Made by a program: the position numbers and the translations under genes | In this document: piece after piece, positions 1 to 64,000 of the stretch | Numbering within the stretch: the first letter of the stretch is position 1 | How the letters are laid out: the number at the start of each line of letters is the position of its first letter | From: an uncultured Gammaproteobacteria bacterium | Lineage (GTDB): Bacteria > Patescibacteriota > Microgenomatia > UBA8517 | NCBI GenBank assembly: GCA_964429215.1 | Contig: CAYSAY010000001.1 | Span: 182,127 to 246,126 of the forward strand | Direction of reading: 5' to 3' | Length of the DNA stretch: 64,000 nucleotides | Notes under the pieces: model-generated | Told to the model about the DNA's origin: nothing | Seen by the model: the letters and a program-made list of their open reading frames with translations, nothing else | Database searches by the model: none

Positions 1-503
1 TTAGTTCGTCTTTTGCTGCAATCTTCCCTAATTTTCCCTCCTGTACCAATCCACAAGGAACATTGATTGCTTCTTATGATTCAGGTAACCATGGAGTAGT
101 AGGGGGAACGTCTTATTCAGGGAGTGATAAGGTTTACAAACTAGATGAGAAAAGTTTAACTCAATGTTTATGTACAGTTGATGGACAGGGTATTCAAACT
201 AATTGGTGGAAAGCATCTTCGCTTGATGAAACTCAAATTAATATTTTGAAAAATGAAGGATGGATTTATGTCCCTACAGGAAGTGTGTGGGGACTAGATC
301 AAGATTCTTATATGGCTATCAATTCTAAATATTCTTGTACTAGTTCTGATAATATTGGTGGTTCAAATATTTCTAACAATTCTACTTTGGGTCAAGTCTT
401 AGGCCTAGCTTTTACCGGCAATGCAAAATATGTTTACTCAATTATAATCTTAGGTTTTTTACTATTAATATATGGACAAATTCTTCACAGGGCTAGGAGT
501 TAG
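1..503 (+). CDS. 5'-truncated surface protein; C-terminus carries an LAFTG motif followed by a hydrophobic helix and a basic tail (sortase class E-type sorting signal)
   Basis: The frame stays open from position 1 to the ORF listed at 63. C-terminal sequence ...LGLAFTGNAKYVYSIIILGFLLLIYGQILHRARS* has the motif + TM + basic tail layout of a cell-wall sorting signal. A sortase gene follows immediately. Confidence 0.55.
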   Translation, partial: SSSFAAIFPNFPSCTNPQGTLIASYDSGNHGVVGGTSYSGSDKVYKLDEKSLTQCLCTVDGQGIQTNWWKASSLDETQINILKNEGWIYVPTGSVWGLDQDSYMAINSKYSCTSSDNIGGSNISNNSTLGQVLGLAFTGNAKYVYSIIILGFLLLIYGQILHRARS

Positions 504-1002
504 TTTAATAATTTTTGGTTCATTCCTTGTTTATCAAAGAAATAATCCTAACAGAGTTTCGTTTGCATATAGTGAAGAGGTAGCAGTAACTTCAAATATA
601 ATAAAATCTAATGTACCTTCAAGAATTTTAATTGAAAGCGTAGGTATTAATCTACCTATTGTTCAATCCGAGATAAGTGAAAATAAATGGGAAGTTACTG
701 AAAATGGTGTATCGTATTTAACGAGTTCTGTCATACCAGGTGAAATAGGAAACAGTATTATGTATGGACATAATTGGACTAATTTATTAGGTAATTTAAT
801 AAAGGTTAAAACTGGGGACAACGTAGAGATTTATTTTGAAGATGGAAGTAAAAAAATATTTAAAATTACATTGATACAGGAGGTATCTCCAGATGATGTT
901 TCTATACTTAAAGCAACTACTGACAAAAGGATAACGTTATATACGTGTTCCGGATTTCTTGATTCAAAACGATTTGTAGTAATTGGCAATTATTCGATAT
1001 AA
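472..1002 (+). CDS. Sortase family transpeptidase (class E-like)
   Basis: N-terminal signal-anchor. Conserved His in MYGHNW, catalytic TLYTCSGF Cys motif and a downstream Arg. Overlaps the end of its putative substrate gene. Confidence 0.75.
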   Translation: MDKFFTGLGVSLIIFGSFLVYQRNNPNRVSFAYSEEVAVTSNIIKSNVPSRILIESVGINLPIVQSEISENKWEVTENGVSYLTSSVIPGEIGNSIMYGHNWTNLLGNLIKVKTGDNVEIYFEDGSKKIFKITLIQEVSPDDVSILKATTDKRITLYTCSGFLDSKRFVVIGNYSI

Positions 1003-1011
1003 TATATTATT

Positions 1012-1503
1012 GTGTATCGAAAATTAATTATATTAATTGCAGTAACATTATTCCTTGGAGGTGTCATGACTTCAAAATTTGCTAATACGAAAGTGCAAAT
1101 TTCGCAAAATATTAATAATGTAATTGCCACGCCAACTCAGATTTCTACTGTTACTCCTACTTCAACAGCAGTTCCAACAACACAACCAACTAAACTAGCA
1201 AGTGCAAAGCCGACGATAATAACTCCAGTTAGTTTTATTAAAATATATTCTAATTCTAGAATTATTTCTCAAAGTGATAATTCCATTGTGTTTGAAAGTG
1301 ATGATAGTCCTGATGTGATCACTGCCTTTTACAAAAGTTTAATTGAACAAAGTGGGTCAATAGTTACATCGTTTGTAACAACAAAAACAAACGGAAATGT
1401 GCTAAATAAATTAGCAGGTGTTGTAGATAATCAGTCTATTGAAATTGAAATTAAAAGAGAGAAAACTGTATCTAAAACTTCAGTTGTAGCCTCAAGAAAA
1501 TGA
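1012..1503 (+). CDS. Hypothetical secreted/membrane-anchored Thr/Pro-rich protein
   Basis: GTG start gives an N-terminal TM helix followed by a T/P-rich low-complexity region. The start is uncertain: an ATG with a GGAGG Shine-Dalgarno sequence lies at 1066. Confidence 0.4.
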   Translation: MYRKLIILIAVTLFLGGVMTSKFANTKVQISQNINNVIATPTQISTVTPTSTAVPTTQPTKLASAKPTIITPVSFIKIYSNSRIISQSDNSIVFESDDSPDVITAFYKSLIEQSGSIVTSFVTTKTNGNVLNKLAGVVDNQSIEIEIKREKTVSKTSVVASRK

Positions 1504-1582
1504 TATTGACAAGTAATTTTATAAAGCATAGAATTTATTCTATTGAATTGTATTTGATAGAAATTAATAGTAATTTATTTGA

Positions 1583-2212
1583 ATGAATGGACTCGGTCAA
1601 ATGGTAAGTAAGCTTTTGAGATTCATCTCCAATCTTTTACGGCTTCTTTTTAAAGGAATTTTACAAAAAAAGAATTTGCCATTTATTTTAATTTTAATAG
1701 TGATTTCTTGTGTAATATATTTTTTTACAAATGGTGTTGGTAATTTACTAAGTAGTCAAAATAGTAAGTCAGGACAAATACAAGTTGCTCCTGCAAAAGC
1801 TACAACTTCTATAAATAAAGAATTTACTTTTCCATTAAAGAATGAAAAAGGATTAGAAGTAAGTAAAGTAAAATATATTATTGAATCAGCTGAACTTCGA
1901 AATGAAATTGTTGTTAAAGGACAAAAGGCTAGGTCTGTAAAGGGAAGAACATTTTTAATATTTAATTTAAAAGTTGTAAATGATTTTAAACAGAAAATTG
2001 AAATTCAAACATCTGATTACTTGAGACTTTCAGTTAACGGAAATAAAGATGCTTGGTTGGCTCCAGATATACACAGTGATCCAGTTGCGATTCAAGCTAT
2101 TTCTACAAAATACATAAAAGTTGGATTTGCCATTAATGAAAGTGATAAAGATTTATTACTAAAAGTAGGTGAAATAAATGGAGAAAAACAAGATGTCGAA
2201 GTTAAATTTTAA
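1583..2212 (+). CDS. Hypothetical membrane-anchored protein
   Basis: Long ORF with an N-terminal TM segment; no family recognised. Confidence 0.45.
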   Translation: MNGLGQMVSKLLRFISNLLRLLFKGILQKKNLPFILILIVISCVIYFFTNGVGNLLSSQNSKSGQIQVAPAKATTSINKEFTFPLKNEKGLEVSKVKYIIESAELRNEIVVKGQKARSVKGRTFLIFNLKVVNDFKQKIEIQTSDYLRLSVNGNKDAWLAPDIHSDPVAIQAISTKYIKVGFAINESDKDLLLKVGEINGEKQDVEVKF

Positions 2213-2213
2213 A

Positions 2214-2387
2214 ATGAAAAATTATTCAACACAAATACTATCACCAATTTTATTGGAAGATGTTAAAGAGGCAATTAAAAGTATTACTGATTATGGTAGT
2301 GTAGAAATATATATTCAAGGGGGAGTAGTCAGCCAAATTAGTACGAGAAAAATTAAGAAAACTGATCAAAAATTGAAGATGGTATAA
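2214..2387 (+). CDS. Small hypothetical protein (58 aa)
   Basis: ORF begins at the ATG immediately after the upstream stop; no recognisable family. Confidence 0.25.
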   Translation: MKNYSTQILSPILLEDVKEAIKSITDYGSVEIYIQGGVVSQISTRKIKKTDQKLKMV

Positions 2388-2397
2388 ATTATGGGAC

Positions 2398-2426
2398 TTG
2401 ACAACTTAAATAACAGTAAATATATT
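2398..2426 (+). promoter_or_regulatory. Sigma70-like promoter (TTGACA-N17-TATATT) for the 2595 surface-protein gene
   Basis: Perfect -35 hexamer and near-consensus -10 with 17-nt spacing, about 170 nt upstream of the ATG. Confidence 0.45.
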
Positions 2427-2445
2427 GTGATTAAGTAGAATAATA

Positions 2446-2513
2446 GCTGACCGCAAACGGAGGCTTTTTTCACTCAGAGAAATCTGGGGGAAAGAAGCCT
2501 CTGTTTTCGTTTT
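2446..2513 (+). promoter_or_regulatory. Conserved 5'-leader element (GCTGACCGCAA[A/C]CGGAGGC ... hairpin ... U-rich tract), candidate attenuator or cis-regulatory RNA
   Basis: The 19-nt core recurs in inverted orientation at 8384-8402, upstream of the paralogous minus-strand gene. GGAGGC at 2459-2464 pairs with GCCTC at 2497-2501 and is followed by TGTTTTCGTTTT. Both leaders end with GGGGGTGA before the ATG. Confidence 0.4.
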
Positions 2514-2594
2514 ATAAGGAAATAGGGTGAAGTGCCTCTTAGATCTCATCTAATAAATGAGAGGAGGAAAATAGATTGGGGGTGAATATATATA

Positions 2595-3830
2595 ATGAAC
2601 AAATTTAAAAAAGTAGTAGCCTCTGCAATAGCTGCAGGATCCCTTTTAGTCAATGGATTCATGCCAGTTTTTGCTCAAACAACAATAGTACTTTCAGGAA
2701 ATGGAACAAATTCAGATAACACTGCAAATGTTTCAGTTACTCAAAGCACAGTTGTTACTCAAAGCAATAATGCAGATGTTACAAATAAAGTATATGCCGA
2801 TTCCAAAACAGGAGATAACAAAGCAGAAGATAATACAGGTGGAGACGTATCAGTTAAAACTGGTGACTCAGATGTAACTGTTGATGTTAAAAACACACTT
2901 AATAATAATTCTGCAAACGTTGACTGTTGTGGAGCAACAAATACTGATGTACTTATTTCAGGAAATGGATCAAATAGTGATAATGATGTAAATCTTACTT
3001 TAGGTGGAGATAAAAATACCTTAGTAACACAAAACAACAATGCTGATGTATACAATCACGTTGATGTGGATTCAGATACAGGCGATAACGATGCAGAAGA
3101 CAACACAGGTGGAGATGTGTCAGTCGAGACCGGTGATGCAACTGTAAACGTAAACGTAAATACAACTGCTAATGCAAATTCTGCCAGAGTTGGTGGGAAT
3201 GGAGAAGCAGGTTCTTTATCAGCAAAAATCCTAGGAAATGGTACATCTAGTGATAACGAAATCGATTTAGACTTTGGTGGTTCACTTTGGATAACTCAAG
3301 ATAATGAGGCTGATGTGGATAACAAAGTTGATGTTGATGCCGAAACTGGAGATAACAATGCAGAAGATAACACAGGTGGAGAAGTATCAGTCAATACTGG
3401 AGACGCCGATGTTACCGTTGACGTAGAAAACGATGTCAACTTCAATTGGGCAGACGCTGACTGCGGATGCTTATTGAATGATGTGTTGGCAAAGATCGAT
3501 GGTAATGGTAGCGATACAGATAACGATATCACTGCAAATCTTGGACAAACACTTGGTGTAATTCAAGATAATAGTGCAGGTGGAGAAGGAGAATTGGAAA
3601 ATACTGTCTATGCTGATGCAGAAACTGGAGAAAATGATGCTGAAGATAACACTGGTGACCCTGGTGCTGATCCATCAATTGAAACCGGAGATGCAACAAC
3701 AGAGGTAGCGCTTGATAATTCAGGCAATTCCAATGTTTATGGTCAAACACCAGATTGGGAATTCCCAGGTACTGGATTTGATTTCCACTTTTCGTTCGAT
3801 TTGAGCGATTTGTTGGACTGGTTAAGTTAA
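2595..3830 (+). CDS. Secreted repeat protein, paralog family A (NG..S.N...TGDN.AEDNTGGDVSV.TGDA modules with CC motifs)
   Basis: Signal peptide MNKFKKVVASAIAAGSLLVNGFMPVFAQ; at least four internal repeats; paralogous to 3935, 6129 and 7707(-). Confidence 0.6.
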   Translation: MNKFKKVVASAIAAGSLLVNGFMPVFAQTTIVLSGNGTNSDNTANVSVTQSTVVTQSNNADVTNKVYADSKTGDNKAEDNTGGDVSVKTGDSDVTVDVKNTLNNNSANVDCCGATNTDVLISGNGSNSDNDVNLTLGGDKNTLVTQNNNADVYNHVDVDSDTGDNDAEDNTGGDVSVETGDATVNVNVNTTANANSARVGGNGEAGSLSAKILGNGTSSDNEIDLDFGGSLWITQDNEADVDNKVDVDAETGDNNAEDNTGGEVSVNTGDADVTVDVENDVNFNWADADCGCLLNDVLAKIDGNGSDTDNDITANLGQTLGVIQDNSAGGEGELENTVYADAETGENDAEDNTGDPGADPSIETGDATTEVALDNSGNSNVYGQTPDWEFPGTGFDFHFSFDLSDLLDWLS

Positions 3831-3848
3831 TTATGTAATTTTTTGGAA

Positions 3849-3885
3849 CTAGAGTTGCTTACTTACACTTCAGTAAGCACTCTAG
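3849..3885. terminator. Intergenic hairpin (about 14-bp stem with one bulge) between surface-protein genes
   Basis: CTAGAGTTGCTTACT..AGTAAGCACTCTAG inverted repeat. No U-tract, so terminator function is uncertain. Confidence 0.3.
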
Positions 3886-3934
3886 AATCCAAGAGATAAA
3901 GAAGTAAAAAGATAGAAAAGATATAAAAATAAAA

Positions 3935-6136
3935 ATGATTAATAGAATTAAAAAAATACTTTCAGTAATTACTGTTATTGCTTTGCTGTTTACAAATACA
4001 GGGTTAGTTTTTGCTCAATCAATTCCTACTCCTCCTCCGGCACCAACAATGCCATATGTTCCAACTGCACCACCAGCACCAACAATGCCACCTGTTCCAA
4101 CTGCACCACCAGCGCCAACAATTGCACCAACTAATGCTCCTACTCCGCCACCTGTTCCAACTGCACCACCAGCGCCAACAATTGCACCTACAATAACACC
4201 AACTCCTGTCCAAACTAGTGTACCTATTATAGAGCCGATTTTACAACCAACTGCCACTCCTTTAGTTTTGTCACAATTTGTTGATACTGAGAATTTAGGT
4301 GGACAAGAAGCAGATGGTGGAACTGGCTCAAACTCTATTAATACTGGGAATGCTACAAATGATGGATTAATTGTAAATGATTTAAATAGTAATTTGTCTG
4401 CTGTTCTTAGTGACGGAACAGGAAATGGAAGTGCTGAAATTACTAACACTGGAAATGGTGCTGGGTCAACAAATTCTGGATCAGCAGTTGTTGTAAATAA
4501 TACAAATACTGATCAATCTAATTTGGTAGTACTTGAAAATGGGTTGTACCAAAGCGCTGTGACTGGAGATAATTCAGCAAGTAAGAATACTGGAGGCGAC
4601 TCAGCTATTACTACTGGAGATGCTAATGTGACTGGTACGATATTAAACTCAGTTAATACTAATGTAGCAGGTGTTTTGGTTTCTGAGTTTAATGTTATGA
4701 ATGATACTACGGGAGATATAATTCTTGATTTTGTAAATAATTGCATAACTAATTGTGGAACACCTTCAAATACTACTATTAAAAATTCAGGTAATGGTGC
4801 TGATTCTACAAACACTGGATCATTAGATGTAGTAAATAACAATTCAACTAATCAATTAAATGATGCAGTCATTGCAAATGAAATGGATTTGTTTGCAAAT
4901 TCTGGTAATAACGTAGCAGATAAAAATACTGGTGGCGATTCAACAATTGTGACAGGAGATGCTAATGTTGCAGCAAACTTATTGACGTTTGCTAATAATA
5001 ACATTGCAGGTAATGTTATCTATTCTGTTGTTAATATTTTTGGAGATTTGATAGGCGATATTATATTACCTGAAGAATTACTTGCAGGATGTTGCGGAAC
5101 AAATCCTGTAACTCTAGCTAATTTAAATAATGGTGCAGATTCTAATAATGTAACTAACTATTCAAATGAAATAACAGATTCTTTAACACAAATTAATAAT
5201 TTAGAGATTGAAAATAATTTAATCTTTGACGCTGCAACTGGACAAAATGATACTTATGCAAATACAGGTGGAGATTCATCAATTATAACAGGGGATACAA
5301 GTGTGAATGCTAAAGTATTAAATGTTGCAAACAATAATATAAGTGGTGAAAATATGTGGCTTGTAATAGTTAACCAAGCCGGTAGATGGATAGGGAAAAT
5401 ATTAGGTACTGCGGACGGTACAAATATTGCTGGAAGTGAAGGCTTTGAATTTGAAGTAGATGAAAATGGAGGAGTAACAGTTGCAAATGCTGGAAACGGT
5501 GCAGGATCAACCAATACTGCAACCTACAATGAAACAAATAATAATGATACAACCCAAGTTAATAATGCAAAAATTGTTAATAATTTGGATTTGGCTGCAA
5601 ATACAGGGGGTAATTCTGCATCAAAAAATACAAACGGAGATTCGTCTGTGACTACGGGTGATGCTAATATCATCGCTAATATAGTCAATTTTGTTAACAA
5701 CAATATAACAGGAAGTGGAAAATTAGTTGTAACAGTTGTTAATGTGTTTGGTAGTTGGTTGGGTGATTTTGTAGGACCTGGATTTACAAAAGAAGTTCAA
5801 TCGAATGAATCGCCAAGTAATACGGCTATTGGTGGTAGTGATATGCATGTCAATACTAATAGTCAAACTGATAATAACGAGAAAACTAGTGGTTCAAGTA
5901 ACTCAGTAGTTGGTAATAATTCAGTTGTCAAATTAGTTTCACCTGTAGCTTTTATACCAAAGACTAAAGTTCTAGGAGCTAAAATTAGTGTAGTAGACGG
6001 TAATCAGTTGGCAAATAATACAGAAATTGACTCCGATAAAAAGAAAGTTATTAATATAAATTTCGCTTGGGTATTAGCTGCACTTTTCCCAATAGGTATC
6101 GTATCAATTATTTTACGAAGAAGATCACATGCTTAA
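3935..6136 (+). CDS. Large (733 aa) cell-surface repeat protein with a Pro/Thr-rich linker and a C-terminal TM anchor; paralog family A
   Basis: Signal peptide, then PPAPTMP.VPTAPPAPT tandem repeats, then family-A modules (NTGNGAGSTN...TGDNSASKNTGGDS..TGDANV) and CCG motifs. C-terminal TM plus RRRSHA tail. Confidence 0.65.
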   Translation: MINRIKKILSVITVIALLFTNTGLVFAQSIPTPPPAPTMPYVPTAPPAPTMPPVPTAPPAPTIAPTNAPTPPPVPTAPPAPTIAPTITPTPVQTSVPIIEPILQPTATPLVLSQFVDTENLGGQEADGGTGSNSINTGNATNDGLIVNDLNSNLSAVLSDGTGNGSAEITNTGNGAGSTNSGSAVVVNNTNTDQSNLVVLENGLYQSAVTGDNSASKNTGGDSAITTGDANVTGTILNSVNTNVAGVLVSEFNVMNDTTGDIILDFVNNCITNCGTPSNTTIKNSGNGADSTNTGSLDVVNNNSTNQLNDAVIANEMDLFANSGNNVADKNTGGDSTIVTGDANVAANLLTFANNNIAGNVIYSVVNIFGDLIGDIILPEELLAGCCGTNPVTLANLNNGADSNNVTNYSNEITDSLTQINNLEIENNLIFDAATGQNDTYANTGGDSSIITGDTSVNAKVLNVANNNISGENMWLVIVNQAGRWIGKILGTADGTNIAGSEGFEFEVDENGGVTVANAGNGAGSTNTATYNETNNNDTTQVNNAKIVNNLDLAANTGGNSASKNTNGDSSVTTGDANIIANIVNFVNNNITGSGKLVVTVVNVFGSWLGDFVGPGFTKEVQSNESPSNTAIGGSDMHVNTNSQTDNNEKTSGSSNSVVGNNSVVKLVSPVAFIPKTKVLGAKISVVDGNQLANNTEIDSDKKKVININFAWVLAALFPIGIVSIILRRRSHA
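4020..4200 (+). repeat. In-frame tandem DNA repeat (about 45 nt unit) encoding the P/T-rich linker
   Basis: Repeated gttccaactgcaccaccagcNccaacaatNcc units visible directly in the sequence. Confidence 0.6.
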
Positions 6137-7160
6137 ACGATTATTCATTTTAACACTGCTCCCTGCTGTGTTTTTATTTTATGTTGGTCCATTTATTCCA
6201 TACGTTGTAGCTCAGGAATTAATTATTTCAGGAAACGGAAGTAGCTCTACTAGTGAAGTTTTAGTAAACACAAATAATACAGAAAGTATTAGCCAATCAA
6301 ATACGGCAAATATTGTAAATAACATTGAAGTAATTGCAAATACTGGTAATAATAATGCAAGTGATAATACTTCAGGAAGTGTAACTATTTCAACTGGTGA
6401 TGTCTTAACTGATTTGGTTGTTAGTAATAATATTAACAGTGCTACTGTTAATAATTCTTGTTGCGATGTAGAAAATAATTCTTCAGTCTCTATAGTTGGA
6501 AATGGTAGTGGATCTGATAATAGTGTCGTTTTAAATATAAATGATGAAAATTCCATTGTTGTGAATCAGTATGCAAATATAGAAAATAAAGTAATTGGAA
6601 CTGCAAATACAGGAAATAATAGTGCAAATAACAATACAAGTAGTGAAGTGACAATTCTTACAGGAGATATTAAAGTTAATATCAAAATTAATAATTACCC
6701 AGTCAATACTTCTTTGGTTAATTTTGGTAATAGTCCGTTAAGTGTATTTGCCAACATTTCTGATAATGGTGCAAACACAACAAATTACGTATCAGCAAAT
6801 ATCAATAAACCTAAATTTGTTGGTGTTAATAATTACTTTGTTGCTAATAATATTTCTTACTGGGATTTAAAAACAGGTGGAAATACTGCTAGTGGTAATA
6901 CTTCGAGCAAAGTATTAATTAAAACTGGGAATGTGTTTTTTGATTTACTAATTTCAAATGCAGCTAATATAGGTGGAGTTGATTTAGGTTGTTGTGGTGT
7001 TGATCCAGATGATCTGGATGATCCCAATGATCCTGATGACCCAAGTGACCCAGGTGGTTATATAGGTGGCGGAGGTGGGAATGGGGGGTCTACTCTTGGA
7101 AGTTCAATTAATTTTAATGGTCCTGCAATATTAGGTTTGTCTGCAACGTCGTCAAAATAA
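6129..7160 (+). CDS. Secreted repeat protein, paralog family A, with a Gly-rich and PDDP-rich C-terminus
   Basis: Signal peptide; ISGNGSSSTSEV...NTGNNNASDNTSGSVTISTGDV and CCDVEN/CCGVDP motifs. Start overlaps the upstream gene end, suggesting an operon. Confidence 0.6.
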   Translation: MLKRLFILTLLPAVFLFYVGPFIPYVVAQELIISGNGSSSTSEVLVNTNNTESISQSNTANIVNNIEVIANTGNNNASDNTSGSVTISTGDVLTDLVVSNNINSATVNNSCCDVENNSSVSIVGNGSGSDNSVVLNINDENSIVVNQYANIENKVIGTANTGNNSANNNTSSEVTILTGDIKVNIKINNYPVNTSLVNFGNSPLSVFANISDNGANTTNYVSANINKPKFVGVNNYFVANNISYWDLKTGGNTASGNTSSKVLIKTGNVFFDLLISNAANIGGVDLGCCGVDPDDLDDPNDPDDPSDPGGYIGGGGGNGGSTLGSSINFNGPAILGLSATSSK

Positions 7161-7179
7161 GCAAAGCTTGTAATAAATT

Positions 7180-7674
7180 ATGAAAAAAAATTTGATGATA
7201 CTGTTTATAGGTTTTTTATTAGGATTTATATTTTCAAGAATTGAATCACCTGTCATAGTTCATTCAAATGAAGTGCTGATGTATAACGAACTTCCTACAA
7301 GAATATTAATTCCTTCTGTATCTATTGATACTTCAGTCAAAAAGGCATTAATTATAAATGGATATTGGCAAGTTTTTCCTAATTCAGCTGCTTGGGGCGA
7401 TCAATCTGGCATTCCTGGAAATATTGGAAATCAAGTAATATTTGCTCACAAAAGAAGTGGATTGTTTGCAAACCTGAAAGACGTAAAAATTGGAGATAAA
7501 ATTTATGTTTTAACAAGTAAGGGATCATTCGCTTATGAAGCTCGAGAAATAAAAGAGATAAACCCAAATGAAATTGATGTTGTTAAGCCAACAACAGACG
7601 AGACATTAACTTTATACACATGTTCTGGATTTGCCGATACGAAAAGATTAATAGTAGTTGGTAAGAAGGTATGA
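7180..7674 (+). CDS. Sortase family transpeptidase (second copy)
   Basis: Signal-anchor; FAHKRSG His region; TLYTCSGF catalytic motif identical to the first sortase. Confidence 0.75.
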   Translation: MKKNLMILFIGFLLGFIFSRIESPVIVHSNEVLMYNELPTRILIPSVSIDTSVKKALIINGYWQVFPNSAAWGDQSGIPGNIGNQVIFAHKRSGLFANLKDVKIGDKIYVLTSKGSFAYEAREIKEINPNEIDVVKPTTDETLTLYTCSGFADTKRLIVVGKKV

Positions 7675-7708
7675 GAACCCCTTGGTACAATCAAGGGGTT
7701 TCTCTTTT
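7675..7708. terminator. Bidirectional rho-independent terminator between convergent genes
   Basis: GAACCCCTTG-gtacaat-CAAGGGGTT followed by TCTCTTTT. Confidence 0.6.
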
Positions 7709-8306
7709 AAAGACTATTGTTACCACTAGTAACAGTTAGTCCTGATGTTGTCAGACTGTTTCCAGTAGAAACTTCGACAGTACCATTTGTGTTTTTGTTT
7801 GCTTTATTTTTACCTGTTTTTGCCTTAGATTTAACTTTTGCATTTACTACGGTTGATGTTCCTTGAGTAGTGGCATTAGTTTTTAAATCTGTTACTAAGA
7901 CAGAATTATTACTATTGGCACCATTATTTGATATTGTTGATAGTGCTTCAGGATTTAGTTCTGTATTGCAGCAACAAGGATCTGAAATAGTATTGTTTCC
8001 TCCAGTTACTGAAACTGTAGATGTTGCAGTTGCATTACCTGTGTCAATTGTTACATCTCCACCGGTATTGCTGTTTGCTTTATTTCCTCCTGTTGTAGCA
8101 TTTGATTTTACAATTGCATTTACCTGGGTTACATTCCCTTGTGTAATTGTGCAATTATTTGAGTTCGTCAATACAATTGTATTTGTAGAGCTTGCTCCAT
8201 TATTTGTAATAGTTGAGTTCTGTGCAAATACTGATGTAAATGTTGAACCTAAAATTAAAGCGCTAGATATCACGCCTGTTGCTAATTTGTAGACAAATTT
8301 GTTCAT
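7707..8306 (-). CDS. Secreted repeat protein, paralog family A (inverted copy)
   Basis: Signal peptide MNKFVYKLATGVISSALILGSTFTSVFAQ; NTGGDVTIDTGNA modules; CCCNTE motif. Its leader shares the conserved element with the 2595 gene. Confidence 0.6.
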   Translation of the reverse strand: MNKFVYKLATGVISSALILGSTFTSVFAQNSTITNNGASSTNTIVLTNSNNCTITQGNVTQVNAIVKSNATTGGNKANSNTGGDVTIDTGNATATSTVSVTGGNNTISDPCCCNTELNPEALSTISNNGANSNNSVLVTDLKTNATTQGTSTVVNAKVKSKAKTGKNKANKNTNGTVEVSTGNSLTTSGLTVTSGNNSL

Positions 8307-8383
8307 TTTTAATCACCCCCTTTCTTGGAGAGTGATTTTTCACTCGATTGAAGTAATAAAAAACATTAGTTATGTTCATAATT

Positions 8384-8452
8384 GCCTCCGGTTGCGGTCA
8401 GCAAATAACTTAATATCAATAATAATAGCAATATTGGTTGTTTATGTGTCAA
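8384..8452 (-). promoter_or_regulatory. Paralogous promoter and leader element of the 7707-8306(-) gene, inverted copy of 2398-2464
   Basis: The reverse complement contains TTGACA (8447-8452) and GCTGACCGCAACCGGAGGC (8384-8402), then GAGTGAAAAATCACTC and GGGGGTGA before the ATG. Confidence 0.4.
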
Positions 8453-8515
8453 CTGTATCTTTGTGGTATTAAAACCACCCTTTATATATAAATGTAAAGT
8501 TGTTATTATGAATGG

Positions 8516-9424
8516 ATGGATAAACTGCTACACCTATTAATTCCTCGTGAGAGTAATAATCACAAGGCTAAAATATTACATCCTAATAGTTTGTTGATTG
8601 TCACTATGTTGTTTTTGTTTTTTCAGGTATTTGTTAGCAATTTACCTAAGTTAAAGCCTGACATTTTAGGATATGCTGCAAATATAGCGCCAGATGAAGT
8701 TGTAAGGTTAACTAATCAAAAGAGACAAGAAGCAGGCTTATCTTTATTAACTTATAATTCTGATTTAGCCGGTGCTGCTTATACCAAAGGTGTTGATATG
8801 ATTACAAAAGATTATTGGGCACATGTGGCTCCTGATGGAACTCAACCTTGGAAGTTTTTTAATGATTTCGGATATAAATATAAATATGCAGGCGAAAATT
8901 TAGCAAGAGACTTTACAAATCCTAGTTCTGCAGTTGATGCATGGATGAACTCGCCTACTCACAGGGAAAATATTTTAAATCCTAAATATAAAGAAATTGG
9001 TATTGGTGTAGTTGAAGGAGATTTGGCAGGAACTGACACTACAATTATTGTTCAATTTTTTGGATCTACATATTCAGATAAAGTAGTACTACCAGTAGCA
9101 CAGGCAGCACAAACAGAGAAAAAAGTGATTGCCACCGAAGCTCCAAAAATAGTTGCTACACCACTTGCTGTTGAAGTAAGAGCGCCTGAGGTTAACACCA
9201 TTGTAACTACGGAGTCACAACAGGTTTTGATTTCGCCATTTAGTACTACTAAAAATGTGTCATTAATTGTGGTTGGAATATTACTTTTGATATTTGTTAT
9301 TGATGCAGTCCTTGTGTCTAAGAGAAGGATTACAAGGGTTGCAGGACGAACATTTTCACATGTTGCCTTTTTAGGTATGATTGTTGTAATTGTATTAATA
9401 TTAAAGTCGGGAGAAATATTATGA
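8516..9424 (+). CDS. CAP/SCP (PR-1-like) domain protein with N- and C-terminal TM segments
   Basis: DYWAHVAPDG...GENLA...HRENILNPKYKEIGIGV is typical of the CAP superfamily. Hydrophobic segments at both ends. Confidence 0.65.
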   Translation: MDKLLHLLIPRESNNHKAKILHPNSLLIVTMLFLFFQVFVSNLPKLKPDILGYAANIAPDEVVRLTNQKRQEAGLSLLTYNSDLAGAAYTKGVDMITKDYWAHVAPDGTQPWKFFNDFGYKYKYAGENLARDFTNPSSAVDAWMNSPTHRENILNPKYKEIGIGVVEGDLAGTDTTIIVQFFGSTYSDKVVLPVAQAAQTEKKVIATEAPKIVATPLAVEVRAPEVNTIVTTESQQVLISPFSTTKNVSLIVVGILLLIFVIDAVLVSKRRITRVAGRTFSHVAFLGMIVVIVLILKSGEIL

Positions 9425-9437
9425 TGAATGGAACAAT

Positions 9438-9701
9438 ATGATGGAAAGTATGTCTAAACATTTACCACATTACATAAGCTTAATTGGTATTTTTATTGCG
9501 GGTATTATTGGTTTTTATTATTTTCCATATGATAAATCATTCCAAACAGGTCTAGTTGTTGCCTTAGCAGCTTCATATATTTCATGGGGAGTTATTCATC
9601 ACTCCGTCCATAAAGATATCTGTTTACCTGTAATTTTTGAATACGTAGCTGTTTCTGTCCTCGGATTAGTAATTGCTTTATCGTTGATTTATAGGACGTA
9701 A
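9438..9701 (+). CDS. Small integral membrane protein
   Basis: 87 aa, with two or three predicted TM helices. Confidence 0.4.
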   Translation: MMESMSKHLPHYISLIGIFIAGIIGFYYFPYDKSFQTGLVVALAASYISWGVIHHSVHKDICLPVIFEYVAVSVLGLVIALSLIYRT

Positions 9702-9731
9702 CTACTGTACAATATCAGGGCTATTTAGATT

Positions 9732-10610
9732 ATGAAAAAGATAACAAAAGCAGTCATCCCAGCAGCTGGATTTGGAACTAGATTTCTGCCTCAAACCAAG
9801 GCTATGCCTAAGGAGATGCTCCCCATTGTAGATAAGCCTGTAATTCAATATGTTGTTGAGGAAGCAGTTCAAAGTGGTATTAAAGACGTTGTAATTGTTA
9901 CGGGATCATCTAAAAGGGCAATTGAGGATCATTTTGATATGCCTAATGCAGATCTTGTTAATAATTTGATTCAAGGAGGGAAAGAGAAACTTCTTGAGGA
10001 AGTTAGAAAAATAGCAGAGATGGCCAATTTCATTTATGTCAGGCAAAAAGGTATGTACGGAAATGGAACGCCAGTACTTTCAGCAGAGTCTGTAATTGGA
10101 AATGAAAGTTTTGCAGTTCTTTGGGGGGATGAATTTATAAGTTCGGATCCACCAAGACTTGCTCAAATGATGAAAGTTTATGAAAAGTATGGTGGAGTAG
10201 TTATCTCTGGAGTCAGAATTGAATCAAAAGATAGACTTTCTAAATATGGAATTGCTGATTTGGAACCAGTTGAGGACAAAGTATTTAAAATTAAAGAGAT
10301 TATTGAGAAGCCACTTCCAGAAGAGGCACCCTCCAATATGGCTACACATGGAGCATATATATTGCCTCCTGAAATATTCCCTGCACTTCGTGGACTTAAG
10401 CCTACTAAAGGTGGAGAAATTTGGCTTGTTGATGCTATTAATGTTTTACGTGAGCAAGGAGTGCCTGTATATTGTTGCGAGATTGAAAACGGAGTGTATT
10501 ATGATACTGGTAACAAACTTGAGTATATTAAAACAGTAATTGAATTTGCTTTAAAGCATAAAGATTTGAACGGAGAGTTTAGAGAGTACCTCAAAAGCCT
10601 TTCATTATAA
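9732..10610 (+). CDS. galU: UTP-glucose-1-phosphate uridylyltransferase
   Basis: N-terminus KAVIPAAGFGTRFLPQTKAMPKEMLPIVDKPVIQY is a canonical GalU signature. Confidence 0.85.
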   Translation: MKKITKAVIPAAGFGTRFLPQTKAMPKEMLPIVDKPVIQYVVEEAVQSGIKDVVIVTGSSKRAIEDHFDMPNADLVNNLIQGGKEKLLEEVRKIAEMANFIYVRQKGMYGNGTPVLSAESVIGNESFAVLWGDEFISSDPPRLAQMMKVYEKYGGVVISGVRIESKDRLSKYGIADLEPVEDKVFKIKEIIEKPLPEEAPSNMATHGAYILPPEIFPALRGLKPTKGGEIWLVDAINVLREQGVPVYCCEIENGVYYDTGNKLEYIKTVIEFALKHKDLNGEFREYLKSLSL

Positions 10611-11812
10611 TGACTAGCGCAGAAAAAAGAATATTTGGCTTGAATTTAAACAAAAGGCTCATGTTTGGTACAAGGTTTTTTATTGAACTTAAATCAATTT
10701 TTGCTGTAGTACAGCTTTTTTACCTTACTCGTGGTTTAAATCCTTCAGAAATAATTTATTTAAGTTTAGTTTGGAGTGTCACAACATTATTTAGTGATTT
10801 GCCATCTAGTATTATTGCAGATCGATTTGGGAGAAAGAAGACTATTATTTTAGGCATATTTTTAACCGCAATTTCGACATTATCTTTATTTTTTGCGGAA
10901 GGGTTTTGGCAAGTTGTACCTGTGCATATTTTAGGTGCTATGGGTATTTCATTTTTTTCTGGCGCCGATCAGGCACTTTTGTATGATTCAGTGAAAGAAT
11001 TGGGCCAAGAAAAGTCAATGAATAGGATTTCTGGAAAATACTTTGCAGCAGCGAGTTTACCTAAAATTGTTGTACCTCTTTTAGGTAGTTACATTGCAAG
11101 AAATTTATTACCTACCCAATTTTTAATTTTAATAGGTATAGATTTTGTAGGTATGATAATAGCTTTAATTATCTCTACATTTCTAACAGAACCGATAATT
11201 AAAAATAAATTAAAAAATAGTTATGAATATTTAGCTGATGGAATAAAATTGATATCTCAAGATAAAACATTGTTGAAACTTGCTTTAAATAAAATTATGG
11301 TTTTGCAAGCGGCCTTTGTCTATTGGAGAATTTATCAAATACTTCTTCAAAATGCTCAAATGCCAATAATTTACTTAGGAGTTGTTTACACTATTTTCCA
11401 GGGTATAATGTTTGTAACACATTGGAATACTGAAAAAGTACAAAAGTTTTTTGGTCTTGTGAATTATGCGTTATTACCTCAAATATTAGGATTTATTGGA
11501 ATTGCATTTTCTCTACTTAGCACTAATCTTGTAGTAATATTTATTTCGTGTGTTGCGGTAATATTAGTAGGAACTTTTAGAGATCCATTTTTTATGACTC
11601 AAATGCAGGCTAGAATTCCTTCAGCTAATCGTGCAACTGCAACTTCAGCATTAAATACTATTAAAAATAGTAGTGATATACCAATACTTTTATTAATTGG
11701 TTATCTTACAAGTATTAATATTGATTATGTTTTAATCGTTTCAGGCGTAATGTTTTTAGCCTCAATAATATTTTTAAGAATTAAAAAAGAAGATCTTACG
11801 TTGCAACTATGA
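10610..11812 (+). CDS. MFS-type transporter
   Basis: About 12 TM helices; DRFGRKK motif in loop 2-3, typical of the major facilitator superfamily. Confidence 0.65.
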   Translation: MTSAEKRIFGLNLNKRLMFGTRFFIELKSIFAVVQLFYLTRGLNPSEIIYLSLVWSVTTLFSDLPSSIIADRFGRKKTIILGIFLTAISTLSLFFAEGFWQVVPVHILGAMGISFFSGADQALLYDSVKELGQEKSMNRISGKYFAAASLPKIVVPLLGSYIARNLLPTQFLILIGIDFVGMIIALIISTFLTEPIIKNKLKNSYEYLADGIKLISQDKTLLKLALNKIMVLQAAFVYWRIYQILLQNAQMPIIYLGVVYTIFQGIMFVTHWNTEKVQKFFGLVNYALLPQILGFIGIAFSLLSTNLVVIFISCVAVILVGTFRDPFFMTQMQARIPSANRATATSALNTIKNSSDIPILLLIGYLTSINIDYVLIVSGVMFLASIIFLRIKKEDLTLQL

Positions 11813-11837
11813 TATATAATGACTAATTATAACTGTT

Positions 11838-12650
11838 ATGAATAATGATATAAAAAAAACAAAAAATATTGAGGAAGTGAAATTATTACTTAGTCATAAA
11901 CGGCTTAATATGTTTGAAGCGTTATCTAATAAAAATTGGTTTAATCAAACTGATTTTGAAGTTGTTAAAAAGATTTTTTCATTGCCTGATGATTTTGATG
12001 GATACCTTAATGATTTAACAACAAGAAAGGATGAATATGGAGGATTAATTGTAAATAAACTGCATGATTTATTGCCTGGAAATTATTCTGTTTTATCTGT
12101 ATTTGAAGTTGTTTCTATTCAGACAGCTCAGCCATTTACTCATGAATACATGACTTGGAAATTTGGTCGTGATCAGGGATATAGAGGATTGATATTATTC
12201 GAAGAAGAAGGAGAAGTAAAATTCTTTATGTTAAGAAAAGCAGAAAAATTTGCAATTGGAGAGAGTGTTTATGAAACAATTGGAACTTTTATTAAAGAAA
12301 AACATATTAGTGAATCGTCGATACCTGATGAAGTTCAACACCAAATAGATAAAGAGTTGGGTATGAAAGATGTAAAAGTTAACAAATTTATACCACTTGG
12401 GAAAATTGCAGTTGATCCTGTCATGGCTAATTCAACACCTTCACTTTATGCTGTTACGATTGATTTGCCAGGGGATAATGATTTAGAGGAAATTAGAAAA
12501 AAAGTATATAAAACAAAACCAATTTCATTCAATTTAATTATTGAGCCTATTGAAAAAATCTGGGAATATGTAAATAAAACTGATGAGTCTTTTTTCTTGG
12601 CTGTTGTTTCAAGACTTACTTCTATGGGAATAATTAAACCCCAGGCTTGA
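11838..12650 (+). CDS. Hypothetical protein
   Basis: Long ORF with native AT-rich codon usage; no family recognised. Confidence 0.45.
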   Translation: MNNDIKKTKNIEEVKLLLSHKRLNMFEALSNKNWFNQTDFEVVKKIFSLPDDFDGYLNDLTTRKDEYGGLIVNKLHDLLPGNYSVLSVFEVVSIQTAQPFTHEYMTWKFGRDQGYRGLILFEEEGEVKFFMLRKAEKFAIGESVYETIGTFIKEKHISESSIPDEVQHQIDKELGMKDVKVNKFIPLGKIAVDPVMANSTPSLYAVTIDLPGDNDLEEIRKKVYKTKPISFNLIIEPIEKIWEYVNKTDESFFLAVVSRLTSMGIIKPQA

Positions 12651-12829
12651 CAAATACGGATTTATACCCTATAATAACGACTCAAGACTTAAAAAGTTAT
12701 ACTTTAAAAAATAAATTCCTCAGATAGCACCCTTATAACGGTTTTAACCGTTGAATCTCAAGAAATTAAGAGGTGCCCAAACAAATCGTGTTTTTTCAAA
12801 ATTCATATAGACCTAAAAGGAGATTTACC

Positions 12830-13609
12830 ATGTCTGATTTAAATGCTTTACTACCGATTGAAGCTGCCGATCTCGGTACGCTGTTGTCGACCCGTCCTGA
12901 CTCAACACCTCAGCGCGTTAAGTTCTGGATAGATGATGTTCCGTTCGAAACACCTGTTCACAGCTTTGTGATGCGGCTCGTTGTGCCCGGTCGTGCGGAT
13001 GTTCAGATTACCTATGGTTACAATCCTACGATCGGTGCCACCGGGAATGATGACATCACGCGTCGTGAACTGGGTGGAGTAATCTCTGCTTATTTCACAA
13101 TGATGGACGGACAGCTTTGGGTTGGAATGCTTAACCAGAAGCGCCCGTGTCAGGATTTGGTAGAATCGGTTCTCAACGTTATTCGCGCGTACTACAGCCC
13201 TGAAAAGTCCCGCTTATCGGTGGCTACTGAACGTGCGAAAGAACGCGCTGGCGTCCCCACCACTTTGCTGGCGATTCCACTTCCATGCGCTATTGGAAAT
13301 GCCAACAATGCAAATGTCGAAACGTGGGATGATCATGGAAATACCCAGTTCGCCTTTTATGTTCCGCCTGAAATGCTGATCTTGGCACCGAATGGCGCGT
13401 ACATATTTGACGATACTGTTGTGACCGCTTTTGACCCTGATGCTGGCAAAATCCTCGGATTGGAATTCCATCCTTGGAAAGTTGCGGCGCGCGTCGGCGA
13501 TGATTTCACTCGGGCAATTGTTTCACCCTTATTGGCTTGGTTGGATGATGTCCAGCAGATCGCCGTTATGGTGAACAATGAATTTGATCCGAGTGTGATG
13601 ACCAAGTAA
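12830..13609 (+). CDS. Hypothetical protein on a compositionally foreign island (much higher GC, Proteobacteria-like codon preferences)
   Basis: ATG at 12830 is preceded by AAAGGAG. Codons are CTG/CGT/CCG-rich, unlike every other gene in the window. Antisense frames stay open, as expected for GC-rich coding sequence. No recognisable family. Confidence 0.55.
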   Translation: MSDLNALLPIEAADLGTLLSTRPDSTPQRVKFWIDDVPFETPVHSFVMRLVVPGRADVQITYGYNPTIGATGNDDITRRELGGVISAYFTMMDGQLWVGMLNQKRPCQDLVESVLNVIRAYYSPEKSRLSVATERAKERAGVPTTLLAIPLPCAIGNANNANVETWDDHGNTQFAFYVPPEMLILAPNGAYIFDDTVVTAFDPDAGKILGLEFHPWKVAARVGDDFTRAIVSPLLAWLDDVQQIAVMVNNEFDPSVMTK

Positions 13610-13637
13610 TGTAAGTTTTGTTTGGGCCTCTCTAATG

Positions 13638-13704
13638 TTCCTCACCACCCCCAAAAAGTTTAATAGCGACTGCGCTGTTGAGCCAAAGGTGGTGAGGAAT
13701 TTTT
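13638..13704 (+). terminator. Hairpin terminator downstream of the foreign gene
   Basis: Perfect 12-bp inverted repeat TTCCTCACCACC...GGTGGTGAGGAA followed by TTTTT; the loop is about 38 nt. Confidence 0.5.
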
Positions 13705-13860
13705 AGAAAGTTTGCCTGTGCGGTATAGAATAAAATTTTTGAATTAAAAACTCAAAAAACAATAAATCTATACGCACGGCAAGAACAAATTCGATTGTTA
13801 ATCTCCATTAAAATACTTCTATACTTGCATTAAATATATCTATCTAGTAACATTTCCATT

Positions 13861-14634
13861 ATGCAGACAATTATCCTTTGTGGAGGCACAGGAACCAGAA
13901 TGAAAGAAGAAACTGAGTTCCGTCCAAAACCTATGGTTGAAGTTGGTGGACAGCCAATTTTGTGGCACATTATGCAGACTTATATGCATTATGGGTATAA
14001 AGATTTTATTATAGCCTTAGGTTATAAAGGTGATATGATTCGTGAGTTTTTCCTCAATTGGAGAACAAATGCAAACGATTTCACTATTGATATGAAATCT
14101 GGTGAAAAAGTTGTATTAACAGATAGACAAAAAGACTTTAAGGTTACTTTAGTGGATACTGGCCTTGAATCGTTAACCGGTGCTCGAATTAGAAGATGTG
14201 CACCTTATATTAAGGGTGAGGAATTCATGTTAACTTATGGAGATGGAGTGTCTGATATAAATATCACTGAGGTCGTAGATTTTCATCATAAACAAAAAAC
14301 ATTAGCTACACTTTCCGGAGTTCATCCAAAGTCAAGATATGGTCTTGTGGAGCTTGATAAAGAGTCTGGAATTGTTACTAAATTTAGTCAACAACCAGTA
14401 TTACATGAATATATTAGTGGAGGGTTTATGGTTTTTGATAAAAAGGCAATTGAATTTTTTACTGACGATGAAATGGAAGTAGGACTAACTCATATGGCAG
14501 AAGATAAACAAGTTTCTATGTATACTCATGAAGGATTTTGGAAAGCAGTTGATACTTATAAGGAACTAGAACAATTAAATGATCTTTGGAATGATGGCAG
14601 ACCTTGGGCAGTTTGGGAGAAAAAACAAAAATGA
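13861..14634 (+). CDS. rfbF: Glucose-1-phosphate cytidylyltransferase
   Basis: MQTIILCGGTGTRMKEETEFRPKPMVEVGGQPILWHIM matches the RfbF/DdhA N-terminus. Confidence 0.85.
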   Translation: MQTIILCGGTGTRMKEETEFRPKPMVEVGGQPILWHIMQTYMHYGYKDFIIALGYKGDMIREFFLNWRTNANDFTIDMKSGEKVVLTDRQKDFKVTLVDTGLESLTGARIRRCAPYIKGEEFMLTYGDGVSDINITEVVDFHHKQKTLATLSGVHPKSRYGLVELDKESGIVTKFSQQPVLHEYISGGFMVFDKKAIEFFTDDEMEVGLTHMAEDKQVSMYTHEGFWKAVDTYKELEQLNDLWNDGRPWAVWEKKQK

Positions 14635-15695
14635 GTGACCTAGAAAAATTCTTCAAAGGTAAAAAAGTATTGATAACGGGGCATACTGGTTTTAAAGGTG
14701 CATGGCTTACTAAAATACTTTTGATGTGGGGTGCAAAAGTTTCTGCAATTTCACTTGATCCACATACAACCCCAAATCTTTTTGAGGTTTTAGAGCTTGA
14801 AAAAGATATTAACCATCATTTGGTTGATGTAACTGATTATGAAAAAGTAAAAGAAGTTTTTGATAAAGAAAATCCAGAAATAGTATTTCATTTAGCTGCT
14901 CAGGCTATTGTAAAAGTTAGTTATGATGACCCGCTTCGTACGTATCATGTAAATACAATGGGTAGTGCTAATGTGCTTCAAGCTATTAATACCACGAAAT
15001 CTGTAAAATCTGCAGTTATGATTACATCTGATAAAGCTTATGAAAATCGTGAGTGGGTTTATCCTTATAGAGAAACAGATAGACTTGGTGGAATTGATCC
15101 ATATAGTGCCAGTAAGGCTGCAGCTGACATAATAGACCAATCTTTTATCGCATGTTTTATGAATAAGGAAGATAGCGCACTTGTTGCAATCGCTCGTGCT
15201 GGTAATGTGGTTGGAGGAGGAGATTGGTCTCCAAATAGACTTATCCCTGATGTAGTACGTGCAATTTATGAAGATAATAAACCTGTAGTTACAAGAAACC
15301 CACAGGCGATTCGTCCATGGCAGTTTGTTTTGGAACCATTGTCTGGATATTTATTGTTAGCTAAGTTGTTATTTGAAGGAAATAAAGCGTTTGTGAGTCA
15401 ATGGAATTTTGGACCAAATGATGAAAATTTTATTCCAGTAATTGAACTTATTAAAAGAGGAATTACAATTCTTGATAAAGGGAATTACGAAGTTGACGAG
15501 AATAGTAATTTTCACGAATCAAGATTTTTAAAGTTAGATATATCAAAAGCAAAAACAGATTTAAATTGGCATCCAAAGCTTGGAATTAAAGAAACCCTTG
15601 AGTTTGCATATAATTGGTACAAAAATTATTATGAGAAAATAGAGTCCCCTGTTAAATATACTGAGGAGCAAATAAAGGATTATTTTAGTCGTTAA
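14631..15695 (+). CDS. rfbG: CDP-glucose 4,6-dehydratase
   Basis: KKVLITGHTGFKGAWL Rossmann motif and the overall RfbG layout. ATGA overlap with rfbF. Confidence 0.8.
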   Translation: MSDLEKFFKGKKVLITGHTGFKGAWLTKILLMWGAKVSAISLDPHTTPNLFEVLELEKDINHHLVDVTDYEKVKEVFDKENPEIVFHLAAQAIVKVSYDDPLRTYHVNTMGSANVLQAINTTKSVKSAVMITSDKAYENREWVYPYRETDRLGGIDPYSASKAAADIIDQSFIACFMNKEDSALVAIARAGNVVGGGDWSPNRLIPDVVRAIYEDNKPVVTRNPQAIRPWQFVLEPLSGYLLLAKLLFEGNKAFVSQWNFGPNDENFIPVIELIKRGITILDKGNYEVDENSNFHESRFLKLDISKAKTDLNWHPKLGIKETLEFAYNWYKNYYEKIESPVKYTEEQIKDYFSR

Positions 15696-15698
15696 ATT

Positions 15699-16229
15699 AT
15701 GATTTTTACACCGACCGAAATTGATGGAGCGTTTTTAGTTGAACTTCAACCAAGAATTGATGACAGAGGTTATTTTACACGTAGTTTTGCCCAAGAAGAA
15801 TTTGATAGTGCAAAAGTTAATTTTAAAATGGTTCAGACAAATCAGGCTTTTACTAAAGCCAAGGGGGTACTTCGAGGGATGCATTGGCAAACAGAACCAA
15901 AATTGGAAGCTAAATTTTTTCAATGTTTACAGGGTGAAATATTTGATGTAATTTGCGATGTGCGAGTGAGCTCACCTACTTATGGAAAGTGGGCAGGATT
16001 TAATCTTAAATCTGACGAGTTTAAATTATTGTTCATCCCAGGGGGATTAGCCCACGGATATGAAACTTTGACTAAAAATTGTAAAGTTCAATATATGGTT
16101 GGAGAGTTTTATTCTCCTGAATTTGAAAAAGGTTTTAGGTGGAACGATCCTACATTTAATATAAAATGGCCAATTGAGCCAACATTTATGTCAGATAAAG
16201 ACAAGGCATTACCAGATTATCAAAAATGA
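15699..16229 (+). CDS. NDP-4-keto-6-deoxyhexose 3,5-epimerase (RmlC-like cupin)
   Basis: TEIDGAFLVELQPRIDDRGYFTRSF...GVLRGMHWQ is an RmlC-family signature. Confidence 0.75.
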   Translation: MIFTPTEIDGAFLVELQPRIDDRGYFTRSFAQEEFDSAKVNFKMVQTNQAFTKAKGVLRGMHWQTEPKLEAKFFQCLQGEIFDVICDVRVSSPTYGKWAGFNLKSDEFKLLFIPGGLAHGYETLTKNCKVQYMVGEFYSPEFEKGFRWNDPTFNIKWPIEPTFMSDKDKALPDYQK

Positions 16230-17068
16230 AAATACTTATATTAGGTTCTCAAGGCACACTCGGACAAGTATTGCTATCTGAATTTAATAACAACGGAAAT
16301 GAAACTGTTGGGTGGGATAGAGAAGACGTGGATATCACGACAGTTGAAGTAGAGTCCAAAATAATAGAATTAAAGCCAGATGTTATTTTAAATGCAACTG
16401 CTTATAATGCAGTTGACCCAATGCAGATTGATGAGGAAGCCAGAAAAGTTGGTTTTTTGATGAATGCTGAAGTTCCTGGTAAGTTAGCTAAAATTGCAAA
16501 GGAAATTGATGCGACTTTTGTTCATTATTCAACTGATTACGTCTTTGATGGAAAAAAAGAAGAAGGTTACAACGAAGAAGATACTCCAAATCCTATTTCT
16601 GTTTATGGTGAATCTAAATATGAAGGTGAAAAAAATGTCCAAAAGTTTGGAGAAAAGTACTATATTATTAGGCTTTGCAGATTGTTTGGGGAAAAAGGAA
16701 TTAGTGCTGCTAGTAAACGAAGTTTTGTAGAAATAATGCGAGGAGAAATTGAAAAAGAAGAATTAATGGTAAAAGATGAGGAAATCGCTTGTCCTACTTA
16801 TGCACCTGACGCGGCTAAATTTACAAAAGAACTTATAGAATCTAACTCACCTTGGGGAATTTATCATGGAACAAATTCTGGAAGTTGTACTTGGTATGGT
16901 TGGGCTGAAGAAATCTTTAAAAATTTAGGTAAAAGTCCTAAAATGATAAAAGGTTGTGCAAAAGATTATCATAATCCTGCACCTCATCCTCAATATTCAG
17001 TATTATTAAATACAAAAAGGCCTCTTCAAAGAAGTTGGCAGGAAGCTCTTTCTGAATTTTTAAATTAA
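16226..17068 (+). CDS. NDP-4-keto-6-deoxyhexose reductase (RmlD-like, NAD(P)-binding)
   Basis: MKILILGSQGTLGQ glycine-rich motif; YxxxK-containing SDR-like fold; position immediately after the epimerase. Confidence 0.65.
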   Translation: MKILILGSQGTLGQVLLSEFNNNGNETVGWDREDVDITTVEVESKIIELKPDVILNATAYNAVDPMQIDEEARKVGFLMNAEVPGKLAKIAKEIDATFVHYSTDYVFDGKKEEGYNEEDTPNPISVYGESKYEGEKNVQKFGEKYYIIRLCRLFGEKGISAASKRSFVEIMRGEIEKEELMVKDEEIACPTYAPDAAKFTKELIESNSPWGIYHGTNSGSCTWYGWAEEIFKNLGKSPKMIKGCAKDYHNPAPHPQYSVLLNTKRPLQRSWQEALSEFLN

Positions 17069-17070
17069 TT

Positions 17071-17613
17071 ATGGCTACTTTGATTACTGACGGTTTTGAT
17101 GAAGGCGATGATTTAAAAGTAGTTTCTATTCTAAATAAGTGGAAGGGTGGAATTTTATCTGATCAACTTTTTACTTCAATTTCTAAAATGACTCCTCAGC
17201 TTGCTTGTATAATTGTTGTTTTTCGTAAAAAAGGGGAACTATTAGAAACACTACTATTGCCAAGACCAGAAGGAGATCCTGTTTGGTCAGGAATGCTAAA
17301 TCTTCCCGGTAAAATGTTTAGAGCAATGGATTTTAAGAGGGAGGACAAAAATCCGGTAAATGGTCCACTTGAACGAATTCAAAAAGGTGAATTAAAAGTT
17401 GAATTGAATAAACTTGACATAAAATTTGCCGGTCTTGCTTTTCAGGATACAATTCGGGGTCCAATAATGGTTTTGGTGCATACATATTTTGTAGCAAATG
17501 ATTTTAAAGGAAATGAAGATTGGACATGGAGAGAAGTATCCCAACTTAAAGATTCAAAAGATATGATTCCAACAGAGATGGATGCAATTGAAGTCGCATT
17601 AAAATCTATTTAG
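17071..17613 (+). CDS. Hypothetical protein
   Basis: ORF with native codon usage; family unknown. Confidence 0.4.
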   Translation: MATLITDGFDEGDDLKVVSILNKWKGGILSDQLFTSISKMTPQLACIIVVFRKKGELLETLLLPRPEGDPVWSGMLNLPGKMFRAMDFKREDKNPVNGPLERIQKGELKVELNKLDIKFAGLAFQDTIRGPIMVLVHTYFVANDFKGNEDWTWREVSQLKDSKDMIPTEMDAIEVALKSI

Positions 17614-18559
17614 CTTCTTTAAACCACTTACCTTCTTTGTAGCCAGTTGAATTCCAAAAAAAGTCCGCGGGACTTACTTTTTTATAAAGCCAATCTGGAG
17701 CTCTATGATAACAAAGTTTACCAAATTGATACCCTAACCAGCCCATTGCAAGTTGTAGGAAAGCTGTTGGAAACATTAACGGTTCGTTTTTTAAAACATG
17801 AGTTAAAAGTGCAATTGCATATGAAGTTCCTCTCTTTTGGTCGCCTCCTCCGCCTAAATCTAAAATTCTATCCCACTGTTTTCTATACATTCCTGTATCA
17901 AAATGTCTGACAAATTCTTTTTGTGGTGTGTAGTTATGTGAATGATTAACTATTGATTCTGATACATATGCAATCTTGTGACCTTTGCGTAGAATCATTG
18001 CTGCAGCAACAGCATCTTCGCCTGATAATATCCATCTAAAGCCTCCAATTTCGTCCAGTGCTTTGTTTGACCATGCTGTACATGCGTCAGAGCAAAAACC
18101 AGTGTATCTTCCATATTTCGGAGCATCTTTGATGCTTCTGATATTACTTTTATCTGGAAAATTAAATTCTCTACCAAATCTTGCAATAATATTAGCGCCG
18201 TCGTGAGCAACTTGTTTTGCATAGGAAATTTTTGCTTTGCCTTCAACAATTGGTTGAATTAATTTTTCAAGCATATCTGGTTTTGCATATGCATCGGGTG
18301 TCATCATGACTACAATGTCGGTACCTAAAGTTTTTCTTGAAATTTCTCTTGCATAACCATGGTTCATTTCAATACGAGGAATTACTAATGTTTCTACACC
18401 TAATTTTTTAGCCAATTCTACACAACCATCGTTTGAAGTTGAGTTAAATACAAGTATTTTTGCTTTTATCGTTGATTTTACAATTAGAGGTAAACTAATT
18501 TTTAATTTTTCAATATCTTTGTATGTAATTATGGCAACCCCGACAGTCAACTTTTTCAT
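17606..18559 (-). CDS. Glycosyltransferase family 2
   Basis: N-terminal LTVGVAIITYKD GT-A signature and DGC/DD motifs. Confidence 0.65.
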   Translation of the reverse strand: MKKLTVGVAIITYKDIEKLKISLPLIVKSTIKAKILVFNSTSNDGCVELAKKLGVETLVIPRIEMNHGYAREISRKTLGTDIVVMMTPDAYAKPDMLEKLIQPIVEGKAKISYAKQVAHDGANIIARFGREFNFPDKSNIRSIKDAPKYGRYTGFCSDACTAWSNKALDEIGGFRWILSGEDAVAAAMILRKGHKIAYVSESIVNHSHNYTPQKEFVRHFDTGMYRKQWDRILDLGGGGDQKRGTSYAIALLTHVLKNEPLMFPTAFLQLAMGWLGYQFGKLCYHRAPDWLYKKVSPADFFWNSTGYKEGKWFKEAK

Positions 18560-18610
18560 TGTAAATTTATTATACACGACTTTTAAAAAATGTAATTGAG
18601 GCTAAACGTG

Positions 18611-18619
18611 TGATATAAT
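18611..18619 (+). promoter_or_regulatory. Extended -10 promoter element TGaTATAAT upstream of the 18634 gene
   Basis: Perfect TGnTATAAT 14 nt before the ATG, implying a very short leader. Confidence 0.4.
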
Positions 18620-18633
18620 ACGTTCTAAACATT

Positions 18634-19269
18634 ATGCTGGAAATAAGAAAACAATCTACTTTAGAAGAAAGAATAAATAACGCAATGCACGAAATTGTAG
18701 TAGATGGTAAATATCCTCGTGCTGTTAGATCGCAGAGGTTGATTGAGCTAGGTATTTCAACAAATGATGAACAAGCTGAATTTTGTAAGAAATTGATAAG
18801 TGATTCAGAAAATAAATATGGAAGAGTTTTGATTGTTTATCGTAATCAAAATGAAAAATCTAGTTCTGTTCGTTGGTTTGCTAGGGGTAAGGACAATGAA
18901 TTAGGTGAAACATTTGTTGCTCCGCATATTGAACCAAAAGAAAGTGTAATCGAGGTTTTTGAATTGGTAAAAGGAAAAGCAGTTTTAGCTATTTATGAAA
19001 ATGATGACAAAGATTCTCCAATTAAATTTATTGATTTAGTTCCGGGTTGTCCTCAAATAATATTGCCTGGGCAAATCCATACAGTATTGTGTGAATCTGA
19101 TTTTGTAGAAGTGGTAGAGTTTAAAGTTGTAAGTGATGCTAAAATAAATCCTGATTTTGCACTTCGATTAGGTTTAGTAGATGAAAAACATGTTGAACAA
19201 AGTGGTCCACAGATTGATGAATATCTTAAAACAATGCACCTTAACGCTGATATTGCACTTGCTAGATAA
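18634..19269 (+). CDS. Hypothetical protein
   Basis: ORF with native codon usage; family unknown. Confidence 0.4.
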   Translation: MLEIRKQSTLEERINNAMHEIVVDGKYPRAVRSQRLIELGISTNDEQAEFCKKLISDSENKYGRVLIVYRNQNEKSSSVRWFARGKDNELGETFVAPHIEPKESVIEVFELVKGKAVLAIYENDDKDSPIKFIDLVPGCPQIILPGQIHTVLCESDFVEVVEFKVVSDAKINPDFALRLGLVDEKHVEQSGPQIDEYLKTMHLNADIALAR

Positions 19270-19416
19270 TAATCTTTTTAATTATATTTATGCTTCAGGG
19301 ATATAATTCGTGATGAACCTTTAGTTCTTGGGATTACTATTTTTTTATTAGTGATTATATTAACATCAATTCTCAATTTTTTAATCAGTGTGTTATATAG
19401 ATGTTATAATAAATTA

Positions 19417-19833
19417 ATGAAACTTGATGCAATCCTTCAAACAAGAAGTAAAAAAGATGACATTTCTGTTTGTTTTATATCTCGTGATAATAAAATACTA
19501 ATTGGATTAAGAAATTATAAAGCTAATGAGTGGAAAGATGTTTCAGTTTGGACAGTTCCTGGTGGTCACTGTGAGGATGGTGAAACATTTGAAGAAACGC
19601 TGCGAAGAGAGGCCTTTGAAGAATGTGGAATATCTAATTTAACTATTACGGAATATATGGGTGTTGTTCCTGGAGCAAAAGAAGGAGATACTGTGTATGT
19701 TTTTAAAGCTGAAACTAATGAAGAGCCAAAACTCATGGAACCTGAAAATTTTAGTGAATGGAAGTGGTGTGCGATTTCAGATATTCCATCCAATTTTATA
19801 AATCCTGCTGCACTTAAACTAATAACGCATTAA
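19417..19833 (+). CDS. NUDIX hydrolase
   Basis: Nudix box GGHCEDGETFEETLRREAFEECGI. The ATG at 19417 is preferred over the 19351 start; the start remains uncertain. Confidence 0.7.
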   Translation: MKLDAILQTRSKKDDISVCFISRDNKILIGLRNYKANEWKDVSVWTVPGGHCEDGETFEETLRREAFEECGISNLTITEYMGVVPGAKEGDTVYVFKAETNEEPKLMEPENFSEWKWCAISDIPSNFINPAALKLITH

Positions 19834-19873
19834 CTTGTTGTTGTATTAATAATTTTAATGTATTATTGTCGTA

Positions 19874-20800
19874 ATGGATAAAATAGATTTGTCAGTAATC
19901 ATCGTTAGTTGGAATACCAAAGACATAACTGATAAGTGTTTGGCTTCAATGAAGAAGGCTGTTAAAAGAGCTGAAAAAATAGCTAACGTGGAAGTAATTG
20001 TAGTTGAAAATGATTCTGAAGATGGAACTCCAGAGATGATTGCTAAAAAGCATCCATGGGCAAAATTAATGCCTTCTGGATCTGATCTAGGATATTCAAA
20101 GGGAAATAACTGGGGTTTTAAAAGATCTAATCCAAAAGCAAAATATATATTACTTCTTAATAATGATGCATACGTAAATGAAGATACATTGGTTGATTCA
20201 ATTAACTATTTAGAAAAGCATCCAGAGTGTGATGTCATGGGCTGTAAATTAAAATATTTAGATGGTAGATTCCAACCAAGTGCAGGATATTTACCTAAGC
20301 CATTTTCTGTTTGGGGATGGCTATGGGGACTTGATAAATTACCAGTAATTAAGAGTTTGTTTAATCAGGTTCATCCTAAGGAAATAGAATATTATAAAAA
20401 GGATAGAGAATCTGGTTGGGTAATGGGTGCATTTTTATTTATGAAGCGTGACGTTTTTGTTAAAACAAAAGGATTTGACGAAAACTTTTTTATGTACATG
20501 GAAGAAGTTGAATGGTGCAAGAGAACATGGGACATGGGATATAAAATTTTTTATACTCCAAAGTTTTGGATAACTCATATTGATAAGGCTAGTGCATTTG
20601 GTGATCCTGCAGAACTTGCAAAGATATTTAGAAAAGAAATAGTTGGACTTGTCTATTATATGAGAAAACATTTTAATAGTAGTATGTGGTGGTTATTGCC
20701 AGTTGTTAAAGCTGGAATATTGGTCAGGTTGGCAGTTTTTACAGTATTAAGAAATGAAATGAGAATAAATGCTTACAAGAGAATTTTAACTGAAATATAA
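19874..20800 (+). CDS. Glycosyltransferase family 2
   Basis: LSVIIVSWNTKD...ENDSEDGT and downstream DxD-type motifs. Confidence 0.7.
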   Translation: MDKIDLSVIIVSWNTKDITDKCLASMKKAVKRAEKIANVEVIVVENDSEDGTPEMIAKKHPWAKLMPSGSDLGYSKGNNWGFKRSNPKAKYILLLNNDAYVNEDTLVDSINYLEKHPECDVMGCKLKYLDGRFQPSAGYLPKPFSVWGWLWGLDKLPVIKSLFNQVHPKEIEYYKKDRESGWVMGAFLFMKRDVFVKTKGFDENFFMYMEEVEWCKRTWDMGYKIFYTPKFWITHIDKASAFGDPAELAKIFRKEIVGLVYYMRKHFNSSMWWLLPVVKAGILVRLAVFTVLRNEMRINAYKRILTEI

Positions 20801-22593
20801 TGTTGAAATCCAACTCCGTTATGAAAAAAGTCGCTTTAGTCACAGTAAATTTTAATGGTACAAAAGATACGTTAGAACTCCTTGAAACTATTAAAAAGTT
20901 AAATAAAAAGGATATTGAGTTTAAAGCTGTAATTGTTGATAAAACTCCTAATAGTTGGATAGGGGACTCTATAAAAAATAAACCTGAATATTTAGATTTA
21001 GTTCAAGCGGGAGTTGATAAAGGCTTTACTGGTGGATATAACCGTGCAATGCAATATGCAGTTGCGTGGGGTGCAGAATATGTTTTGGTAATAAATAACG
21101 ATACATTAATTGGGGATATGGATTTAATTCCTAAATTAATGGCAGTTTTGGATGATAAGGAAGATGCTAAAGTTGTTTCTCCAAAAATTTATTTTGCCAA
21201 AGGCTATGAATTTCAAGATAGGTATAAAAAAGAGGAACTTGGTAAAGTAATTTGGTATGCTGGCGGTGAATTTGATTGGAACAATGTAAGAAGTATTCAT
21301 AATGGTATCGATGAGGTGGATGATGGCACAAAATATAAAGAAACAGTAAAAACAGGATTTGTAAGCGGTTGTTGTTTCATGGTTAAGAAGGATACCCTAG
21401 AAAAGTATGGTTATTTTGATGAGGATCTGTTTGCATATTTTGATGACAACGAATGGATGCAAAGGATTTTAAACGGTGGAGGCAAACTTTACTTTACTGG
21501 TCGTACTCATATATATCATAAAGTCTCTCAAACAATGGGAATAGGATCGCCTCAAACAGATTATTTATTAACAAGAAACAGGCTTTATTTTACATTCAAA
21601 TATGCGTCTTTTAGAACTAAGTTTGCAGTTGCTCGAGAAATGGTTAGACAACTTATTACTGGTCGTGAAGCTCAGAAAAAAGGAGTAGTTGATTTTCTAA
21701 AGGGGGTTACGGGGCCTTCACCTTATAAAAAACCAGCTGAAGAAGGATATTCATATCCAGTCAGATTATCTATTATAATTTCTAGCTATAAAACTTCACA
21801 ACTTACAGCAAATTTATTAAAAAGTATTTACAAAAAAGGTTCCGGTTTTGATCCTAAGTTTGATGAAGTTGTAATCGTAGATAATGCAACAGATGATGAT
21901 TTTTCTGTTGTTACCAAGAATTATCCACAGGCCCGTGTAGTTAGGTATGAGATTAATAGAGGATTTGTCGGTGGAAATAATAGAGCGTTTGATTATTCAA
22001 GAGGTGAGTTGGTATTGATGTTTAATACTGATATTGAAGTAAAAGATAACGCGTTAAAAACTTTAATAGACGCAAGTCGCAAATATAACAATGAGGCCGT
22101 ACTAACAGGGAAATTATTGTTCCCAGATGGTAAAGATCAGGACTGTTGTTTTAACCTGCCAACTATTACAGGTGCAATAAAAGAATACTTTTTAAAAATA
22201 AAAGGAAGTTATTTTATGTTTCTACCTAAGGGCAGTAAACACGTAAAAGTAGAAGGTGGGGTTATGGCAGATTTTCTTATTCCCTCAAAGATAATAAATA
22301 GAATTGGAACACTTAACAAAAATTTGTTTATGTATTTTGAAGATATTGATTTTTGTAGACGTTGTAAAGCGAACAATATTCCAATTTATTTTATTCCACA
22401 AGCTGAATTTTATCATCATCATGGGGCAACAGCTAAAAAGATTGGAAAACCTGCAATTAACAAGCAAATCATTGAAAGCGCGAAAATTTATCATGGTAAA
22501 TTCTACTATGCATTAATAACTGCTACACTTTGGTTAGTACAAAAAGTAAATCTTGTTACTGCCCCAATTTCGAAGTGGGAAAAAGAAAGTTAA
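20800..22593 (+). CDS. Two-domain glycosyltransferase (tandem GT2 modules)
   Basis: VALVTVNFNGTKDT in the N-terminal half and LSIIISSYKTSQL...VIVDNATDD in the C-terminal half. Confidence 0.65.
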   Translation: MLKSNSVMKKVALVTVNFNGTKDTLELLETIKKLNKKDIEFKAVIVDKTPNSWIGDSIKNKPEYLDLVQAGVDKGFTGGYNRAMQYAVAWGAEYVLVINNDTLIGDMDLIPKLMAVLDDKEDAKVVSPKIYFAKGYEFQDRYKKEELGKVIWYAGGEFDWNNVRSIHNGIDEVDDGTKYKETVKTGFVSGCCFMVKKDTLEKYGYFDEDLFAYFDDNEWMQRILNGGGKLYFTGRTHIYHKVSQTMGIGSPQTDYLLTRNRLYFTFKYASFRTKFAVAREMVRQLITGREAQKKGVVDFLKGVTGPSPYKKPAEEGYSYPVRLSIIISSYKTSQLTANLLKSIYKKGSGFDPKFDEVVIVDNATDDDFSVVTKNYPQARVVRYEINRGFVGGNNRAFDYSRGELVLMFNTDIEVKDNALKTLIDASRKYNNEAVLTGKLLFPDGKDQDCCFNLPTITGAIKEYFLKIKGSYFMFLPKGSKHVKVEGGVMADFLIPSKIINRIGTLNKNLFMYFEDIDFCRRCKANNIPIYFIPQAEFYHHHGATAKKIGKPAINKQIIESAKIYHGKFYYALITATLWLVQKVNLVTAPISKWEKES

Positions 22594-22594
22594 A

Positions 22595-23233
22595 CTATTT
22601 TTTCTTTCTCCATTTATCAATTTCAGCGTGGTTTCCGGTTAGGAGTACTTCTGGGACTTTGAGTCCATTGTAGTCAAGTGGTTTCGTATACTGTGGGTAT
22701 TCGCTAATCATTCCGCTGTGTGACTCTTCTGCAAGGGATTCTGGTTTAATAACATTTGGTATGAGACGTGTTACAGAGTCAGCTATTACCATTGCAGGAA
22801 TTTCTCCTCCTGTTAAAACATAGTCTCCGATTGAAACGATTTCATCAACAAAGTTTTCGTGAACTCTGTGGTCAATTCCTTCATATCTTCCACAAATTAA
22901 AACTAATCTTTCAAGTTTTGAATAATCGTACGCCTTAGTTTGGGTGAATTTTTCCCCCCCTGCATCTAATACAACAATTTTTGTGTTTTTAGTCTTTGGC
23001 TTAACATTTAGACTCTGTAGGGCAGAGTCAATCACATCTACTCTTAATATCATCCCAGCACCTCCACCATATGGCGTGTCGTCAACTGTTCTTCTTTCAT
23101 CTAACCCAAACTCTTTTAAATCTACAATGTTTAGTTCAAGGAAATTTTTATCTTGAGCACGCCACATTATGGACTCAGTCATAGGTCCTATAAACATTTT
23201 TGGGAAAAGTGTAATAATATCTATTTTTAGCAT
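22595..23233 (-). CDS. trmD: tRNA (guanine37-N1)-methyltransferase
   Basis: MLKIDIITLFPKMF...DDTPYGGGAGMIL is a canonical TrmD signature. Confidence 0.85.
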   Translation of the reverse strand: MLKIDIITLFPKMFIGPMTESIMWRAQDKNFLELNIVDLKEFGLDERRTVDDTPYGGGAGMILRVDVIDSALQSLNVKPKTKNTKIVVLDAGGEKFTQTKAYDYSKLERLVLICGRYEGIDHRVHENFVDEIVSIGDYVLTGGEIPAMVIADSVTRLIPNVIKPESLAEESHSGMISEYPQYTKPLDYNGLKVPEVLLTGNHAEIDKWRKKK

Positions 23234-23277
23234 TAGTATGTATATTTTAGCAGATTAAAGTGGTAAAGTTTATTTAT

Positions 23278-24396
23278 ATGCAAAAAATAGTAATTGTAAT
23301 GCCAGCTTGGAATGAAGGCGAGAATATTTCAAAAATGGTAAAAGTTCTTTTAGAGGAAGAGTTTCCAAAAATTGGGGCTGATATGAGTCTTTTGGTTGTA
23401 GATAATAATTCTAAGGACAATACGTTAGAAGTTGTAAAAGATGCTTCAAAGAAATTCAAAAATGTACATATTGTTCAACAGACTGGTAAAGGTCTTGGAT
23501 CTGCATATATAACTGGGTTTAAGTATGCAATGAAAGAACTTAATGCTGATGCTGTCATGGAAATGGATGCAGATTTTCAGCATCCACCTCGGTTTGTAAA
23601 GCCAATGGTTGATGCGTACATAAATGGTGCTGATTATTGTATTGGAAGTAGATATATTAAAGGTGGATCTGTTCCAAAAGAGTGGGCACTCTTTCGAAAG
23701 GCTGTTAGTTTTTTTGGAAATTTGTTTATAAGAATAGTTTTAATTAAACCTTCACTTCATGATTTAACGACAGGATTTCGGCTTACAAGAATAAAAGGAG
23801 TATTAGATCAGATAAATCTTGATAATTTAATGGAACCAGAAAGATTCGCCTATAAAGTTGATTTATTGTATCAATCAATTAAATTGTCTAAAAAAACTGT
23901 AGAGGTACCTTTAGAGTTTGCGTCACGTACTAAAGAAGTTTCTAAATTTAACCCAAAAGAAATGATCTCAACTTTTAAGGTGGCAATTATTTTGGGAATT
24001 AAAGACAAACAAAAAATAATTAAGTTTGGAATAGTTGGTGGAGCTGGATTTGTTGTTAATTTTATATTTTTAAGAGTATTTAGAAGTTTGGGATTTTCGG
24101 AGCTTTTAGTTTGGCTGTTTGCAACAGAGCTTGCAATTATTAATAACTATATTTTTAATAATATATGGACATTTAAAGATAGTGAAATAAAAGGATTAAA
24201 GGCAATTGTTTTAAAGTTTTTACAATTTAATTTAACTTCTGCAGGAGCACTTGTAATTCAATCTATAGCTGGCCCAATTGGAACAAGACTTTTAGGAGAG
24301 AAATATGATTTTATTGTGTTGGCTTTGGTTGTAGCGTTTCTTGTCCTTCCGTACAACTACTTGATGTACACAAAGGTGATTTGGAAGAAGAAATAG
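23278..24396 (+). CDS. Polyprenol-phosphate sugar synthase (DPM1/GtrB-like GT2) fused to a C-terminal GtrA-like domain
   Basis: IVIVMPAWNEGENI...LLVVDNNSKDNT GT2 core. C-terminal FGIVGGAGFVVNF...NNYIFNNIWTF matches the GtrA family. Confidence 0.7.
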   Translation: MQKIVIVMPAWNEGENISKMVKVLLEEEFPKIGADMSLLVVDNNSKDNTLEVVKDASKKFKNVHIVQQTGKGLGSAYITGFKYAMKELNADAVMEMDADFQHPPRFVKPMVDAYINGADYCIGSRYIKGGSVPKEWALFRKAVSFFGNLFIRIVLIKPSLHDLTTGFRLTRIKGVLDQINLDNLMEPERFAYKVDLLYQSIKLSKKTVEVPLEFASRTKEVSKFNPKEMISTFKVAIILGIKDKQKIIKFGIVGGAGFVVNFIFLRVFRSLGFSELLVWLFATELAIINNYIFNNIWTFKDSEIKGLKAIVLKFLQFNLTSAGALVIQSIAGPIGTRLLGEKYDFIVLALVVAFLVLPYNYLMYTKVIWKKK

Positions 24397-24397
24397 A

Positions 24398-24628
24398 TTA
24401 TATTTTTATGTCATCTAGAGATTCGTATTTGTCAGGATGCGCTTCATAAATCATTATTTTTAAACGGGTACCGAATAAGCCTTGTCTAGCCTTTTCTGCA
24501 CTTTGACTCTTTGCCTTGTCCATGCTTCCTGCTTTTAATACTGGGTTTTCAGCTTTTCCTAAATGTAGCCATTGGCTGCGGTTTCTCCAGATGCCGCTAA
24601 TTCCAGTTGTAATGATACGATCAGTCAT
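24398..24628 (-). CDS. Small hypothetical protein (76 aa)
   Basis: ORF only; no family recognised. Comparison with the L19, S16 and S21 ribosomal proteins found no match. Confidence 0.25.
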   Translation of the reverse strand: MTDRIITTGISGIWRNRSQWLHLGKAENPVLKAGSMDKAKSQSAEKARQGLFGTRLKIMIYEAHPDKYESLDDIKI

Positions 24629-24707
24629 TGCATATTATTAGTCTTAGTTTTGTTGTTTTGCCCACGTTTACTAATTATCTAATTACCTATTTAGCTAATT
24701 AACTAGT

Positions 24708-25838
24708 TCAGAGGAATGGTTCCCAGTTTGCAATTGGCATTGCGTTTTGGGAGATGAAGGCAAGTGAATAAAGATAAATTGGGATAATAATTACAGCAAG
24801 CGCAATTTTAAATTCCTTCTTAACTAATGTATCTTTAAATCCTAGTAATAAAAATGGAACTAAAGGTAGAGAATATCTCATTAAATCTCGGTGTGCCACG
24901 AACAACAGTGGAATAAAAAAAGTTAAAGCGAAGTAGAAATAAAGTGATAGTTTTTCTTGGTAAAGTTTATATACACCAAGTACTCCAATCAAATATATAA
25001 ATATAACTTCTTCTAGCCAAAATGTACCAACCCAAGGTGCAGAGTAATTAAATATTTGAAATGGGGGGAAGAACAGATGCATATTGTCCCCAGATTTAAA
25101 ATATACCAAAAAATCACCATATGTAAGTTTGTAAAAGGTAAATACTAATAAAACTGCAAATGGAATTAATAATAAAGGCAAGTATTTTTTAAATTCAATC
25201 TTTAATAAGTTTTTAAGATTTGGTGTTAAGATTTGTAATATATACGCTCCAAATAAAAGGATTGCAGGCGATTTTGTCATTTGAGCTAAGGCACCCCAGA
25301 GACCTGCATATAAATATTTTTTCTTTCCGAAGTAATACGTTGATGCTAATATGGCTGCTATAAAGAAAGGTTCTGGAGAACCAACAGATCTTACTATTAG
25401 CCACCTTGCGGGGAATACTGCAAAAATTGTTGTAAGCCACAACGAATCGGTTTCGTTTAAATATAGTCTTGCGTGCTTGTTAAAAAATAATAATGCTAAA
25501 AATGAACTAGCGACAGTTACAAATAACATTGCATATGGGTGACCAAATACTGGAGCAAATGATTTTATTAACATAGGAAATAGAGGGAAATGTGCTGAAT
25601 AATATTCATTTGTTAAGGGGAATTGATAATTTTTCCCAATTAATTCTGGGTTATACATAGTTTTCCCGGCTACGATATAAAGAGGACCGTCAAAATTTGC
25701 TACAATTGTGGCCATACCTTGTAGAGGTAGTGGAATCGTCCAAAATTGATTCATTCTTGCAAAAAAAGGTGTCCATATAAGTAAAGTGGGAATAAGGGTT
25801 AGAAGCAAAATAGGTAAAAGACTTTTTAGTGTTCTCAT
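24708..25838 (-). CDS. Polytopic membrane protein (putative GT-C-type glycosyltransferase)
   Basis: About 10 TM helices and an aromatic-rich composition; no specific family assigned. Confidence 0.5.
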   Translation of the reverse strand: MRTLKSLLPILLLTLIPTLLIWTPFFARMNQFWTIPLPLQGMATIVANFDGPLYIVAGKTMYNPELIGKNYQFPLTNEYYSAHFPLFPMLIKSFAPVFGHPYAMLFVTVASSFLALLFFNKHARLYLNETDSLWLTTIFAVFPARWLIVRSVGSPEPFFIAAILASTYYFGKKKYLYAGLWGALAQMTKSPAILLFGAYILQILTPNLKNLLKIEFKKYLPLLLIPFAVLLVFTFYKLTYGDFLVYFKSGDNMHLFFPPFQIFNYSAPWVGTFWLEEVIFIYLIGVLGVYKLYQEKLSLYFYFALTFFIPLLFVAHRDLMRYSLPLVPFLLLGFKDTLVKKEFKIALAVIIIPIYLYSLAFISQNAMPIANWEPFL

Positions 25839-25886
25839 AGTATTGATAATACCATATTGAGGCTACAATATGTTAGACTTATTCGT

Positions 25887-26600
25887 ATGCAGTCAATCTC
25901 TGTTTTTTTCCCTACTTATAATGAAGAAGGAAGTATTAAAGATACTGTTTTGAAAGCCGTAAATGTATTGGAGAGACAATTTAAACAATGGGAAATACTA
26001 ATTGTAAACGATGGTTCAACAGATAACACGAAAGAAATTGCGGAACAATTGATAAAGAATAAGCAAAGCTTGCTCTTAGGAAGAGTTAGAGTAATTAATC
26101 ATATTCAGAATAAAGGTTACGGAGCAAGTCTTCAGTCAGGATTTTATAATGCTAAGTATGATTGGATAGCATTTACTGATTCAGATGGTCAATTCGATTT
26201 TTCAGAAGTTAATAAGTTTGTTGATAAGCAAACAGAAACAAATGCTGATTTAATAATTGGGTATTATAAAAAGAGACAAGTTTCTAAATTTAAAATATTA
26301 ACGTCTAAAATGTGGGAGCTTTCTGTAATGATTCTGTTTGGATTGCATGTTAGGGATATTGATTGTGGTTTTAAACTAATTTCTAAAAAGGTAATAGAAA
26401 AAATCTCTAAACTTGAAAGTGAAAGGGGTGCGTTTATTTCAAGTGAGCTTTTGATTAAGTCAAAAAAATCCGGGTTTAAAATTGTAGAGATTGCTGTAAC
26501 GCATTATCCTAGGACAGAAGGCAAAGGAACAGGTAGAAACTTAAAAGTAATTGTTAAGAGCTTTGTTGATCTTTTTAGGTTGTGGAGAAAACTGAAATGA
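25887..26600 (+). CDS. Polyprenol-phosphate sugar synthase (DPM1/GtrB-like GT2)
   Basis: SISVFFPTYNEEGSIKDT...ILIVNDGSTDNT...FTDSDGQ. Confidence 0.7.
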   Translation: MQSISVFFPTYNEEGSIKDTVLKAVNVLERQFKQWEILIVNDGSTDNTKEIAEQLIKNKQSLLLGRVRVINHIQNKGYGASLQSGFYNAKYDWIAFTDSDGQFDFSEVNKFVDKQTETNADLIIGYYKKRQVSKFKILTSKMWELSVMILFGLHVRDIDCGFKLISKKVIEKISKLESERGAFISSELLIKSKKSGFKIVEIAVTHYPRTEGKGTGRNLKVIVKSFVDLFRLWRKLK

Positions 26601-28078
26601 GAAAATGGATTATTAAAAATTGGGTTTTAGTATTAATTTTATTAGTTGGAGCTTTTATGAGGCTATATAAAATTAATGAATACATGACTTTTTTAGGAGA
26701 TGAAGGAAGAGATGCAATTATAGTTCGTAATTTATTAGTTCATGCAGACCCAATTTTAATAGGCCCAGGAACATCAGTTGGAAGTATGTATCTAGGTCCT
26801 CTTTATTATTACTTTATGGCTCCATTTTTGTTACTTTCTAATTTTTCACCGATCGGTCCTGCTTTAGGAGTCGCATTTCTAGGAATAGCTACAATTTATT
26901 TGGTTTATGTTACAGGACGAGATTGGTTTAATGAGAAAGCAGGATTAATTGCATCACTTTTATTTGCCATATCACCAACAGTAATTGTATATTCAAGATC
27001 TTCATGGAATCCTAATATAATGCCTTTTTTTGCATTACTTGCTGTTTATTCAATCTGGAGAGTTTGGTCAAAGAAACAATACAAATGGCTACTTGTTACT
27101 GCGATTTCTTTTGCATTTGTAATTCAATCTCATTATTTAGGAGTACTTTTGGCTCCAATATTATTTATATATTGGCTTCTTTCGCGTACTCCTATACGCT
27201 ATACGATATTGTCTATTCTCTTGTTTTCTTTTCTAATGAGTCCAATTTTAGCTTTTGATATCAGACATGATTGGTTAAATTCAAAAGCTCTTTATAAATT
27301 TGTTACTGTCAGAGAAGAAACTGTTTCTATTAAGCCTTGGACTGCAATTCCAAAGACTTATCCAATCTATGAGCAAATTAATAATAGTTTATTGGTGGCA
27401 AAAAATGTAAATGTAGGTAGAGTGGTTTCATTTTTAATACTGATGTTGATTTTGTGGATAGTTGTTAAAAATAAAAAATCTGTAATTCAAAACAAAAACT
27501 TATTTATTTTGTTAGCGTGGTACATATCGGGTTTGATTGGTTTTGGCTTATATAAGCAAAATGTCTATGATCATTACTTTGGATTTTTATTTGCTGTGCC
27601 GTTTTTACTAGTAGGAGTTATTTTGTCTGAAAGACTATTAACTGGTAGAAAAACTTTAAATGTTATTGTTGCCGGAATAATAATTTATTTAGTTTTTATT
27701 AACATAAAAGCAAGTCCATTAAAACAGACTCCAAATAATCAGATGAGAAGGGCAGAAAATGTAGCAAATGAAATAATTAAAAGGTCAAATAATGAAAAGT
27801 TTAACTTGGCAGTTATTGCTGATAGGAATTATGAGGATGGGTATCAATATTTTTTGGAAAAAGAAAATGCAAAAATTGTTGAAATTGATGCTCAGATAAC
27901 TGAATCAGTAACAAATCAATTATTTGTTGTCTGTGAAAATGAAAAAACAAAGTGTAACCCAACAAATTCTCCTAAAGCAGAAGTTGCCAATTTTGGTTGG
28001 AGTAAGATTGAAGCAGAATGGGAACAAGATGGTGTTATAATCTATAAATTAATACATAATAAACCTGAAACAAAATGA
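26597..28078 (+). CDS. ArnT/PMT-like GT-C membrane glycosyltransferase
   Basis: TM1 followed by the loop motif FLGDEGRDAII...GPLYYY; multi-pass N-terminal domain plus a C-terminal soluble domain. ATGA overlap with the upstream GT2. Confidence 0.65.
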   Translation: MRKWIIKNWVLVLILLVGAFMRLYKINEYMTFLGDEGRDAIIVRNLLVHADPILIGPGTSVGSMYLGPLYYYFMAPFLLLSNFSPIGPALGVAFLGIATIYLVYVTGRDWFNEKAGLIASLLFAISPTVIVYSRSSWNPNIMPFFALLAVYSIWRVWSKKQYKWLLVTAISFAFVIQSHYLGVLLAPILFIYWLLSRTPIRYTILSILLFSFLMSPILAFDIRHDWLNSKALYKFVTVREETVSIKPWTAIPKTYPIYEQINNSLLVAKNVNVGRVVSFLILMLILWIVVKNKKSVIQNKNLFILLAWYISGLIGFGLYKQNVYDHYFGFLFAVPFLLVGVILSERLLTGRKTLNVIVAGIIIYLVFINIKASPLKQTPNNQMRRAENVANEIIKRSNNEKFNLAVIADRNYEDGYQYFLEKENAKIVEIDAQITESVTNQLFVVCENEKTKCNPTNSPKAEVANFGWSKIEAEWEQDGVIIYKLIHNKPETK

Positions 28079-29067
28079 ATTACCCTGAATCGCAATTAAT
28101 TTTAGAGGAAATTAAAAAGGCAAATAAGATTTTACTTAATTGCCATAGATCTCCTGACCCTGATAGTGTGGGTAGTGCGCTTTCAATTTATCATTTACTT
28201 CAGTTGCTTGGCAAAGAAAATATAAAAATTATTTGTCCTGATGAAATTCCGTATAATTGTAAATTTTTAGATTACTCTGAAAAAATTGAAAAAGTGAATT
28301 TTAACGAATTTGATTTTTCTCAATATGATTTATTTATAATTGCTGATTCTGGTAATTGGGATCAAGTTACGGGTAAAGACAATATTATAAATTCAAATAC
28401 TAAAAAGATAGTAATTGATCATCACTTTACTAATCCAAAATTTGGAGATATTAATATTTTAGATACAAATGCAGGTTCTACTGCTGAAGTTGTGGCTAAA
28501 TTTATAGAAGATATCAATTTAAAAATTGACAAAGTTTTGGCTACATCATTATTAACAGGCGTTATTGCAGATACATTATCATTTCAGACTGATGTAATTG
28601 GCGAATCGTCATTAACTATAGCCGATAGATTAATTAAAGTAGGTGCAGACAGAAACAATATCATTTTTAATTTAAATAAATCAAAATCTTTAGACGAAAT
28701 TCATTTGATAGGATATTTGCTGTCACATGTTAATGTCGAATTGGAATATAAATTCGCATGGTCTTCTGTTTCAAAAGATATATCCAGAGAGTATCCAATG
28801 AGTAAAGAAGCTAAATCTACAGTTGCAGGGTCATTTATACCTGCAATTCAGGATACAGATTTTGGTTTCGTACTTGAGGAAAGTGAGAAATATATTTCAG
28901 TGAGTTTTAGATCTAGAAATAATTTTGACGTTTCAAAAATAGCTGTGGAACTTGGCGGAGGAGGGCATAAGTCGGCTGCTGCTGCAAGAATTCCAAACTC
29001 AACTTATGAAGAGGCTGTAGAGAAAGTTTTAACAGCATGTAGAAAATATGCTAACAAAAATATTTAA
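28075..29067 (+). CDS. nrnA: DHH/DHHA1 phosphoesterase (NrnA-like oligoribonuclease / pAp phosphatase)
   Basis: HRSPDPDSVGSA, DHH and GGGGH(K) motifs. Confidence 0.75.
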   Translation: MNYPESQLILEEIKKANKILLNCHRSPDPDSVGSALSIYHLLQLLGKENIKIICPDEIPYNCKFLDYSEKIEKVNFNEFDFSQYDLFIIADSGNWDQVTGKDNIINSNTKKIVIDHHFTNPKFGDINILDTNAGSTAEVVAKFIEDINLKIDKVLATSLLTGVIADTLSFQTDVIGESSLTIADRLIKVGADRNNIIFNLNKSKSLDEIHLIGYLLSHVNVELEYKFAWSSVSKDISREYPMSKEAKSTVAGSFIPAIQDTDFGFVLEESEKYISVSFRSRNNFDVSKIAVELGGGGHKSAAAARIPNSTYEEAVEKVLTACRKYANKNI

Positions 29068-30420
29068 ATCGTTTTACACTCCTTGGAACTTGTTGATTTT
29101 AATAATTTTACTTTTTGCATTTATACTTAGAATTTATAGAATTGAATCACTTTTAGATTTTCATTACGACCAAGGAAGGGACGCCAAAATTATTTGGGAT
29201 TTATGGCATTCACAGAAATTATTTTTGATAGGTCCAACAACAGGACTTGAAGGAATATTTTTGGGTCCATTTTATTATTATTTAATTGCTCCGTTTTATT
29301 TAATTGGTGGAGGTAATCCTACTATTCCTTCAATGTTTTTATCATTACTCTATACCATAGCTTTATATATACTTTATTTGACAGGATTCAAAATTCAGGG
29401 TCGGTTTACAGGTTTTGTTGCACTTGTTGTAGGAGCTTTTTCAAACAACTTGGTTTTTTCAAGTAGGTGGCTATCAAACCCTACTCCAATTTTTTTAACT
29501 TCAATTATAATTTTCTATTTAATGGTATTAATTATTAAAAAGGAAAAGCCTATTTACTGGATTTTGGTTTATTTGGCAGTTGGTGTTTCATTACAACTTG
29601 AATTGGCAAGCGCAGTATTTTATCTACCAATATTGGCTATTTTTACGATTTGGCAGTTACGAAAAATTAATATCAAAATTTTTTTATTAGCTTGTGTGAT
29701 ATTTTTTGTAACTTTAATTCCTCAAATATTATTTAATTTTAAGCATCAGAATATATTACTTAATAATATTATTAATGAAGTCAAAAATGGAAAATCAGTT
29801 CAGATTAACTATGTTGATAGGATTGGAAATCTATGGAAAATAACAAAAGAGATATTTTAATACTTATATCATTATTTTTAGGTGTACCATTTGTTGGATT
29901 TACTTTATATTCTGGCAATAATGGTAATTTGTATGGTTACTATTTGACAGGATATTTTTTAATAATTATTTTGGCATTTTCATACTTAGCTTCGTATATA
30001 TGGAAATTTAAAATAGGAAAGATTTTAGTTATATTATTTTTATTTTTGTTTTTAAAAAATAATTTAGCAAAAACAATAAATAAATTAAATGTTGATGTAT
30101 TAGAATCTAAAGAGATCGTTTTGCAAAATCAGTTGATAGCAATTAATTGGATAAGAGAGGATGCTGGATTGGATAAATATAATATAGATATCTATGTTCC
30201 ACCTGTAATTCCGCATTCGTACAATTATTTGTTATTGTGGAATAATATAGTTCAAGAAGAAAAGGAAACAACTATTTTATACACTTTATATGAAGATGAT
30301 CCGCCTCATCCTGAAAGATTGAATGCATGGTTGGAACGTCAGAAAAAAATTGGTAAAATTCTTTATGAAGAAAGGTTTGGAGGTATAGTGGTGCAAAGAA
30401 GAGAGAGGATTAAAAAATGA
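29048..30420 (+). pseudogene. GT-C membrane glycosyltransferase paralog split into two frames (29048-29860 and 29833-30420): frameshift or sequencing error
   Basis: The N-terminal piece has HYDQGRDAKII...GPFYYYL, homologous to neighbouring GT-C genes. The second ORF continues the membrane domain in another frame. Combined length matches the intact paralogs. Confidence 0.45.
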
Positions 30421-31892
30421 AAAAGAATATAAAAGTTATCTTGTGGGCAATATTGATTGTATCGTTTTTTTTGCGTGTTTATAATTTTAAATCTTATTAT
30501 ATATTTTCTCATGATCAGGATTTGGCTTCATGGATTATTAAAGACATTGTTGTTAATGGACATCAAAGGCTTATAGGTCAAGAAACTTCAAGTCAAGGAG
30601 TTTTTATTGGATCTTTATTTTATTATATGCAGATTCCTTTTTACTGGATGTCTGGTATGAATCCATTAGGTGCTGTCTTTTTGTCGATTATTTTAGGTGT
30701 ATTTGCAACGTACAGTATCTTTTATGTGTTAAGCAAGATAAACAACGAGAAAGTTGGTTTAATTGGCGCATTTATTTACGCGGTGTCAGCTTTAATTGTT
30801 TTTACTGATAGGGAAGTGGCACCTACTATGCCAGTTGTTTTATGGACAGTGTGGTACCTTTATAGTTTGTTTTTGGTATATCAAAACAAATATATGAAAG
30901 GATTTATGTTGTGGGGATTACTAATTGGTTTGGTGTGGCATTTAAATTTAGCTTTAATAATCCTAGCACCTTTGTTGCTTATTGCCTTTTTATTTTCAAA
31001 ACGAAAAATTGATATTAAAGCAATTGTTGTAGGTCTTGTAGTTTTATTTGTAACTAGTTCTCCATTTATATTATTTGAAATACGTCATAATTTTAGTCAA
31101 ACAAAATCTGTAATATTATCATTAACTACTGATAAAGATCTTCGAGTTACTAATACTAAAGGCTATGCGAAGTTTGATCGTGTAATGCAAATTGTTAATA
31201 AAAATTCAATTGGTATTTTTTCAAAATCAAATTTCATTAGGCCTAGTATTGTAACTTTTGGATTATTACTTTTGTTGATTTACTTTATAAAAAGTAAAAA
31301 AATTAATGGTTTTTTTGGTTTGACTTATTTAATGTGGATATTTTTATATCTTTTCTTTTTTACTCTTAACTCACTAAACGTCTCTGAATATTATTTCAAT
31401 GGAATGAACATTATTTGGATAATTGTATCATCAGTTGCAGCTTCTCAGCTTTTAGAACGAAGAAATGGGAAAATAATCTTTTATATCTTGGGGGTATTGT
31501 TTGTGATAACAAATTTTAATTTTATTTTTAACTTTAATACAGATAAAAAAGGATATGTAGAAAAAATGAATTTAGTTAAATTTATAAATGAAAATCGTAA
31601 GGAACAAGGTTACCCTTGTATATCAATTTCTTATATTACAAAGCCTGGTTATGAATTGGGTTATAGACAATTATTCTGGTTAAATGATATGCATGTTAAT
31701 AATCCAAGTTCAAATTCTCCTGTGTACACCATTGTTTACCCACATAGTTTAGTGGATAAGATTGATGTAAGCTTTGGGTCGTTGGGTCTTATTTATCCTG
31801 ACTTCAAGAGATATAATAAGAATGAAGTTGAGGAAAGCTGTAAAGGTGATAACTCGAATTTAACCGATCCAATGTTTGGATATGTAGAGTAA
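30417..31892 (+). CDS. ArnT/PMT-like GT-C membrane glycosyltransferase paralog
   Basis: SHDQDLASWII...GSLFYYM loop motif; about 12 TM helices. Confidence 0.6.
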   Translation: MKKNIKVILWAILIVSFFLRVYNFKSYYIFSHDQDLASWIIKDIVVNGHQRLIGQETSSQGVFIGSLFYYMQIPFYWMSGMNPLGAVFLSIILGVFATYSIFYVLSKINNEKVGLIGAFIYAVSALIVFTDREVAPTMPVVLWTVWYLYSLFLVYQNKYMKGFMLWGLLIGLVWHLNLALIILAPLLLIAFLFSKRKIDIKAIVVGLVVLFVTSSPFILFEIRHNFSQTKSVILSLTTDKDLRVTNTKGYAKFDRVMQIVNKNSIGIFSKSNFIRPSIVTFGLLLLLIYFIKSKKINGFFGLTYLMWIFLYLFFFTLNSLNVSEYYFNGMNIIWIIVSSVAASQLLERRNGKIIFYILGVLFVITNFNFIFNFNTDKKGYVEKMNLVKFINENRKEQGYPCISISYITKPGYELGYRQLFWLNDMHVNNPSSNSPVYTIVYPHSLVDKIDVSFGSLGLIYPDFKRYNKNEVEESCKGDNSNLTDPMFGYVE

Positions 31893-31906
31893 AAAAACAA
31901 AATAAT

Positions 31907-32644
31907 ATGAAGATCTCAATTGTAATACCATCATATAACGAAGAGAATAATATCCGTACAGGAGCACTTTCCGGAATGGTTGATTATTTAAATGATCAGA
32001 AATATAAATGGGAAATTATTGTAGTTGATGATGGATCAACAGACAAAACTGCAGAACTTGTAGAAAAATTTGCAGCATCACACAAAGGAGTTACAATTTT
32101 AAAAGAACCTCATAGAGGTAAAGGAGGAACAGTTATAGCCGGAATGCTTAAGGCTACAGGCGATATTGTGATTTTTGATGATATGGATCAAGCAACACCG
32201 ATAGATCAATTAGAAAAGATTTTACCTAAATTTAAAAATGGATTTGATATAGTAATAGGTTCTCGTGCTGGTCGTGAAGGAGCTCCCTTAATAAGAAAGA
32301 CAATGGCCTTGGGCTTTTCATTACTTCGAAATTTAGTTTTACAACTACCATATAAAGATACTCAGTGTGGGTTTAAAGCATTTACAAAGGATGCTTCTAC
32401 TAAAATTTTTAAGAAATTACAGATTTTTAACAACAAACAGGCTCAGTCTGGTGCTTCAGTTTCCGCTGGATTTGATTTAGAAATTTTATATGTCGCGAGA
32501 AAACTTAAATTAAAAGTATCGGAAGTTCCTGTCGTTTGGCATCATAAAGAGGGAACTAAAGTTAATCCAATTAAGGATTCTTGGGAGGGACTTCGTGATT
32601 TGTTAAAGGTAAGAGTTAATGCAATTATGGGAAAATATAAATAG
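31907..32644 (+). CDS. Polyprenol-phosphate sugar synthase (DPM1/GtrB-like GT2)
   Basis: MKISIVIPSYNEENNI...IIVVDDGSTDKT...FDDMDQ. Confidence 0.7.
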   Translation: MKISIVIPSYNEENNIRTGALSGMVDYLNDQKYKWEIIVVDDGSTDKTAELVEKFAASHKGVTILKEPHRGKGGTVIAGMLKATGDIVIFDDMDQATPIDQLEKILPKFKNGFDIVIGSRAGREGAPLIRKTMALGFSLLRNLVLQLPYKDTQCGFKAFTKDASTKIFKKLQIFNNKQAQSGASVSAGFDLEILYVARKLKLKVSEVPVVWHHKEGTKVNPIKDSWEGLRDLLKVRVNAIMGKYK

Positions 32645-32661
32645 TTGTATTTTTAAAATAA

Positions 32662-34044
32662 ATGATACATATATTTAGTAAATATAAAGAATTTATTTTT
32701 TTAATATTTATATTATTGGTTGGATTGTATCTACGAGTTTATGATATCCATGTTCGTACTTCATTTGATGCAGATCAAGAATGGTTGGCTTTCAGAGCAA
32801 AAGAATTATCTAAAGGTGATCTGCCACTATTAGGACCTGTGACATCGATAGGAAGCTTTTCAATAGGTCCTGGATATGTTTACTTATTATCGTTTGCTGG
32901 AATATTTACATCAAATTCTCCAATAACTGGTGTATATTTGTCTATAACTTTAGGTATTGTTACTTTAATTGGATTTTTTCTGTTTATATATAATTTTGTT
33001 GACAAGAAAACTTCTTACATTGTATTGTTTTTGTTAGCAATCTCGTCCAGGTTTATTTTTTGGGATCAATTGCCATGGGCTCCATCTTTATTTCTTATAT
33101 CCCAAATAATTCTATTGTCAGGAGCTTATTTATCTAACAAAAATAAATGGGGTTATCCTTTGATGTCTTTAGGATTGGCGTCTGGTTTTCAATCACATTT
33201 TGGAATATTTTTAAGCTTGTTATCAATTTTGATTTATTTGATCATGGTAAAACCAGTCAAATTAAATTTAAAGATGTTTGTATTATCTGCTGCAATTATT
33301 ATTGTAGGGTTTTTGCCTAATTTTGTGTTTGATATTACTCACAATTTTACAAATGTTAAAAAACTAGTCAATGTATTGCAGGATAATGGTGTAGAGTATT
33401 TTGTTAGTTTTAATAAAATAATAAATGTCTTGAGTGCAAATACAATATCTGCAATTTATCCTAGGGATGCAAGTTTTGTAGATAAAATTTTGACTAAAAG
33501 CTTGTTTGCATTAGTTTTGGTCAATACTATAAGTTTATTGAGAGATAAGAAATATAAGAATATGGCACTGCTATTGCTGGCTACTGCAATAATCCCTGCT
33601 GTAGTTTTTTTCATTCAACAAGGTAAGTTTTCCGAATATTATCTTGTAATGACTGTCCCATCTTTAATTGTGATGATGTCTTTATTAATTAAAAAAGTAG
33701 TTAACAAAAAAGTAATTTTAGCGATCATGCTTGTCACGGCAATTTCACTTAATATACCTGAAATTAAAAATAAATACGTAATATGGAATTTAAAGGCAAA
33801 GGAGGATGTTGCAAAGGAAATGATTAGGTTAGCTGGTGTTGATGATTATGGAATATCTTTAACAACTAGTTTGGGTAATAATTTTGGATTTAAATATGTA
33901 TTGGATTACTATGGAATTAAGGCCAAGTTGCCTCCTGAAAAAGGGGAAACAAGAATATTTTCAATTATAATTCCAGAAGGATTTGATGGAATGGTAGGAA
34001 TGAAAGACTATAGTGGCATCGGGCTTCGCTGGTCAGGAATATAA
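32662..34044 (+). CDS. ArnT/PMT-like GT-C membrane glycosyltransferase paralog
   Basis: FDADQEWLAF...GPGYVYL loop motif; polytopic. Confidence 0.6.
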   Translation: MIHIFSKYKEFIFLIFILLVGLYLRVYDIHVRTSFDADQEWLAFRAKELSKGDLPLLGPVTSIGSFSIGPGYVYLLSFAGIFTSNSPITGVYLSITLGIVTLIGFFLFIYNFVDKKTSYIVLFLLAISSRFIFWDQLPWAPSLFLISQIILLSGAYLSNKNKWGYPLMSLGLASGFQSHFGIFLSLLSILIYLIMVKPVKLNLKMFVLSAAIIIVGFLPNFVFDITHNFTNVKKLVNVLQDNGVEYFVSFNKIINVLSANTISAIYPRDASFVDKILTKSLFALVLVNTISLLRDKKYKNMALLLLATAIIPAVVFFIQQGKFSEYYLVMTVPSLIVMMSLLIKKVVNKKVILAIMLVTAISLNIPEIKNKYVIWNLKAKEDVAKEMIRLAGVDDYGISLTTSLGNNFGFKYVLDYYGIKAKLPPEKGETRIFSIIIPEGFDGMVGMKDYSGIGLRWSGI

Positions 34045-34074
34045 GGTTCTTGACTTGGGGAATGATTCGGTTTA

Positions 34075-34917
34075 TTGTTAATTGTGTCAACTGAAATTTC
34101 AAAAATAGTTTTGTTTAAAGATCAGAAAATTCGACGAGATTGGAACAAAAAAGAGGAGAAATGGTATTTTTCTGTAGTAGATGTGGTTTCCGCACTATCT
34201 TCAAGTCATAATCCTCAGGTTTATTGGAGAGTTTTAAAGAAAAGGTTGCTTGACGAAGGATCAAATGAAACCGTTACAAAATGTAACGGTTTAAAAATGA
34301 AAGCGTCAGATGGAAAAATGAGATTAACAGATGTTGCTGATACTGAAACAATATTAAGACTTATTCAATCAATTCCATCACCAAAAGCTGAACCGTTTAA
34401 ATTGTGGCTAGCAAGGGTTGGCTATGAAAGGATTGAAGAAACAGAAGATCCAGAAAAAGCAATTCAGAGAGCTTTATCTACATATCTTAAAAAAGGTTAC
34501 TCAAAATCGTGGGTAGATTTGAGACTTAAAAGTATCGAAATAAGAAAGGATCTCACAGATGAATGGGAAGAACGAGGCGTTAAAAAATCGAATGAATTTG
34601 CAATACTAACTGATGATATTACATTTGCTTGGGCTGGTTTAAGAACCAAAGATTATAAAAACTACAAAAGTTTAAAGAAAGAGAACTTAAGGGACAACAT
34701 GACCAATTTAGAGTTGGTTTTAAATATGCTTGCTGAAACAGCAACAACTGAAATATCAAAAACTAAAAAACCTGATACATTTCCTAAAAACAGAATTGTA
34801 GCTCGAGAGGGTGGAAATATTGCAGGAAAAGCCAGAGAAGAAATTGAAGCAAAATCAGGTAGAAAAGTAATTAGCAAATACCGTTTTGATCAAAAAAGTG
34901 ATAAATTACTAAAATAA
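34075..34917 (+). CDS. Bro-N domain protein (phage antirepressor / DNA-damage-inducible-like)
   Basis: KEEKWYFSVVDVVSAL...NPQVYWRVL and KAEPFKLWLARVGYERIEE resemble Bro-N domain motifs; Lys/Glu-rich C-terminus. The start is uncertain, possibly the GTG at 34084. Confidence 0.6.
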   Translation: MLIVSTEISKIVLFKDQKIRRDWNKKEEKWYFSVVDVVSALSSSHNPQVYWRVLKKRLLDEGSNETVTKCNGLKMKASDGKMRLTDVADTETILRLIQSIPSPKAEPFKLWLARVGYERIEETEDPEKAIQRALSTYLKKGYSKSWVDLRLKSIEIRKDLTDEWEERGVKKSNEFAILTDDITFAWAGLRTKDYKNYKSLKKENLRDNMTNLELVLNMLAETATTEISKTKKPDTFPKNRIVAREGGNIAGKAREEIEAKSGRKVISKYRFDQKSDKLLK

Positions 34918-34924
34918 TAAAAAA

Positions 34925-35659
34925 ATGAAAATAGCTGTTGTTACTGGAACAAGTTATGGATTAGGTAAAAGTATTGCGAAATTACTTTTGTCCAATGGCT
35001 ATAAAGTATATGGAATATCTAGGACAAAAACTGATATATCAAACTCAAACTTTGTATGGTTAAAGTGTAATTTATTAGAAAATGAAGATATTGAAAATAT
35101 TGCTACTCAAGTTTTTGAAGAAAGTATTGATTTATTGATAAATAATGCAGGCGTAGTATTTGCTGAGAATGGGTTAGGATTTACAAAAGAAGTTTTTGAT
35201 AAAACCTTTGGTGTTAATTTAATCGCCCCAGTAATGTTAACTATGGTTTTGAGGGACAAACTCGATAACAATTTGGTAATAAACATTTCATCGACCTCAG
35301 ATCGTTTTGCAGAAAGTGGACTTGCAATGTATTGTTCTTCAAAGTCTGCTGTTGAAATATATTTTGATGCAATTGCGATAGAAAATCCGCAAATTAAATT
35401 TATTAATATTTTACCTGTTTATATTGATACTCCAATGCTGGATAAAATTTCAAAAGACTTAAATTTTTCGACAAATGACGCAAATACACCAGAATTAGTG
35501 GCAGGTGGAGTGATTAATGTAATAAATAAAAAAATCCAATTTGATTCAGGAAGTAGGGTAATGATTTTGACAAATAAAAATATTGTTTCTGAAACAATAG
35601 ATTCAGAAAAACTTTGGTATTATAATATCGATACAAAGGAATTTAAGAAAATTAAATAG
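34925..35659 (+). CDS. Short-chain dehydrogenase/reductase (SDR)
   Basis: VVTGTSYGLGKSIA Rossmann motif, NNAG, and S...YxxSK catalytic region. Confidence 0.7.
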   Translation: MKIAVVTGTSYGLGKSIAKLLLSNGYKVYGISRTKTDISNSNFVWLKCNLLENEDIENIATQVFEESIDLLINNAGVVFAENGLGFTKEVFDKTFGVNLIAPVMLTMVLRDKLDNNLVINISSTSDRFAESGLAMYCSSKSAVEIYFDAIAIENPQIKFINILPVYIDTPMLDKISKDLNFSTNDANTPELVAGGVINVINKKIQFDSGSRVMILTNKNIVSETIDSEKLWYYNIDTKEFKKIK

Positions 35660-35726
35660 CGATAATACGATAAATAGGTCGGTATTAATATATTTATATA
35701 CAGTCAGAATTGATTAAAGTTGTAGG

Positions 35727-35772
35727 AAACAAGTTTGACATTTCATGATAAACAAGTTTGCCACTTCGTGGT
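35727..35772 (+). repeat. Two abutting 23-bp imperfect direct repeats (AAACAAGTTTGNCANTTCNTGNT) just upstream of the 35784 GT-C gene
   Basis: The repeats are separated by zero nucleotides. Together they contain TTGACA/TTGCCA and end in a TGgTAATAT extended -10-like element 9 nt before the ATG. Confidence 0.4.
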
Positions 35773-35783
35773 AATATTTATTC

Positions 35784-37307
35784 ATGAACTTCAAAAACAT
35801 ATTTAATGAATGGAAATGGACAATATTTGTATTGGTGTTGATTTTATTATTTAGCTTCGGCATTCGATATTATAATTTAACTATTCTTCCAGTTTTTGTA
35901 GATGAAGCAATTTATGTCAGGTGGTCACAAGTTATGGCAACGGAACCTACACTTCGGTTTCTTCCACTCTCTGACGGGAAGCAGCCTTTGTATATGTGGG
36001 TACTTATGTTTTTGATCAGTAAATTTAGTGATCCGTTATTTATAGGTCGACTGATATCAGTTTTTACAGGTTCTGCTACTTTGATCGGTGTATTTGTGTT
36101 TAGTTATTTATTGTTTAAATCTAAGAGGGTATCTATTTTTTCGGCAGCACTATATGGTTTATCACCATTTACAGTGTTTTTTGAAAGAATGGCTTTAGTT
36201 GATTCTACATTGTCTATGTTTGGAATTTGGACTGCAATATTTGGGTATTTAACTTCGAAATATAAACGTCTTGATTTGGCAATGATAACAGGTTTCATGT
36301 TAGGTTTTGCCTCACTTACAAAATCTCCTTCTCTTTTTATTGCCTTACTTATTCCATTGTTTTGGTTTTTAAATGGATGGAAGGGAATTTGGAAGCTTTC
36401 CGCTACTTACATAATTGCGTTTGCAATGTATAACATACAGAGACTTGGTCCAAATTTTGGTCAATTAAGTTCAAGGACTGCAGATTATGTTTTGCCAATC
36501 AATCATATATTTACAAATTTACTTGATCCATTGATTCCCCACCTTAAAGATTTTGTCGTTTGGCTGTTGTCCATGGGACCTGCTTCTTTGATAGTAATTA
36601 TATTAATTGGTATAGTCGTTGGTGTAAAAAAACACTTTAAAGAAACTTTTGTTCTATTAGTTTGGGGATTAGTACCTGTAATAATCCAAGCTGAATTAGG
36701 TATAACCTTTACAGCAAGATATATATTTTTTACATTGCCATATTTATTTATTTTGGCGGGTCTTTCCGTATTGGCTAAACATAAATTTTTAAGAATGGTC
36801 TCTTTCGTTTCTATATTGATCTTTGTTTTTCAGAGTTCTATTTTTATATTTTATTTATTAACAAATCCTGAAAAAGCCAATCTTCCGAGAGGTGAACGTT
36901 CAGGTTATTTAGAAGAATGGACTGCAGGTCAAGGTATTAAAGAAATATCACAGTATCTTCGTGTAGAAGAATCAAAAGAACCTGGTAAACAAATTGTTGT
37001 AGGTACTGAAGGATTTTTTGGAACGTTGCCTGATGGTCTTCAAATATATGTAAATGATTTACCAAACATAATTGTTAAAGGGGTTGGTGTTATAGTTGTT
37101 GAAACACCTCAAACACTTAAAGACGCCTTTAAATCTGGAAATAAAACTTATTTAGTTATGAATAAGTCAAGATATCGAGGAGACCCTGATAAAGAAGGGT
37201 TAAAATTGATTGCAAGGTATCCTAAAGGTCTACGATTAACTGATTCTGATCAGTACGCAAAACTTGGTCCACAAGAAGAACTCCTCTTTTTTGAACTTGT
37301 AAAATGA
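35784..37307 (+). CDS. ArnT/PMT-like GT-C membrane glycosyltransferase
   Basis: VFVDEAIYVRW loop-1 DE motif; about 12 TM helices; C-terminal soluble domain. Confidence 0.65.
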   Translation: MNFKNIFNEWKWTIFVLVLILLFSFGIRYYNLTILPVFVDEAIYVRWSQVMATEPTLRFLPLSDGKQPLYMWVLMFLISKFSDPLFIGRLISVFTGSATLIGVFVFSYLLFKSKRVSIFSAALYGLSPFTVFFERMALVDSTLSMFGIWTAIFGYLTSKYKRLDLAMITGFMLGFASLTKSPSLFIALLIPLFWFLNGWKGIWKLSATYIIAFAMYNIQRLGPNFGQLSSRTADYVLPINHIFTNLLDPLIPHLKDFVVWLLSMGPASLIVIILIGIVVGVKKHFKETFVLLVWGLVPVIIQAELGITFTARYIFFTLPYLFILAGLSVLAKHKFLRMVSFVSILIFVFQSSIFIFYLLTNPEKANLPRGERSGYLEEWTAGQGIKEISQYLRVEESKEPGKQIVVGTEGFFGTLPDGLQIYVNDLPNIIVKGVGVIVVETPQTLKDAFKSGNKTYLVMNKSRYRGDPDKEGLKLIARYPKGLRLTDSDQYAKLGPQEELLFFELVK

Positions 37308-37320
37308 TACAATTTAAACT

Positions 37321-38781
37321 GTGGAAGAAGAAATTGGAATAGAAACAGTTAAGGAACGAAGTGTCCGCGGAATTGTCGTATTGACTGGTAGAACTTTTTT
37401 ACTTCAAATTATAAGTTTAGTTGCACAACTTTTTTTATTTGCTTATCTTGGTAGATACGAATTTGGAGTATTTGCCATAGTTTCTGCAATTATTAACTTT
37501 CTTGTTTATTTTTCGGATATTGGCCTTGCTGCAGCTTTAATACAGAAAAAGGAGAAGCCAACTGAATTAGATTTAAAAACCACATTTACAGTACAACAGA
37601 TTTTAGTATTTTTAATAATAGGAGTAGTTTTACTTTTAACCCCATTTTTTGCTGAAAAATACTCATTAACTACTGATGGGAGAGTACTTTTGTATGCATT
37701 AAGTGCATCGTTAGTTTTTTCATCTTTTAAGAGTATCCCATCAGTGTTGTTAGAGAGAAAGCTGGAATTTGTTAAATTAGTTTTTCCTCAGATTTTAGAG
37801 CAAATTGTCTATAACTTAGTACTTGTAGTAATGGCCATGAACGGAGCAGGTTTGGCTAGTTTTAGTGTAGCCGTTCTTATTAGGGGTGTTGTAGGCCTTG
37901 CAACTATTTATTATCTACAGCCTTGGAAACCCGGTATTGCATTTTCAAGAGAAACATTAAAAGGACTGTTTAAGTTTGGAATTCCATATCAAATTAATAC
38001 GTTTCTTGCTACATTAAAAGACGATGGCATGACCATTGTGTTAGGAAGTATAATCGGCCCTGTTGGGATTGGAATACTTTCTTTTGCTCAAAAAATTGCA
38101 AGGCTTCCGCTTACTTTTTTTATGGATACTGTAACACGTGTAACTTTTCCTGCATTTTCCAGACTTCAAGATTCTAAACATGATTTAGAAAGAAGCGTAA
38201 CTAGATCAATATTCTTTATTTGCTTGTTGGTGTTTCCAAGTCTTGCTGGAATAATTATTCTATCTCCTCTACTTGTTAAGGTCGTTCCTAGATATGAACA
38301 ATGGACCCCAGCTCTTTTGCCAATTATATTTATTTCGATAAACTTTGCCTTTGCTGGAGCTACGACACAACTAACTAATTTACTAAATGCTATTGGAAAG
38401 ATAAAAATAACTTTTTATCTCATGATTATGTGGACAGTTTTAACTTGGTTAATGGTTCCATTCCTTGCACTTAAATTTGGTGTAAATGGTGCATCCGTTG
38501 GATATTCATTAGTTGGGGCATCATCTTTGATAGCTATTTTTATAGCGAAAAAATATGTTAATTTTTCAATAGGAGATTCAATTGTTAAACCTTTAATCGG
38601 AACTGTATCTATGATGATCATACTATTAATTGTACGTAACTTTTTAGATGTAAGTGTTAATTCAATGTTTATATTAGGGTTAGTAGGTGTTCTTGTTTAT
38701 GGGTCTGCAATGATATCTATGATTGGTGTTTCTTTAATAGAAGATGCTAAAAAAAGCTTTAAAACTATATTTTCAAAATAA
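37321..38781 (+). CDS. Wzx-like oligosaccharide/polysaccharide flippase (MOP superfamily)
   Basis: About 14 TM helices; N-terminus RSVRGIVVLTGRTFLLQIISLV is typical of Wzx-family flippases. Confidence 0.65.
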   Translation: MEEEIGIETVKERSVRGIVVLTGRTFLLQIISLVAQLFLFAYLGRYEFGVFAIVSAIINFLVYFSDIGLAAALIQKKEKPTELDLKTTFTVQQILVFLIIGVVLLLTPFFAEKYSLTTDGRVLLYALSASLVFSSFKSIPSVLLERKLEFVKLVFPQILEQIVYNLVLVVMAMNGAGLASFSVAVLIRGVVGLATIYYLQPWKPGIAFSRETLKGLFKFGIPYQINTFLATLKDDGMTIVLGSIIGPVGIGILSFAQKIARLPLTFFMDTVTRVTFPAFSRLQDSKHDLERSVTRSIFFICLLVFPSLAGIIILSPLLVKVVPRYEQWTPALLPIIFISINFAFAGATTQLTNLLNAIGKIKITFYLMIMWTVLTWLMVPFLALKFGVNGASVGYSLVGASSLIAIFIAKKYVNFSIGDSIVKPLIGTVSMMIILLIVRNFLDVSVNSMFILGLVGVLVYGSAMISMIGVSLIEDAKKSFKTIFSK

Positions 38782-40417
38782 TATAAATTGGATTTTTGTT
38801 GTCCTAATTGGGTCAATTGCGTGGTGTTTAACAATTGTTAAAAGTGGTTGGAGATATGAATTCGGATATGGGTTTTGGGGTGCAAATGGTTATGATGGTA
38901 TATGGCATATTTCTTTAATTAATAATATGTCTAACTTCAATTTTGAAAATCCAGTATTTGCAGGAGAACTTATTAAAAATTATCATGTAGGTTTTGATTT
39001 GTTGCTTGGAATAATAAATAGAATAACTAATATACCTGCTTCAATATTATATTTTCAAATATTGCCTGTTATTTTGTCACTATCTATAGGACTATTGACT
39101 TATAAATTTGTATTTGAGTGGACCAATAGTAAAAAGTCAGCAATTTATTCTACAATGTTTACTTATTTTGGTGGGTCGATGGCTTGGTTACTAAATAAAG
39201 GAGAATCTACATTTTGGTCGCAACAGGCTATTTCGACATTAGTTAATCCACCATATGCATTGTCATTAGTTTTGATTCTGGCAGGTTTAATTTTATACAG
39301 GAGAAAAAATTATTTAAGTATAATATTTTTTGGTTTACTAATTTTTATCAAGGTTTATTCTGGACTTTTAATTATTGGAGGATTATTTGTTGCCGGAGTT
39401 TATGATTACTACAAAAATAAAAATAAATTTACTTTAAAGATTTTTGTAGGTACTTTATTGTTGTCTTTTACCCTTTATGTTCCATTTAATTTAAATAGTG
39501 CAGGATTAATTAAGTGGGAACCCTTTTGGTTTTTGGAATCCATGTTTGCGGCAGGGGATAGATTAATATGGCCAAAAATGGCAGAGGCAATGCTTTCTTA
39601 TAAAAATCAATCAGTTATTTTAAAATTTGGAATAGCTTATGGTTTTGCTTTTACATTATTTATATTAGGTAATTTTTGGACTCGACTTATTTTTATTAAG
39701 GATCTGTTTAAAAAAGTTGATTCAATTAAACTGATATTATTGTTTGCGATTATTGCAGGAGTTACTATTCCAACTTTTTTTGTTCAATCAGGTACACCTT
39801 GGAACACGATTCAGTTTATGTATTATTCATTATTTTTTAGTGGAATATTGAGCGGAATCACCCTTAGTAAAACAAAGTCTTTATTTTCTTTAATTATTTT
39901 TATTGTAACTATACCAACTACATATATAAGTTTGACATCAATGTATGTGACAAATACTCCACCCGCAATTGTTTCAAAAGGCGAAATAGAGGCTTTAAAC
40001 GTATTGAAGAATCTTAAAGATGATGGTGGTGTGGTTTTGACATATCCTTATGATTTAGCGTTTGGTCCAGTTCCTCTTCCTAATCATATTCCATTATATA
40101 AATATGCTACGACTTCATATGTGTCTGCATACAGTTTAAAGAATTTATATTTTGAGCGTACAAATTTAGAGATTATGGGTTATGACTGGGTCGGTAGAAG
40201 AAATAATGTGGAGACATTTTTTACAACACTAGATATAAGTATTGCAAAGGCTTTTCTTAATGATAATAATATTAAATATTTGTATTTGGTTAAAGAAATG
40301 ACTCCATTGTCTGGGGAGTTGTTAAAGATTGGACCTGCTGATTTGGGGTTAACGAAGATTTTTGAGAATAAAGAAAGTATAATATACATATATGCCAAAG
40401 ATTTCGGCAGTTATTAA
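38744..40417 (+). CDS. Polytopic membrane protein, paralog family B (FW..G.DG.WH motif); putative glycan polymerase or transferase
   Basis: Homologous to the minus-strand gene at 54836-56707 (GFWGANGYDGIWH versus VFWSAHGHDGTWH). More than 10 TM helices. Confidence 0.5.
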   Translation: MLKKALKLYFQNNINWIFVVLIGSIAWCLTIVKSGWRYEFGYGFWGANGYDGIWHISLINNMSNFNFENPVFAGELIKNYHVGFDLLLGIINRITNIPASILYFQILPVILSLSIGLLTYKFVFEWTNSKKSAIYSTMFTYFGGSMAWLLNKGESTFWSQQAISTLVNPPYALSLVLILAGLILYRRKNYLSIIFFGLLIFIKVYSGLLIIGGLFVAGVYDYYKNKNKFTLKIFVGTLLLSFTLYVPFNLNSAGLIKWEPFWFLESMFAAGDRLIWPKMAEAMLSYKNQSVILKFGIAYGFAFTLFILGNFWTRLIFIKDLFKKVDSIKLILLFAIIAGVTIPTFFVQSGTPWNTIQFMYYSLFFSGILSGITLSKTKSLFSLIIFIVTIPTTYISLTSMYVTNTPPAIVSKGEIEALNVLKNLKDDGGVVLTYPYDLAFGPVPLPNHIPLYKYATTSYVSAYSLKNLYFERTNLEIMGYDWVGRRNNVETFFTTLDISIAKAFLNDNNIKYLYLVKEMTPLSGELLKIGPADLGLTKIFENKESIIYIYAKDFGSY

Positions 40418-41300
40418 TACCAATAATGAAGAGAAGAGGTTGCCACGAGCACTAGCCTCTCTTAAAGGATTTGCAAATGAAATAGTTGTCGTCGACATGA
40501 TGTCTACCGATTCATCGCGTGAAATCGCTAAGAAATTTGGCGCACGAGTATTTAAACACAAAAAGTTAAGTTTTGTGGAACCAGCAAGGAATTTCGCGAT
40601 AGAAAAAGCTAAATATGATTGGATTTTAATATTAGATCCTGATGAAGAAATTCCGGAAAGTTTAAAACTTTTCCTCAAAAAAGAAATAAAAGAATCCAAG
40701 GCTGACTATTATAGAATACCAAGAAAAAATATTATTTTTGGTAAATGGATGAAACATACTGGCTGGTGGCCAGATTTAAATATTAGATTTTTTAAGAAAG
40801 GGAGCGTGACTTGGAATCAAGTTATTCATTCTGTTCCTATGACTACAGGTACTGGAATTGATTTGCCTATTAAGGAAGAGTTTGCATTGAAACACAACGC
40901 ATATTCGTCTGTAGAGGAGTATGTATCAAGGATGAATAGGTATACAGGTGTTCAAGCACGAGAATTAAATCGTAAGAATGTTCAATTTAATTGGGCAATG
41001 CTTGTGACTAAGCCTTTATCTGAATTCTTAAGAAGATATTTTGCTGAAGAAGGATTTAAAGACGGTACACATGGACTTGCACTTTCGTTACTTCAATCGT
41101 TATCTGAATTAGTTGTTTATGTAAAGTTGTGGCAAAAACAGGACTTTAAAAAGAAAAAAATAGAAATTTATGATTTGCAAAACTTATTCTCCAAAGCAGG
41201 GAAAGAGTTAATTTGGTGGCTTGATGAGTCTAAAATTAGAGTAAGCAAAAATATATTCAAAACTATATGGTTAAAAATAGAGAGAAAAATAAAATTGTGA
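40392..41300 (+). CDS. Glycosyltransferase family 2
   Basis: ISAVINTNNEEKRLPRALASL...EIVVVDMMSTD...LDPDE. Confidence 0.65.
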   Translation: MPKISAVINTNNEEKRLPRALASLKGFANEIVVVDMMSTDSSREIAKKFGARVFKHKKLSFVEPARNFAIEKAKYDWILILDPDEEIPESLKLFLKKEIKESKADYYRIPRKNIIFGKWMKHTGWWPDLNIRFFKKGSVTWNQVIHSVPMTTGTGIDLPIKEEFALKHNAYSSVEEYVSRMNRYTGVQARELNRKNVQFNWAMLVTKPLSEFLRRYFAEEGFKDGTHGLALSLLQSLSELVVYVKLWQKQDFKKKKIEIYDLQNLFSKAGKELIWWLDESKIRVSKNIFKTIWLKIERKIKL

Positions 41301-42016
41301 AGGCTTCGGTTTCTGTAATTATTCTTAAAGGTGAAAAAACAGATAATGAATTGTTAACCAAGTGTTTAAAGTCTGTCAGTTGGGCTGATGAGATAGTAAC
41401 AATTGAGACTCAAAAAATAAATGGAAGCTTTTCTGAATGGAGAAACGAAGGAATTAAAAAATCTAAGGGGGATTGGATATTTTATGTAGATACAGATGAA
41501 GAAGTTACGCAAAATCTTCAAAGGGAAATTGAGTTAATAATTACAAATGAAAAATTAAGAATTTACACGTATGCTGTGCCACGCAGGAATATTATTTTTG
41601 GTAAAGAATTTAAACATTCAGGTCAGTACCCGGATTATCAAATTAGGTTATTTAAAAAAACAAATTTGAAAAAATGGGTAGGGAAATTGCATGAACAACC
41701 TGAATATGAAGGTATATTGGGGTATTTAAAAAATTCATTAGTTCATCACAAAAACATGACTATTTCTGAAATGATTGATAAGACAAATAAATGGTCAGAG
41801 ATTGAAGCTGATTTGATGATTGAAGCAAAACATCCTCCGATGAACTTTGTCAGGTTTTTAACTGCAGGCTTACGAGAGTTTAGTCTTTGGTTTGTAAAGG
41901 AGAAGGCTTTTTTAGATGGTAAAGAAGGCGTTATCTATGGAATTTATCAGATTTATAGTAAACTCATTTCATATTCCAAATTATGGGAAAAGCAGCAATC
42001 TACAATCCGTATTTAG
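41296..42016 (+). CDS. Glycosyltransferase family 2 (paralog of 40392 and 62626)
   Basis: VSVIILKGEKTDNELLTKCLKSV...DEIVTIET...VDTDE. The GTG start overlaps the upstream TGA. Confidence 0.6.
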
Positions 42017-43017
42017 ACACACTTGGTGGTGGGGAGAAATATACAATGGCATTTGCCAATGTTCTAGCTGAGTTGGGATATACAGTACATGTCGAGTGGA
42101 AAAATGTTGAAATCAAATCAAAAATTGAAAAAAGATTTGGAATAAAGTTACATGAAAATATAAGTTTTATAACTTCTATCAATCGAGGTGAGGGGTATGA
42201 TTTGTGTTTTTGGGTAAGTGATGGAAGTATACCTACACTACGTTCAAGAAATAATATAATTCATTTTCAGGTTCCTTTCACTGGGGTTGGGGGTAATTCA
42301 TTACTTAACAAGATGAAGCTTTTTAGAGTTAATAAAGTTGTATGTAACTCTATTTTTACCAAGAGGGTTATAGATAAAGAGTATAGGGTAGACTCAGAGG
42401 TTGTCTATCCACCAATTGATACTAAGATGTTTAAACCAAAAAGAAAGGAAAATATTATTTTGTATGTAGGTAGATTTTCGAATTTATTACAATCAAAGGG
42501 TCAAGATAAATTGGTGGATGAGTTTAAAAAATTATATTCAAATGGATTTTCAAATTGGAAATTAGTATTAGCTGGAGGTGTTGAGGTTGGTGCAGATAAA
42601 AATGTGAAGCAATTAAAAAAAATGGTTGGAAAATATCCAATAGAAATTATTGAGAGTCCTAGTTTTAGTGAAATCAAGAATTTATATGGAAAGTCAAAAT
42701 TGTTTTGGTCAGCATCAGGATTTGGATCAAATGAAATAAAAAATCCTGAGAAAGTTGAACATTTTGGTATGACTTTGGTTGAAGCAATGTCTGCGGGTTG
42801 TGTTCCAGTCGTTTATAACGCTGGCGGACACAAGGAAATAATTGAATCTGGTATTAATGGCTACTTGTGGCAAAATAAAAGAGAATTAGTTAGTTTTACT
42901 AAAAAGTTAATTGGAGGAAAAGGATTGATAAAGGAGATGTCTGCCAAAGCTATCGAGTCGTCATTAAAATATGATAATGAAATTTTTAAACAAAAGATTA
43001 TTAAACTTCTTAACTAA
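41983..43017 (+). CDS. Glycosyltransferase family 4 (GT-B fold)
   Basis: C-terminal EHFGMTLVEAMSAGCVPVVYNAGGHKEII (EX7E-type motif). Confidence 0.7.
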   Translation: MGKAAIYNPYLDTLGGGEKYTMAFANVLAELGYTVHVEWKNVEIKSKIEKRFGIKLHENISFITSINRGEGYDLCFWVSDGSIPTLRSRNNIIHFQVPFTGVGGNSLLNKMKLFRVNKVVCNSIFTKRVIDKEYRVDSEVVYPPIDTKMFKPKRKENIILYVGRFSNLLQSKGQDKLVDEFKKLYSNGFSNWKLVLAGGVEVGADKNVKQLKKMVGKYPIEIIESPSFSEIKNLYGKSKLFWSASGFGSNEIKNPEKVEHFGMTLVEAMSAGCVPVVYNAGGHKEIIESGINGYLWQNKRELVSFTKKLIGGKGLIKEMSAKAIESSLKYDNEIFKQKIIKLLN

Positions 43018-45343
43018 ATTTTATCCATATTTAATTTTTGTTATATTAATTGTGATCTTTTTCTGGAAATCATTTATTTTGGGTCATGTTCCTTTACCTG
43101 CTGATTTAGTAGTTGGTGCGTATTTTCCTTGGTTGGATTATAAATGGGGGTATGATGTTGGAGTACCTGTTAAAAATTTAATTACATCTGATGTAGTCTC
43201 TGTAATTTATCCTCTTAGAATATATGCTCTGGAATTATTATCAAGAGAGGAAAGTATATTGTGGAACCCTCTTATGTTTGGAGGATATCCATTACTAGCT
43301 AATTTTCAATTAGGTTTATTGTTTCCAACAATTATTTTATATTCAATTTTTTCAAATGCTAGTGCTTGGACAACACAAATTATATTACAGCCTTTATTTG
43401 CAATGGTAACTTCCTTTGTATTTTTAAGACACTTTAGAATTTCTAAAGCTAGTTCGATTTTAGGATCTGTAGTGTACGCTTTTTCTGGATTTAATATGAT
43501 TTGGATGGAATGGGGTGCACATTCTATGACATCTGCATTTATCCCACTTATTATGTATGTAATTGCTAATTTTATTGAGAGTCGAAAAATTAAGTGGGGA
43601 ATATTATTGTCTTTATTTATTACTTTGCAAATATTTTCTGGATATCCACAGTTATTAATATATACTGCTTTTGCCTCTATTTTGTTTATTCTAATAGTTT
43701 ATTGGGGCAAGTTTAGTTTAAATGATATATTTTGGTTAATATTTTATTCAACTCTGGGTGTACTTGTGTCTTCTGTTCAGCTCATACCTTCGTTAGAACT
43801 TTTAAAAGAATCGCAAAGAGTAAATGAGAATCTTTCATATGATCTTATATATTTACCATGGCAAAACTGGATATCTTTTTTTGCACCAGATTTCTATGGT
43901 AATCATGCAACTGGTAATTTTTGGGGAATTGGAAATTATACGAATAATGTAGGTTACAGTGGAATAATACCATTGTTACTTTCTCTCGTAGCGCTATGCA
44001 GTTTTAAAAAAAATAATTTAGTTAAATTATTTGTAATTTTATTTGTGGTAAGTCTCATCTTTTCATTTCCATTTCCTTGGACTAAATATTTATATTCTTT
44101 GAATTTACCTGGAATTGGAGCATCTTCATTGACTCGCATTTTAATTTTGACAAACCTTGCAGTTGCGTATTTGTCAGCAATTGGACTTGAGTTGTTATCT
44201 AGAAAAATTAAAACAAAAGTTTTATTTGTGTCGTTTATGCCTATATTAGTTTTAATGTGCCAGATTATTTATAGCTATATTATGTTTAAAAATGGTAGCC
44301 AAAATTATTTAATTGGATTTAGAAATTTGTTTTTTCCTTTGGTCTATTCATTTATCTCATTTTTGTTGATTCTTGTAGTTTATTGGAAACCTAAGTTATC
44401 TAACGTAGTATTGATATCTATTATATTTTTGTCTATTGCAGAATTATTCAGATTTGGTTGGAAATATACACCATTTTCAAAACCATCACTAATTTTTCCT
44501 TCAACGCCAATAACTAATTTCTTAGTTAAAGACAAAACTCTTTTTAGGGCACATTATGTTGATGTAATACCAATGAATATGTGGTCTGCTTATGGTTTAC
44601 AGTCTGTCTCTGGATATGATGCTCTTTACCCCTTAAGTATCGCAAAGTATATTGCAGTCACAAATTCTGGTACTGCTTTGTCTAATCCGTTGAATAGGCA
44701 TGGTTCGATTAATAATTTAAATTCAAAATTATTTAACTTGTCAAATAATAAGTATGTTCTAGCCATGAAAAAGAATGATAAAAATGAGCCGAGTATTAAT
44801 GGAGTAATTAGTGAAAAATATAATTCAAAGCAATTTGCAAATGTATTTGATGATAGATCCGTCGCGGTTTTAGAAAATAAAGAAGTATTACCAAGGATAT
44901 TTTTTGTTTCTGATTGGAAAATTGAAAAGGACGATGAGAAAACATTAACTCAGTTGCTTGATCCTGTGTTTGATTTAAAAAATAAAATAGTAATTTCTGA
45001 TGAATTTAAGGATTTTGTTCAAAGTGAAAAAATACCAAAATATGAAATTAGTAATGTTATGTATCAATCTGGAAAAGTAAGTTTTGATTTGAACTCTGAT
45101 ACTGATGGATTTATATTTCTTTCTGATACCTACTATCCTGGATGGAGGTCATTTGTAGATAGTAATGAGGTGAAGATATTCAAAGCAGACTTCGCTTTTA
45201 GAGCAATACCTGTGACTAAGGGGTCTCATAATATCTTGTTTATTTATGATCCAATATCGTTTAGAATAGGAAAGTTAGTTTCTGGATTATCTTTGTTTTT
45301 GTTATTATTAATTTTTATATATGGATACAAAAAAAATAGGTGA
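42971..45343 (+). CDS. YfhO-family membrane protein (GT-C fold glycosyltransferase)
   Basis: 790 aa; N-terminus GHVPLPADLVVGAYFPW...ILWNPLMFGGYP is characteristic of YfhO; many TM helices plus a C-terminal extracytoplasmic domain. Confidence 0.7.
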   Translation: MIMKFLNKRLLNFLTKFYPYLIFVILIVIFFWKSFILGHVPLPADLVVGAYFPWLDYKWGYDVGVPVKNLITSDVVSVIYPLRIYALELLSREESILWNPLMFGGYPLLANFQLGLLFPTIILYSIFSNASAWTTQIILQPLFAMVTSFVFLRHFRISKASSILGSVVYAFSGFNMIWMEWGAHSMTSAFIPLIMYVIANFIESRKIKWGILLSLFITLQIFSGYPQLLIYTAFASILFILIVYWGKFSLNDIFWLIFYSTLGVLVSSVQLIPSLELLKESQRVNENLSYDLIYLPWQNWISFFAPDFYGNHATGNFWGIGNYTNNVGYSGIIPLLLSLVALCSFKKNNLVKLFVILFVVSLIFSFPFPWTKYLYSLNLPGIGASSLTRILILTNLAVAYLSAIGLELLSRKIKTKVLFVSFMPILVLMCQIIYSYIMFKNGSQNYLIGFRNLFFPLVYSFISFLLILVVYWKPKLSNVVLISIIFLSIAELFRFGWKYTPFSKPSLIFPSTPITNFLVKDKTLFRAHYVDVIPMNMWSAYGLQSVSGYDALYPLSIAKYIAVTNSGTALSNPLNRHGSINNLNSKLFNLSNNKYVLAMKKNDKNEPSINGVISEKYNSKQFANVFDDRSVAVLENKEVLPRIFFVSDWKIEKDDEKTLTQLLDPVFDLKNKIVISDEFKDFVQSEKIPKYEISNVMYQSGKVSFDLNSDTDGFIFLSDTYYPGWRSFVDSNEVKIFKADFAFRAIPVTKGSHNILFIYDPISFRIGKLVSGLSLFLLLLIFIYGYKKNR

Positions 45344-45971
45344 GGATTTACACGAACATGTTCCAGCAAATTGGTACTTCGAATCTTTAAAGAAAGATCC
45401 ATTCCAAAAACTTTGGCATACTACACGGTTTAGAGAAGTAAGAAAAGTTGCATCTTCTGCAGACTCAGTACTTGATGTTGGGTGTGCAGATGGAGTGTTC
45501 TCGAATGTAATTTTTAAAAAGATAAATCCTAAAAAATATATTGGTTTAGACGTAGTAAAGACTTCAATTGCTTGGGCAAAGAAACATTGGGCAAAAAACA
45601 AGAGAATGAAGTTTGTAGTTGGTGATGCTCATAACCTTACATTTAAAGATAATCAGTTTGATGCAGTTTTTTGTCTTGAAGCTTTGGAACATGTCGCGGA
45701 TCCAATTAAGGTCTTAAAAGAGTTTAAAAGAGTTATGAAAAAAGATGGTTATGGAGTATTTTTAGTACCATCTGATAATGATCTATTTAAAATTGTTTGG
45801 TGGGTTTGGTTGCATTTTTATCCTAGAGGTTGGGTTTGGAGAGAAACACATATTCAAACATATCGTAATAACTATCTTCCAATAGCTTGTAAAAAAGCTG
45901 GATTTAAAGTGGAGATAGATAAAAAATTCAATTTAGGTATGTTGCACTTAGTCAAGGTAAGGAAATCATGA
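45321..45971 (+). CDS. Class I SAM-dependent methyltransferase
   Basis: VLDVGCADGVFS motif I and downstream motifs. Confidence 0.65.
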   Translation: MDTKKIGEDLHEHVPANWYFESLKKDPFQKLWHTTRFREVRKVASSADSVLDVGCADGVFSNVIFKKINPKKYIGLDVVKTSIAWAKKHWAKNKRMKFVVGDAHNLTFKDNQFDAVFCLEALEHVADPIKVLKEFKRVMKKDGYGVFLVPSDNDLFKIVWWVWLHFYPRGWVWRETHIQTYRNNYLPIACKKAGFKVEIDKKFNLGMLHLVKVRKS

Positions 45972-46876
45972 ATTTGACCAGTAAATTTAAAGTATCCGTT
46001 GTAATTCCTAATATTAATGGCAAGTTTTTGTTGGAGAAAAACCTTCCTAAAATATTTAATATTGTAAATAATCCTAGAAATAATATTTTAGAAGTTGTAA
46101 TTGTTGATGATGGAAGTACTGATGATAGTGTTAAGTTTTTAGAGAAAGAATATAAAGGAAAAATAAAATTAATTAAGCATACTAAGAATAGAGGATTTTT
46201 AACTGCAGTTAATACAGGAGTTAGATCGACAAAAGGAGATTTAATATTACTTTTAAATACTGATGTGTACCCAGAGGATAATTTTTTGGAATATGTATTC
46301 CCTCATTTTGAGAACAAGCAAGTGTTTGCTGTATCAACCCATGAAAAAGGTTTTGGAGCAACTCGAGGATTGTTTGTAGATGGTTATATTAGTCTGAGTA
46401 TGGCTCCAGAGACTAAATCCTCGGACAATTGTTTTTACGCAAATGGTAGTGGGGGCGTATTTCGAAAAAGTATTTGGCAAAAACTTGGTGGAATGGATGA
46501 GAAATTATTATCTCCAAATTATTGGGATGCAATCGATATTTGTTTCAGAGCCTCTAAAAGAGGATATGTAAATATATGGGAACCAAATTCTGTGGTGACT
46601 CATAAACATGAACCTACAAAATCAAATTTTTCTGAAAAATATATGTTAAAAGTAAAGGAAAGAAATCAGTTGTTGATGATTTGGAAAAATATTCATAGTA
46701 AGAATTTGATTTCTAAGCATATCGGCGCTGTTTTTGCGAGATGTTTAAGGCACCCGGGATATATCAAAATTGTGTTGATGGCACTATCTAGATTGCCTAT
46801 TTTACTCAAAGCTAGAAAAAAAGAAATTAAAGAATGCGTAGTAAGTGATGAAGCCGTGTTTCAAAAGTTTATTTAG
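45968..46876 (+). CDS. Glycosyltransferase family 2
   Basis: VSVVIPNINGKFLLEKNL...VVIVDDGSTDDS...LNTDV. Confidence 0.7.
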   Translation: MNLTSKFKVSVVIPNINGKFLLEKNLPKIFNIVNNPRNNILEVVIVDDGSTDDSVKFLEKEYKGKIKLIKHTKNRGFLTAVNTGVRSTKGDLILLLNTDVYPEDNFLEYVFPHFENKQVFAVSTHEKGFGATRGLFVDGYISLSMAPETKSSDNCFYANGSGGVFRKSIWQKLGGMDEKLLSPNYWDAIDICFRASKRGYVNIWEPNSVVTHKHEPTKSNFSEKYMLKVKERNQLLMIWKNIHSKNLISKHIGAVFARCLRHPGYIKIVLMALSRLPILLKARKKEIKECVVSDEAVFQKFI

Positions 46877-46907
46877 GAGCAAATTGCTGTAGAATATATA
46901 TAGCTAT

Positions 46908-48593
46908 ATGCTTAAAATTGTTAAAAATAGACTCTTCTGGATTATCTTGGTCATTATATTTTCAATTCCTGCAGTTTGGAATCTTTTAAGGCCTGGATTT
47001 TTTCCAATGCAGGATGATTTACAAGCTTTTCGTGTCCAGCAAATGGACAAATGTATTCAAGATGCACAAATTCCATGTCGTTGGGTACCTGACGCAGGGT
47101 ATGGTTATGGTTATCCTCAATTTAATTACTATCCACCCCTTCCATATTATATTGGTGCGCTTATGCATAGAGTTGGTATCCAATACATAGATACTGTAAA
47201 AATATTATTTATTTTTGGTTATGTCGCTTCAGCTGTTTCTATATTTATTTTAATTGAAGCCTTAATTGGGTCTTGGCCTGCTTTTGTGTCGTCTATCCTT
47301 TACACATATATTCCGTATAAGGCTGTAGAGGTCTATGTTAGAGGAGCATTGAGTGAGTTTTGGGCGCTTACATTTTTCCCTTTGATATTGTGGGCAATTT
47401 ATAAATTGATTACCTCGGGAAGTAAAAAGTATTTTATATTGTTCTCTATTTATTTAGGATTACTTTTTACAACTCATAATTTGATGACCTTAATCTTTGC
47501 CCCTGTTGCGATTATATGGGCTATTTATTGGTTGTACGCAGAAAAGAAGATGAATAAAATGTTTATGAAGGTCGGTTTATCGGGGCTATTGGGTGTTGGG
47601 TTGGCTGCTTTTTTTACATTACCTGTAATTTTTGAAAAACAGTTTGTTCACGTAGAGTCTATGCTGTCAGGATATTTTGATTATCGTGCACACTTTGTCA
47701 ATTTATATAAAATATTTCTCTCTAGAGAATGGGGTTATGGGTCATCAGGTTTTCCAAATGAACTTCTTAATCTCTCTACGGGGTTGATTCAGTGGATAGT
47801 TGGAATAATTGCATTATTCTATGGAATTAAATATTTAAAAAAGGATCGCAAATCTTCTTTGTTGGTGATTGTTTTATCTGCAATTGAATTAATAACTTTG
47901 TTTATGATCCACATGAAATCGAGTTTTATTTGGGCACAAATCCCAGCTCTTTGGTATTTACAATTCCCTTGGAGATTTTTAGCTGTTAGTATATTTTTGC
48001 TTTCTACTTTAGGTGCATATGCAGTTTATTTTTCTGGAAAGTTTAAATATGTTTTTGGAACCATTCTTGTTATTTCTGCAATTTTCGTGAATATAGGTTT
48101 TTTTGTTCCAAAAGATTGGCTATACATAACTGATTCAGATAAGTTTTCTGGGATAAGTTGGCAGAAACAAATGACTATAAGTATTTTTGATTATCTCCCT
48201 ATATACGCAACTCTACCACCTATTAATGAAGCACCTAAGGTTCCCGAAATAATGGATGGGAAAGCAGAAATAATTGATTACAAAAAGGGGAGTGACTTTC
48301 AAATGGGGAGTATCAAAGTATTAGAAGATGCAAACATTCGTTTACCACTGTTTGATTTTCCTGGAATGAAGGTTTGGTTAAATGGTAAAGAAATAACTCA
48401 TTATAATAATGATTGTAGAGGTACAGACTTTTGTTACGGACTTATTTCATTCGCAGTTCCAAAAGGTGAGCATAAAATTGAAGTTAAATTAACTGATACA
48501 CCTATTAGAAGAATAGGAAATATAATTTCGATTTTAAGTATAATAGTACTATTAGCATTGATATTTATTAAATATGATACAAAAACTAAGTAA
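46908..48593 (+). CDS. Polytopic membrane protein, paralog family C (QDDL...IPCRWVPD motif), first of three tandem copies; putative GT-C-type glycosyltransferase
   Basis: TM1, then a loop with DD and CRWVPD, then about 12 TM helices, then a C-terminal soluble beta-rich domain. Confidence 0.5.
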   Translation: MLKIVKNRLFWIILVIIFSIPAVWNLLRPGFFPMQDDLQAFRVQQMDKCIQDAQIPCRWVPDAGYGYGYPQFNYYPPLPYYIGALMHRVGIQYIDTVKILFIFGYVASAVSIFILIEALIGSWPAFVSSILYTYIPYKAVEVYVRGALSEFWALTFFPLILWAIYKLITSGSKKYFILFSIYLGLLFTTHNLMTLIFAPVAIIWAIYWLYAEKKMNKMFMKVGLSGLLGVGLAAFFTLPVIFEKQFVHVESMLSGYFDYRAHFVNLYKIFLSREWGYGSSGFPNELLNLSTGLIQWIVGIIALFYGIKYLKKDRKSSLLVIVLSAIELITLFMIHMKSSFIWAQIPALWYLQFPWRFLAVSIFLLSTLGAYAVYFSGKFKYVFGTILVISAIFVNIGFFVPKDWLYITDSDKFSGISWQKQMTISIFDYLPIYATLPPINEAPKVPEIMDGKAEIIDYKKGSDFQMGSIKVLEDANIRLPLFDFPGMKVWLNGKEITHYNNDCRGTDFCYGLISFAVPKGEHKIEVKLTDTPIRRIGNIISILSIIVLLALIFIKYDTKTK

Positions 48594-50196
48594 GAACTGG
48601 ATTTTAATTTTAATATTTATTCTTGGTCTTTCTGTTTCCTGGCCTTTGATGAAATCAGGATATTTTTCTCATCAAGATGATTTACATGTAATTAGAATAG
48701 TTGAGATGAGAAAGTGTTTCACTGATCTTCAAATTCCATGCCGTTGGGTACCTGATATGGGTTGGGGAAACGGTTTACCTATGTTTAACTTTTACGGAGT
48801 TTCGACGTATTATTTTGGTGGTATTTTAAGTTACATTTTCGGATATTTAATTTCTGCAAAAATTCTATTTTTCGTGGCATTAGTCTTAGGAAGTTTTGGT
48901 ATGTACTTGTTAGTTAACAATTTGTGGGGAAAATATGCTGGATTAATTGCAGCAGTTTTATATATGTTTGCACCTTATAAGGCACTTGATATTTATGTAC
49001 GTGGTGCATTGACCGAAGCGATAGCATTATCGATCGTGCCATTTGTTTTTTACTTTTTTCAGAAAAAAGATTACAGATATGCAACGCTATTTTTATTTTT
49101 GTTTCTAATAACACATAATATTATGACAATAATATTTTTGCCGGTTTTATTACTTTGGGTTTTTTACTTACAATTTGAAACAAAATTTAAAGATTTTAAA
49201 ATAGTTTTTACTTCATTTGCTATCGCATTTGGTATGTCTGCCTTTTTTCTATTGCCTGCATTTTTAGAAAAAGATTTGGTACAGACTGAAAGTTTAACGA
49301 GATTTGAACTTGATTATCGTGCAAACTTCATTAGTGTAAAGCAACTGTTTTTAGATAGGGCGTGGGGTTATGGAACATCTATTCCAGGACCAGAAGGGGG
49401 AATGAATTTTCAGATTGGTTGGCCACATTGGATTCTTGCTGTTTTGTCATTATCAGTAATCTTTGTTAAAAAAATAGATAAAAAAACAAAAATTTTAGTT
49501 TTATCCATATTCATGATATTTCTTATGTCAGCGTTCATGACACACAATAAATCCTCTTTTATTTGGGAAAGAATTAATGTTCTTCGTTTTTTTCAATTCC
49601 CTTGGAGATTTTTATCGTTATCAATTTTGACATCTTCAATTTTAGGTGGTTTTATTGTTTCATTGCTGAAAAATAAAATACAAATATTTGTGTGTTCTTT
49701 AGTAATAATATTAAGTTTTGTTTTAAATTGGAATTATTTTAAACCTCGAGAATTTTATGGTCTTACTGATAATGATCGATTAACAGGATTGCAGTGGGAT
49801 CAGCAACGAAAAGGAGCATTGCTAGACTACTTACCAAAGACTGCACTTGAACCAAGAGAAGGTGCGCAAACATTACCACTTGTAATTAGTGGCGAGTCTA
49901 AAGTAACTGGTTTTGTGAACAAATCAAATAGTTTTAAATTTAATATTGTGGTTAATAGTGAATCTAAAATAGAGGTGCCAGTTTATTATTTTCCAAATTG
50001 GGAGGTTTTAGTAAATGGTACAAAATATCCTTCTACACATGATAATTTATTGGGGAGAATTGCAATTAATTTAAAAGAGGGTGAATATGTAGTTACTGGA
50101 AAATTTAGAAATACGCCATTAAGAACTATGTCTAATGTGATATCGTTAATTAGTCTGTTTGGTTTAATATACTTATGGAAAAATTACAAAAAATAA
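48574..50196 (+). CDS. Paralog family C membrane protein (second copy)
   Basis: SHQDDLHVIRIVEMRKCFTDLQIPCRWVPD; same architecture as the first copy. Confidence 0.5.
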   Translation: MIQKLSKNWILILIFILGLSVSWPLMKSGYFSHQDDLHVIRIVEMRKCFTDLQIPCRWVPDMGWGNGLPMFNFYGVSTYYFGGILSYIFGYLISAKILFFVALVLGSFGMYLLVNNLWGKYAGLIAAVLYMFAPYKALDIYVRGALTEAIALSIVPFVFYFFQKKDYRYATLFLFLFLITHNIMTIIFLPVLLLWVFYLQFETKFKDFKIVFTSFAIAFGMSAFFLLPAFLEKDLVQTESLTRFELDYRANFISVKQLFLDRAWGYGTSIPGPEGGMNFQIGWPHWILAVLSLSVIFVKKIDKKTKILVLSIFMIFLMSAFMTHNKSSFIWERINVLRFFQFPWRFLSLSILTSSILGGFIVSLLKNKIQIFVCSLVIILSFVLNWNYFKPREFYGLTDNDRLTGLQWDQQRKGALLDYLPKTALEPREGAQTLPLVISGESKVTGFVNKSNSFKFNIVVNSESKIEVPVYYFPNWEVLVNGTKYPSTHDNLLGRIAINLKEGEYVVTGKFRNTPLRTMSNVISLISLFGLIYLWKNYKK

Positions 50197-51851
50197 TATC
50201 TAAAAACATTTGGTTAATAATTCTAGCACTTTCTATACCTGCTGTAAGATATTTATTCGTTTTTGGATATTTTGGAGTTTCGGATGATTTACATATAGGG
50301 TGGCTTTTTGAAATGGATAGGGCTGTAAGGAATTTACAATTCCCTCCAAGATATATTCCTGATTTATCATTTGGTTTTGGATATCCATTATTTACATTTG
50401 TATATCCTTTACCTTTTTACATCGCCGAGATGTTTCATGTTGCTGGTTTTTCATTAGTTAATAGTATTAAGCTAGTTTTTGGACTTTCAGTTCCTTTTTC
50501 TATGTACTTTATGTACAAATTGTTAAGATTGTACTCCAAAGAAGATATTTCTCTTGCTGGAGCAGTACTTTATGTCTATGCACCATATAGAGCGTTAGAA
50601 TTTTTTGTGAGAGGAACGTTAGGGGAGATAGTTGCTTTTGTTTTCTTTCCTTTGATTATTTTATCTTTCATCAAATTAACAAGTAATAATCTTTCAAATA
50701 ATGGAAAGTCATTAAAGTGGGTGGGAATTGCTGGTTTGTCACTTGCAGGCCTTGTTTTGTCGCATAATATTATGGCTTATATGTTCATGCCGTTTTTACT
50801 TTTATTTGTTATTGCTCGTGTTTTGTTTTTAGTAAAAGACAAATGGCTAATAGCTAAAGACTGTTTTGTAGCTTTCATCCTCGGTCTTCTTTCGTCAAGT
50901 TATTTTTGGGTTCCTGCAATTTTAGAGAGTAAATTAATGAAATATGACACAGTTTTTAACTTTTATGACCATTATCCAGCGCTTAAACAATTTATCAATC
51001 CATATTGGGGTTACGGGGCTTCAGTACCAGGTAATTACGACACGATGTCATTTTATATGGGAGCTGTTGGCGTTTTGGTAATAGCTTTTGGCACATTAAT
51101 TTTTGTAATAAAGCAGAAGTTGTTTTCAAAAGAAGAAAAAATATTGTTTGGTTGGTCCATTTTTACGATACTTGTATCGGTGTTCATGATGAACTTTAGA
51201 TCTGCGTGGTTTTGGAGAAACTTACCTCTTCTTCCGTATTTTCAATTTCCTTGGAGATTTTTGGCTATGATTACCTTAATGTCTCCTATTTTATTAATTG
51301 TTTTTTCAAAATTTACAAAAATTAAATTCATTTCTATTGCTGTGATTATTTTTGCAATATTTTTAAATTTTAATTATTTTAAAACAAGTGAGTATTTAGG
51401 TCGTAATGATGATTATTATATAAATAGATATATTCCAGTTCCTGTTGCAACTGAGGCATATTTTAAAACTTCAGAAGAATATTTAAGATTGCCAAATGAA
51501 ACAGAAAAACGACCAGACAAAAATTATCCTAGGGCTTTTACTGAGAGTAGTGAAGCTAAACTTGAAGTTGAAGAATTGAGCCCTTTAAATGCAATAATAA
51601 AAACAGAAAGCGAAAAAGAGTTTGTATTAAACTACAATAAATATAATTACCCGGGTTTTTTTGCAAAGATTGATGGTAATAAAGTTGAAATTAAATCAGG
51701 AAAACCTTTTGGTCAAATTTCATTTTTAGTTCCTAGTGGAAAACATGAAGTAATCGTGGGGTATAAAGAATCACCATTTAGATTGATCTTTGATATAATT
51801 TCAGCTATTGCAATTGTAATCTCAATTTATTTAATAATTAGGAAAAAATGA
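50175..51851 (+). CDS. Paralog family C membrane protein (third copy)
   Basis: VSDDLHIGWLFEMDRAVRNLQFPPRYIPD; same architecture as the other two copies. Confidence 0.5.
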   Translation: MEKLQKIISKNIWLIILALSIPAVRYLFVFGYFGVSDDLHIGWLFEMDRAVRNLQFPPRYIPDLSFGFGYPLFTFVYPLPFYIAEMFHVAGFSLVNSIKLVFGLSVPFSMYFMYKLLRLYSKEDISLAGAVLYVYAPYRALEFFVRGTLGEIVAFVFFPLIILSFIKLTSNNLSNNGKSLKWVGIAGLSLAGLVLSHNIMAYMFMPFLLLFVIARVLFLVKDKWLIAKDCFVAFILGLLSSSYFWVPAILESKLMKYDTVFNFYDHYPALKQFINPYWGYGASVPGNYDTMSFYMGAVGVLVIAFGTLIFVIKQKLFSKEEKILFGWSIFTILVSVFMMNFRSAWFWRNLPLLPYFQFPWRFLAMITLMSPILLIVFSKFTKIKFISIAVIIFAIFLNFNYFKTSEYLGRNDDYYINRYIPVPVATEAYFKTSEEYLRLPNETEKRPDKNYPRAFTESSEAKLEVEELSPLNAIIKTESEKEFVLNYNKYNYPGFFAKIDGNKVEIKSGKPFGQISFLVPSGKHEVIVGYKESPFRLIFDIISAIAIVISIYLIIRKK

Positions 51852-53092
51852 AGAAATTCGTAACAATAATTTTAACAATTGGAATAATCCTACGTATTAT
51901 TTTGTCTTTAACTACTTATCATTCTGATATTATTCCATTTGATTTTGCAGGAAAGGTTATAGCAAGCGGAAATGTTACTAATTTTTACGATTACCTCTGG
52001 GATTTACCAGATAATCATCCTTATCTAAAGGTATACCCAAGGAATTTATTTAACTACCCTCCACTTCCTTATTTCTTTTTAGGAGGAACATCTCTTTTAA
52101 CAACTTGGATAGTTGATTCAACAGTACATGATAATTTTGTATTAGATTTTCCTAAAACTTTAGGTAATCCTCAACTTAATCTGTTGCTGTTATTAATGAA
52201 GCTTCCATATTTCTTTTTTGATATAGCCATAGCATTTATGCTTATGAGCATATTCAAAACAGAAAAAGAAAAGAAGTGGGTATTCGCATTATGGATTTTT
52301 AATCCTGTTAGTCTTTATGCAACTTACATGGTTGGACAATTTGATGTAATACCAACTTTTTTAACTGTGGTTGCATTGTTATTAGCACTAAGGAAGAGTT
52401 CGTTATTACCGAGTGCGATTTTGTTAGGTCTTGGTGCTGGATTTAAGATATTTCCGTTATTGTTTATAATTCCTTTAGCCTTTGTAAAAGTGAATTGGAC
52501 AGAGAGAGTTAAGATACTTGCTGTTTCTGGTATGACTTATATAGTTGCCTCTTTTCCGTTTCTATTTTCTGAAGGTTTTAGAAGAACTGCATTACTTGCG
52601 GGACAAACTACTAAAAGTTTGTATGCTCAAATTCCAATTTCAGGTGGTGAATCTGTAATTTTATTCTTGGCTGCAACAGTATTCATTTATATTTTATTCA
52701 TGTATAAACAAACACTAGCAGTGGATTTGTGGAAAAGATTTTTTGTCATGATATTAGTCTTTTTCATATTTACTCATTTTCATCCACAGTGGTTTTTGTG
52801 GACAATGCCATTTTTTGTATTAGATTTAGTTTATACAAAGTTTAAACATTTGCCCTTGTTCGCAGGTTTATTGGCAGCATATGTTGGAATGATTAGTTTT
52901 TTTGATTCTGGTCTTTCAATTGGGTTATTTGCACCAATTAACCGAGGTTTATACAATTTGCCTGATTTCTGGAAGCTATTGGGGCTAAATTTTGATGTTA
53001 ATATGTCAAGAAGTTTATTGCATACTATTTTTGTTGGTATCTCGTTATACTATATATATTATTATTTCCCAAGAAATGATCAAAAATCTTAA
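51848..53092 (+). CDS. Polytopic membrane protein, paralog family D (NYPPLPYFFLG motif; DUF2029/GT87-like)
   Basis: Homologous to the next gene; about 11 TM helices. Confidence 0.5.
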   Translation: MKKFVTIILTIGIILRIILSLTTYHSDIIPFDFAGKVIASGNVTNFYDYLWDLPDNHPYLKVYPRNLFNYPPLPYFFLGGTSLLTTWIVDSTVHDNFVLDFPKTLGNPQLNLLLLLMKLPYFFFDIAIAFMLMSIFKTEKEKKWVFALWIFNPVSLYATYMVGQFDVIPTFLTVVALLLALRKSSLLPSAILLGLGAGFKIFPLLFIIPLAFVKVNWTERVKILAVSGMTYIVASFPFLFSEGFRRTALLAGQTTKSLYAQIPISGGESVILFLAATVFIYILFMYKQTLAVDLWKRFFVMILVFFIFTHFHPQWFLWTMPFFVLDLVYTKFKHLPLFAGLLAAYVGMISFFDSGLSIGLFAPINRGLYNLPDFWKLLGLNFDVNMSRSLLHTIFVGISLYYIYYYFPRNDQKS

Positions 53093-54284
53093 ATTAACAT
53101 TACTTTTGGTGATATCACTTCGTATTTTAGTCTCTGGTTTGCTTTTTCATCCTGATATCAAGACAATTGCATTCCAAACGTCCTTTTTGAAGCAAGGAGT
53201 TTTTAATATTTACCCATATTTAATTAATAATAGGGCAAGTTTACCTTTGAAAGAAGAATTTGTTTATTTCCCTTTAACTTATTTCACCCTCGGTAGTTAT
53301 CAGACTATAGCTACAAGTATATTGGGAAGTAATTTCACTAAGTGGCTAAATGATGCAGGGGCGAATTCTGTAGTGAATAATCCTAGCGTAATTTTATACT
53401 TAATATTTTTGAAATTGCCGTTACTGGTGACTGATATTGCGATTGCATTTTTACTTCTCAAAATTTTCAAAGACAAAAAAGAGGGTGAACAGGCATTTAC
53501 TTTGTGGTTATTTAATCCTTTTACTATTGTTTTAATCTATGCCTTTTCTAATATTGACTTGTATGCAGTTCTACTTACTTTAATTGCGTTTTTATATATA
53601 AAACGAGAAAAATTGATTACCGCCTCAGTGTTCATTGGTCTTGCAGTATCATTTAAACTTTATGCTCTCCTTTTCGTTCCATTTCTGTTTCTTAAAGCCA
53701 AGGATACTAAAGAAAAGATTTTGTCAGTAATTGTACCTATTTCTATCTTTTTGATTACAATCGTTCCATTTTTTTCACAGTCCTTTATAAACTCAGCACT
53801 CCTTTCAGGTTTGTCCACTAGGCTATTTGGACCGAGTTTTGCGATAGGGTTTGGTGAATCAGTTGTAATGGGAATATTTTTGATGACAGTATTATTTTTT
53901 GGAGGTTTTATAAATGATACAAAGGTTCATTTGTTTAACTACTTTGTGAGTTTACTTTTAATTATTTTTTCATTTTCCCACTATCATATATCATGGCTAC
54001 TTTGGATTGCGCCGTTTCTTGTAATATTGGCAGTTAAACGACCTAAACTAACTTTGCCTATATTTTTTTGGTCAGTATTTGCAATAGCTGTTCCAATGTT
54101 TTATTCAGATCGATCAATGACAATTTCTCTTTTTAGGATTTACACCACTTGGTATGATATGTTGCCTACACCGTTTTTAGTAATACAGAAGATATATGAT
54201 CCTTATATCTTCCAAAGTATGTTACATTCAGTACTAGCAGGTATATCAGTTGTTATTGCATATAAAATAAATAAAAATGATTAA
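53073..54284 (+). CDS. Paralog family D membrane protein (second copy)
   Basis: VYFPLTYFTLG...FLKLPLLVTDIAIAF parallels NYPPLPYFFLG...LMKLPYFFFDIAIAF. Start chosen at MIKNLKL. Confidence 0.5.
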   Translation, partial: EMIKNLKLTLLLVISLRILVSGLLFHPDIKTIAFQTSFLKQGVFNIYPYLINNRASLPLKEEFVYFPLTYFTLGSYQTIATSILGSNFTKWLNDAGANSVVNNPSVILYLIFLKLPLLVTDIAIAFLLLKIFKDKKEGEQAFTLWLFNPFTIVLIYAFSNIDLYAVLLTLIAFLYIKREKLITASVFIGLAVSFKLYALLFVPFLFLKAKDTKEKILSVIVPISIFLITIVPFFSQSFINSALLSGLSTRLFGPSFAIGFGESVVMGIFLMTVLFFGGFINDTKVHLFNYFVSLLLIIFSFSHYHISWLLWIAPFLVILAVKRPKLTLPIFFWSVFAIAVPMFYSDRSMTISLFRIYTTWYDMLPTPFLVIQKIYDPYIFQSMLHSVLAGISVVIAYKINKND

Positions 54285-54858
54285 CAAATCGAAATTAATA
54301 GTCTTTACAACAATTACAATTTTATTTTTGTTGTTTGTATTACCTGTCCTTATGATACTTCCTATCAGGATGGTTCCTAGTGGTGACCAGCCTGGGTATG
54401 GTGATATAGGAAGAGTATCTGTCTATGGTTTAAGGCAATTTACTCAAACGTTCAAGTCAACTGATATTAATTTAATGGCAATTGGGACTACTATTAAAAA
54501 TCCGAATTTAAAAAATAAAAAGGTTGTTAATTTTAATTTGTATGATGAAAAGAATAATTTAATTAGAGAAGTTAAACTAAATGGATTTAACATTGGAGAC
54601 GGTGATTTTGTAAAAATTGTATTTGATGTTATTCCTGATTCTAAAAACAAGAATTATAGCTTTACAATTTCATCTCCAGAAGCAAACGAAGAAGAAATAT
54701 TAGAATTATTCTTGATAGGTCCAACAGAGTCTATTTTTACCTATGCATATAACGATGAAGTTAAAGAGGGTGGAATACCTATGGTTACCTTTCATAAGCC
54801 TGAAAGTTTAGGAAAAAATATAGTTAAAATATACTCTAATATATTCTCCAAACTATAA
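54277..54858 (+). CDS. Hypothetical membrane-anchored protein
   Basis: N-terminal TM segment; no family recognised. Confidence 0.4.
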   Translation: MINKSKLIVFTTITILFLLFVLPVLMILPIRMVPSGDQPGYGDIGRVSVYGLRQFTQTFKSTDINLMAIGTTIKNPNLKNKKVVNFNLYDEKNNLIREVKLNGFNIGDGDFVKIVFDVIPDSKNKNYSFTISSPEANEEEILELFLIGPTESIFTYAYNDEVKEGGIPMVTFHKPESLGKNIVKIYSNIFSKL

Positions 54859-56707
54859 CCTCTGAGTTTTCGAATAATTTAATAAGACCAAGTGATTTAA
54901 TATCAATTTTTGGTGCGACTTCCTTAGGATAATACAAAATGTTTGAATTGGTTGATGATATGGCTGATTTAACAACGTCAGCTTTATCACTGTTAAATAT
55001 AGTTTTTTTGATTTCTAAACGAGGTCTATATTCGTATCCCATGATGTCTACTTGTTCGTAATCGTCAAAATATGTTCTTCTTGATGTTAACGCTGAAACA
55101 TATGACGTATCAAACCAGTCCCAGATATGAGGAATTGGTTTTTTTAGGTTTAAATATTCATTGTATGGAGGAGTTAAGATAACATCGTCTACATTAGTAT
55201 TATTTTTTATAAAATTAAGTGCTTCAAGTTCAGCAGCAGTAATTTTTGTGAAAGGTTGCCTTATATGGTTATCTGAGATGTAGAATTCGCGAAAGAGCTT
55301 TACTTGTGTTGGAATCATCAAAGAAAACAAGAATATCGTATATAGTATGTAGTATATTGGTTTCTTGACTCTGGCAAATATTTGAGCAGTACTAATACCG
55401 GCTAATATGCCAAATAACAAAATAAAGTATTGTAAAAATTGTGCAGTGTTACTTGCTACACCTTTTTGCAAAAAGAGTAATGGTAAAACAATTGATAGAA
55501 TAATTGAGACCTTAAATATTGCATTAGTTTTCACTAATTCCCATAAACCTAGAAATCTCATTCCTAAATTTCCAAAGAAGAAAATTAAAAAGCCCATTCC
55601 TTCAAGCCAGATTACGCGTTTCCAGTTGTGTTCATATATATATGTTTGGCGTCTTAATTCCCAATCCAAAAGGTTAAGTCTTGAAGGTTCTACTATCATT
55701 GTCCTTATATACCACCAAGGTTCGTAAATCAAAAATGATCCAGTGTTTGAAGAGTTAGGAATGTATAGGGCAAGTGCCACGATTCCACTTAAAAGAGAAA
55801 GTAAAAATAGTCTTCTGTCTTTGTTAAAAATTAATTTCCATGTACCAATAATTGATAATGTGCCAAGCAGGATTACTCCTGCATATATTTTAAAGGCTGA
55901 TATTGTTCCTAGTAAAATAAGTGAAATTAAAAAGTACTTTTTTTGTAATCTTTTCTCTTTTTGATCGAGAAAAACTACGCAATAGTAAATGCTCGCTAAA
56001 AATAAAAAATTAGAGATTATTTGGGGAGGATTACCACTAGAACTTTGAATTTGAGTAGCCCAGAAGACGCTTTCTCCCTTTCCAATCAAATATCCAAAAC
56101 TACCTGCAAAATATGTAAATATGGTTGCCCATATTGAAGCTGAAAAGTTATTTGTTAGTTTTTTTGTCAAATAATAAACAGAAGCTCCAAGAAATAATGA
56201 ATAAATTAATGGGAATATTTTAAAATATAAATTTTCATTTGAAATGCCTGTGTATTTACTAACTATGGTTGGTAATATATCTGAAAAAAAATGATAATTT
56301 TTAAGCGGTGTTCCGGCAAAAATTGGATTTTGGAACGGATAACCTTTCTTAATTTCCTCCATTAATGCCATGTGCCAAGTACCATCATGACCATGGGCGC
56401 TCCAGAAGACTAAATCTCCTGAATTATTGTATGTGCCACTTGGTGAAATGATTGCAATTTGACTAATAATTCCAATAGTGAATATTAAAATAACAATTAT
56501 TGTTTGTATGTTTAATTTGATTTTTATACTTTTAAATCTTTTAACTAAAGAGCGAAAATTGAATACAATCGTTAAAAATAAAACTGGTATGATTAAGTAG
56601 GGAATATTTAGTACAATAAAGATATATGAAACCAGAGTTGCAAGGGAAAATGCAAAAATCGAACCCATTAACAAGCTTTCCATTTGCAAATTATATACTA
56701 ATTGCAA
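54836..56707 (-). CDS. Polytopic membrane protein, paralog family B (inverted copy of the 38744 gene)
   Basis: VFWSAHGHDGTWHMAL...PIFAGTPLKNYHFF aligns with the 38744 product. The 5' end is uncertain because the ORF overlaps the divergent gene at 56650. Confidence 0.5.
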   Translation of the reverse strand: MQLVYNLQMESLLMGSIFAFSLATLVSYIFIVLNIPYLIIPVLFLTIVFNFRSLVKRFKSIKIKLNIQTIIVILIFTIGIISQIAIISPSGTYNNSGDLVFWSAHGHDGTWHMALMEEIKKGYPFQNPIFAGTPLKNYHFFSDILPTIVSKYTGISNENLYFKIFPLIYSLFLGASVYYLTKKLTNNFSASIWATIFTYFAGSFGYLIGKGESVFWATQIQSSSGNPPQIISNFLFLASIYYCVVFLDQKEKRLQKKYFLISLILLGTISAFKIYAGVILLGTLSIIGTWKLIFNKDRRLFLLSLLSGIVALALYIPNSSNTGSFLIYEPWWYIRTMIVEPSRLNLLDWELRRQTYIYEHNWKRVIWLEGMGFLIFFFGNLGMRFLGLWELVKTNAIFKVSIILSIVLPLLFLQKGVASNTAQFLQYFILLFGILAGISTAQIFARVKKPIYYILYTIFLFSLMIPTQVKLFREFYISDNHIRQPFTKITAAELEALNFIKNNTNVDDVILTPPYNEYLNLKKPIPHIWDWFDTSYVSALTSRRTYFDDYEQVDIMGYEYRPRLEIKKTIFNSDKADVVKSAISSTNSNILYYPKEVAPKIDIKSLGLIKLFENSEVIVWRIY

Positions 56708-58104
56708 TATTAATATTAGGCTTCATTTTAAGAGTGTATAAGATTAACTCACTTCCTATATACGGTGATGAACTTACAATTGTTTACGATAGTTATAGCT
56801 TACTAAAAACTGGCCGTGATCAAACAGGTGAATTTTTGCCAATTACATTTAAAATGGGAGCAGGTAGGCCTGCTGGATACGTTTACGGAAGTATACCGTT
56901 TGTTGCTTTATTTGGTCCTACAGCACTCGGAGTACGTGGATTGTCTCTGCTTTCTGGTCTTGGAATTATAGTAATAATGTATTTTCTGGGAAAGAAAATC
57001 TTTGGCCCGCCTGCCGGCGAGGCGGGTGAAAAAATTGGGCTTATTGCAAGCTTTTTAACAGCTATTTCATCTTGGGATATTTATTTATCCAGAGCAGGTT
57101 TTGAAGCACATTTTGCACTATTATTAACGCTTGCTGGAGTACTTTTGTTTTTACATAGAAGGTATATGGTAATGGCTATTCTTTTTGGACTAGCCGCTTT
57201 TACATATCCCACATTTAAATTAACAATACCATTATTGGGTGTTATTTTACTTTTGTATTCAGGGTTTAAGAGTGTTGTTTATCAGAAATCATTTTTAATT
57301 TCTCTTGTTGTTCTTGTATTATTTGCTGGATTTAATTTACGTGAAACTATTAAAGGTGTTTCGGAAGAAAGATTTATGAGGTTAAACATTCTCGCTGACT
57401 CGAATGTAAAAGAAGAAGTCATCCAAAATATCAATGAGCAGAGAAAACTATCAAGCCTTCCTGAATCGATTAAACCATATATTTACAATAAACCGTTTAG
57501 ATATACTAGGATTTTATTTGAGAATTATATTGAAAATTTGTCACCTCAATTTTTATATTTAAGAGGTGATAGAAATCCAAGGCATAATCCTGGCGAGTGG
57601 GGAATGATGTATTTAATAGATATTCCATTACTGTTTACAGGTCTGTATTATTTGGCCAAATTAGAAAAAAAGAATTTAGTTTTTCTTGTTTTGTGGATTT
57701 TGATTGTTCCTCTTGCTACTATGCTTCTCGGTCAAACGCATGCTTTGAGAAATAATTTAATGTTGCCTCCTCTAATTTTAATTTCTGCTTTTGCTTTAGC
57801 AAATTTACCCAAATTGTTTTCTACAATAGCTCTTTTAATTATGGGAACACAGTTAATTTTTGTATTAATGGCTGTTTATTTTTATGCCCCACATAAATTT
57901 GGTTCATTTTGGTCAATTGACGCAAAAAATGCATCGTTAACGGCTATTGGACAAGACAAAAGTAAACAAGTGGTTCTTTCTACAAAAATTGGGGATATCG
58001 AATATGCTTATCCAGTTTACGCCAAAATTGATCCAAGACTTGTAATTTCTCAATATCAAAAATGGCCAAAAGTTTATGGCAATGTAATTATTACAAATGA
58101 ATAA
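56650..58104 (+). CDS. ArnT/PMT-like GT-C membrane glycosyltransferase (tandem copy 1 of 4)
   Basis: LRVYKINSLPIYGDELTIVYDSYSLLKTGRDQTGEF; DE loop motif. Start at the ATG at 56650 by alignment with its paralogs. Confidence 0.6.
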   Translation: MQKSNPLTSFPFANYILIAILILGFILRVYKINSLPIYGDELTIVYDSYSLLKTGRDQTGEFLPITFKMGAGRPAGYVYGSIPFVALFGPTALGVRGLSLLSGLGIIVIMYFLGKKIFGPPAGEAGEKIGLIASFLTAISSWDIYLSRAGFEAHFALLLTLAGVLLFLHRRYMVMAILFGLAAFTYPTFKLTIPLLGVILLLYSGFKSVVYQKSFLISLVVLVLFAGFNLRETIKGVSEERFMRLNILADSNVKEEVIQNINEQRKLSSLPESIKPYIYNKPFRYTRILFENYIENLSPQFLYLRGDRNPRHNPGEWGMMYLIDIPLLFTGLYYLAKLEKKNLVFLVLWILIVPLATMLLGQTHALRNNLMLPPLILISAFALANLPKLFSTIALLIMGTQLIFVLMAVYFYAPHKFGSFWSIDAKNASLTAIGQDKSKQVVLSTKIGDIEYAYPVYAKIDPRLVISQYQKWPKVYGNVIITNE

Positions 58105-59740
58105 ACTATCTAAAATTGTTTTATTTTTAATTATAGTCTTAGCCTTTGTTTTGAGGGTTTATAATATAACTTCAATTCCACCATCTTTAAACTGGGATGA
58201 GACCTCAATTGGTTATAATGCCTATTCAATTTTAAAGACTGGTAGAGATGAATGGGGTGAGTTTATGCCAGTTCACTTTAAATCGTTTGGTGAGTATAAA
58301 CTCCCCGCACAAATTTATGCCTCAATCCCTGCTATTGCAATTTTTGGTCTAAATGAATTTGGTGTGCGTATTACTCCAGTAATATATGGGACATTATCTG
58401 TGTTACTTTTGTACCTGTTGGTACAGGAACTCTACAAAAAACGAGAGATTTCATTACTATCTGCATTTCTCCTTGCAGTTTCTCCGTGGCACATACAATT
58501 AACGAGAGGATCGTTTGAATCATCATTTTCTCTGTTTTGGTTTTTAATGGGACTTTTACTTTTAGTTAAAGGGTTCAAGAATACCAAGTGGTTAATCGTT
58601 TCAATGCTTCCATTTGTAATTTCAGTCTATACGTATAATACCGCTAGAGTATTTACACCATTATTTTTATTTGTAGTGTATTTAATTAAATATAAATATT
58701 TAATTAAAAATTTTAAATATGCGCTTTTTAGTTTCTTAGTATTTGTGTTTTTGGCAATTCCAATTGTTCCATTTGTTATTTCAGGGGATGCAGCGGCAAG
58801 ATATAAGTTAGTTAGTATTACTGATGATGCTGGATTAATTCCAAGAATTGAAGAGAGAAGAAATCTATCTAAGTCACCAAAAGTGGTGACAAAATTAATT
58901 CACAATAGATATACCTACAATACTGTTTATTTCAGCCAGAATTATATAGCCCATTTTACACCTGACTTTTTGTTTTTTAGTGGAGCAGGGCACAGACAAC
59001 ATCATGTGCAAGGAGTTGGAGAACTGTATTGGATTCAGGCTCCCTTTTTATTGGTTGGATTATATTTTCTGTTAAAAAGAAAGGATATAAGTTTAAAAAT
59101 ATTACTACCGTGGTTATTCTTAGCATTTGTTCCTGTGTCAATGACAAACGATAGTATTCCAAATGCGTTACGTACTCTTATCGCAGTTCCTGTTTATCAA
59201 ATTTTTTCAGCAATTGGTTTTTTTGAAGTCTGGCAAATGGCAAAAAGCAAAAAGCAGAAGACTGTTTTGACACTGGTAGCAATTGCATTATTTGTAATTA
59301 ACATTTTTATGTTTGCAACTAATCTCTATACCCTATACCCTATACGCTATTCTAAAGACTGGCAGTACGGTAATAAGCAAGCAGTGGAGTATATTCAAAA
59401 AAATCAAGACAATTATGACTTAATAGTATTTACGAGAAGTTATGGTGAACCTCATATTTTTACATTATTTAATTTAAAATATGATCCTGCAAAATTTCAG
59501 CAGAGTTCTAATTTAGAAAGATTTGAAACATTTAATTGGGTAAGAGTATTAAGATTTGATAAATATAACTTCCCAGATTTAGGTGATCTTGGAACAAAGT
59601 ATGAAGATATTATTAAAGTAAATCCAGGGAAAAGAATATTATTTATAGGAAAGCCTAATGATTTTCCTGAAAGAGTAAAAATATTAGAAAGGATAAACTT
59701 CTTAGATGGCTCAGAAGCTTTTGAGATTACTACGAACTAA
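58097..59740 (+). CDS. ArnT/PMT-like GT-C membrane glycosyltransferase (copy 2)
   Basis: LRVYNITSIPPSLNWDETSIGYNAYSILKTGRDEWGEFMP. Confidence 0.6.
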   Translation: MNKLSKIVLFLIIVLAFVLRVYNITSIPPSLNWDETSIGYNAYSILKTGRDEWGEFMPVHFKSFGEYKLPAQIYASIPAIAIFGLNEFGVRITPVIYGTLSVLLLYLLVQELYKKREISLLSAFLLAVSPWHIQLTRGSFESSFSLFWFLMGLLLLVKGFKNTKWLIVSMLPFVISVYTYNTARVFTPLFLFVVYLIKYKYLIKNFKYALFSFLVFVFLAIPIVPFVISGDAAARYKLVSITDDAGLIPRIEERRNLSKSPKVVTKLIHNRYTYNTVYFSQNYIAHFTPDFLFFSGAGHRQHHVQGVGELYWIQAPFLLVGLYFLLKRKDISLKILLPWLFLAFVPVSMTNDSIPNALRTLIAVPVYQIFSAIGFFEVWQMAKSKKQKTVLTLVAIALFVINIFMFATNLYTLYPIRYSKDWQYGNKQAVEYIQKNQDNYDLIVFTRSYGEPHIFTLFNLKYDPAKFQQSSNLERFETFNWVRVLRFDKYNFPDLGDLGTKYEDIIKVNPGKRILFIGKPNDFPERVKILERINFLDGSEAFEITTN

Positions 59741-61070
59741 TATTTTTTTGGTTTTAATCTGTTTACTGTTTTTAGTAACTAGATTGTACAAAATTAGTGA
59801 GATTCCTGGCTCTGTTTACTGGGATGAGGCTTCAATTGGTTATAATGCATATTCAGTTTTAACTACAGGTAGAGATGAGTGGGGTGAGTTTATGCCACTA
59901 CATTTTAGGGCGTTTGGCGAATTTAAGTTACCGGTTTATATTTACTCAGTTGCTATTTCAGAGAGTTTGTTTGGCATGAATGTTTTTGCTGTTAGGTTTC
60001 CAGCTGTGATATTTGGTTTGTTGTCAATTGTTGGGTTGTACTTAGTAATAAATAAAATCACTAAGTTAAAGATAGTTGCGCTCTTGAGTTCATTTTTATT
60101 TTCAGTTACGCCTTGGTTTTTTATATTTTCTAGAACTGGTTATGAAGCAGTTAGTGGTCTTGCCTTTTTTATATGGGCGATTTATTTTTTAATTAAGTCG
60201 ATTGAAGAGAAAAATTACTTAGTACTATCTACAATTTTATTTGTTGGGTCTACTTATAGCTACAACAGTTTTCGTATATTAACACCTGTGGTTTTAGGAC
60301 TAGGGCTTTTGTATTTTCTTGTCAGAAAGCACTATGGAGTTGTATTTATGTCAGCATTAATTCTTCTTGCTAGTATGTTTCCTCTTTATAAATTATTTAA
60401 ACAGGATTCAGGTCTATCAAGACTTCAATCAGTGAAATCAACAAGTAATATTGTAAGTAATTACATTAAAAATTATTCTCCTTATTATTTATTTATTGAA
60501 GGGGATACAAATCCAAGAAGCCAAGTACCTTACAAATCACAGTTATATTTTACTGATTCAATCTTCTTGATATTGGGAGTTTTATATATTTTGAAAAGCA
60601 AAAATCCGAAATTGTATTTAGTGTTATGTCTTTTGTTAATTGCCCCAATTCCAGCTGCGATAACAAAGGAAAATCCTCATGCACTGCGAAGTATTTTGAT
60701 GAGTCCTATATTTAGTGTAATATCTGCGCTTGGAATTTATTATCTTTCAAAATCTAGTAAATTATTAATTGTAATTGTAGTTGGTGCTTATTTAATAAGT
60801 TTTGGAAATTATTATTATAAATTTAATACTGAATATAATGATCTGTCAAAATCTGCTTGGCAGTTTGAATACAAAGATATTTTTGAAAAACAGAAAGAAG
60901 GATGCGTGAGTGATGAATTTGCACAGCCATATATATTTGCTCTTTATTACCAAAAAGTAAATCCAAGTGATTTTATTGCCACCCGTGAACTAAATCCTGT
61001 TTCTGACTGGGGCTTTTCAACAGTAAAATCATTTGGTAAATATACATTTCCCAAAATATGCAAAAACTAA
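59706..61070 (+). CDS. ArnT/PMT-like GT-C membrane glycosyltransferase (copy 3)
   Basis: YWDEASIGYNAYSVLTTGRDEWGEFMPLHF. Confidence 0.6.
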   Translation: MAQKLLRLLRTNIFLVLICLLFLVTRLYKISEIPGSVYWDEASIGYNAYSVLTTGRDEWGEFMPLHFRAFGEFKLPVYIYSVAISESLFGMNVFAVRFPAVIFGLLSIVGLYLVINKITKLKIVALLSSFLFSVTPWFFIFSRTGYEAVSGLAFFIWAIYFLIKSIEEKNYLVLSTILFVGSTYSYNSFRILTPVVLGLGLLYFLVRKHYGVVFMSALILLASMFPLYKLFKQDSGLSRLQSVKSTSNIVSNYIKNYSPYYLFIEGDTNPRSQVPYKSQLYFTDSIFLILGVLYILKSKNPKLYLVLCLLLIAPIPAAITKENPHALRSILMSPIFSVISALGIYYLSKSSKLLIVIVVGAYLISFGNYYYKFNTEYNDLSKSAWQFEYKDIFEKQKEGCVSDEFAQPYIFALYYQKVNPSDFIATRELNPVSDWGFSTVKSFGKYTFPKICKN

Positions 61071-62629
61071 CTTACTTTTTTTTGGCATTAATTGTTGCAT
61101 TAGCAGTTTTTTTAAGATTCTGGAAGCTTGATACAATCCCAGCATCTCTTAATTGGGATGAGATTGCAGCAGGATATAATGCATACACCATAGCAAATTG
61201 GGGCGCAGATGAATATGGAAATAAATTTCCCCTTGTTTTTAAATCTTTTGCTGATGACAAACATCCAGTTCATATTTATTTAACTTCAATAGTTGTTAAG
61301 ATATTTGGCCTTTCTGATTTTAATATTCGTGCAACTAGTGCCGGTATAGGGGTGTTGACTGTATTTTTTGTATTTTTTCTTGCAAGAAAACTGTTTGATA
61401 GTAATTTAGTAGGATTATTTGCAGCATTATTTTTGGCGGTTTCGCCTTATCATATTCATTTTTCGAGAGGTCTTTGGGAGAATAACTTTGCATTATTTTT
61501 TCTGGTTGCTGGTCTTTCCTTGATTTACATAGGTTTAAGAAAGTTAAATTACTTTATTCCAGTAGCATTTTTATTTTTTGGACTTTCGTTTTATTCCTAT
61601 CATTCAGCGAAAATCGTTGTTCCATTGGTAGCGTTACTTGCCTGCATTATTAACATTAAAGAGCTGGTTCGAAACAAAACAGTTTTAATTTCTTCAGTTT
61701 TAGTTGTTTTATTTTTTGGACTGCTTTTGATTAAAGATACTAGGATTTTGGGATTTGCGAGGATGAATCAAACAAAGTTTTCAGAGGAACAAATAAAAAC
61801 TGCAGGTGGGAAATATAAATTGATATTTAATAATTATATGAAACATTTTACATATTCTTATCTTTTTGATAAAGGAGATCAAGGTCCTAGAGCATCTGTT
61901 AAAGTTGTTGGTGAATTTTACAAGATTGATCTTGTATTAGCATTTGTTGGATTTTTGTTTCTTGTTTACAGAAAAAAATGGCAAGCATTATCAATCATTT
62001 CATTATGGTTATTATTATCACCAATTCCTAGTTCTGTGTCCTCGGTAGAGCCAAGTGCTATAAGAGGAATATTTATGGTAGTTCCTGTGTTATTACTATC
62101 AGCATATGGTGCAGGAGCTTTAGTATTTTTATTCAAAAATAAATTCCTAAGAGTTGGAATTATTTTGATCGTACTAGGAATTTTAAGTCGTGAAGTAATT
62201 AATTATTTGAATTATTATACAAAAGTGTATCCAATCAAAGAGGCGATTGAGTGGCAATATGGTATGAAACAAATTGTAACCTATGCGGAAAGTAACCCAG
62301 ATATGTATAAGATGTATGTGGATAATATAAGGCAACAGCCCTATATATACTTTTTGTATTATTTGAAAGTTCCACTACCGGAATTACTTGCTAGTGTAAA
62401 ATATGATGAAAGTAATTCGAAAAGTTTTAATACAGTTCTTTCTTTTGATAGATATCAATTTGGTAACTGGAATATTATAGAAAGTTATCCAAATGAAGGA
62501 ATTGTATATGCAGTTACACCAAGTTATTACACAGGTTTAAGATATATACAACAGTTTGACGTTATCAAGTTAATTAAGTATCCTGATAGAAGTGATGCAT
62601 TTTATATAGTAGGAGGACATCAACAATGA
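61058..62629 (+). CDS. ArnT/PMT-like GT-C membrane glycosyltransferase (copy 4)
   Basis: NWDEIAAGYNAYTIANWGADEYGNKFPLVF. Confidence 0.6.
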   Translation: MQKLTYFFLALIVALAVFLRFWKLDTIPASLNWDEIAAGYNAYTIANWGADEYGNKFPLVFKSFADDKHPVHIYLTSIVVKIFGLSDFNIRATSAGIGVLTVFFVFFLARKLFDSNLVGLFAALFLAVSPYHIHFSRGLWENNFALFFLVAGLSLIYIGLRKLNYFIPVAFLFFGLSFYSYHSAKIVVPLVALLACIINIKELVRNKTVLISSVLVVLFFGLLLIKDTRILGFARMNQTKFSEEQIKTAGGKYKLIFNNYMKHFTYSYLFDKGDQGPRASVKVVGEFYKIDLVLAFVGFLFLVYRKKWQALSIISLWLLLSPIPSSVSSVEPSAIRGIFMVVPVLLLSAYGAGALVFLFKNKFLRVGIILIVLGILSREVINYLNYYTKVYPIKEAIEWQYGMKQIVTYAESNPDMYKMYVDNIRQQPYIYFLYYLKVPLPELLASVKYDESNSKSFNTVLSFDRYQFGNWNIIESYPNEGIVYAVTPSYYTGLRYIQQFDVIKLIKYPDRSDAFYIVGGHQQ

Positions 62630-63525
62630 AAAAAGAATTAAAATTATCACAAAGTGACAAGCTACGCTTATCTGTAGTTCAAGCAACAAGAAATGAAGCT
62701 GAAAATATCGAAAGGAACTTGAAATCTGTAAAAGATATCGCCTTTGAAATGATTGTTGTTGATGAGTATTCAACAGATAATACTAAACAACTTGCTGAAA
62801 AAAATGGTGCAAAAGTTTATCTAGAAAAACATCATGATATTTTTCATATTACAAAGCAGAAGGCTATAGATTATGCGACAGGCGATTGGATTTTACAGAT
62901 TGATTCAGATGAAGCTGTTACACCAGAACTAGCTAAAGAAATTAAAAAAGTATTAAATGGAGAAGAAATTGTAATTAATGATCCAAAAAAGAAAAAACTT
63001 TTTGATAAACATCAAGAATTGCTTGCAGAAAGAGATGGAAAATTAGGTAAAGACGAAGGAGAAGTTGTTGCTTATAACGAAATTGTAGCCTATTTTATAC
63101 CTCGAGTAAATATGTTTTTGGGTAGACCATTAATTCATGGAGGGGTTTATCCGGATGGGGTTATAAGACTGTTTAAGAAGGGCAAAGCATGGTTACCGGG
63201 AAAATCAGTTCATGAGCAAATGGAAATAGATGGAAAAGTTGGGTGGCTTAACAATAATCTTCTTCACTATGATTCACCAACACTTTCTAGATATTTTTGG
63301 AGGCTTAACAGATATACAGATGCTCATGCGCTTGAGTTGAAAGTTAATAAAGTTTCTAAGGGGTTAGGTGGTTTTGTTCAATATGTTTTTGTAAAACCTA
63401 TATTTACTTTTTTTAATTTGTTTTTAAGACATAAAGGTTTTAAGGATGGAGTAAATGGATTTTTATGGAGTTTTTTCTCTGCCCTTCATTTTCCCATAGC
63501 TTATTTTAAATATATAACTTCTTGA
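62626..63525 (+). CDS. Glycosyltransferase family 2 (paralog of 40392 and 41296)
   Basis: LSVVQATRNEAENIERNLKSV...EMIVVDEYSTDNT...IDSDE. Confidence 0.65.
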   Translation: MKKELKLSQSDKLRLSVVQATRNEAENIERNLKSVKDIAFEMIVVDEYSTDNTKQLAEKNGAKVYLEKHHDIFHITKQKAIDYATGDWILQIDSDEAVTPELAKEIKKVLNGEEIVINDPKKKKLFDKHQELLAERDGKLGKDEGEVVAYNEIVAYFIPRVNMFLGRPLIHGGVYPDGVIRLFKKGKAWLPGKSVHEQMEIDGKVGWLNNNLLHYDSPTLSRYFWRLNRYTDAHALELKVNKVSKGLGGFVQYVFVKPIFTFFNLFLRHKGFKDGVNGFLWSFFSALHFPIAYFKYITS

Positions 63526-63556
63526 CACCTGTCAGAATTCTGTCATAATTATGACA
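63522..63556 (+). promoter_or_regulatory. Toxin-antitoxin promoter (TTGACA-N16-CATAAT) overlapping the palindromic operator TGTCATAATTATGACA
   Basis: Perfect 16-bp palindrome at 63541-63556; near-palindrome TGTCAGAATTCTGTCA immediately upstream; -35 hexamer at 63522-63527. Confidence 0.5.
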
Positions 63557-63578
63557 TATGACGCAACAATTAATTACT

Positions 63579-63842
63579 ATGGAATCATTTGCTTCGGTTC
63601 AAGAGGCTCAGGCAGGAATTACTAAACTATTTGCTAAAGCTAAAGATAAAGGCAAATTTGTAAGAGTAATGAGAAATCAAGAACCTCTCGGTGTATTAAT
63701 ACCAAATAATATTTGGGAATCACTTCTTGAAGATATTGAAGCTTTATCTAGCCCAAATTATATTAAAGCGATTTCTGATTCTCGAAAATCTAAAAGAACT
63801 TATTCTTCAGATGAAGTAAAAGATATATTAAGTTATAATTAA
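63579..63842 (+). CDS. Phd/YefM-family type II antitoxin
   Basis: MESFASVQEAQAGITKLF...VRVMRNQEPLGVLIPNNIWESLLEDIEAL follows the YefM/Phd pattern. Start chosen at the second Met by alignment. Confidence 0.65.
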   Translation: MESFASVQEAQAGITKLFAKAKDKGKFVRVMRNQEPLGVLIPNNIWESLLEDIEALSSPNYIKAISDSRKSKRTYSSDEVKDILSYN

Positions 63843-63846
63843 TTAG

Positions 63847-64000
63847 TGTATTCTTACGAATTCAAAATTAAAGCATTAAAACAGCTTAAGAAATTGGATA
63901 GACCTGTTCAGAAAAAGATTATTGAGAAGTTGGATCAAGTATCTAAAGAAGAAGTGTTGTTTAGTAATAAAAGATTAACTAAATTTAAAATTGGGTCTTT
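63847..64000 (+). CDS. RelE/ParE-family toxin (3'-truncated by the window end)
   Basis: YSYEFKIKALKQLKKLDRPVQKKIIEKLDQVSKE...KRLTKFKIG matches the RelE/ParE N-terminal pattern. Begins 4 nt after the antitoxin stop. Confidence 0.55.

Follow-up and report, generated by a model that had tools for sequence, protein, structure and literature searches.

What does a 19-nt sequence do that stands, almost unchanged and in opposite orientations, upstream of two paralogous genes for secreted proteins? The question arises in a stretch of 64,000 nucleotides, called the window here, which is low in GC and whose proteins match those of Candidatus Levybacteria and other Microgenomates (CPR/Patescibacteria). 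The secreted and surface proteins of CPR bacteria are thought to mediate host attachment, and, to our knowledge, very little is known about how these bacteria regulate their genes. Our analysis was computational throughout, and the sequences compared share descent, so that the counts given below do not represent independent events.

The core of the element, GCTGACCGCAA[A/C]CGGAGGC, occurs at 2446-2464 (+) and 8384-8402 (-), with no further copy in the 64-kb window. Of the 19 positions, 18 agree between the two copies. Matches expected by chance numbered 0.00 in shuffles with 3 mismatches permitted, and a covariance model of the core, run over the 64 kb, scored 42 bits at copy 1, 34 bits at copy 2, and 8.7 bits at the runner-up. 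Copy 1 lies 5' of an operon encoding secreted repeat proteins (411, 733, and 343 aa) and a sortase, and copy 2 lies 5' of the gene for a 199-aa paralog on the opposite strand. The repeat proteins matched no family in Pfam or NCBIfam. The leader of the 411-aa gene, together with the small gene that precedes it, is made up as follows.

2214-2387 (+): DUF2292-like small ORF of 57 aa (Pfam PF10055); gene callers also use a start at 2178
2398-2426 (+): sigma-70-like promoter of the 411-aa gene leader, with TTGACA at 2398-2403, a 17-nt spacer, and TATATT at 2421-2426 (11 of 12 positions)
2446-2464 (+): core copy 1, GCUGACCGCAAACGGAGGC, a small hairpin; putative antiterminator and factor-binding site
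2455-2506 (+): long terminator-like hairpin (-32.6 kcal/mol, z -7.1) whose 5' arm starts within the core
2503-2516 (+): U-tract (GUUUUCGUUUUAUA) that completes an intrinsic-terminator-like signal
2529-2567 (+): downstream leader module, GAAGUGC plus a variable hairpin, kept in core-less orthologous leaders too
2578-2597 (+): ribosome-binding site GGGGGUGA and ATG of the 411-aa secreted repeat protein (gene 2595-3830)

Two sortase genes, at 472-1002 (+) and 7180-7674 (+), flank the cluster. A 146-aa protein encoded at 63-503 (+) carries a C-terminal sortase sorting signal (LAFTG, a hydrophobic stretch, and HRARS), and the 733-aa protein (3935-6136, +) ends in a hydrophobic stretch and RRRSHA; the 411-aa and 199-aa proteins have no such C-terminal anchor. 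Between the convergent sortase and 199-aa genes, a strong hairpin followed by a T-tract at 7675-7701 (+) suggests that the organism uses intrinsic terminators. Farther downstream, a large envelope-glycan cluster (13861-29860) comprises RmlA/B/C/D-like dTDP-rhamnose genes, at least six family-2 glycosyltransferases, and two PMT-type mannosyltransferase-like proteins.

The distribution of the core was surveyed from two directions. A protein-first sample of 80 loci, each from a different GTDB species, was drawn from an alignment of homologs of the 199-aa protein and is unbiased with respect to the motif. In these loci, the core model gave 46 matches at E <= 0.0024. Every match has the strand of the gene, and for 45 of them a gene of the 411-aa/199-aa (p411/p199) family begins no more than about 420 nt downstream. 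A nearly invariant core stands upstream of orthologous genes in 45 of 80 loci, which come from different Microgenomates species. The downstream proteins are 35 to 50% identical to those of the window, and the commonest core variant is that of window copy 1. The core was present at 37 of 48 genes of the 411-aa type and at 7 of 30 genes of the 199-aa type. The taxonomy of the loci was taken from record titles, part of which are seemingly mislabeled; the titles include Levy-, Woese-, Davies-, Ames-, Chisholm-, Gottesman-, and Woykebacteria. Many GTDB MAG records that contain these loci, which are typical of CPR, bear the title "uncultured Gammaproteobacteria" or "Nanoarchaeia archaeon" (for example, L012, L014, L016-L020, and L039), labels that look wrong.

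A motif-first scan of metagenome contigs, for which the exact core pattern was required, yielded at least 120 loci. Among the matches listed, about 100 were CPR-type, low-GC copies, and about 20 exact matches in GC-rich coding DNA were set aside as chance. A GC-rich coding repeat in L131, GCTGACCGCA[A/G]CCGGAGGC, occurs five times in two runs with 303-nt spacing (reverse-complement coordinates 430, 733, 1036, 5450, and 5753) and appears unrelated to the CPR element. The genes 3' of the listed CPR-type copies nearly all encode signal-peptide proteins, among them relatives of the 411-aa and 199-aa proteins, small secreted repeat proteins, a subtilisin-like protease, and TasA/camelysin-like proteins; one listed copy precedes a UDP-sugar-dehydrogenase-like gene, and several metagenome contigs carry two or three copies. 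Since the downstream genes are nearly all of the signal-peptide class, the core marks a regulon of cell-envelope and secreted proteins.

This leader element is absent from Rfam and from the literature searched. At the gathering threshold, Rfam release 15 gave no match in the window and none in 20 homologous loci, and at E <= 10 the sole match at the site was a chance hairpin (mir-290, 19 bits versus a threshold of 51). The core sequence had no occurrence in the searched literature, which also held nothing relevant on CPR leader or RNA motifs or on Microgenomates sortase and surface proteins. We know of no convincing resemblance of the core to rRNA, SRP RNA, tmRNA, or the T-box.

With two inverted copies, identical at all but one position, flanking the 5.9-kb sortase/surface-protein block, the core might be a duplication remnant or a substrate for inversion of that block, and the first-pass annotation had proposed both, next to a regulatory role. 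Simple duplication of the 5' regions is rejected: apart from the core and the -35 box, the sequences 5' of the two genes align no better than background, leaving just 19 nt in common, and these 19 nt recur in the genomes of distant genera. Inversion found no support either. Five independent assemblies of the species to which the window belongs carry the 199-aa gene and show one junction only, that of the window: the 50 to 200 nt that precede the core match the copy-2 side at 100% identity and the copy-1 side at about 30%. The block also has the window's orientation in four further loci (L007, L008, L011, and L077), which come from different MAGs. No recombinase domain was detected in the ten ORFs scanned (472-9424), so that neither of the two marks of an invertible segment, occurrence in both orientations and a nearby recombinase, was seen. 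Moreover, an exchange at the cores would merely swap two promoters. We regard both the remnant and the inversion substrate as scarcely credible.

The core was also considered as RNA. In isolation it folds as (((..(((....))).))) at -5.5 kcal/mol; in copy 1, the outer pairs G1-C19, C2-G18, and U3-G17 are followed by an internal loop (G4 A5/A16), the inner pairs C6-G15, C7-G14, and G8-C13, and the loop CAAA. Across 41 distinct sequences, 98.4% of cells in this hairpin are paired. The outer helix covaries, pair 1:19 occurring as G:C, A:U, or G:U (and as U:A in two further loci) and pair 3:17 as U:G, C:G, or U:A. The inner stem CCG/CGG and the internal loop A5/A16 never vary, and because of this invariance the inner stem lends no covariation support.

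Promoter boxes similar to those of the window lie 5' of the core in many orthologous loci, at a distance that varies from 44 to 68 nt between the -35 box and the core, so that the core is not itself a promoter element. A sigma-70-like promoter was found 5' of the core in 33 of 91 long leaders. Loci without one often have a direct repeat, CTGCCC-N13/14-CTGCCC(A/G)AAT, which lies at most 100 nt upstream of the core in L020, L029, L030, L092, L098, L103, and L109 and may be another type of promoter or a regulator site.

The second predicted structure shares bases with the first. In the long form of the leader, the 3' half of the core (AAACGGAGGC) generally serves as the 5' arm of a 20- to 28-bp hairpin whose 3' arm, GCCUCCGUUU, is followed by a U-tract; in copy 1, AAACGGAGGC pairs with GCCUCUGUUU, and UUUUCGUUUU follows. 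The consensus of 30 such hairpins contains 22 pairs, 13 of which show compensatory changes. The proportion of paired cells is 95.1%, versus 77.6% in shuffles; double-change cells number 123, versus 27.6 in shuffles; and the covariation score is 0.55, versus 0.20 in shuffles and at most 0.18 in slid controls. At its base the stem does not vary, since this part is the core itself. A U-tract lies 3' of the hairpin in all 34 long-form leaders that were folded.

This overlap is systematic. In 122 of the 134 CPR-type instances with enough sequence, the 3' part of the core doubles as the 5' arm of the terminator (4 to 10 nt common), the overlap being at least 7 nt in 99 instances and 4 to 6 nt in 23. 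No terminator was found in the remaining 12, two of which (L095 and L155) resemble, on reading, very short terminators overlooked by the scan. In 90 of 91 long leaders, no promoter was found between the terminator and the ribosome-binding site (the exception having one), so that the 411-aa gene can be expressed only by reading through the terminator. The leader thus has a G+C-rich stem-loop with an immediate U-tract between promoter and start codon, as well as an alternative structure that shares bases with this stem-loop and is mutually exclusive with it, as expected of an attenuator. Judged from the sequences, its anatomy is that of a predicted antiterminator overlapping a predicted intrinsic terminator.

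Two further elements lie past the hairpin. The GAAGUGC module just 5' of the ribosome-binding site, immediately followed by a hairpin that is variable but compensating, is present in nearly all 411-aa-type leaders, including those without core, terminator, and DUF2292; besides the window (2529-2567, +), it was seen in L031, L045, L053, L059, L065, L076, and L078. In core-less leaders it stands 7 to 9 nt 3' of a TAAGAT-like -10 box, and it may represent a transcript 5' end, a processing site, or a stabilizer. In many long leaders (seen in L057, L060, L072, L073, L079, and L084), the 3' half of the core recurs (AAAACGGAG) directly after the U-tract, and this repeat can pair with the 3' arm of the terminator and the U-tract, giving a third alternative structure. 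A simple switch between two structures leaves this conserved repeat unexplained.

If the core hairpin is bound by a factor, the neighboring genes offer a candidate. The ORF at 2214-2387 scores 25.7 bits against PF10055, above the cutoff of 22, and so belongs to this Pfam family; its homologs are annotated as "DUF2292 domain-containing protein." An HMM built from these homologs found a DUF2292 ORF 5' of the core, on the same strand, in 106 of 129 evaluable instances, with 8 to 295 nt (median, 82) between the end of the ORF and the core, and the adjacency extends to motif-first matches whose downstream genes are unrelated to the 411-aa family. Core and DUF2292 occur together at 37 of the protein-first loci of the 411-aa type and are both missing from the other 11, with no locus having one without the other; given the adjacency, a single deletion or shared descent could yield this co-occurrence. 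The loci without core and DUF2292 keep the rest of the leader (GAAGUGC, hairpin, and ribosome-binding site), and the DUF2292 gene, core, and terminator therefore behave as one optional cassette.

The DUF2292 protein has a basic C terminus and a highly conserved GSVEIYVQ..VTQIT.R.IKKT motif, and its AF2 model (pLDDT 84) consists of one helix, a beta-hairpin, and a basic tail. Comparison of the model with PDB structures returned no significant relative, PDB sequences yielded repeat artifacts only, and a tblastn search of plasmids with the DUF2292 consensus gave no match. The nearest named family is OscA of NCBIfam, a weak match far below the cutoff; OscA has been linked to sulfur starvation. The searched literature held nothing on the function of the DUF2292 family under the names DUF2292, YezD, or OscA, and we know of no nucleic-acid-binding activity for it. 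Loci with a variant core beginning ACCGACC (L037, L039, L052, L069, and L071) encode DUF2292 proteins with altered conserved motifs (EIYIESGRVVQITERTIKK or YFEAG..TQ.TQRIINK, versus EIYVQ..VTQITVRNIKK in other loci), which may reflect covariation of specificity or phylogeny only. In the window, a single nucleotide separates the DUF2292 start from the stop codon of the 1583-2212 gene (UAAAAUG, 2210-2216, +), an arrangement that suggests translational coupling of the membrane-anchored protein encoded at 1583-2212 with the DUF2292 protein.

The closeness of the element to the DUF2292 ORF (at a median of 82 nt and a minimum of 8 nt past its end) also fits a different role, in which core and hairpin form the terminator of the upstream g1583-DUF2292 operon, or else an independent small RNA of about 70 to 80 nt, whose expected anatomy of promoter, 5' single-stranded stretch, and terminator is found here. 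However, the near-complete lack of promoters between the terminator and the 411-aa gene (90 of 91 leaders) makes that gene dependent on read-through, and copy 2 and other short forms have neither a terminator nor an upstream co-directional gene. As for a small-RNA seed, complements of the 5' stretch of the core occur in the window at chance level (5 found versus 5.4 expected). Both versions of this explanation strike us as very unlikely.

Copy 2 represents the short form, whose features in the window are the following.

8422-8452 (-): promoter of the 199-aa gene, read from the sequence, with TTGACA at 8452-8447 and an extended -10 element, TGCTATTAT, at 8430-8422
8384-8402 (-): core copy 2, GCUGACCGCAACCGGAGGC, a hairpin lengthened by flanking U-A pairs, without an overlapping terminator
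8263-8379 (-): upstream ORF of 38 codons, served by the core's GGAGG as Shine-Dalgarno sequence (5-nt spacer) and overlapping the 199-aa gene at its start
8311-8337 (-): hairpin in which AAUCACUCUCC pairs with the ribosome-binding site GGGGGUGAUU (centroid structure; 199-aa gene, 7707-8306)

The 19-nt spacer of this promoter caused it to be missed by a simple promoter scan. The flanking U-A pairs bring the hairpin of copy 2 to -8.4 kcal/mol. An AUG lies 3 to 7 nt past the GGAGG of the core in 8 of 15 terminator-less instances (window copy 2 and 7 of 14 others), versus 8.7% expected (binomial p ~1e-5, for instances that are not fully independent), and in several other short-form loci the stop codon of the upstream ORF coincides with or adjoins the main start codon. 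The peptides of the upstream ORFs, compared across the terminator-less instances, show no conservation. The folding model predicts that the ribosome-binding site of the 199-aa gene can be sequestered by the AAUCACUCUCC hairpin. Since about 12 instances, window copy 2 included, have no terminator, the core must serve a function beyond antitermination.

The two copies together allow the earlier description of the locus to be revised. The first-pass annotation had located the 19-nt core where we find it, and its scores against shuffles and over the window bear this out; the TTGACA box reported before both copies is likewise there (2398-2403 and 8452-8447), as is the attenuator-like pairing of GGAGGC with GCCTC ahead of a U-tract in copy 1. 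The other features said to be common to the copies fall away. The TCACTC hairpins are not homologous, being part of a freely varying, compensating distal terminator stem in copy 1 and of an anti-Shine-Dalgarno structure in copy 2; the GGGGGTGA ribosome-binding region is the strong ribosome-binding site of every gene in the family and not a specific common feature; and the spacing, said to be similar, is not, with 130 nt between core end and ATG in copy 1 versus 77 nt in copy 2. Of the interpretations offered then, the comparative data support a leader RNA that regulates in cis and has a terminator resembling an attenuator, or else the site of a dedicated regulator, and duplication and inversion drop out as described above. 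Searching related genomes for the core and for covariation had been set beforehand as the test: the core recurs upstream of orthologs, and the hairpins covary. The evidence for a regulatory leader lies in its occurrence in many genera, its strand specificity, its overlap with a covarying terminator, and the linked gene for a small candidate regulator.

The role of GGAGG as a Shine-Dalgarno sequence in the short form also invites a reading in which nothing is switched, the element being a constitutive 5' mRNA stabilizer or ribosome-binding element of the STAB-SD kind for surface-protein mRNAs expressed at very high levels, with GGAGG binding the 30S subunit and the hairpins stopping 5' exonucleases. 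A perfect GGAGG near the 5' end of a long leader, ahead of genes with strong promoters and ribosome-binding sites, is in keeping with this. STAB-SD and the structured 5' leaders of S-layer and crystal-protein mRNAs share with the element a Shine-Dalgarno-like GGAGG that stands far upstream of the start, in a long leader, on the mRNA of an abundant surface protein. STAB-SD has no invariant non-Shine-Dalgarno half, U-tract terminator, or DUF2292 linkage. A stabilizer would explain neither the invariance of GCUGACCGC, nor the constant U-tract after a stable hairpin, nor the linkage to DUF2292, and in the long form GGAGG is buried in a -32 kcal/mol stem. We consider this reading decidedly unlikely.

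The core could instead be a DNA operator at which a transcription factor, possibly DUF2292, binds the inverted repeat CCG-N4-CGG and represses or activates transcription, the terminator-like hairpin being a separate element. Operators typically lie where the core does, 10 to 30 nt past the predicted start, an inverted repeat is present within it, a small basic protein is encoded adjacent to it, and changes that preserve a palindrome can mimic covariation. Yet a DNA site has no reason to require overlap with a terminator stem, which begins within the core in 122 of 134 instances. The asymmetry of the repeat (GA on one side and A on the other) is invariant, the commonest 3:17 pair is U:G, which pairs on the sense strand only, the distance from core to promoter varies, and the core of the short form provides the Shine-Dalgarno sequence of an upstream ORF. 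An operator is thus unlikely, in our judgment, and we return to a leader RNA.

By analogy, the element works most like the protein-dependent antiterminators of the RAT/CAT (BglG, SacY, and LicT) and ANTAR systems, although the defining features of neither are present. Like the core, the RAT is a short conserved imperfect hairpin with an internal loop, located in a 5' leader and sharing its 3' part with the 5' arm of an intrinsic terminator; being weak, it needs a protein to stabilize it, and the regulator gene often adjoins the target. It differs in length and loops (about 29 nt with two internal loops, versus 19 nt with one 2x1 internal loop here) and is not known to resemble the core in sequence. 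The targets also differ, being sugar-utilization genes for RAT/CAT and secreted surface proteins here, and the candidate partner is a 57-aa DUF2292 protein with another predicted fold; no CAT/PRD antiterminator domain was found in the ten ORFs scanned (472-9424). The target RNAs of the ANTAR regulators (EutV, AmiR, and NasR) consist of two tandem hairpins with hexanucleotide loops (PMC3369931). The resemblance lies in protein-dependent antitermination via a small hairpin that overlaps a terminator, and the difference is that here a single hairpin with a 4-nt loop is found.

The short form is also reminiscent of leader-peptide attenuation of erm and cat genes: an upstream ORF stands beside a structured element and reaches a main-gene ribosome-binding site that is sequestrable in a hairpin. 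It departs from these systems in that the peptides are not conserved, and we know of no stalling signal for the short-form upstream ORF.

Antitermination could also be processive. An ops/RfaH-like or LoaP-like signal would be read by a NusG paralog, as non-template DNA or nascent RNA, to send a terminator-resistant polymerase along the surface-protein operon. The element shares with the leaders of these systems a short, invariant, orientation-dependent signal ahead of operons for cell-surface or secreted components; its variable distance from the promoter and the large envelope-glycan cluster in the window would also suit such a signal. The ops element is 12 nt long and is read as non-template DNA, with no need to overlap a terminator. 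It differs from the core in sequence and architecture, and it is absent here: the 12-nt GGCGGTAGnnTG does not occur in 2398-2597 or 8306-8452, and GGCGGTAG is missing from the leader. Moreover, the conserved 19 nt exceed the exposed part of a transcription bubble, and because its overlap with the terminator that comes next is obligatory, a switch of local structure is indicated rather than processive modification. No NusG-like domain was found by Pfam in 30 ORFs (472-29860). We consider a processive signal of this type very unlikely.

The account that we favor, and consider somewhat probable, is factor-dependent attenuation and antitermination of transcription in a cell-surface regulon, with DUF2292 as the candidate factor and translation as the step affected in the short form. 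The core would form the conserved center of an RNA in the 5' leader through which Microgenomates control their genes for secreted and cell-surface proteins. In the long form, transcription would start about 10 to 20 nt upstream of the core, and by default the stable hairpin and U-tract would cause premature termination, on the assumption that CPR RNA polymerase responds to such a signal. The core hairpin needs help to win, since its folding energy is -5.5 kcal/mol versus -32.6 kcal/mol for the terminator. Because the stem and internal loop (not the loop itself) are invariant and the element is strand specific, recognition by a conserved macromolecule is suggested, and this, with an antiterminator too weak on its own, favors antitermination that depends on a factor. 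A trans-acting factor would stabilize the core hairpin and block the terminator, permitting read-through into the operon of the 411-aa gene, and the best candidate would be the small basic DUF2292 protein encoded immediately upstream. In the short form, a lone hairpin beside the upstream ORF would contain its Shine-Dalgarno sequence, and binding would act on translation, not on termination. More tentatively, we can imagine that DUF2292 is a new class of small RNA-binding antiterminator that recognizes the 19-nt hairpin and forms with it a Microgenomates-wide switch of the whole secreted and cell-surface (host-contact) regulon of these episymbiotic bacteria, by way of termination where the leader is long and of upstream-ORF translation where it is short; we see this as a possibility that is rather less probable than not.

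That 19 nt remain almost invariant upstream of proteins that are 35 to 50% identical indicates a strongly selected control point for surface genes. The alignment of this leader motif, which Rfam lacks, is ready for use as a covariance model, and the core and DUF2292 form a concrete RNA-protein pair that can be tested, giving a Pfam family without a known role its first candidate function. For the biology of these ultra-small bacteria, the finding means that genes for secreted surface proteins across a whole class of the CPR are preceded by a leader that is most likely an on/off switch of transcription, in which a small neighboring protein possibly takes part.

Follow-up and report, generated by a model that had tools for sequence, protein, structure and literature searches.

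Why does a single GC-rich gene stand in an otherwise AT-rich genome, and does its composition reveal where it came from or what it does? The gene in question, here called the cargo ORF, lies in the window, the whole stretch of 64,000 nucleotides that was analysed (Table 1). Several features noted in a preliminary description of this DNA were confirmed: the ORF is GC-richer than its flanks (0.50 versus 0.32 for the window), has AT-rich genes on both sides on the same strand, is preceded by a strong Shine-Dalgarno (SD) sequence and is followed by a perfect 12-bp stem. Its GC content of 0.497 (GC1/2/3 of 0.585/0.415/0.492) is 7.2 sd over the rest of the 64 kb in 780-nt windows, where the next highest value is 0.415, and it is the sole outlier among 57 crude gene calls, being the only one with GC3 >0.29. 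For comparison, the whole window has a GC of 0.318 and a GC3 of ~0.2, and GC3 in the genes adjoining the cargo ORF is 0.18-0.25. The shift in codon usage is also genuine: AGA encodes none of the 13 Arg residues but 56% of those in neighbouring genes, CGC encodes six of the 13 against 1%, and CTG, CCG, GCG, ACG, ATC and TTC are enriched. As GC1 and GC2 are shifted, amino-acid composition is shifted as well, with Lys at 2.7% versus 7.5% and Arg at 5.0% versus 2.8% in the cargo protein. The composition is also similar to that of an ordinary genome of ~50% GC.

Table 1. Features of the cargo locus (positions in the window)
Feature	Position	Strand	Remarks
270-aa gene, usually just upstream of slot	11838..12650	+	AT-rich, GC3 0.18
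Sigma-70-type promoter TTGACA-17-TATAAT	12647..12675	+	12/12 match; overlaps stop codon of 270-aa gene
5'UTR of ~147 nt (predicted)	12682..12829	+	Conserved in L007, L051, L052
5' arm of closing helix AGAGGTGCCCAAACAAATC	12769..12787	+	Complementary to 13616-13633
Exchangeable segment, inner leader and ORF	12801..13618	.	Non-homologous sequence there in close relatives
Shine-Dalgarno AAGGAG	12817..12822	+	7 nt ahead of ATG; conserved in orthologs
Cargo ORF	12830..13609	+	259 aa; predicted divergent ADP-ribose-pyrophosphatase-like Nudix fold, degenerate Nudix box
3' arm of closing helix TTTTGTTTGGGCCTCTCT	13616..13633	+	Begins 7 nt past stop codon
Hairpin HP1 and T-run	13638..13704	+	12-bp perfect stem, 38-nt loop; probably terminator
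Hairpin HP2 (TTGCCTGTGCGGTATAGA ... TCTATACGCACGGCAAGA)	13711..13785	+	Belongs to cargo unit, or to leader of downstream rfbF-like gene

The preliminary description had read this island as a chimeric assembly join or as a very recent acquisition of Proteobacteria or phage origin. A chimera, to which the composition jump alone might point, has a vanishingly small probability: at least eight independent ENA and Logan contigs of up to 264 kb, assembled from different samples, carry the gene in identical form between the same flanks, and the junction architecture is alike for orthologs in other samples. A very recent arrival from a GC-richer donor, not yet ameliorated, would account for the atypical composition, the E. 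coli-like codon table and the sharp boundaries, and the locus indeed shares with classical islands of recent transfer a discontinuity in GC and codon usage limited to one gene. We nevertheless regard such an arrival as highly improbable, on evidence from both age and origin. Seven cargo orthologs (58-84% amino-acid identity) all lie in AT-rich Patescibacteria contigs, and most of the longer of these contigs have the cargo in the same slot. L007 and L009 have the same cargo type in the same slot between flanking genes with saturated dS, the values between lineages sharing slot and cargo being 1.3-3.6, while the ortholog of L011 is found in a different neighbourhood. When distant orthologs are compared, the 4-fold sites of the cargo prove to be randomised, with an identity of 0.24-0.46, and, despite this saturation of synonymous sites, GC3 remains at 0.46-0.51 in all seven. 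When substitutions were polarised, the ratios of S>W to W>S were 9:8, 7:10, 4:15 and 7:10, whereas neutral decay to a host GC3 of ~0.2 would be expected to give roughly 4:1. A relative of 39% identity (L017) and a deeply divergent positional ortholog (L020) are each 0.13 GC over their hosts as well. The GC-rich composition of the cargo is a stationary state against host AT pressure.

No donor emerged either. Homologs of >40% identity were not found outside AT-rich Patescibacteria-like contigs, a donor-like homolog was absent from every collection searched, and PADLOC and PHROGs scans of the cargo protein returned nothing. The sole Gammaproteobacteria locus from the genome-contig search was a chance pattern match inside pheT (PheT), and a viral-contig search with the 5' arm of the helix described below gave 24 chance matches, none with a 3' arm or GC island. 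Neither an integrase, transposase or recombinase (in the Pfam listing of neighbours) nor a tRNA lies within +/-10 kb, and the repeats found at the junctions, where direct repeats had been suggested as something to look for, are inverted. The locus thus has the atypical composition of a genomic island without recency, decay to host composition, mobility genes or an identifiable donor.

One part of the horizontal-cargo reading did stand, namely that this is a discrete, exchangeable single gene. Two close relatives, L051 and L052, have flanks 82-90% identical in DNA to the window and, at the exact same place, a non-homologous GC-rich ORF. In a blastn comparison of the window with L051, homology stops at 12800 and restarts at 13619 between flanks that are 82-89% identical; between L051 and L052 the flanks are 88-89% identical and the cargo proteins just 35%. 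Synteny of the slot and replacement of its cassette are direct observations. L052 has in addition two ORFs behind the promoter; an extra ORF of 91 aa lies there between two copies of the 5' arm in direct repeat. L018 contains both an empty frame, in which the arms are fused into the palindrome GTGCCCGAA-TTCGGCC, and an array of several small ORFs with common leader and trailer repeats. The cassette has a single orientation in more than 10 assemblies, with no inverted copy and no invertase nearby, so that in these assemblies it does not behave as an inverton.

The slot lies inside a conserved Patescibacteria cluster of sugar-nucleotide and cell-envelope genes. The 270-aa gene adjoins it in the window and in L007, L011, L018, L020/21, L051 and L052, is absent in L009 and L024, and belongs to a family of only 8 proteins in 5.8e9; it is colinear with the Nudix profile but not significantly so (hhalign E 0.19), and we do not assign it to that family. 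Toxin-antitoxin genes are inserted beside the slot in L007 and L024.

Around the exchangeable segment lies what appears to be a dedicated transcription unit. The promoter is the only perfect TTGACA-17-TATAAT within the 64 kb, and it stands ahead of the cargo; equivalents are found 123-155 nt 5' of the ATG in L007, L009, L011 and L015, and also in L018, L051 and L052. Judged by the position of the promoter, transcription would start at the 5' end of the predicted leader, near which the motif AAGACTTAAAAAGT occurs; a hairpin, AACGG-TTTTAA-CCGTT, follows at 12737-12752. Downstream of the ORF, the arms of the HP1 stem (13638-13649 and 13688-13699) are followed by TTTTT, and their sequence varies among lineages with complementarity kept; HP1 is probably the terminator. 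HP2 is conserved in L007, L009, L016, L022, L051 and L052 and has a counterpart of different sequence in L017. Candidate upstream ORFs, whether starting at GTG 12788 or served by the SD-like 5' arm, are not conserved in orthologs and were rejected. No tRNA or tmRNA genes were found at the locus, and no Rfam family was matched either at the gathering threshold or with E<=5.

The cargo ORF is a genuine gene and evolves under purifying selection, with dN/dS of ~0.1-0.2. Translation starts at ATG 12830 rather than at GTG 12773, the start of the listed ORF, as all orthologs begin MSD or MND after the conserved SD. That the ORF is really part of a large non-coding RNA was rejected on these dN/dS values and on the order GC1>GC3>GC2, a coding pattern. 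An overlapping antisense gene was likewise rejected: the in-register antisense frame has 7 stops in the window and is open in L011, L017 and L020 only through the chance absence of TTA, CTA and TCA. Although the preliminary description recognised no family, and Pfam and NCBIfam scans of the protein itself gave no match above threshold, a profile search linked it to 189 representatives, and the Pfam NUDIX family (PF00293) was matched by 53 of 70 aligned relatives. An AF2 model based on the 70-sequence alignment reached a pLDDT of 91.7 and a pTM of 0.86 (the 7 close orthologs alone gave a pLDDT of 29). With this model Foldseek returned 115 PDB matches at E<=1e-3, headed by Nudix/ADPRase chains, the best with a probability of 1.0 and E ~4e-6, and profile matches to ADPRase-type PDB chains span the Nudix-box region. 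The modelled protein has the Nudix alpha/beta/alpha fold and shares its two-domain make-up, this core plus an N-terminal beta-sheet, with NudF/ADPRase, Rv1700, NUDT5 and a B. methanolicus Nudix protein.

Compared with ADP-ribose pyrophosphatases, however, the protein has a degenerate Nudix box (G->A, E->K, REUXEE = ERAKER) and additional C-terminal helices, and it falls below all Pfam and NCBIfam thresholds. The region reads IRAYYSPEKSRLSVATERAKERAG against a consensus of PRGFLxPGExHFExAxRExxEExG, and the segment AYYSPEKSRLSVATERAKERAG, aligned to GX5EX7REUXEEXGU, departs from the canonical motif in that Gly, the Glu that comes first, both residues of RE and one of the two Glu residues of EE are replaced; only E134, A136 and R139 of the segment are invariant in the clade. 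Catalytic competence is doubtful. Judged by its fold and the neighbouring genes, the cargo protein probably binds nucleotide sugars or ADP-ribose, or else is a weak hydrolase, and its setting among nucleotide-sugar genes fits the ADP-ribose/ADP-sugar pyrophosphatases. The slot is hypervariable, which would be in line with an arms-race function such as the defence, anti-defence or toxin role raised in the preliminary description. The L051 and L052 alternative cargo has no homology to the Nudix profile, while L020 has a deeply divergent positional ortholog of the cargo (hhalign probability 96).

What the frame retains when its content changes is a pair of arms, one in the leader and one just after the stop codon, which are complementary over 16-19 bp and may pair in vivo. 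The 5' arm is nearly invariant among all orthologs despite saturated synonymous sites. The arms were paired in the MFE fold of 6/6 full transcripts, and 95.6% of helix cells were paired across 6 sequences compared with 38-58% in a control with the partner slid. Arms of the main clade are so conserved that there are only two covarying pairs; an A-U to G-C compensation is seen in L011/L015. Complementary UTR segments, conserved or covarying, are accordingly a shared property of the orthologs. L020 has a helix of wholly different sequence at the equivalent position, and a separate 13-bp 5'UTR/3'UTR helix accompanies an unrelated GC-rich gene of that locus (L020:2196-3083). When upstream/downstream helices were compared for 131 genes from 9 loci, the best five were all at GC3-outlier genes. 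The ORFs themselves tend to be more structured than synonymous-codon permutations (z = -2.4, -2.4, -1.9, -2.1, -4.7, -3.6 and -7.5, with controls mostly between -1.4 and +1.4). This excess is uneven, being slight in L014 (-0.7), L015 (-0.9) and the L052 cargo (-0.1), and not significant in the small GC-rich ORFs of L018 (z = -0.6 and -1.3). A conserved fold inside the ORF was not well supported by RNAalifold, with a covariation term of -0.34.

The cassette begins and ends exactly at the arms, and this coincidence and the duplication in L052 are also the picture that DNA recombination sites would give. The inverted repeats could be the recombination sites of an exchange mechanism so far unrecognised, either integron-like or aimed at hairpins, with cargo ORFs drawn from a mobile gene pool that has its own composition and the RNA helix as a by-product. 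Non-homologous cargo between identical arms and flanks 88-90% identical, the empty site and small-ORF array of L018 and the toxin-antitoxin insertions all speak for such a system. As in integrons and variable defence or cargo hotspots, a slot close to the promoter takes interchangeable cargo of single ORFs between imperfect inverted repeats, tandem cassettes and empty sites occur occasionally, and the cargo is unlike the host in composition. In contrast with integrons, no integrase and no attI/attC R/L boxes were seen, the repeats stand on both sides of the ORF and not behind it, and one cargo type stays in the slot across deep divergence. The arms also lack an attC-like compact site or GTTRRRY core. 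The evidence points to pairing in the RNA, and several further observations count against exchange at the DNA level: nearly every non-Watson-Crick cell of the helix is a sense-strand G.U, where the other strand would have A-C mismatches; the two GC-rich genes of L020 have private, differing arms; orientation is the same in more than 10 assemblies; and mobility genes are absent within +/-10 kb. Nor is a GC-rich reservoir seen among 15 billion proteins, and cargo GC rises with that of the host, from 0.50 in a 0.32 host to 0.59 in a 0.46 host. We consider DNA-level exchange a possible explanation, albeit one on the unlikely side.

Two further explanations concern the composition alone. Extremely high expression could have selected C- and G-ending codons as translationally optimal, which would be in keeping with the perfect promoter, consensus SD and own terminator, with enrichment of the C-ending codons of two-fold boxes, avoidance of AGA and ATA, and depletion of A-ending codons while T-ending codons are kept. 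This is unlikely, given that GC1, GC2 and amino-acid composition are also shifted and that G-ending and NCG codons (CAG, CCG, GCG, ACG, TCG, CTG) are enriched, which we would not expect if translation were being optimised in a reduced, AT-rich genome. Moreover, genes for probable abundant surface proteins with near-consensus promoters (e.g. 2595-3830) have a GC3 of 0.15-0.22. GC-biased gene conversion at a recombination hotspot could instead have lifted local GC. The locus does recombine, cargo being swapped between relatives, and third-position identity between the window and L007 is 0.69 for the 270-aa gene and cargo against 0.47-0.61 for other flanks. The crossover flanks (270-aa gene, UTRs and surroundings of the arms) are nevertheless AT-rich, with a GC3 of 0.18, and the shift is strand-asymmetric where biased conversion should be symmetric. 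At 4-fold sites the seven orthologs are alike (A.13-.18, C.25-.31, G.17-.24, T.34-.41) and differ from the host (A.39, C.07, G.08, T.46), such that A falls from 0.39 to 0.15 and T merely from 0.46 to 0.36. This loss of A with retention of T argues against gene conversion, which we judge very unlikely.

The reading that we prefer, at a probability of about one half, is that the island is an allele of an exchangeable cassette in a fixed RNA frame and that its GC content is maintained by selection on the mRNA. The cassette would be a long-lived one, exchanged as a single gene within a dedicated, strongly promoted transcription unit. Promoter, leader, 5' arm, post-stop 3' arm and two 3' hairpins would be kept across lineages as the frame, and the ORF would be swappable. 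Paired in the mRNA, the arms would turn the entire ORF into a closed loop. The composition of the ORF, rich in GC and poor in A, would be held off AT pressure most likely through selection on the mRNA, because a compact, self-folding ORF may allow the end-to-end helix to form and so yield a closed-loop transcript that is nuclease-resistant, translation-coupled or both. In this scheme we infer the transcription start, the pairing of the arms in vivo, the tie of RNA structure to GC content and the biochemical role of the protein.

Parts of this arrangement have precedents. In hok-type type I toxin mRNAs, of ~400 nt and encoding small toxins with an antisense partner, folding back of the 3' end on the 5' end is inhibitory. 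The cassette shares end-to-end pairing that could render the mRNA compact and stable and perhaps gate its translation, but not the ~400-nt size, small toxin or antisense partner. In B. subtilis hbs, a 14-bp long-range helix between 5'UTR and 3'UTR of a monocistronic, strongly expressed mRNA restricts RNase access (PMC5737220). The cargo helix is of comparable length; unlike that of hbs, its 3' arm abuts the stop codon, its ORF is compositionally aberrant and swappable, and its pairing is predicted from sequence. In S. aureus icaR, a 3'UTR segment pairs with an SD-like 5'UTR segment, which masks the functional SD and recruits RNase III (PMC3868564). The 5' arm of the cargo, AGAGGUG, is similarly SD-like and the 3' arm contains CUUCU/CUCUCU; the real cargo SD, however, lies ~45 nt downstream of the arm, and the arms of L020 are not SD-like. 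We tentatively suggest that the whole may be an undescribed type of bacterial cassette, combining an RNA expression frame, interchangeable hyperdivergent ORFs and mRNA-selected GC with a loop that couples termination, re-initiation and nuclease protection.

Compositional islands are routinely taken as recent horizontal transfer because foreign genes are expected to ameliorate. Here composition alone misleads on both age and origin, since a GC3 of ~0.5 persists in genomes of ~0.2. The locus combines three features that rarely occur together, namely a slot for one gene whose content is hypervariable, an mRNA helix that joins the two ends and is conserved through covariation, and a gene-specific compositional equilibrium. 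If the link between them is causal, they would provide a testable model of how mRNA architecture shapes gene composition in AT-rich reduced genomes, and a GC3 outlier with complementarity between 5'UTR and 3'UTR would be a search signature for such cassettes in uncultivated bacteria. If the arrangement is general in Patescibacteria, compositional islands there may be a mark of RNA-level function and not of foreign origin.

The compositional island of the window is a single open reading frame, here called the cargo, whose GC content is 0.497 (0.585, 0.415 and 0.492 at the first, second and third codon positions) as against 0.318 for the window as a whole. In 780-nt windows it exceeds the remainder of the 64 kb by 7.2 standard deviations, and it alone among 57 crude gene calls has a GC3 above 0.29. 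The 13 arginine codons of the cargo include no AGA and six CGC, compared to frequencies of 56% and 1% in the neighbouring genes. The much higher GC and strong shift in codon usage noted in the preliminary description are thus borne out, and the AAGGAG Shine–Dalgarno sequence and perfect 12-bp stem reported with them were both found. Elsewhere in the window, two near-consensus promoters with one mismatch each stand upstream of genes for signal-peptide proteins, which are probably exposed at the surface; codon usage in these genes is of the ordinary AT-rich kind (GC3 0.15-0.22). Most of the remainder encodes glycosyltransferases and large membrane proteins belonging to a region for glycosylation of the cell envelope.

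Coordinates of the cargo, its surrounding elements and corresponding features in related loci (L numbers)
Feature	Location	Strand or remark
Cargo ORF	window 12830-13609	+
270-aa gene	window 11838-12650	+
Perfect promoter	window 12647-12675	
Motif near predicted transcription start	window 12691-12706	
5' arm; leader motif	window 12769-12787; 12769-12784	
Shine–Dalgarno sequence	window 12817-12822	
3' arm	window 13616-13633	
Hairpin HP1	window 13638-13704	
Perfect 12-bp stem	window 13638-13649 / 13688-13699	
Hairpin HP2	window 13711-13785	
Near-consensus promoters	window 1506-1534; 2398-2426	
Genes of ordinary codon usage	window 2595-7160	
270-aa gene plus cargo, compared pair	window 11838-13609; L007:5031-6799	
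Shared C-terminal pattern	window 11838-12650; P0001 (cargo protein) residues ~213-238; L052 cargo C-terminus	
Alternative cargo	L051:3573-4355; L052:3442-4221	starts MSQDWKVGE... and MYQIGQNTRYG...
Duplicated 5' arm	L052:3015-3396	
Empty frame	L018:6801-8400	
Second GC-rich gene	L020:2196-3083; also L021:1171-2058	
Open antisense frame	L011:3231-4016; L017:41-703; L020:7190-7933	minus strand
HepT/MNT pair	L007:6994-7783	= window ~13792-13824

An identical protein with the same flanks was present on at least eight contigs of up to 264 kb that had been assembled independently (ENA and Logan), so that a chimeric assembly join, which had been raised as an alternative, is effectively refuted and is the least credible of the explanations considered. 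Only six orthologs, of 58-84% identity, were recovered from 5.8e9 proteins; these align over their full length and share many invariant positions, and dN/dS between them is about 0.1-0.2. The ORF is a real protein-coding gene and no artefact of assembly. The organism belongs to the Patescibacteria; a MAG labelled 'Patescibacteria group bacterium' encodes a 66%-identical homolog of the 270-aa gene directly upstream of the cargo. Related contigs share the surrounding synteny (CAP, 87-aa gene, galU-like, MFS, rfbF/G/C-like, rmlD-like, GT2 and trmD), and public data hold a handful of loci of this kind.

Orthologs fill the same slot in L007 (83% amino acid identity) and L009 (58%), and another (L011, 69%) has the same upstream partner gene in a different neighbourhood. 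Synonymous divergence of flanking genes between ortholog contigs is saturated (dS 1.3-3.6), and identity at fourfold-degenerate sites of the cargo drops to 0.24-0.46 among distant orthologs. All orthologs have a GC of 0.48-0.51 and a GC3 of 0.46-0.51 beside flanks of 0.28-0.39, and the seven hardly differ in base frequencies at fourfold sites (A.13-.18, C.25-.31, G.17-.24, T.34-.41), those of host genes being A.39, C.07, G.08 and T.46. Polarised substitutions in the two youngest pairs gave S>W : W>S ratios of 9:8 and 4:15, with no GC to AT excess, where neutral decay to a GC3 of ~0.2 would be expected to give ~4:1. A relative with 39% identity (L017) has a GC of 0.505 beside a gene of GC 0.37, and a deeply divergent positional ortholog (L020; hhalign probability 96%) has a GC of 0.59 in a genome of GC 0.46. 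Constant composition despite saturated divergence, together with balanced substitutions, therefore indicates that cargo composition is a stationary, gene-specific offset and not an un-ameliorated relic. The very recent horizontal acquisition first envisaged is contradicted by the same-slot orthologs, the flank divergence, the unchanged GC3 and the balanced substitutions; it is effectively refuted and barely credible. A phage or proteobacterial source is likewise disfavoured, as no homologs of the cargo were found in GC-richer genomes, phage collections or defence-family models.

That the gene is a discrete piece of cargo was upheld by L051 and L052, whose flanks are 82-90% identical to those of the window, L007 and each other, and whose 270-aa genes form one 90%-identity cluster with that of the window. 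Between the same arms (the complementary 5' and 3' UTR segments enclosing the cargo) they carry a non-homologous ORF of 259/260 aa that is again GC-rich (0.45-0.50), homology to the window ending at 12800 and returning at 13619 in L051. This alternative cargo had no family match and has two to three family members among 5.8e9 proteins; the L051 and L052 versions are 35% identical, whereas their flanks are 88-89% identical. The 5' arm of L052 (AAGAGGTGCCCAAACAA) occurs twice as a direct repeat, and the two copies flank an additional AT-rich ORF of 91 aa that has been inserted before the main cargo. L018 has an empty frame, in which the TTGACA-17-TATAAT promoter and leader are kept and the arms, with no ORF between them, are fused into a palindrome (GTGCCCGAA joined to TTCGGCCTCTCT); downstream lie small ORFs of high GC, at least two in number (99 and 110 aa), sharing a leader (GTTCGTCAGAATCAAAAATC) and a trailer (ATTC(C/T)GACGGCAA) that are complementary over 9 nt, each ORF being followed by a hairpin. 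Third-position identity of the 270-aa gene plus cargo between the window and L007 is 0.69, as against 0.47-0.61 for other flanks, which hints at a more recent common ancestor and allele exchange by recombination. The downstream side of the slot is an insertion hotspot; a HepT/MNT (HEPN-nucleotidyltransferase) toxin–antitoxin pair lies directly past HP2 in L007/L008, and a HicB-like gene occupies the corresponding place in L024. The main rival explanation holds that the arms serve as sites of DNA recombination for a cassette system not yet recognised, with cargo drawn from a separate mobile pool. It is in keeping with the empty site, with the duplication of an arm and with the way the cassette boundaries coincide with the arms; however, neither a recombinase within 10 kb on either side nor a GC-rich reservoir was found, and cargo GC increases with host GC.

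The cargo promoter is the sole perfect TTGACA-17-TATAAT of the 64 kb and overlaps the stop codon of the 270-aa gene; comparable ortholog promoters lie 123-155 nt 5' of the ATG, and the position of the cargo transcription start is a predicted one. The leader motif AGAGGTGCCCAAACAA, near-invariant between lineages, is complementary to a 3' arm that begins 7 nt past the stop codon. The same arm pair occurs in L007, L009 (where the helix has 19 bp including two G.U pairs), L011/L015 and L014, and the 3' arm also in L016, L022 and L017. Each of the six full-length transcripts has this closing helix in its minimum-free-energy fold, and 95.6% of helix cells are paired versus 38-58% in slid controls. 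Compensation from A-U to G-C was seen in the L011/L015 arms, covariation in the main clade being limited because the arms are so conserved. On these comparisons the pairing of the arms appears real, and we infer that it occurs in vivo. Non-Watson–Crick cells are nearly all G.U on the sense strand, a pattern more in line with an RNA helix than with inverted repeats acting as DNA, and the equivalent gene of L020 has gene-specific arms, with a closing helix of wholly different sequence (8+10 bp); both observations count against recombination sites, a reading that we consider unlikely. Two hairpins lie 3' of the 3' arm. HP1 is variable in sequence with complementarity kept, while HP2 (TTGCCTGTGCGGTATAGA...TCTATACGCACGGCAAGA), situated past the cargo terminator and ahead of the rfbF-like gene, has an AT-rich loop of ~37 nt, is conserved in sequence in six relatives, covaries in L016 and L017, and has no match in Rfam. 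A further motif, AAGACTTAAA(A/C/G)AGT, is found near the predicted transcription start and in the leaders of L007, L011, L051, L052 and even the deeply divergent L020, and may form a 5'-terminal stem-loop.

Folding stability was scored against permutations of each ORF's own synonymous codons. Cargo ORFs were more stable than expected (z -2.4 in the window, and -2.4, -1.9, -2.1, -4.7, -3.6 and -7.5), with weak excess structure in L014 (z -0.7) and L015 (z -0.9); most of the 17 control genes fell within z -1.4 to +1.4. The outlying control was another GC-rich gene of L020 (GC 0.57 vs 0.46; z -5.3), encoding an unrelated 295-aa protein with a hydrophobic segment at the N-terminus. It has its own 13-bp 5'UTR/3'UTR helix (ACAAGGCATACAC / GTGTGTGCCTTGT), beginning 3 nt past the stop codon, so that this architecture extends beyond the Nudix-like gene. 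Among 131 genes from nine loci, the five strongest upstream/downstream helices were all at GC3 outliers. In L024, the same cluster contains a Nudix relative of more canonical type, which is without arms, has no excess structure (z +0.8) and shows only modestly raised GC. RNAalifold recovered no well-supported conserved fold inside the cargo ORF, and selection seems to act on overall compactness and capacity for pairing and not on any single structure. Expression-linked codon bias would leave unexplained the shifted amino-acid composition and enriched G-ending codons, and is improbable; biased gene conversion is less probable again, the crossover flanks being AT-rich and the composition shift strand-asymmetric. 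In three orthologs an in-register antisense frame is fully open over the cargo ORF, owing to a lack of TTA, CTA and TCA codons; in the window it contains seven stops, so we read this openness as a by-product of codon usage, and an antisense gene was rejected.

Family scans of the cargo protein itself (Pfam, NCBIfam, PADLOC and PHROGs) gave no matches. A profile search of 1.84e9 representatives recovered 189 relatives of ~220-250 aa, with a Pfam NUDIX match in 53 of 70 aligned relatives, and PDB matches of the profile were ADP-sugar and ADP-ribose pyrophosphatases. The best structural neighbours of an AF2 model made with the 70-relative alignment (pLDDT 91.7) were ADPRases (B. methanolicus Nudix, Rv1700, K. 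pneumoniae and E. coli ADPRase, and NUDT5). The earlier remark that no family was recognised for the protein is superseded by these results. As the Nudix box is degenerate (IRAYYSPEKSRLSVATERAKERAG vs the family consensus PRGFLxPGExHFExAxRExxEExG), we file the protein as a Nudix-fold, ADPRase-like protein, not as a demonstrated hydrolase, and the nucleotide-sugar genes around it hint that its ligand may be a nucleotide-sugar or ADP-ribose. Both kinds of cargo, Nudix-like and alternative, resemble the 270-aa family in length and have a C-terminal pattern in common with it (W, ~8 residues, D, 2-3 residues, F/T, then A-x-V-x2-L); profile comparisons of their kinship were not significant (E 0.19 and 0.73), and the three could be extremely diverged homologs.

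The explanation that we favour, with a probability of about one half, is that of a hypervariable cassette, long-lived and set in an RNA frame that stays fixed, whose composition is kept by selection on the mRNA. A 5'/3'UTR helix is known from hbs mRNA (PMC5737220), with icaR mRNA (PMC3868564) as a second precedent for an end-to-end UTR helix, and we liken the helix of the cassette to both. Selection on the mRNA would hold the cargo GC-rich and A-poor, a compact ORF would make an end-to-end helix possible, and this helix may protect the transcript and/or couple termination with initiation.

Follow-up and report, generated by a model that had tools for sequence, protein, structure and literature searches.

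The DNA analysed was a metagenomic Microgenomates (CPR) contig, of which a window of 64,000 nucleotides was examined, with an ORF map and Pfam scans that covered all ORFs of at least 100 aa. A 40-kb locus in this window (23260–63525) carried 18 GT-C glycosyltransferase genes from eight families, present as 19 ORFs because one gene (A2) is split, and the gene inventory of an earlier sequence-only reading was reproduced at its coordinates. Its count of at least 17 polytopic membrane proteins was correct. Besides the GT-C genes, the locus has a Wzx flippase (37321) and a GT2 fused to GtrA (23260). The GT-C genes, Wzx and one small membrane protein were as follows:

24708–25838 (−): H, compact ALG12/Gpi18-like GT-C of 376 aa, more conserved than any other enzyme here
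26582–28078 (+): A1, PMT_2-type GT-C (PMT_2 53.5 bits, PMT 35.8 bits)
29048–30420 (+): A2, PMT_2-type GT-C in two overlapping ORFs, 29048–29860 (270 aa) and 29833–30420 (195 aa) (PMT_2 35.5 bits, N-terminal part)
30417–31892 (+): A3, PMT_2-type GT-C (PMT_2 36 bits), paralog of A1 and A2
32662–34044 (+): A4, GT-C, diverged A1–A3 paralog (BLASTP to A1 over 422 aa)
35784–37307 (+): B, single-copy, highly conserved PMT_2-type GT-C (PMT_2 32.9 bits, PMT 28.3 bits)
37321–38781 (+): Wzx/MOP-family lipid-linked oligosaccharide flippase (Polysacc_synt_3 183 bits)
38744–40417 (+): F1, GT-C whose C-terminus is an alpha/beta domain on the extracytoplasmic side; coupled genetically to Wzx
42971–45343 (+): G, YfhO-family GT-C of 790 aa (PF09586 66.2 bits, cut-off 28.5)
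46908–51851 (+): D1–D3, three tandem PTPS_related (YfhO-related) GT-C paralogs (PF10131 28.5 and 26.1 bits)
51848–54284 (+): E1–E2, two tandem GT87-family GT-C (PimE/MptA-B-like; PF09594 36.4 and 31.5 bits, cut-off 25)
54277–54858 (+): Q, membrane protein of 193 aa with a single TM pass, accompanying the D-E-F2 module
54836–56707 (−): F2, second F-family GT-C, with an N-terminal extension (BLASTP to F1 E 1.5e-74)
56626–62629 (+): C1–C4, four tandem PMT_2-type GT-C paralogs with a WDE/GDE motif (PMT_2 41.8–53.8 bits, three copies)

Pfam matches to PMT_2/PMT were obtained at 26582, 29048, 30417, 35784, 58097, 59706 and 61058, to PTPS_related at 46908 and 48574, to GT87 at 51848 and 52992 (with a weak MptA_B_family match for E1–E2 also in the precomputed annotation) and to YfhO at 42971. 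The Pfam-negative genes at 32662 (A4), 50175 (third D copy) and 56626 (C1) are clear paralogs of neighbouring genes that do have a Pfam match (BLASTP E 2e-16, 1e-54 and 3e-48, respectively); no Pfam or NCBIfam model covers family F, and family searches with Q gave no match. The membrane proteins are GT-C glycosyltransferases rather than transporters, and the Asp reported in the loop following TM1 was kept by every GT-C family across orthologs. GT-C genes made up 18 of the 33 genes in 23260–63525 compared with none of the 25 in 1–23233, a clustering that exceeds chance by far, and their coding share was 69% of the DNA. Tight, overlapping, co-directional genes formed three long units. The non-glycosylation genes DHH/DHHA1 (28075) and Bro-N (34075) are embedded in the locus, and another such gene, trmD (22595), sits just before the start. 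The right edge of the locus was exact, being followed by a toxin-antitoxin pair (PhdYeFM/ParE) and then unrelated genes.

Comparison was made with 80 loci from other species, 53 of which counted as full loci. The hosts were Microgenomates (Woese-, Ames-, Blackburn- and Shapirobacteria), complete genomes of the relatives measured 0.8–0.9 Mb and family F occurred in at least 227 species genomes. Gene order was largely alike across the 80 loci, as was the left flank in L088 and L089, and this lineage-wide synteny refutes the suggestion of a hyper-expansion peculiar to one genome: the locus is conserved in hundreds of related species and is not a one-off expansion. Copy number did vary among relatives, with 4–10 GT-C genes (median 8) per full locus of ~21.6 kb, but order was largely fixed.

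Most paralogs (24–35% identical within the window) have orthologs at corresponding places in the loci of other species, where the orders D1-D2-D3 (retained in 14 loci) and A1-A2-A3 are kept, as expected if each performs a distinct step. Families H, B, F, D and G were strongly conserved, and A and C retained little beyond the catalytic Asp: D40 of A1 was kept across 108 family members, and among 67 members of family C, the most variable across species and without fixed order, only D34 and three further residues were kept. B, present in 44 of the 53 full loci, has a conserved C-terminal extracytoplasmic domain and a D40-E41 motif, both residues being among 66 invariant alignment columns; searches of B against the PDB gave no match by sequence, profile search included. 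G, found in 28 of 53 loci, matched family D with 99.6% probability (hhalign), and D1–D3 share a conserved D36-D37 motif. The 195-aa ORF of A2 aligned with residues ~308–495 of single ~490-aa ORFs in at least 11 species, and the split recurs in L014. F2 was 30% identical to F1 and forms a distinct orthogroup, an F2-like architecture of ~640–680 aa being common among F-family representatives, and the context D D D E (E) Q F(−) C was repeated in L020, L034, L041 and L042. A search for phase-variation tracts found none. Most paralogs are ancient and position-keeping, and only family C looks fluid, which weakens the "combinatorial" interpretation placed on their number.

In 60 of 70 loci Wzx was the gene immediately before F, and in 66 the two lay within three genes of each other. 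The Wzx ORF here overlaps the start of F by 38 nt, and one Wzx-X-F fusion protein of 1639 aa was found. Such near-obligate adjacency and the fusion, together with the lack of any Wzy/WaaL/PglL-type protein for the flipped intermediate among Pfam matches in the window, could also be read as F being a new oligosaccharyltransferase or ligase that moves the flipped oligosaccharide en bloc to surface proteins or the wall, analogous to ALG plus OST. The conserved "NGHDG" and "LETMM" motifs of F loosely resemble the EL1 and TIXE motifs of PglB. We consider this improbable, as F showed no STT3 Pfam match and no sequence similarity to solved oligosaccharyltransferases, a WWDYG-like motif was not visible among its conserved columns, and the paralog F2 suits a glycosyltransferase better than a unique oligosaccharyltransferase. 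Sequon density in the Asn-rich surface proteins, moreover, was no different from the value predicted from composition.

Three GT2 genes resembled polyprenyl-phosphate-sugar synthases:

23260–24396 (+): J, synthase-like GT2 domain in one protein with a membrane domain resembling GtrA flippases (Glycos_transf_2 87.5 bits, GtrA_DPMS_TM 54.7 bits)
25857–26600 (+): K1, short soluble synthase-like GT2 (Pfam GT2 111.8 bits)
31907–32644 (+): K2, short soluble synthase-like GT2 (Pfam GT2 103 bits)

These agree with the three DPM1/GtrB-like enzymes, one GtrA-fused, described previously, although their functional NCBIfam matches, like those of Wzx (MOP flippase, TuaB, O-glycosylation Wzx), all fell below curated equivalog cut-offs. 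The best models for J were PgfS, AglJ, ArnC and PpgS; K1 matched ArnC, AglJ, PgfS, Dol-P-hexose transferase and PpgS; and K2 matched PgfS (93.6 bits), ArnC, AglJ and Dol-P-hexose transferase. J also adjoins H in L011, L088 and L089, K1 is an orthogroup of its own (~65% identity) and K2 was found in most loci. TM prediction placed no C-terminal GtrB-type helices in K1 or K2, and there was only one GtrA-type flippase domain for three synthases.

The remaining cytoplasmic, accessory and upstream genes were:

9732–22593: upstream supply/accessory region (NCBIfam, Pfam), containing the next four entries
9732–10610: galU (GalU 311 bits, just under the NCBIfam cut-off)
10610–11812: MFS gene
13861–17068: CDP-6-deoxyhexose genes
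17606–18577 (−), 19874–20800 and 20800–22593: three upstream GT2s
28075–29067 (+): DHH/DHHA1 phosphoesterase within the operon (Pfam DHH, DHHA1), possibly housekeeping NrnA
34925–35659 (+): short-chain dehydrogenase/reductase (SDR), candidate sugar-modifying enzyme (adh_short 95 bits)
40392–43017 (+): three cytoplasmic Leloir glycosyltransferases (Pfam), GT2 40392–41300, GT2 41267–42016 and GT4 41983–43017
45321–46876 (+): SAM methyltransferase 45321–45971 (Methyltransf_11 85 bits) and GT2 45968–46876 (79 bits)
62626–63525 (+): terminal GT2, last gene of the locus (Pfam GT2 61.9 bits), paralog of 40392 and 41267

The methyltransferase, SDR, GT2, GT4, Wzx and YfhO genes were thus all borne out by Pfam, as was the upstream nucleotide-sugar supply, in which CDP-glucose 4,6-dehydratase (451 bits), RmlC-like (166 bits) and RmlD-like (233 bits) genes scored above NCBIfam cut-offs and glucose-1-phosphate cytidylyltransferase (276 bits) just under. 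This region was syntenic in L088 and L089. The Leloir enzymes of 40392–43017 have no TM segments and presumably build a lipid-linked oligosaccharide; the GT2-(GT2)-GT2-GT4 block follows F in most loci, as LMLN in 47 of 80 and as LLN in some others, with the methyltransferase and GT2 pair downstream of GT4 in most loci. The SDR was rare, occurring elsewhere in L023 and L055 only, and the position of the DHH/DHHA1 gene was unchanged in 16 further loci and in L088 and L089.

Standard O-antigen, capsule or teichoic-acid clusters typically contain Wzx, GT2/GT4 and nucleotide-sugar genes and a homolog of YfhO, and this locus could be an odd-looking example of one. Pfam, however, detected in the window no priming phosphoglycosyl transferase (PGT), Wzy-type polymerase, chain-length regulator (Wzz), LCP protein or ABC exporter, none of which recurred within 10 kb of F in the 80 loci either, and no TagB/F, LtaS or other teichoic-acid genes. 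As the family scans contradict it, a canonical cluster was rejected as very unlikely; GT-C enzymes, at most accessory in such clusters, here fill most of the DNA, and the same layout is kept across a monoderm CPR class. The earlier statement that the layout is unlike these canonical loci therefore stands.

The surface proteins said to lie nearby were found in part: two sortases and Pro/Thr-rich linkers (3935–6136 and 1012–1503) were present, but the sole recognisable sorting signal was LAFTG in ORF 63–503, and LPXTG was not found. These genes, and the matching upstream site in L089, which carries a large surface protein of SpaA/SdrD type, allow a tentative alternative that we regard as rather unlikely, in which several independent three-component systems (GtrB-like synthase, flippase and GT-C) decorate mainly secreted and sortase-anchored surface proteins by O-glycosylation of Ser/Thr/Pro-rich linkers, as do actinobacterial Pmt or streptococcal GtrB-PgtC2 and Pgf. 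PMT/PMT_2 matches on 7–9 enzymes, PgfS as best NCBIfam model for J and K2, and the absence of LCP and polymer-export genes from the window (Pfam) are consistent with this. The PMT_2 matches are weak (33–54 bits), however, and this family also spans lipid- and polymer-modifying enzymes, solved PMT or ArnT was undetectable by sequence, profile search included, and PgfS scored 75–94 bits against a cut-off of 500, with similar scores for ArnC and AglJ; PMT-likeness does not establish protein O-glycosylation. A distance of 15–30 kb separates the surface-protein genes from those for GT-C, and in the 80 loci no such gene was recurrent within 10 kb of F. Their tie to the locus is positional only, housekeeping trmD being equally syntenic (L088, L089). 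Characterised systems use one or two GT-C compared with 18 here, and Wzx, the cytoplasmic block, GT87 and YfhO point toward oligo- or polysaccharide assembly.

We favour, with a probability of roughly 60%, a conserved Microgenomates machinery in which a complex glycan of the cell surface is assembled at both sides of the cytoplasmic membrane. The window contains all the components of an extracytoplasmic glycosylation system that depends on polyprenyl-phosphate sugars. The analysis shows the fold and family of every part, the order of the genes, how they are conserved among species and the coupling of Wzx to F; donor sugars, order of action and acceptor we infer. UDP-Glc (GalU) and CDP-6-deoxyhexose (RfbF/RfbG/RmlC-like/RmlD-like) would feed cytoplasmic GT2/GT4 enzymes (40392–43017, 45968, 62626 and the upstream GT2s) assembling an oligosaccharide on a lipid carrier, its sugars being modified by the methyltransferase and SDR. 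Wzx would flip this intermediate and F (38744), as the Wzx-coupled GT-C, would be first to act on it, by elongation or transfer. J, K1 and K2 would supply lipid-P-monosaccharide donors, which would then be flipped outward, and the other 16–17 GT-C (H, B, A1–4, D1–3, E1–2, YfhO, F2, C1–4) would each add a specific sugar or linkage at the outer face, with a backbone from the conserved core H, B, D and F and lineage-specific decoration from C, E, YfhO and F2. The most likely end product is a wall-associated or lipid-anchored heteropolysaccharide, and surface proteins may be additional acceptors; lipoglycans and wall polymers are the targets of GT87/MptA_B-like, YfhO and GT4 relatives in characterised systems (family background; PMC8035078, PMC11127046). 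Without PGT, Wzy, chain-length regulator, LCP or exporter, the start and end of this pathway are missing, and, with trmD and the DHH phosphoesterase equally syntenic, a single pathway cannot be concluded from conserved order alone. The single GtrA-type domain for three synthases, the missing GtrB-type helices of K1 and K2 and the functional matches below cut-off also speak against this reading.

Among known systems, Gtr-type three-component systems combine a GtrB/CsbB-type synthase, a GtrA-type flippase and a GT-C (GtrC, YfhO, GT136) (PMC8035078; PMC11127046) and share with this locus synthase-like GT2s, a GtrA domain, GT-C enzymes including a true YfhO member and an extracytoplasmic reaction. 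In these systems each synthase is paired with a single GT-C, and the polymer that is decorated is produced elsewhere. Here 18 GT-C genes of eight families stand beside no more than three synthases and a single GtrA domain, with Wzx and cytoplasmic glycosyltransferases in between. Most of the glycan is probably built, and not just decorated, by the GT-C enzymes. Monoderm protein O-glycosylation by actinobacterial Pmt or streptococcal GtrB-PgtC2 and PgfS-PgfM1/M2 (PMC12041528, PMC5856776) likewise involves PMT/PMT_2-type GT-C, PgfS-like GT2s and nearby Ser/Thr/Pro-rich surface proteins with sortases, but needs no Wzx or cytoplasmic block, and the PgfS similarity is far below the family cut-off. 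The eukaryotic/archaeal lipid-linked oligosaccharide pathway (ALG glycosyltransferases, flippase, Dol-P-Man/Glc synthases, ALG3/9/12/6/8/10, STT3/AglB) is similar at the fold level only (8–15% identity); STT3 signature motifs were not found, nor was evidence for en-bloc transfer or protein acceptors. Mycobacterial and corynebacterial PIM-LM-LAM/arabinogalactan synthesis (PimA/B GT4, Ppm1, PimE, MptA/B, Emb/Aft) is also two-faced, starting with cytoplasmic GT4/GT2 enzymes and a DPM1-like donor synthase and extending outside through a long series of GT-C paralogs, GT87/MptA_B-type included, with one linkage specificity each. Orthology reaches only the family level, Emb/Aft and a UbiA-type DPPR synthase are absent here, and the mycobacterial genes are dispersed over a 4.4-Mb genome in contrast to one 40-kb locus. 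In its logic, the proposed pathway would resemble mycobacterial lipoarabinomannan/arabinogalactan or ER ALG assembly more closely than an O-antigen or teichoic-acid locus.

The window is contained in a 195.7-kb metagenome contig (ENA ERZ27247837 k141_2432886), of which it spans 113055-177054; it had a G+C content of about 31% with nearly all genes on the plus strand. Gene-like ORFs of at least 100 aa were translated (58 of the 65 listed, the remainder being nested in or overlapping those), TM segments were estimated by hydropathy and every translated ORF was scanned against Pfam. The interval from 23260 to 63525 comprises 33 genes, including 18 GT-C glycosyltransferase genes that occupy about 27.8 kb of the 40.3 kb; the ORF map, Pfam scans and BLASTP thus confirmed the membrane-glycosyltransferase cluster first noticed from sequence alone. 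All-against-all BLASTP placed these genes in families A to H, and the Pfam-negative genes 32662, 50175 and 56626 are unambiguous paralogs of Pfam-positive ones. Beyond the GT2-GtrA fusion, Pfam identified seven more GT2s, one GT4, a SAM methyltransferase and an SDR in this interval, together with two non-glycosylation genes, DHH/DHHA1 (28075) and Bro-N (34075).

GT-C and associated genes of the locus (start positions or ranges in the window)
23260-24396: GT2 fused to GtrA (J); PF04138 GtrA_DPMS_TM 54.7 bits, cut-off 26.1
24708, minus strand: family H
25857 and 31907: short soluble GT2s resembling polyprenyl-phosphate-sugar synthases (K1, K2)
26582, 29048+29833, 30417 and 32662: family A; Pfam PMT_2/PMT at 26582, 29048 and 30417
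35784: family B; Pfam PMT_2/PMT
37321: Wzx flippase; Polysacc_synt_3 183 bits
38744, and 54836 on the minus strand: family F
42971-45343: YfhO (family G); PF09586 66.2 bits in two stretches, gathering cut-off 28.5
46908, 48574 and 50175: family D; Pfam PTPS_related at 46908 and 48574
51848 and 52992: family E, GT87 (PimE/MptA-B type); PF09594 36.4 and 31.5 bits, cut-off 25; a weak MptA_B_family match is on record
56626, 58097, 59706 and 61058: family C; Pfam PMT_2/PMT at 58097, 59706 and 61058

Scans of the window for tRNAs and Rfam families gave no matches, and promoter and terminator scans of 23000-62999 returned the same counts as shuffled sequence and were uninformative on operon structure. 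The locus has a single sizeable intergenic gap, of 124 bp, directly ahead of the conserved B gene; it contains a 23-bp tandem repeat (35727-35774, about 2.1 copies) with TTGACA in each copy, a candidate promoter or operator. Several other features were also observed within the locus. The A-family gene at 29048-30420 is split into ORFs of 270 and 195 aa that overlap by 28 nt in different frames, in place of the single ORF of about 490 aa found in most other species; a sequencing error as the cause of this 29048/29833 split was rejected because the same split, with a 193-aa ORF, occurs in a related species (locus L014), and the pair could be two subunits of one GT-C enzyme, the result of a frameshift common to both species, or a gene in decay. 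The DHH/DHHA1 (NrnA-like) phosphoesterase (28075-29067) lies inside the GT-C operon and has the equivalent position in at least 16 other species, with counterparts in L088 (6662-7663) and in L089 (5729-7755), where it is duplicated, and may be either a housekeeping gene kept in place by synteny or a pathway phosphatase. The Bro-N (KilA-N-like DNA-binding) protein (34075-34917) has close homologs at the same position between GT-C genes in five other species and could have a regulatory role or derive from a mobile element that was domesticated.

Assignment of the membrane proteins to the GT-C superfamily was based on topology, a catalytic-loop residue and similarity to established GT-C families in sequence or structure. 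All 18 candidates had 6-12 TM segments by hydropathy (about 8-13 expected for GT-C), and the loop following TM1 carries an Asp in every family that is kept across orthologs. Acidic residues of this loop present in at least 85% of orthologs were D40 in A, D40-E41 in B, D34 in C, D36-D37 in D, D27 in E, D51 in F and D45 in G, and D50 of H was invariant; B and the C-family copies of the window carry a DE motif. Profile-profile comparison joined A, B and C into one clan and related D to YfhO with 99.6% probability, and set F apart at no more than 53% probability to any other family. Five proteins exceeded the 22.7-bit cut-off of PF02366 (PMT), namely 26582 (35.8), 35784 (28.3), 58097 (35.7), 59706 (23.1) and 61058 (26.1), each scoring below its own PMT_2 match. 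Queried against PDB sequences with phmmer and with profiles, families A, B, C and F gave no glycosyltransferase and no solved PMT; by sequence they are not assignable to PMT or ArnT. Family F had no match in Pfam, NCBIfam or PDB sequences, and H had no Pfam match and a sub-threshold NCBIfam match only; AF2 models of both are membrane bundles, helical throughout, and both families are GT-C glycosyltransferases. The H homologs listed were mostly 65-87% identical.

The upstream sugar-nucleotide genes bore out the CDP-6-deoxyhexose route proposed in the sequence-only reading, as the CDP-glucose 4,6-dehydratase model (451 bits) and RmlC-like and RmlD-like enzymes scored above NCBIfam cut-offs, with the GalU (311 bits) and glucose-1-P cytidylyltransferase (276 bits) models just under theirs. 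All models matched by J, K1 and K2 were of polyprenyl-phosphate glycosyl synthases (ArnC, PgfS, AglJ, Dol-P-hexose transferase and PpgS), with every score far below the NCBIfam equivalog cut-offs; by hydropathy, GtrB's TM helices are missing from K1 and K2, and the fusion at 23260-24396 carries a GtrA-type small flippase.

A scan of one genome per species identified at least 227 stretches encoding family F, and the best 80 of these loci, each comprising F plus or minus 10 kb, were annotated with HMMs of the window's families. They belong to Woese-, Ames-, Blackburn- and Shapirobacteria and other Microgenomates and have a common order of A-A-K-B-(D)-Wzx-F-GT2-GT2-GT2-GT4-(YfhO/A)-MT-GT2-GT2 followed by arrays of C, D and E. 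The 53 full-length loci had 4-10 GT-C genes (median 8) per about 21.6 kb. Because gene order is conserved across the 80 loci, the locus is a class-wide feature and not a private expansion, so the earlier suggestion of an expansion peculiar to this genome was not borne out. The left flank is syntenic in two more species (L088 and L089), with K1/H/J, trmD, GT2s, RmlC/RmlD-like genes and an MFS or CAP protein, and one of the two (L089) also has a large SpaA/SdrD-type surface protein there. The right end lies at 63525, beyond which come a PhdYeFM/ParE pair and then unrelated genes.

The flanks and the comparison set showed further features. The PhdYeFM-antitoxin/ParE-toxin pair directly follows the last locus gene at 63558-64000 (10933-11472 in L086). 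Housekeeping trmD (22595-23233, minus strand) separates the GT2/sugar-nucleotide genes from the GT-C locus, as it does in L088 and L089, and synteny in these genomes alone is therefore no proof of shared function. A polytopic family of about 443 aa, GT-C-like by eye, occurs in L073 (12354-13670) and 16 other loci and is absent from the window. GC skew was positive in every 2-kb bin of 1-64000 (0.05-0.30), which together with the one-strand gene arrangement is reminiscent of the strand-composition disparity of a complete Microgenomates genome (PMC7143001). G+C was higher (0.39) in the 12-14 kb bin, which contains two ORFs without family matches (11838-12650 and 12773-13609). Many public MAG records with the locus are titled 'uncultured Gammaproteobacteria bacterium', an evident mislabel in the submitted records.

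Paralogs within the window were just 24-35% identical by BLASTP. When each homolog in the 80 loci was assigned to its best window paralog, the order D1-D2-D3 was kept in 14 loci, A1-A2-A3 also recurred, and K1 and K2, like F1 and F2, formed separate orthogroups; family C (26-31% identity) had no fixed order. Conservation was strong in H, B, F, D and G, and in A and C extended little beyond the catalytic Asp. Searches of the GT-C genes for homopolymers and tandem repeats revealed no tracts of the phase-variation type, leaving the switchable expression of the proposed combinatorial system without support. As the paralogs are divergent with positional orthologs and lack repeat tracts, these data are consistent with a fixed multi-step pathway with lineage-specific accessory modules, and a recently amplified, combinatorially switched set fits them less well. 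Overall, the sequence-only interpretation was partly supported: its glycosyltransferase cluster and sugar supply stood, its combinatorial reading was weakened, and the genome-specific expansion did not stand.

Of 70 loci, 60 have the Wzx gene directly upstream of F and 66 have it no more than three genes away, and in the window the two ORFs overlap by 38 nt. Among 1.84 billion representatives, an exhaustive profile search detected 1607 members of family F, one of which (P0280, 1639 aa) combines an N-terminal Wzx (Polysacc_synt_3, 186 bits), a middle secreted domain X and a C-terminal F; this triple fusion is known from a single representative. Fusions of X with F of about 1000-1150 aa are common among other members (for example P0243, P0262 and P0269). 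Domain X (about 400-450 aa, without a Pfam model) is fused to or located ahead of F in other lineages, as in L050 (7917-9980), L054 (8252-10315) and L064 (896-3901); it weakly matched the uncharacterised PDB entry 3lm3 (E 6e-4) and is encoded nowhere in the window. Wzx and the cytoplasmic GT block are genetically coupled to the GT-C enzyme F.

Judged from sequence, the locus was shown to hold all the predicted parts of an extracytoplasmic, lipid-phosphate-sugar-dependent glycosylation machinery. In the pathway that we propose, cytoplasmic GT2/GT4 enzymes would build a lipid-linked oligosaccharide, Wzx would flip it, and F would be the first enzyme to act on the flipped product, after which the other GT-C enzymes would extend and branch the glycan outside the cell using polyprenyl-P-sugars from J, K1 and K2 as donors.

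The GT87, YfhO, Wzx and GT-block content favours a polymer or lipoglycan as acceptor. A serious rival is that the glycan may be O-linked to proteins, in the manner of the streptococcal GtrB-PgtC2 and Pgf systems (PMC12041528, PMC5856776). The window encodes two sortases, and the upstream proteins contain Pro/Thr-rich linkers and Asn-rich repeats, with the only clear sorting signal in ORF 63-503 (LAFTG, a hydrophobic stretch and a basic tail, sortase-E-like). N-x-S/T sequons reach 1.9-5.0 per 100 aa in the Asn-rich surface proteins versus 0.7 for all window proteins; this density was rejected as evidence for N-glycosylation as it is predicted by N/S/T composition. The secreted Asn/Ser/Thr-rich proteins (63-503 and 2595-8306) were also observed to have a common N-terminal 'SGNG-x-S/T' repeat module, and protein 3935-6136 begins with a linker of about 70 residues rich in proline, threonine and alanine and has a TM helix and RRRSHA at its C-terminal end, without LPXTG.

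CPR/Patescibacteria are ultra-small bacteria, and those in culture (mostly Saccharibacteria) grow attached to other cells, which makes the surface a key part of their biology. With complete genomes of 0.8-0.9 Mb in this lineage, the locus would take up roughly 4-5%; an expenditure of about 40 kb that is syntenic across the whole class suggests that the cell needs the glycan, be it for the integrity of its envelope or for recognition of a host. Searches of open-access literature returned no specific description of this locus, nor of GT-C or OTase systems in CPR, and glycosyltransferase abundance in Microgenomates received only passing mention in the searchable literature (PMC7143001). The locus provides a concrete parts list for a CPR surface glycan, including two GT-C families that are unclassified and highly conserved, H and the Wzx-coupled F, and a rich natural GT-C set for studying the evolution of linkage specificity.

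In comparison with known systems, the Wzx flippase is shared with the Wzx/Wzy pathway. No window ORF of at least 100 aa matched Wzy_C, Bac_transf, Glycos_transf_4, Wzz or LytR_cpsA_psr, and a priming transferase, Wzy, LCP, TagB/F and LtaS were absent from the window and not recurrent within 10 kb of F in the 80 loci. These absences argue against a canonical O-antigen, capsule or teichoic-acid locus and leave the first and last steps of the proposed pathway without assigned genes. Gtr/YfhO-type multi-component systems (PMC8035078, PMC11127046) have parts in common with the locus but differ from it in scale and in its apparent backbone-building role: the three-component Gtr system uses one dedicated GT-C to decorate a pre-made polymer, whereas 18 GT-C genes of eight families are present here, and Pfam and BLASTP identified no separate polymer-synthesis locus in the window.

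A bolder proposal, which we consider improbable, is that Microgenomates possess a counterpart of the ER N-glycan pathway, in which a cytoplasmic start and a Wzx flip would be followed by a fixed series of GT-C steps with polyprenyl-P-sugars and by en bloc transfer to host-attachment surface proteins or the wall by F, acting as a previously unrecognised STT3-like OTase or ligase unrelated in sequence. Family F did not match Pfam STT3 (PF02516), its PDB profile search gave no OTase, and inspection of conserved columns in a 37-sequence alignment revealed no WWDxG-like motif past the last TM helix. For the locus as a whole, the type of system is already known, and what is new is its scale, the conservation of its architecture within a reduced genome, the unclassified GT-C families F and H, and the coupling of Wzx to F. 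Functionally, the nearest analogues are the assembly of mycobacterial LM/LAM/arabinogalactan and the ALG pathway of the ER.
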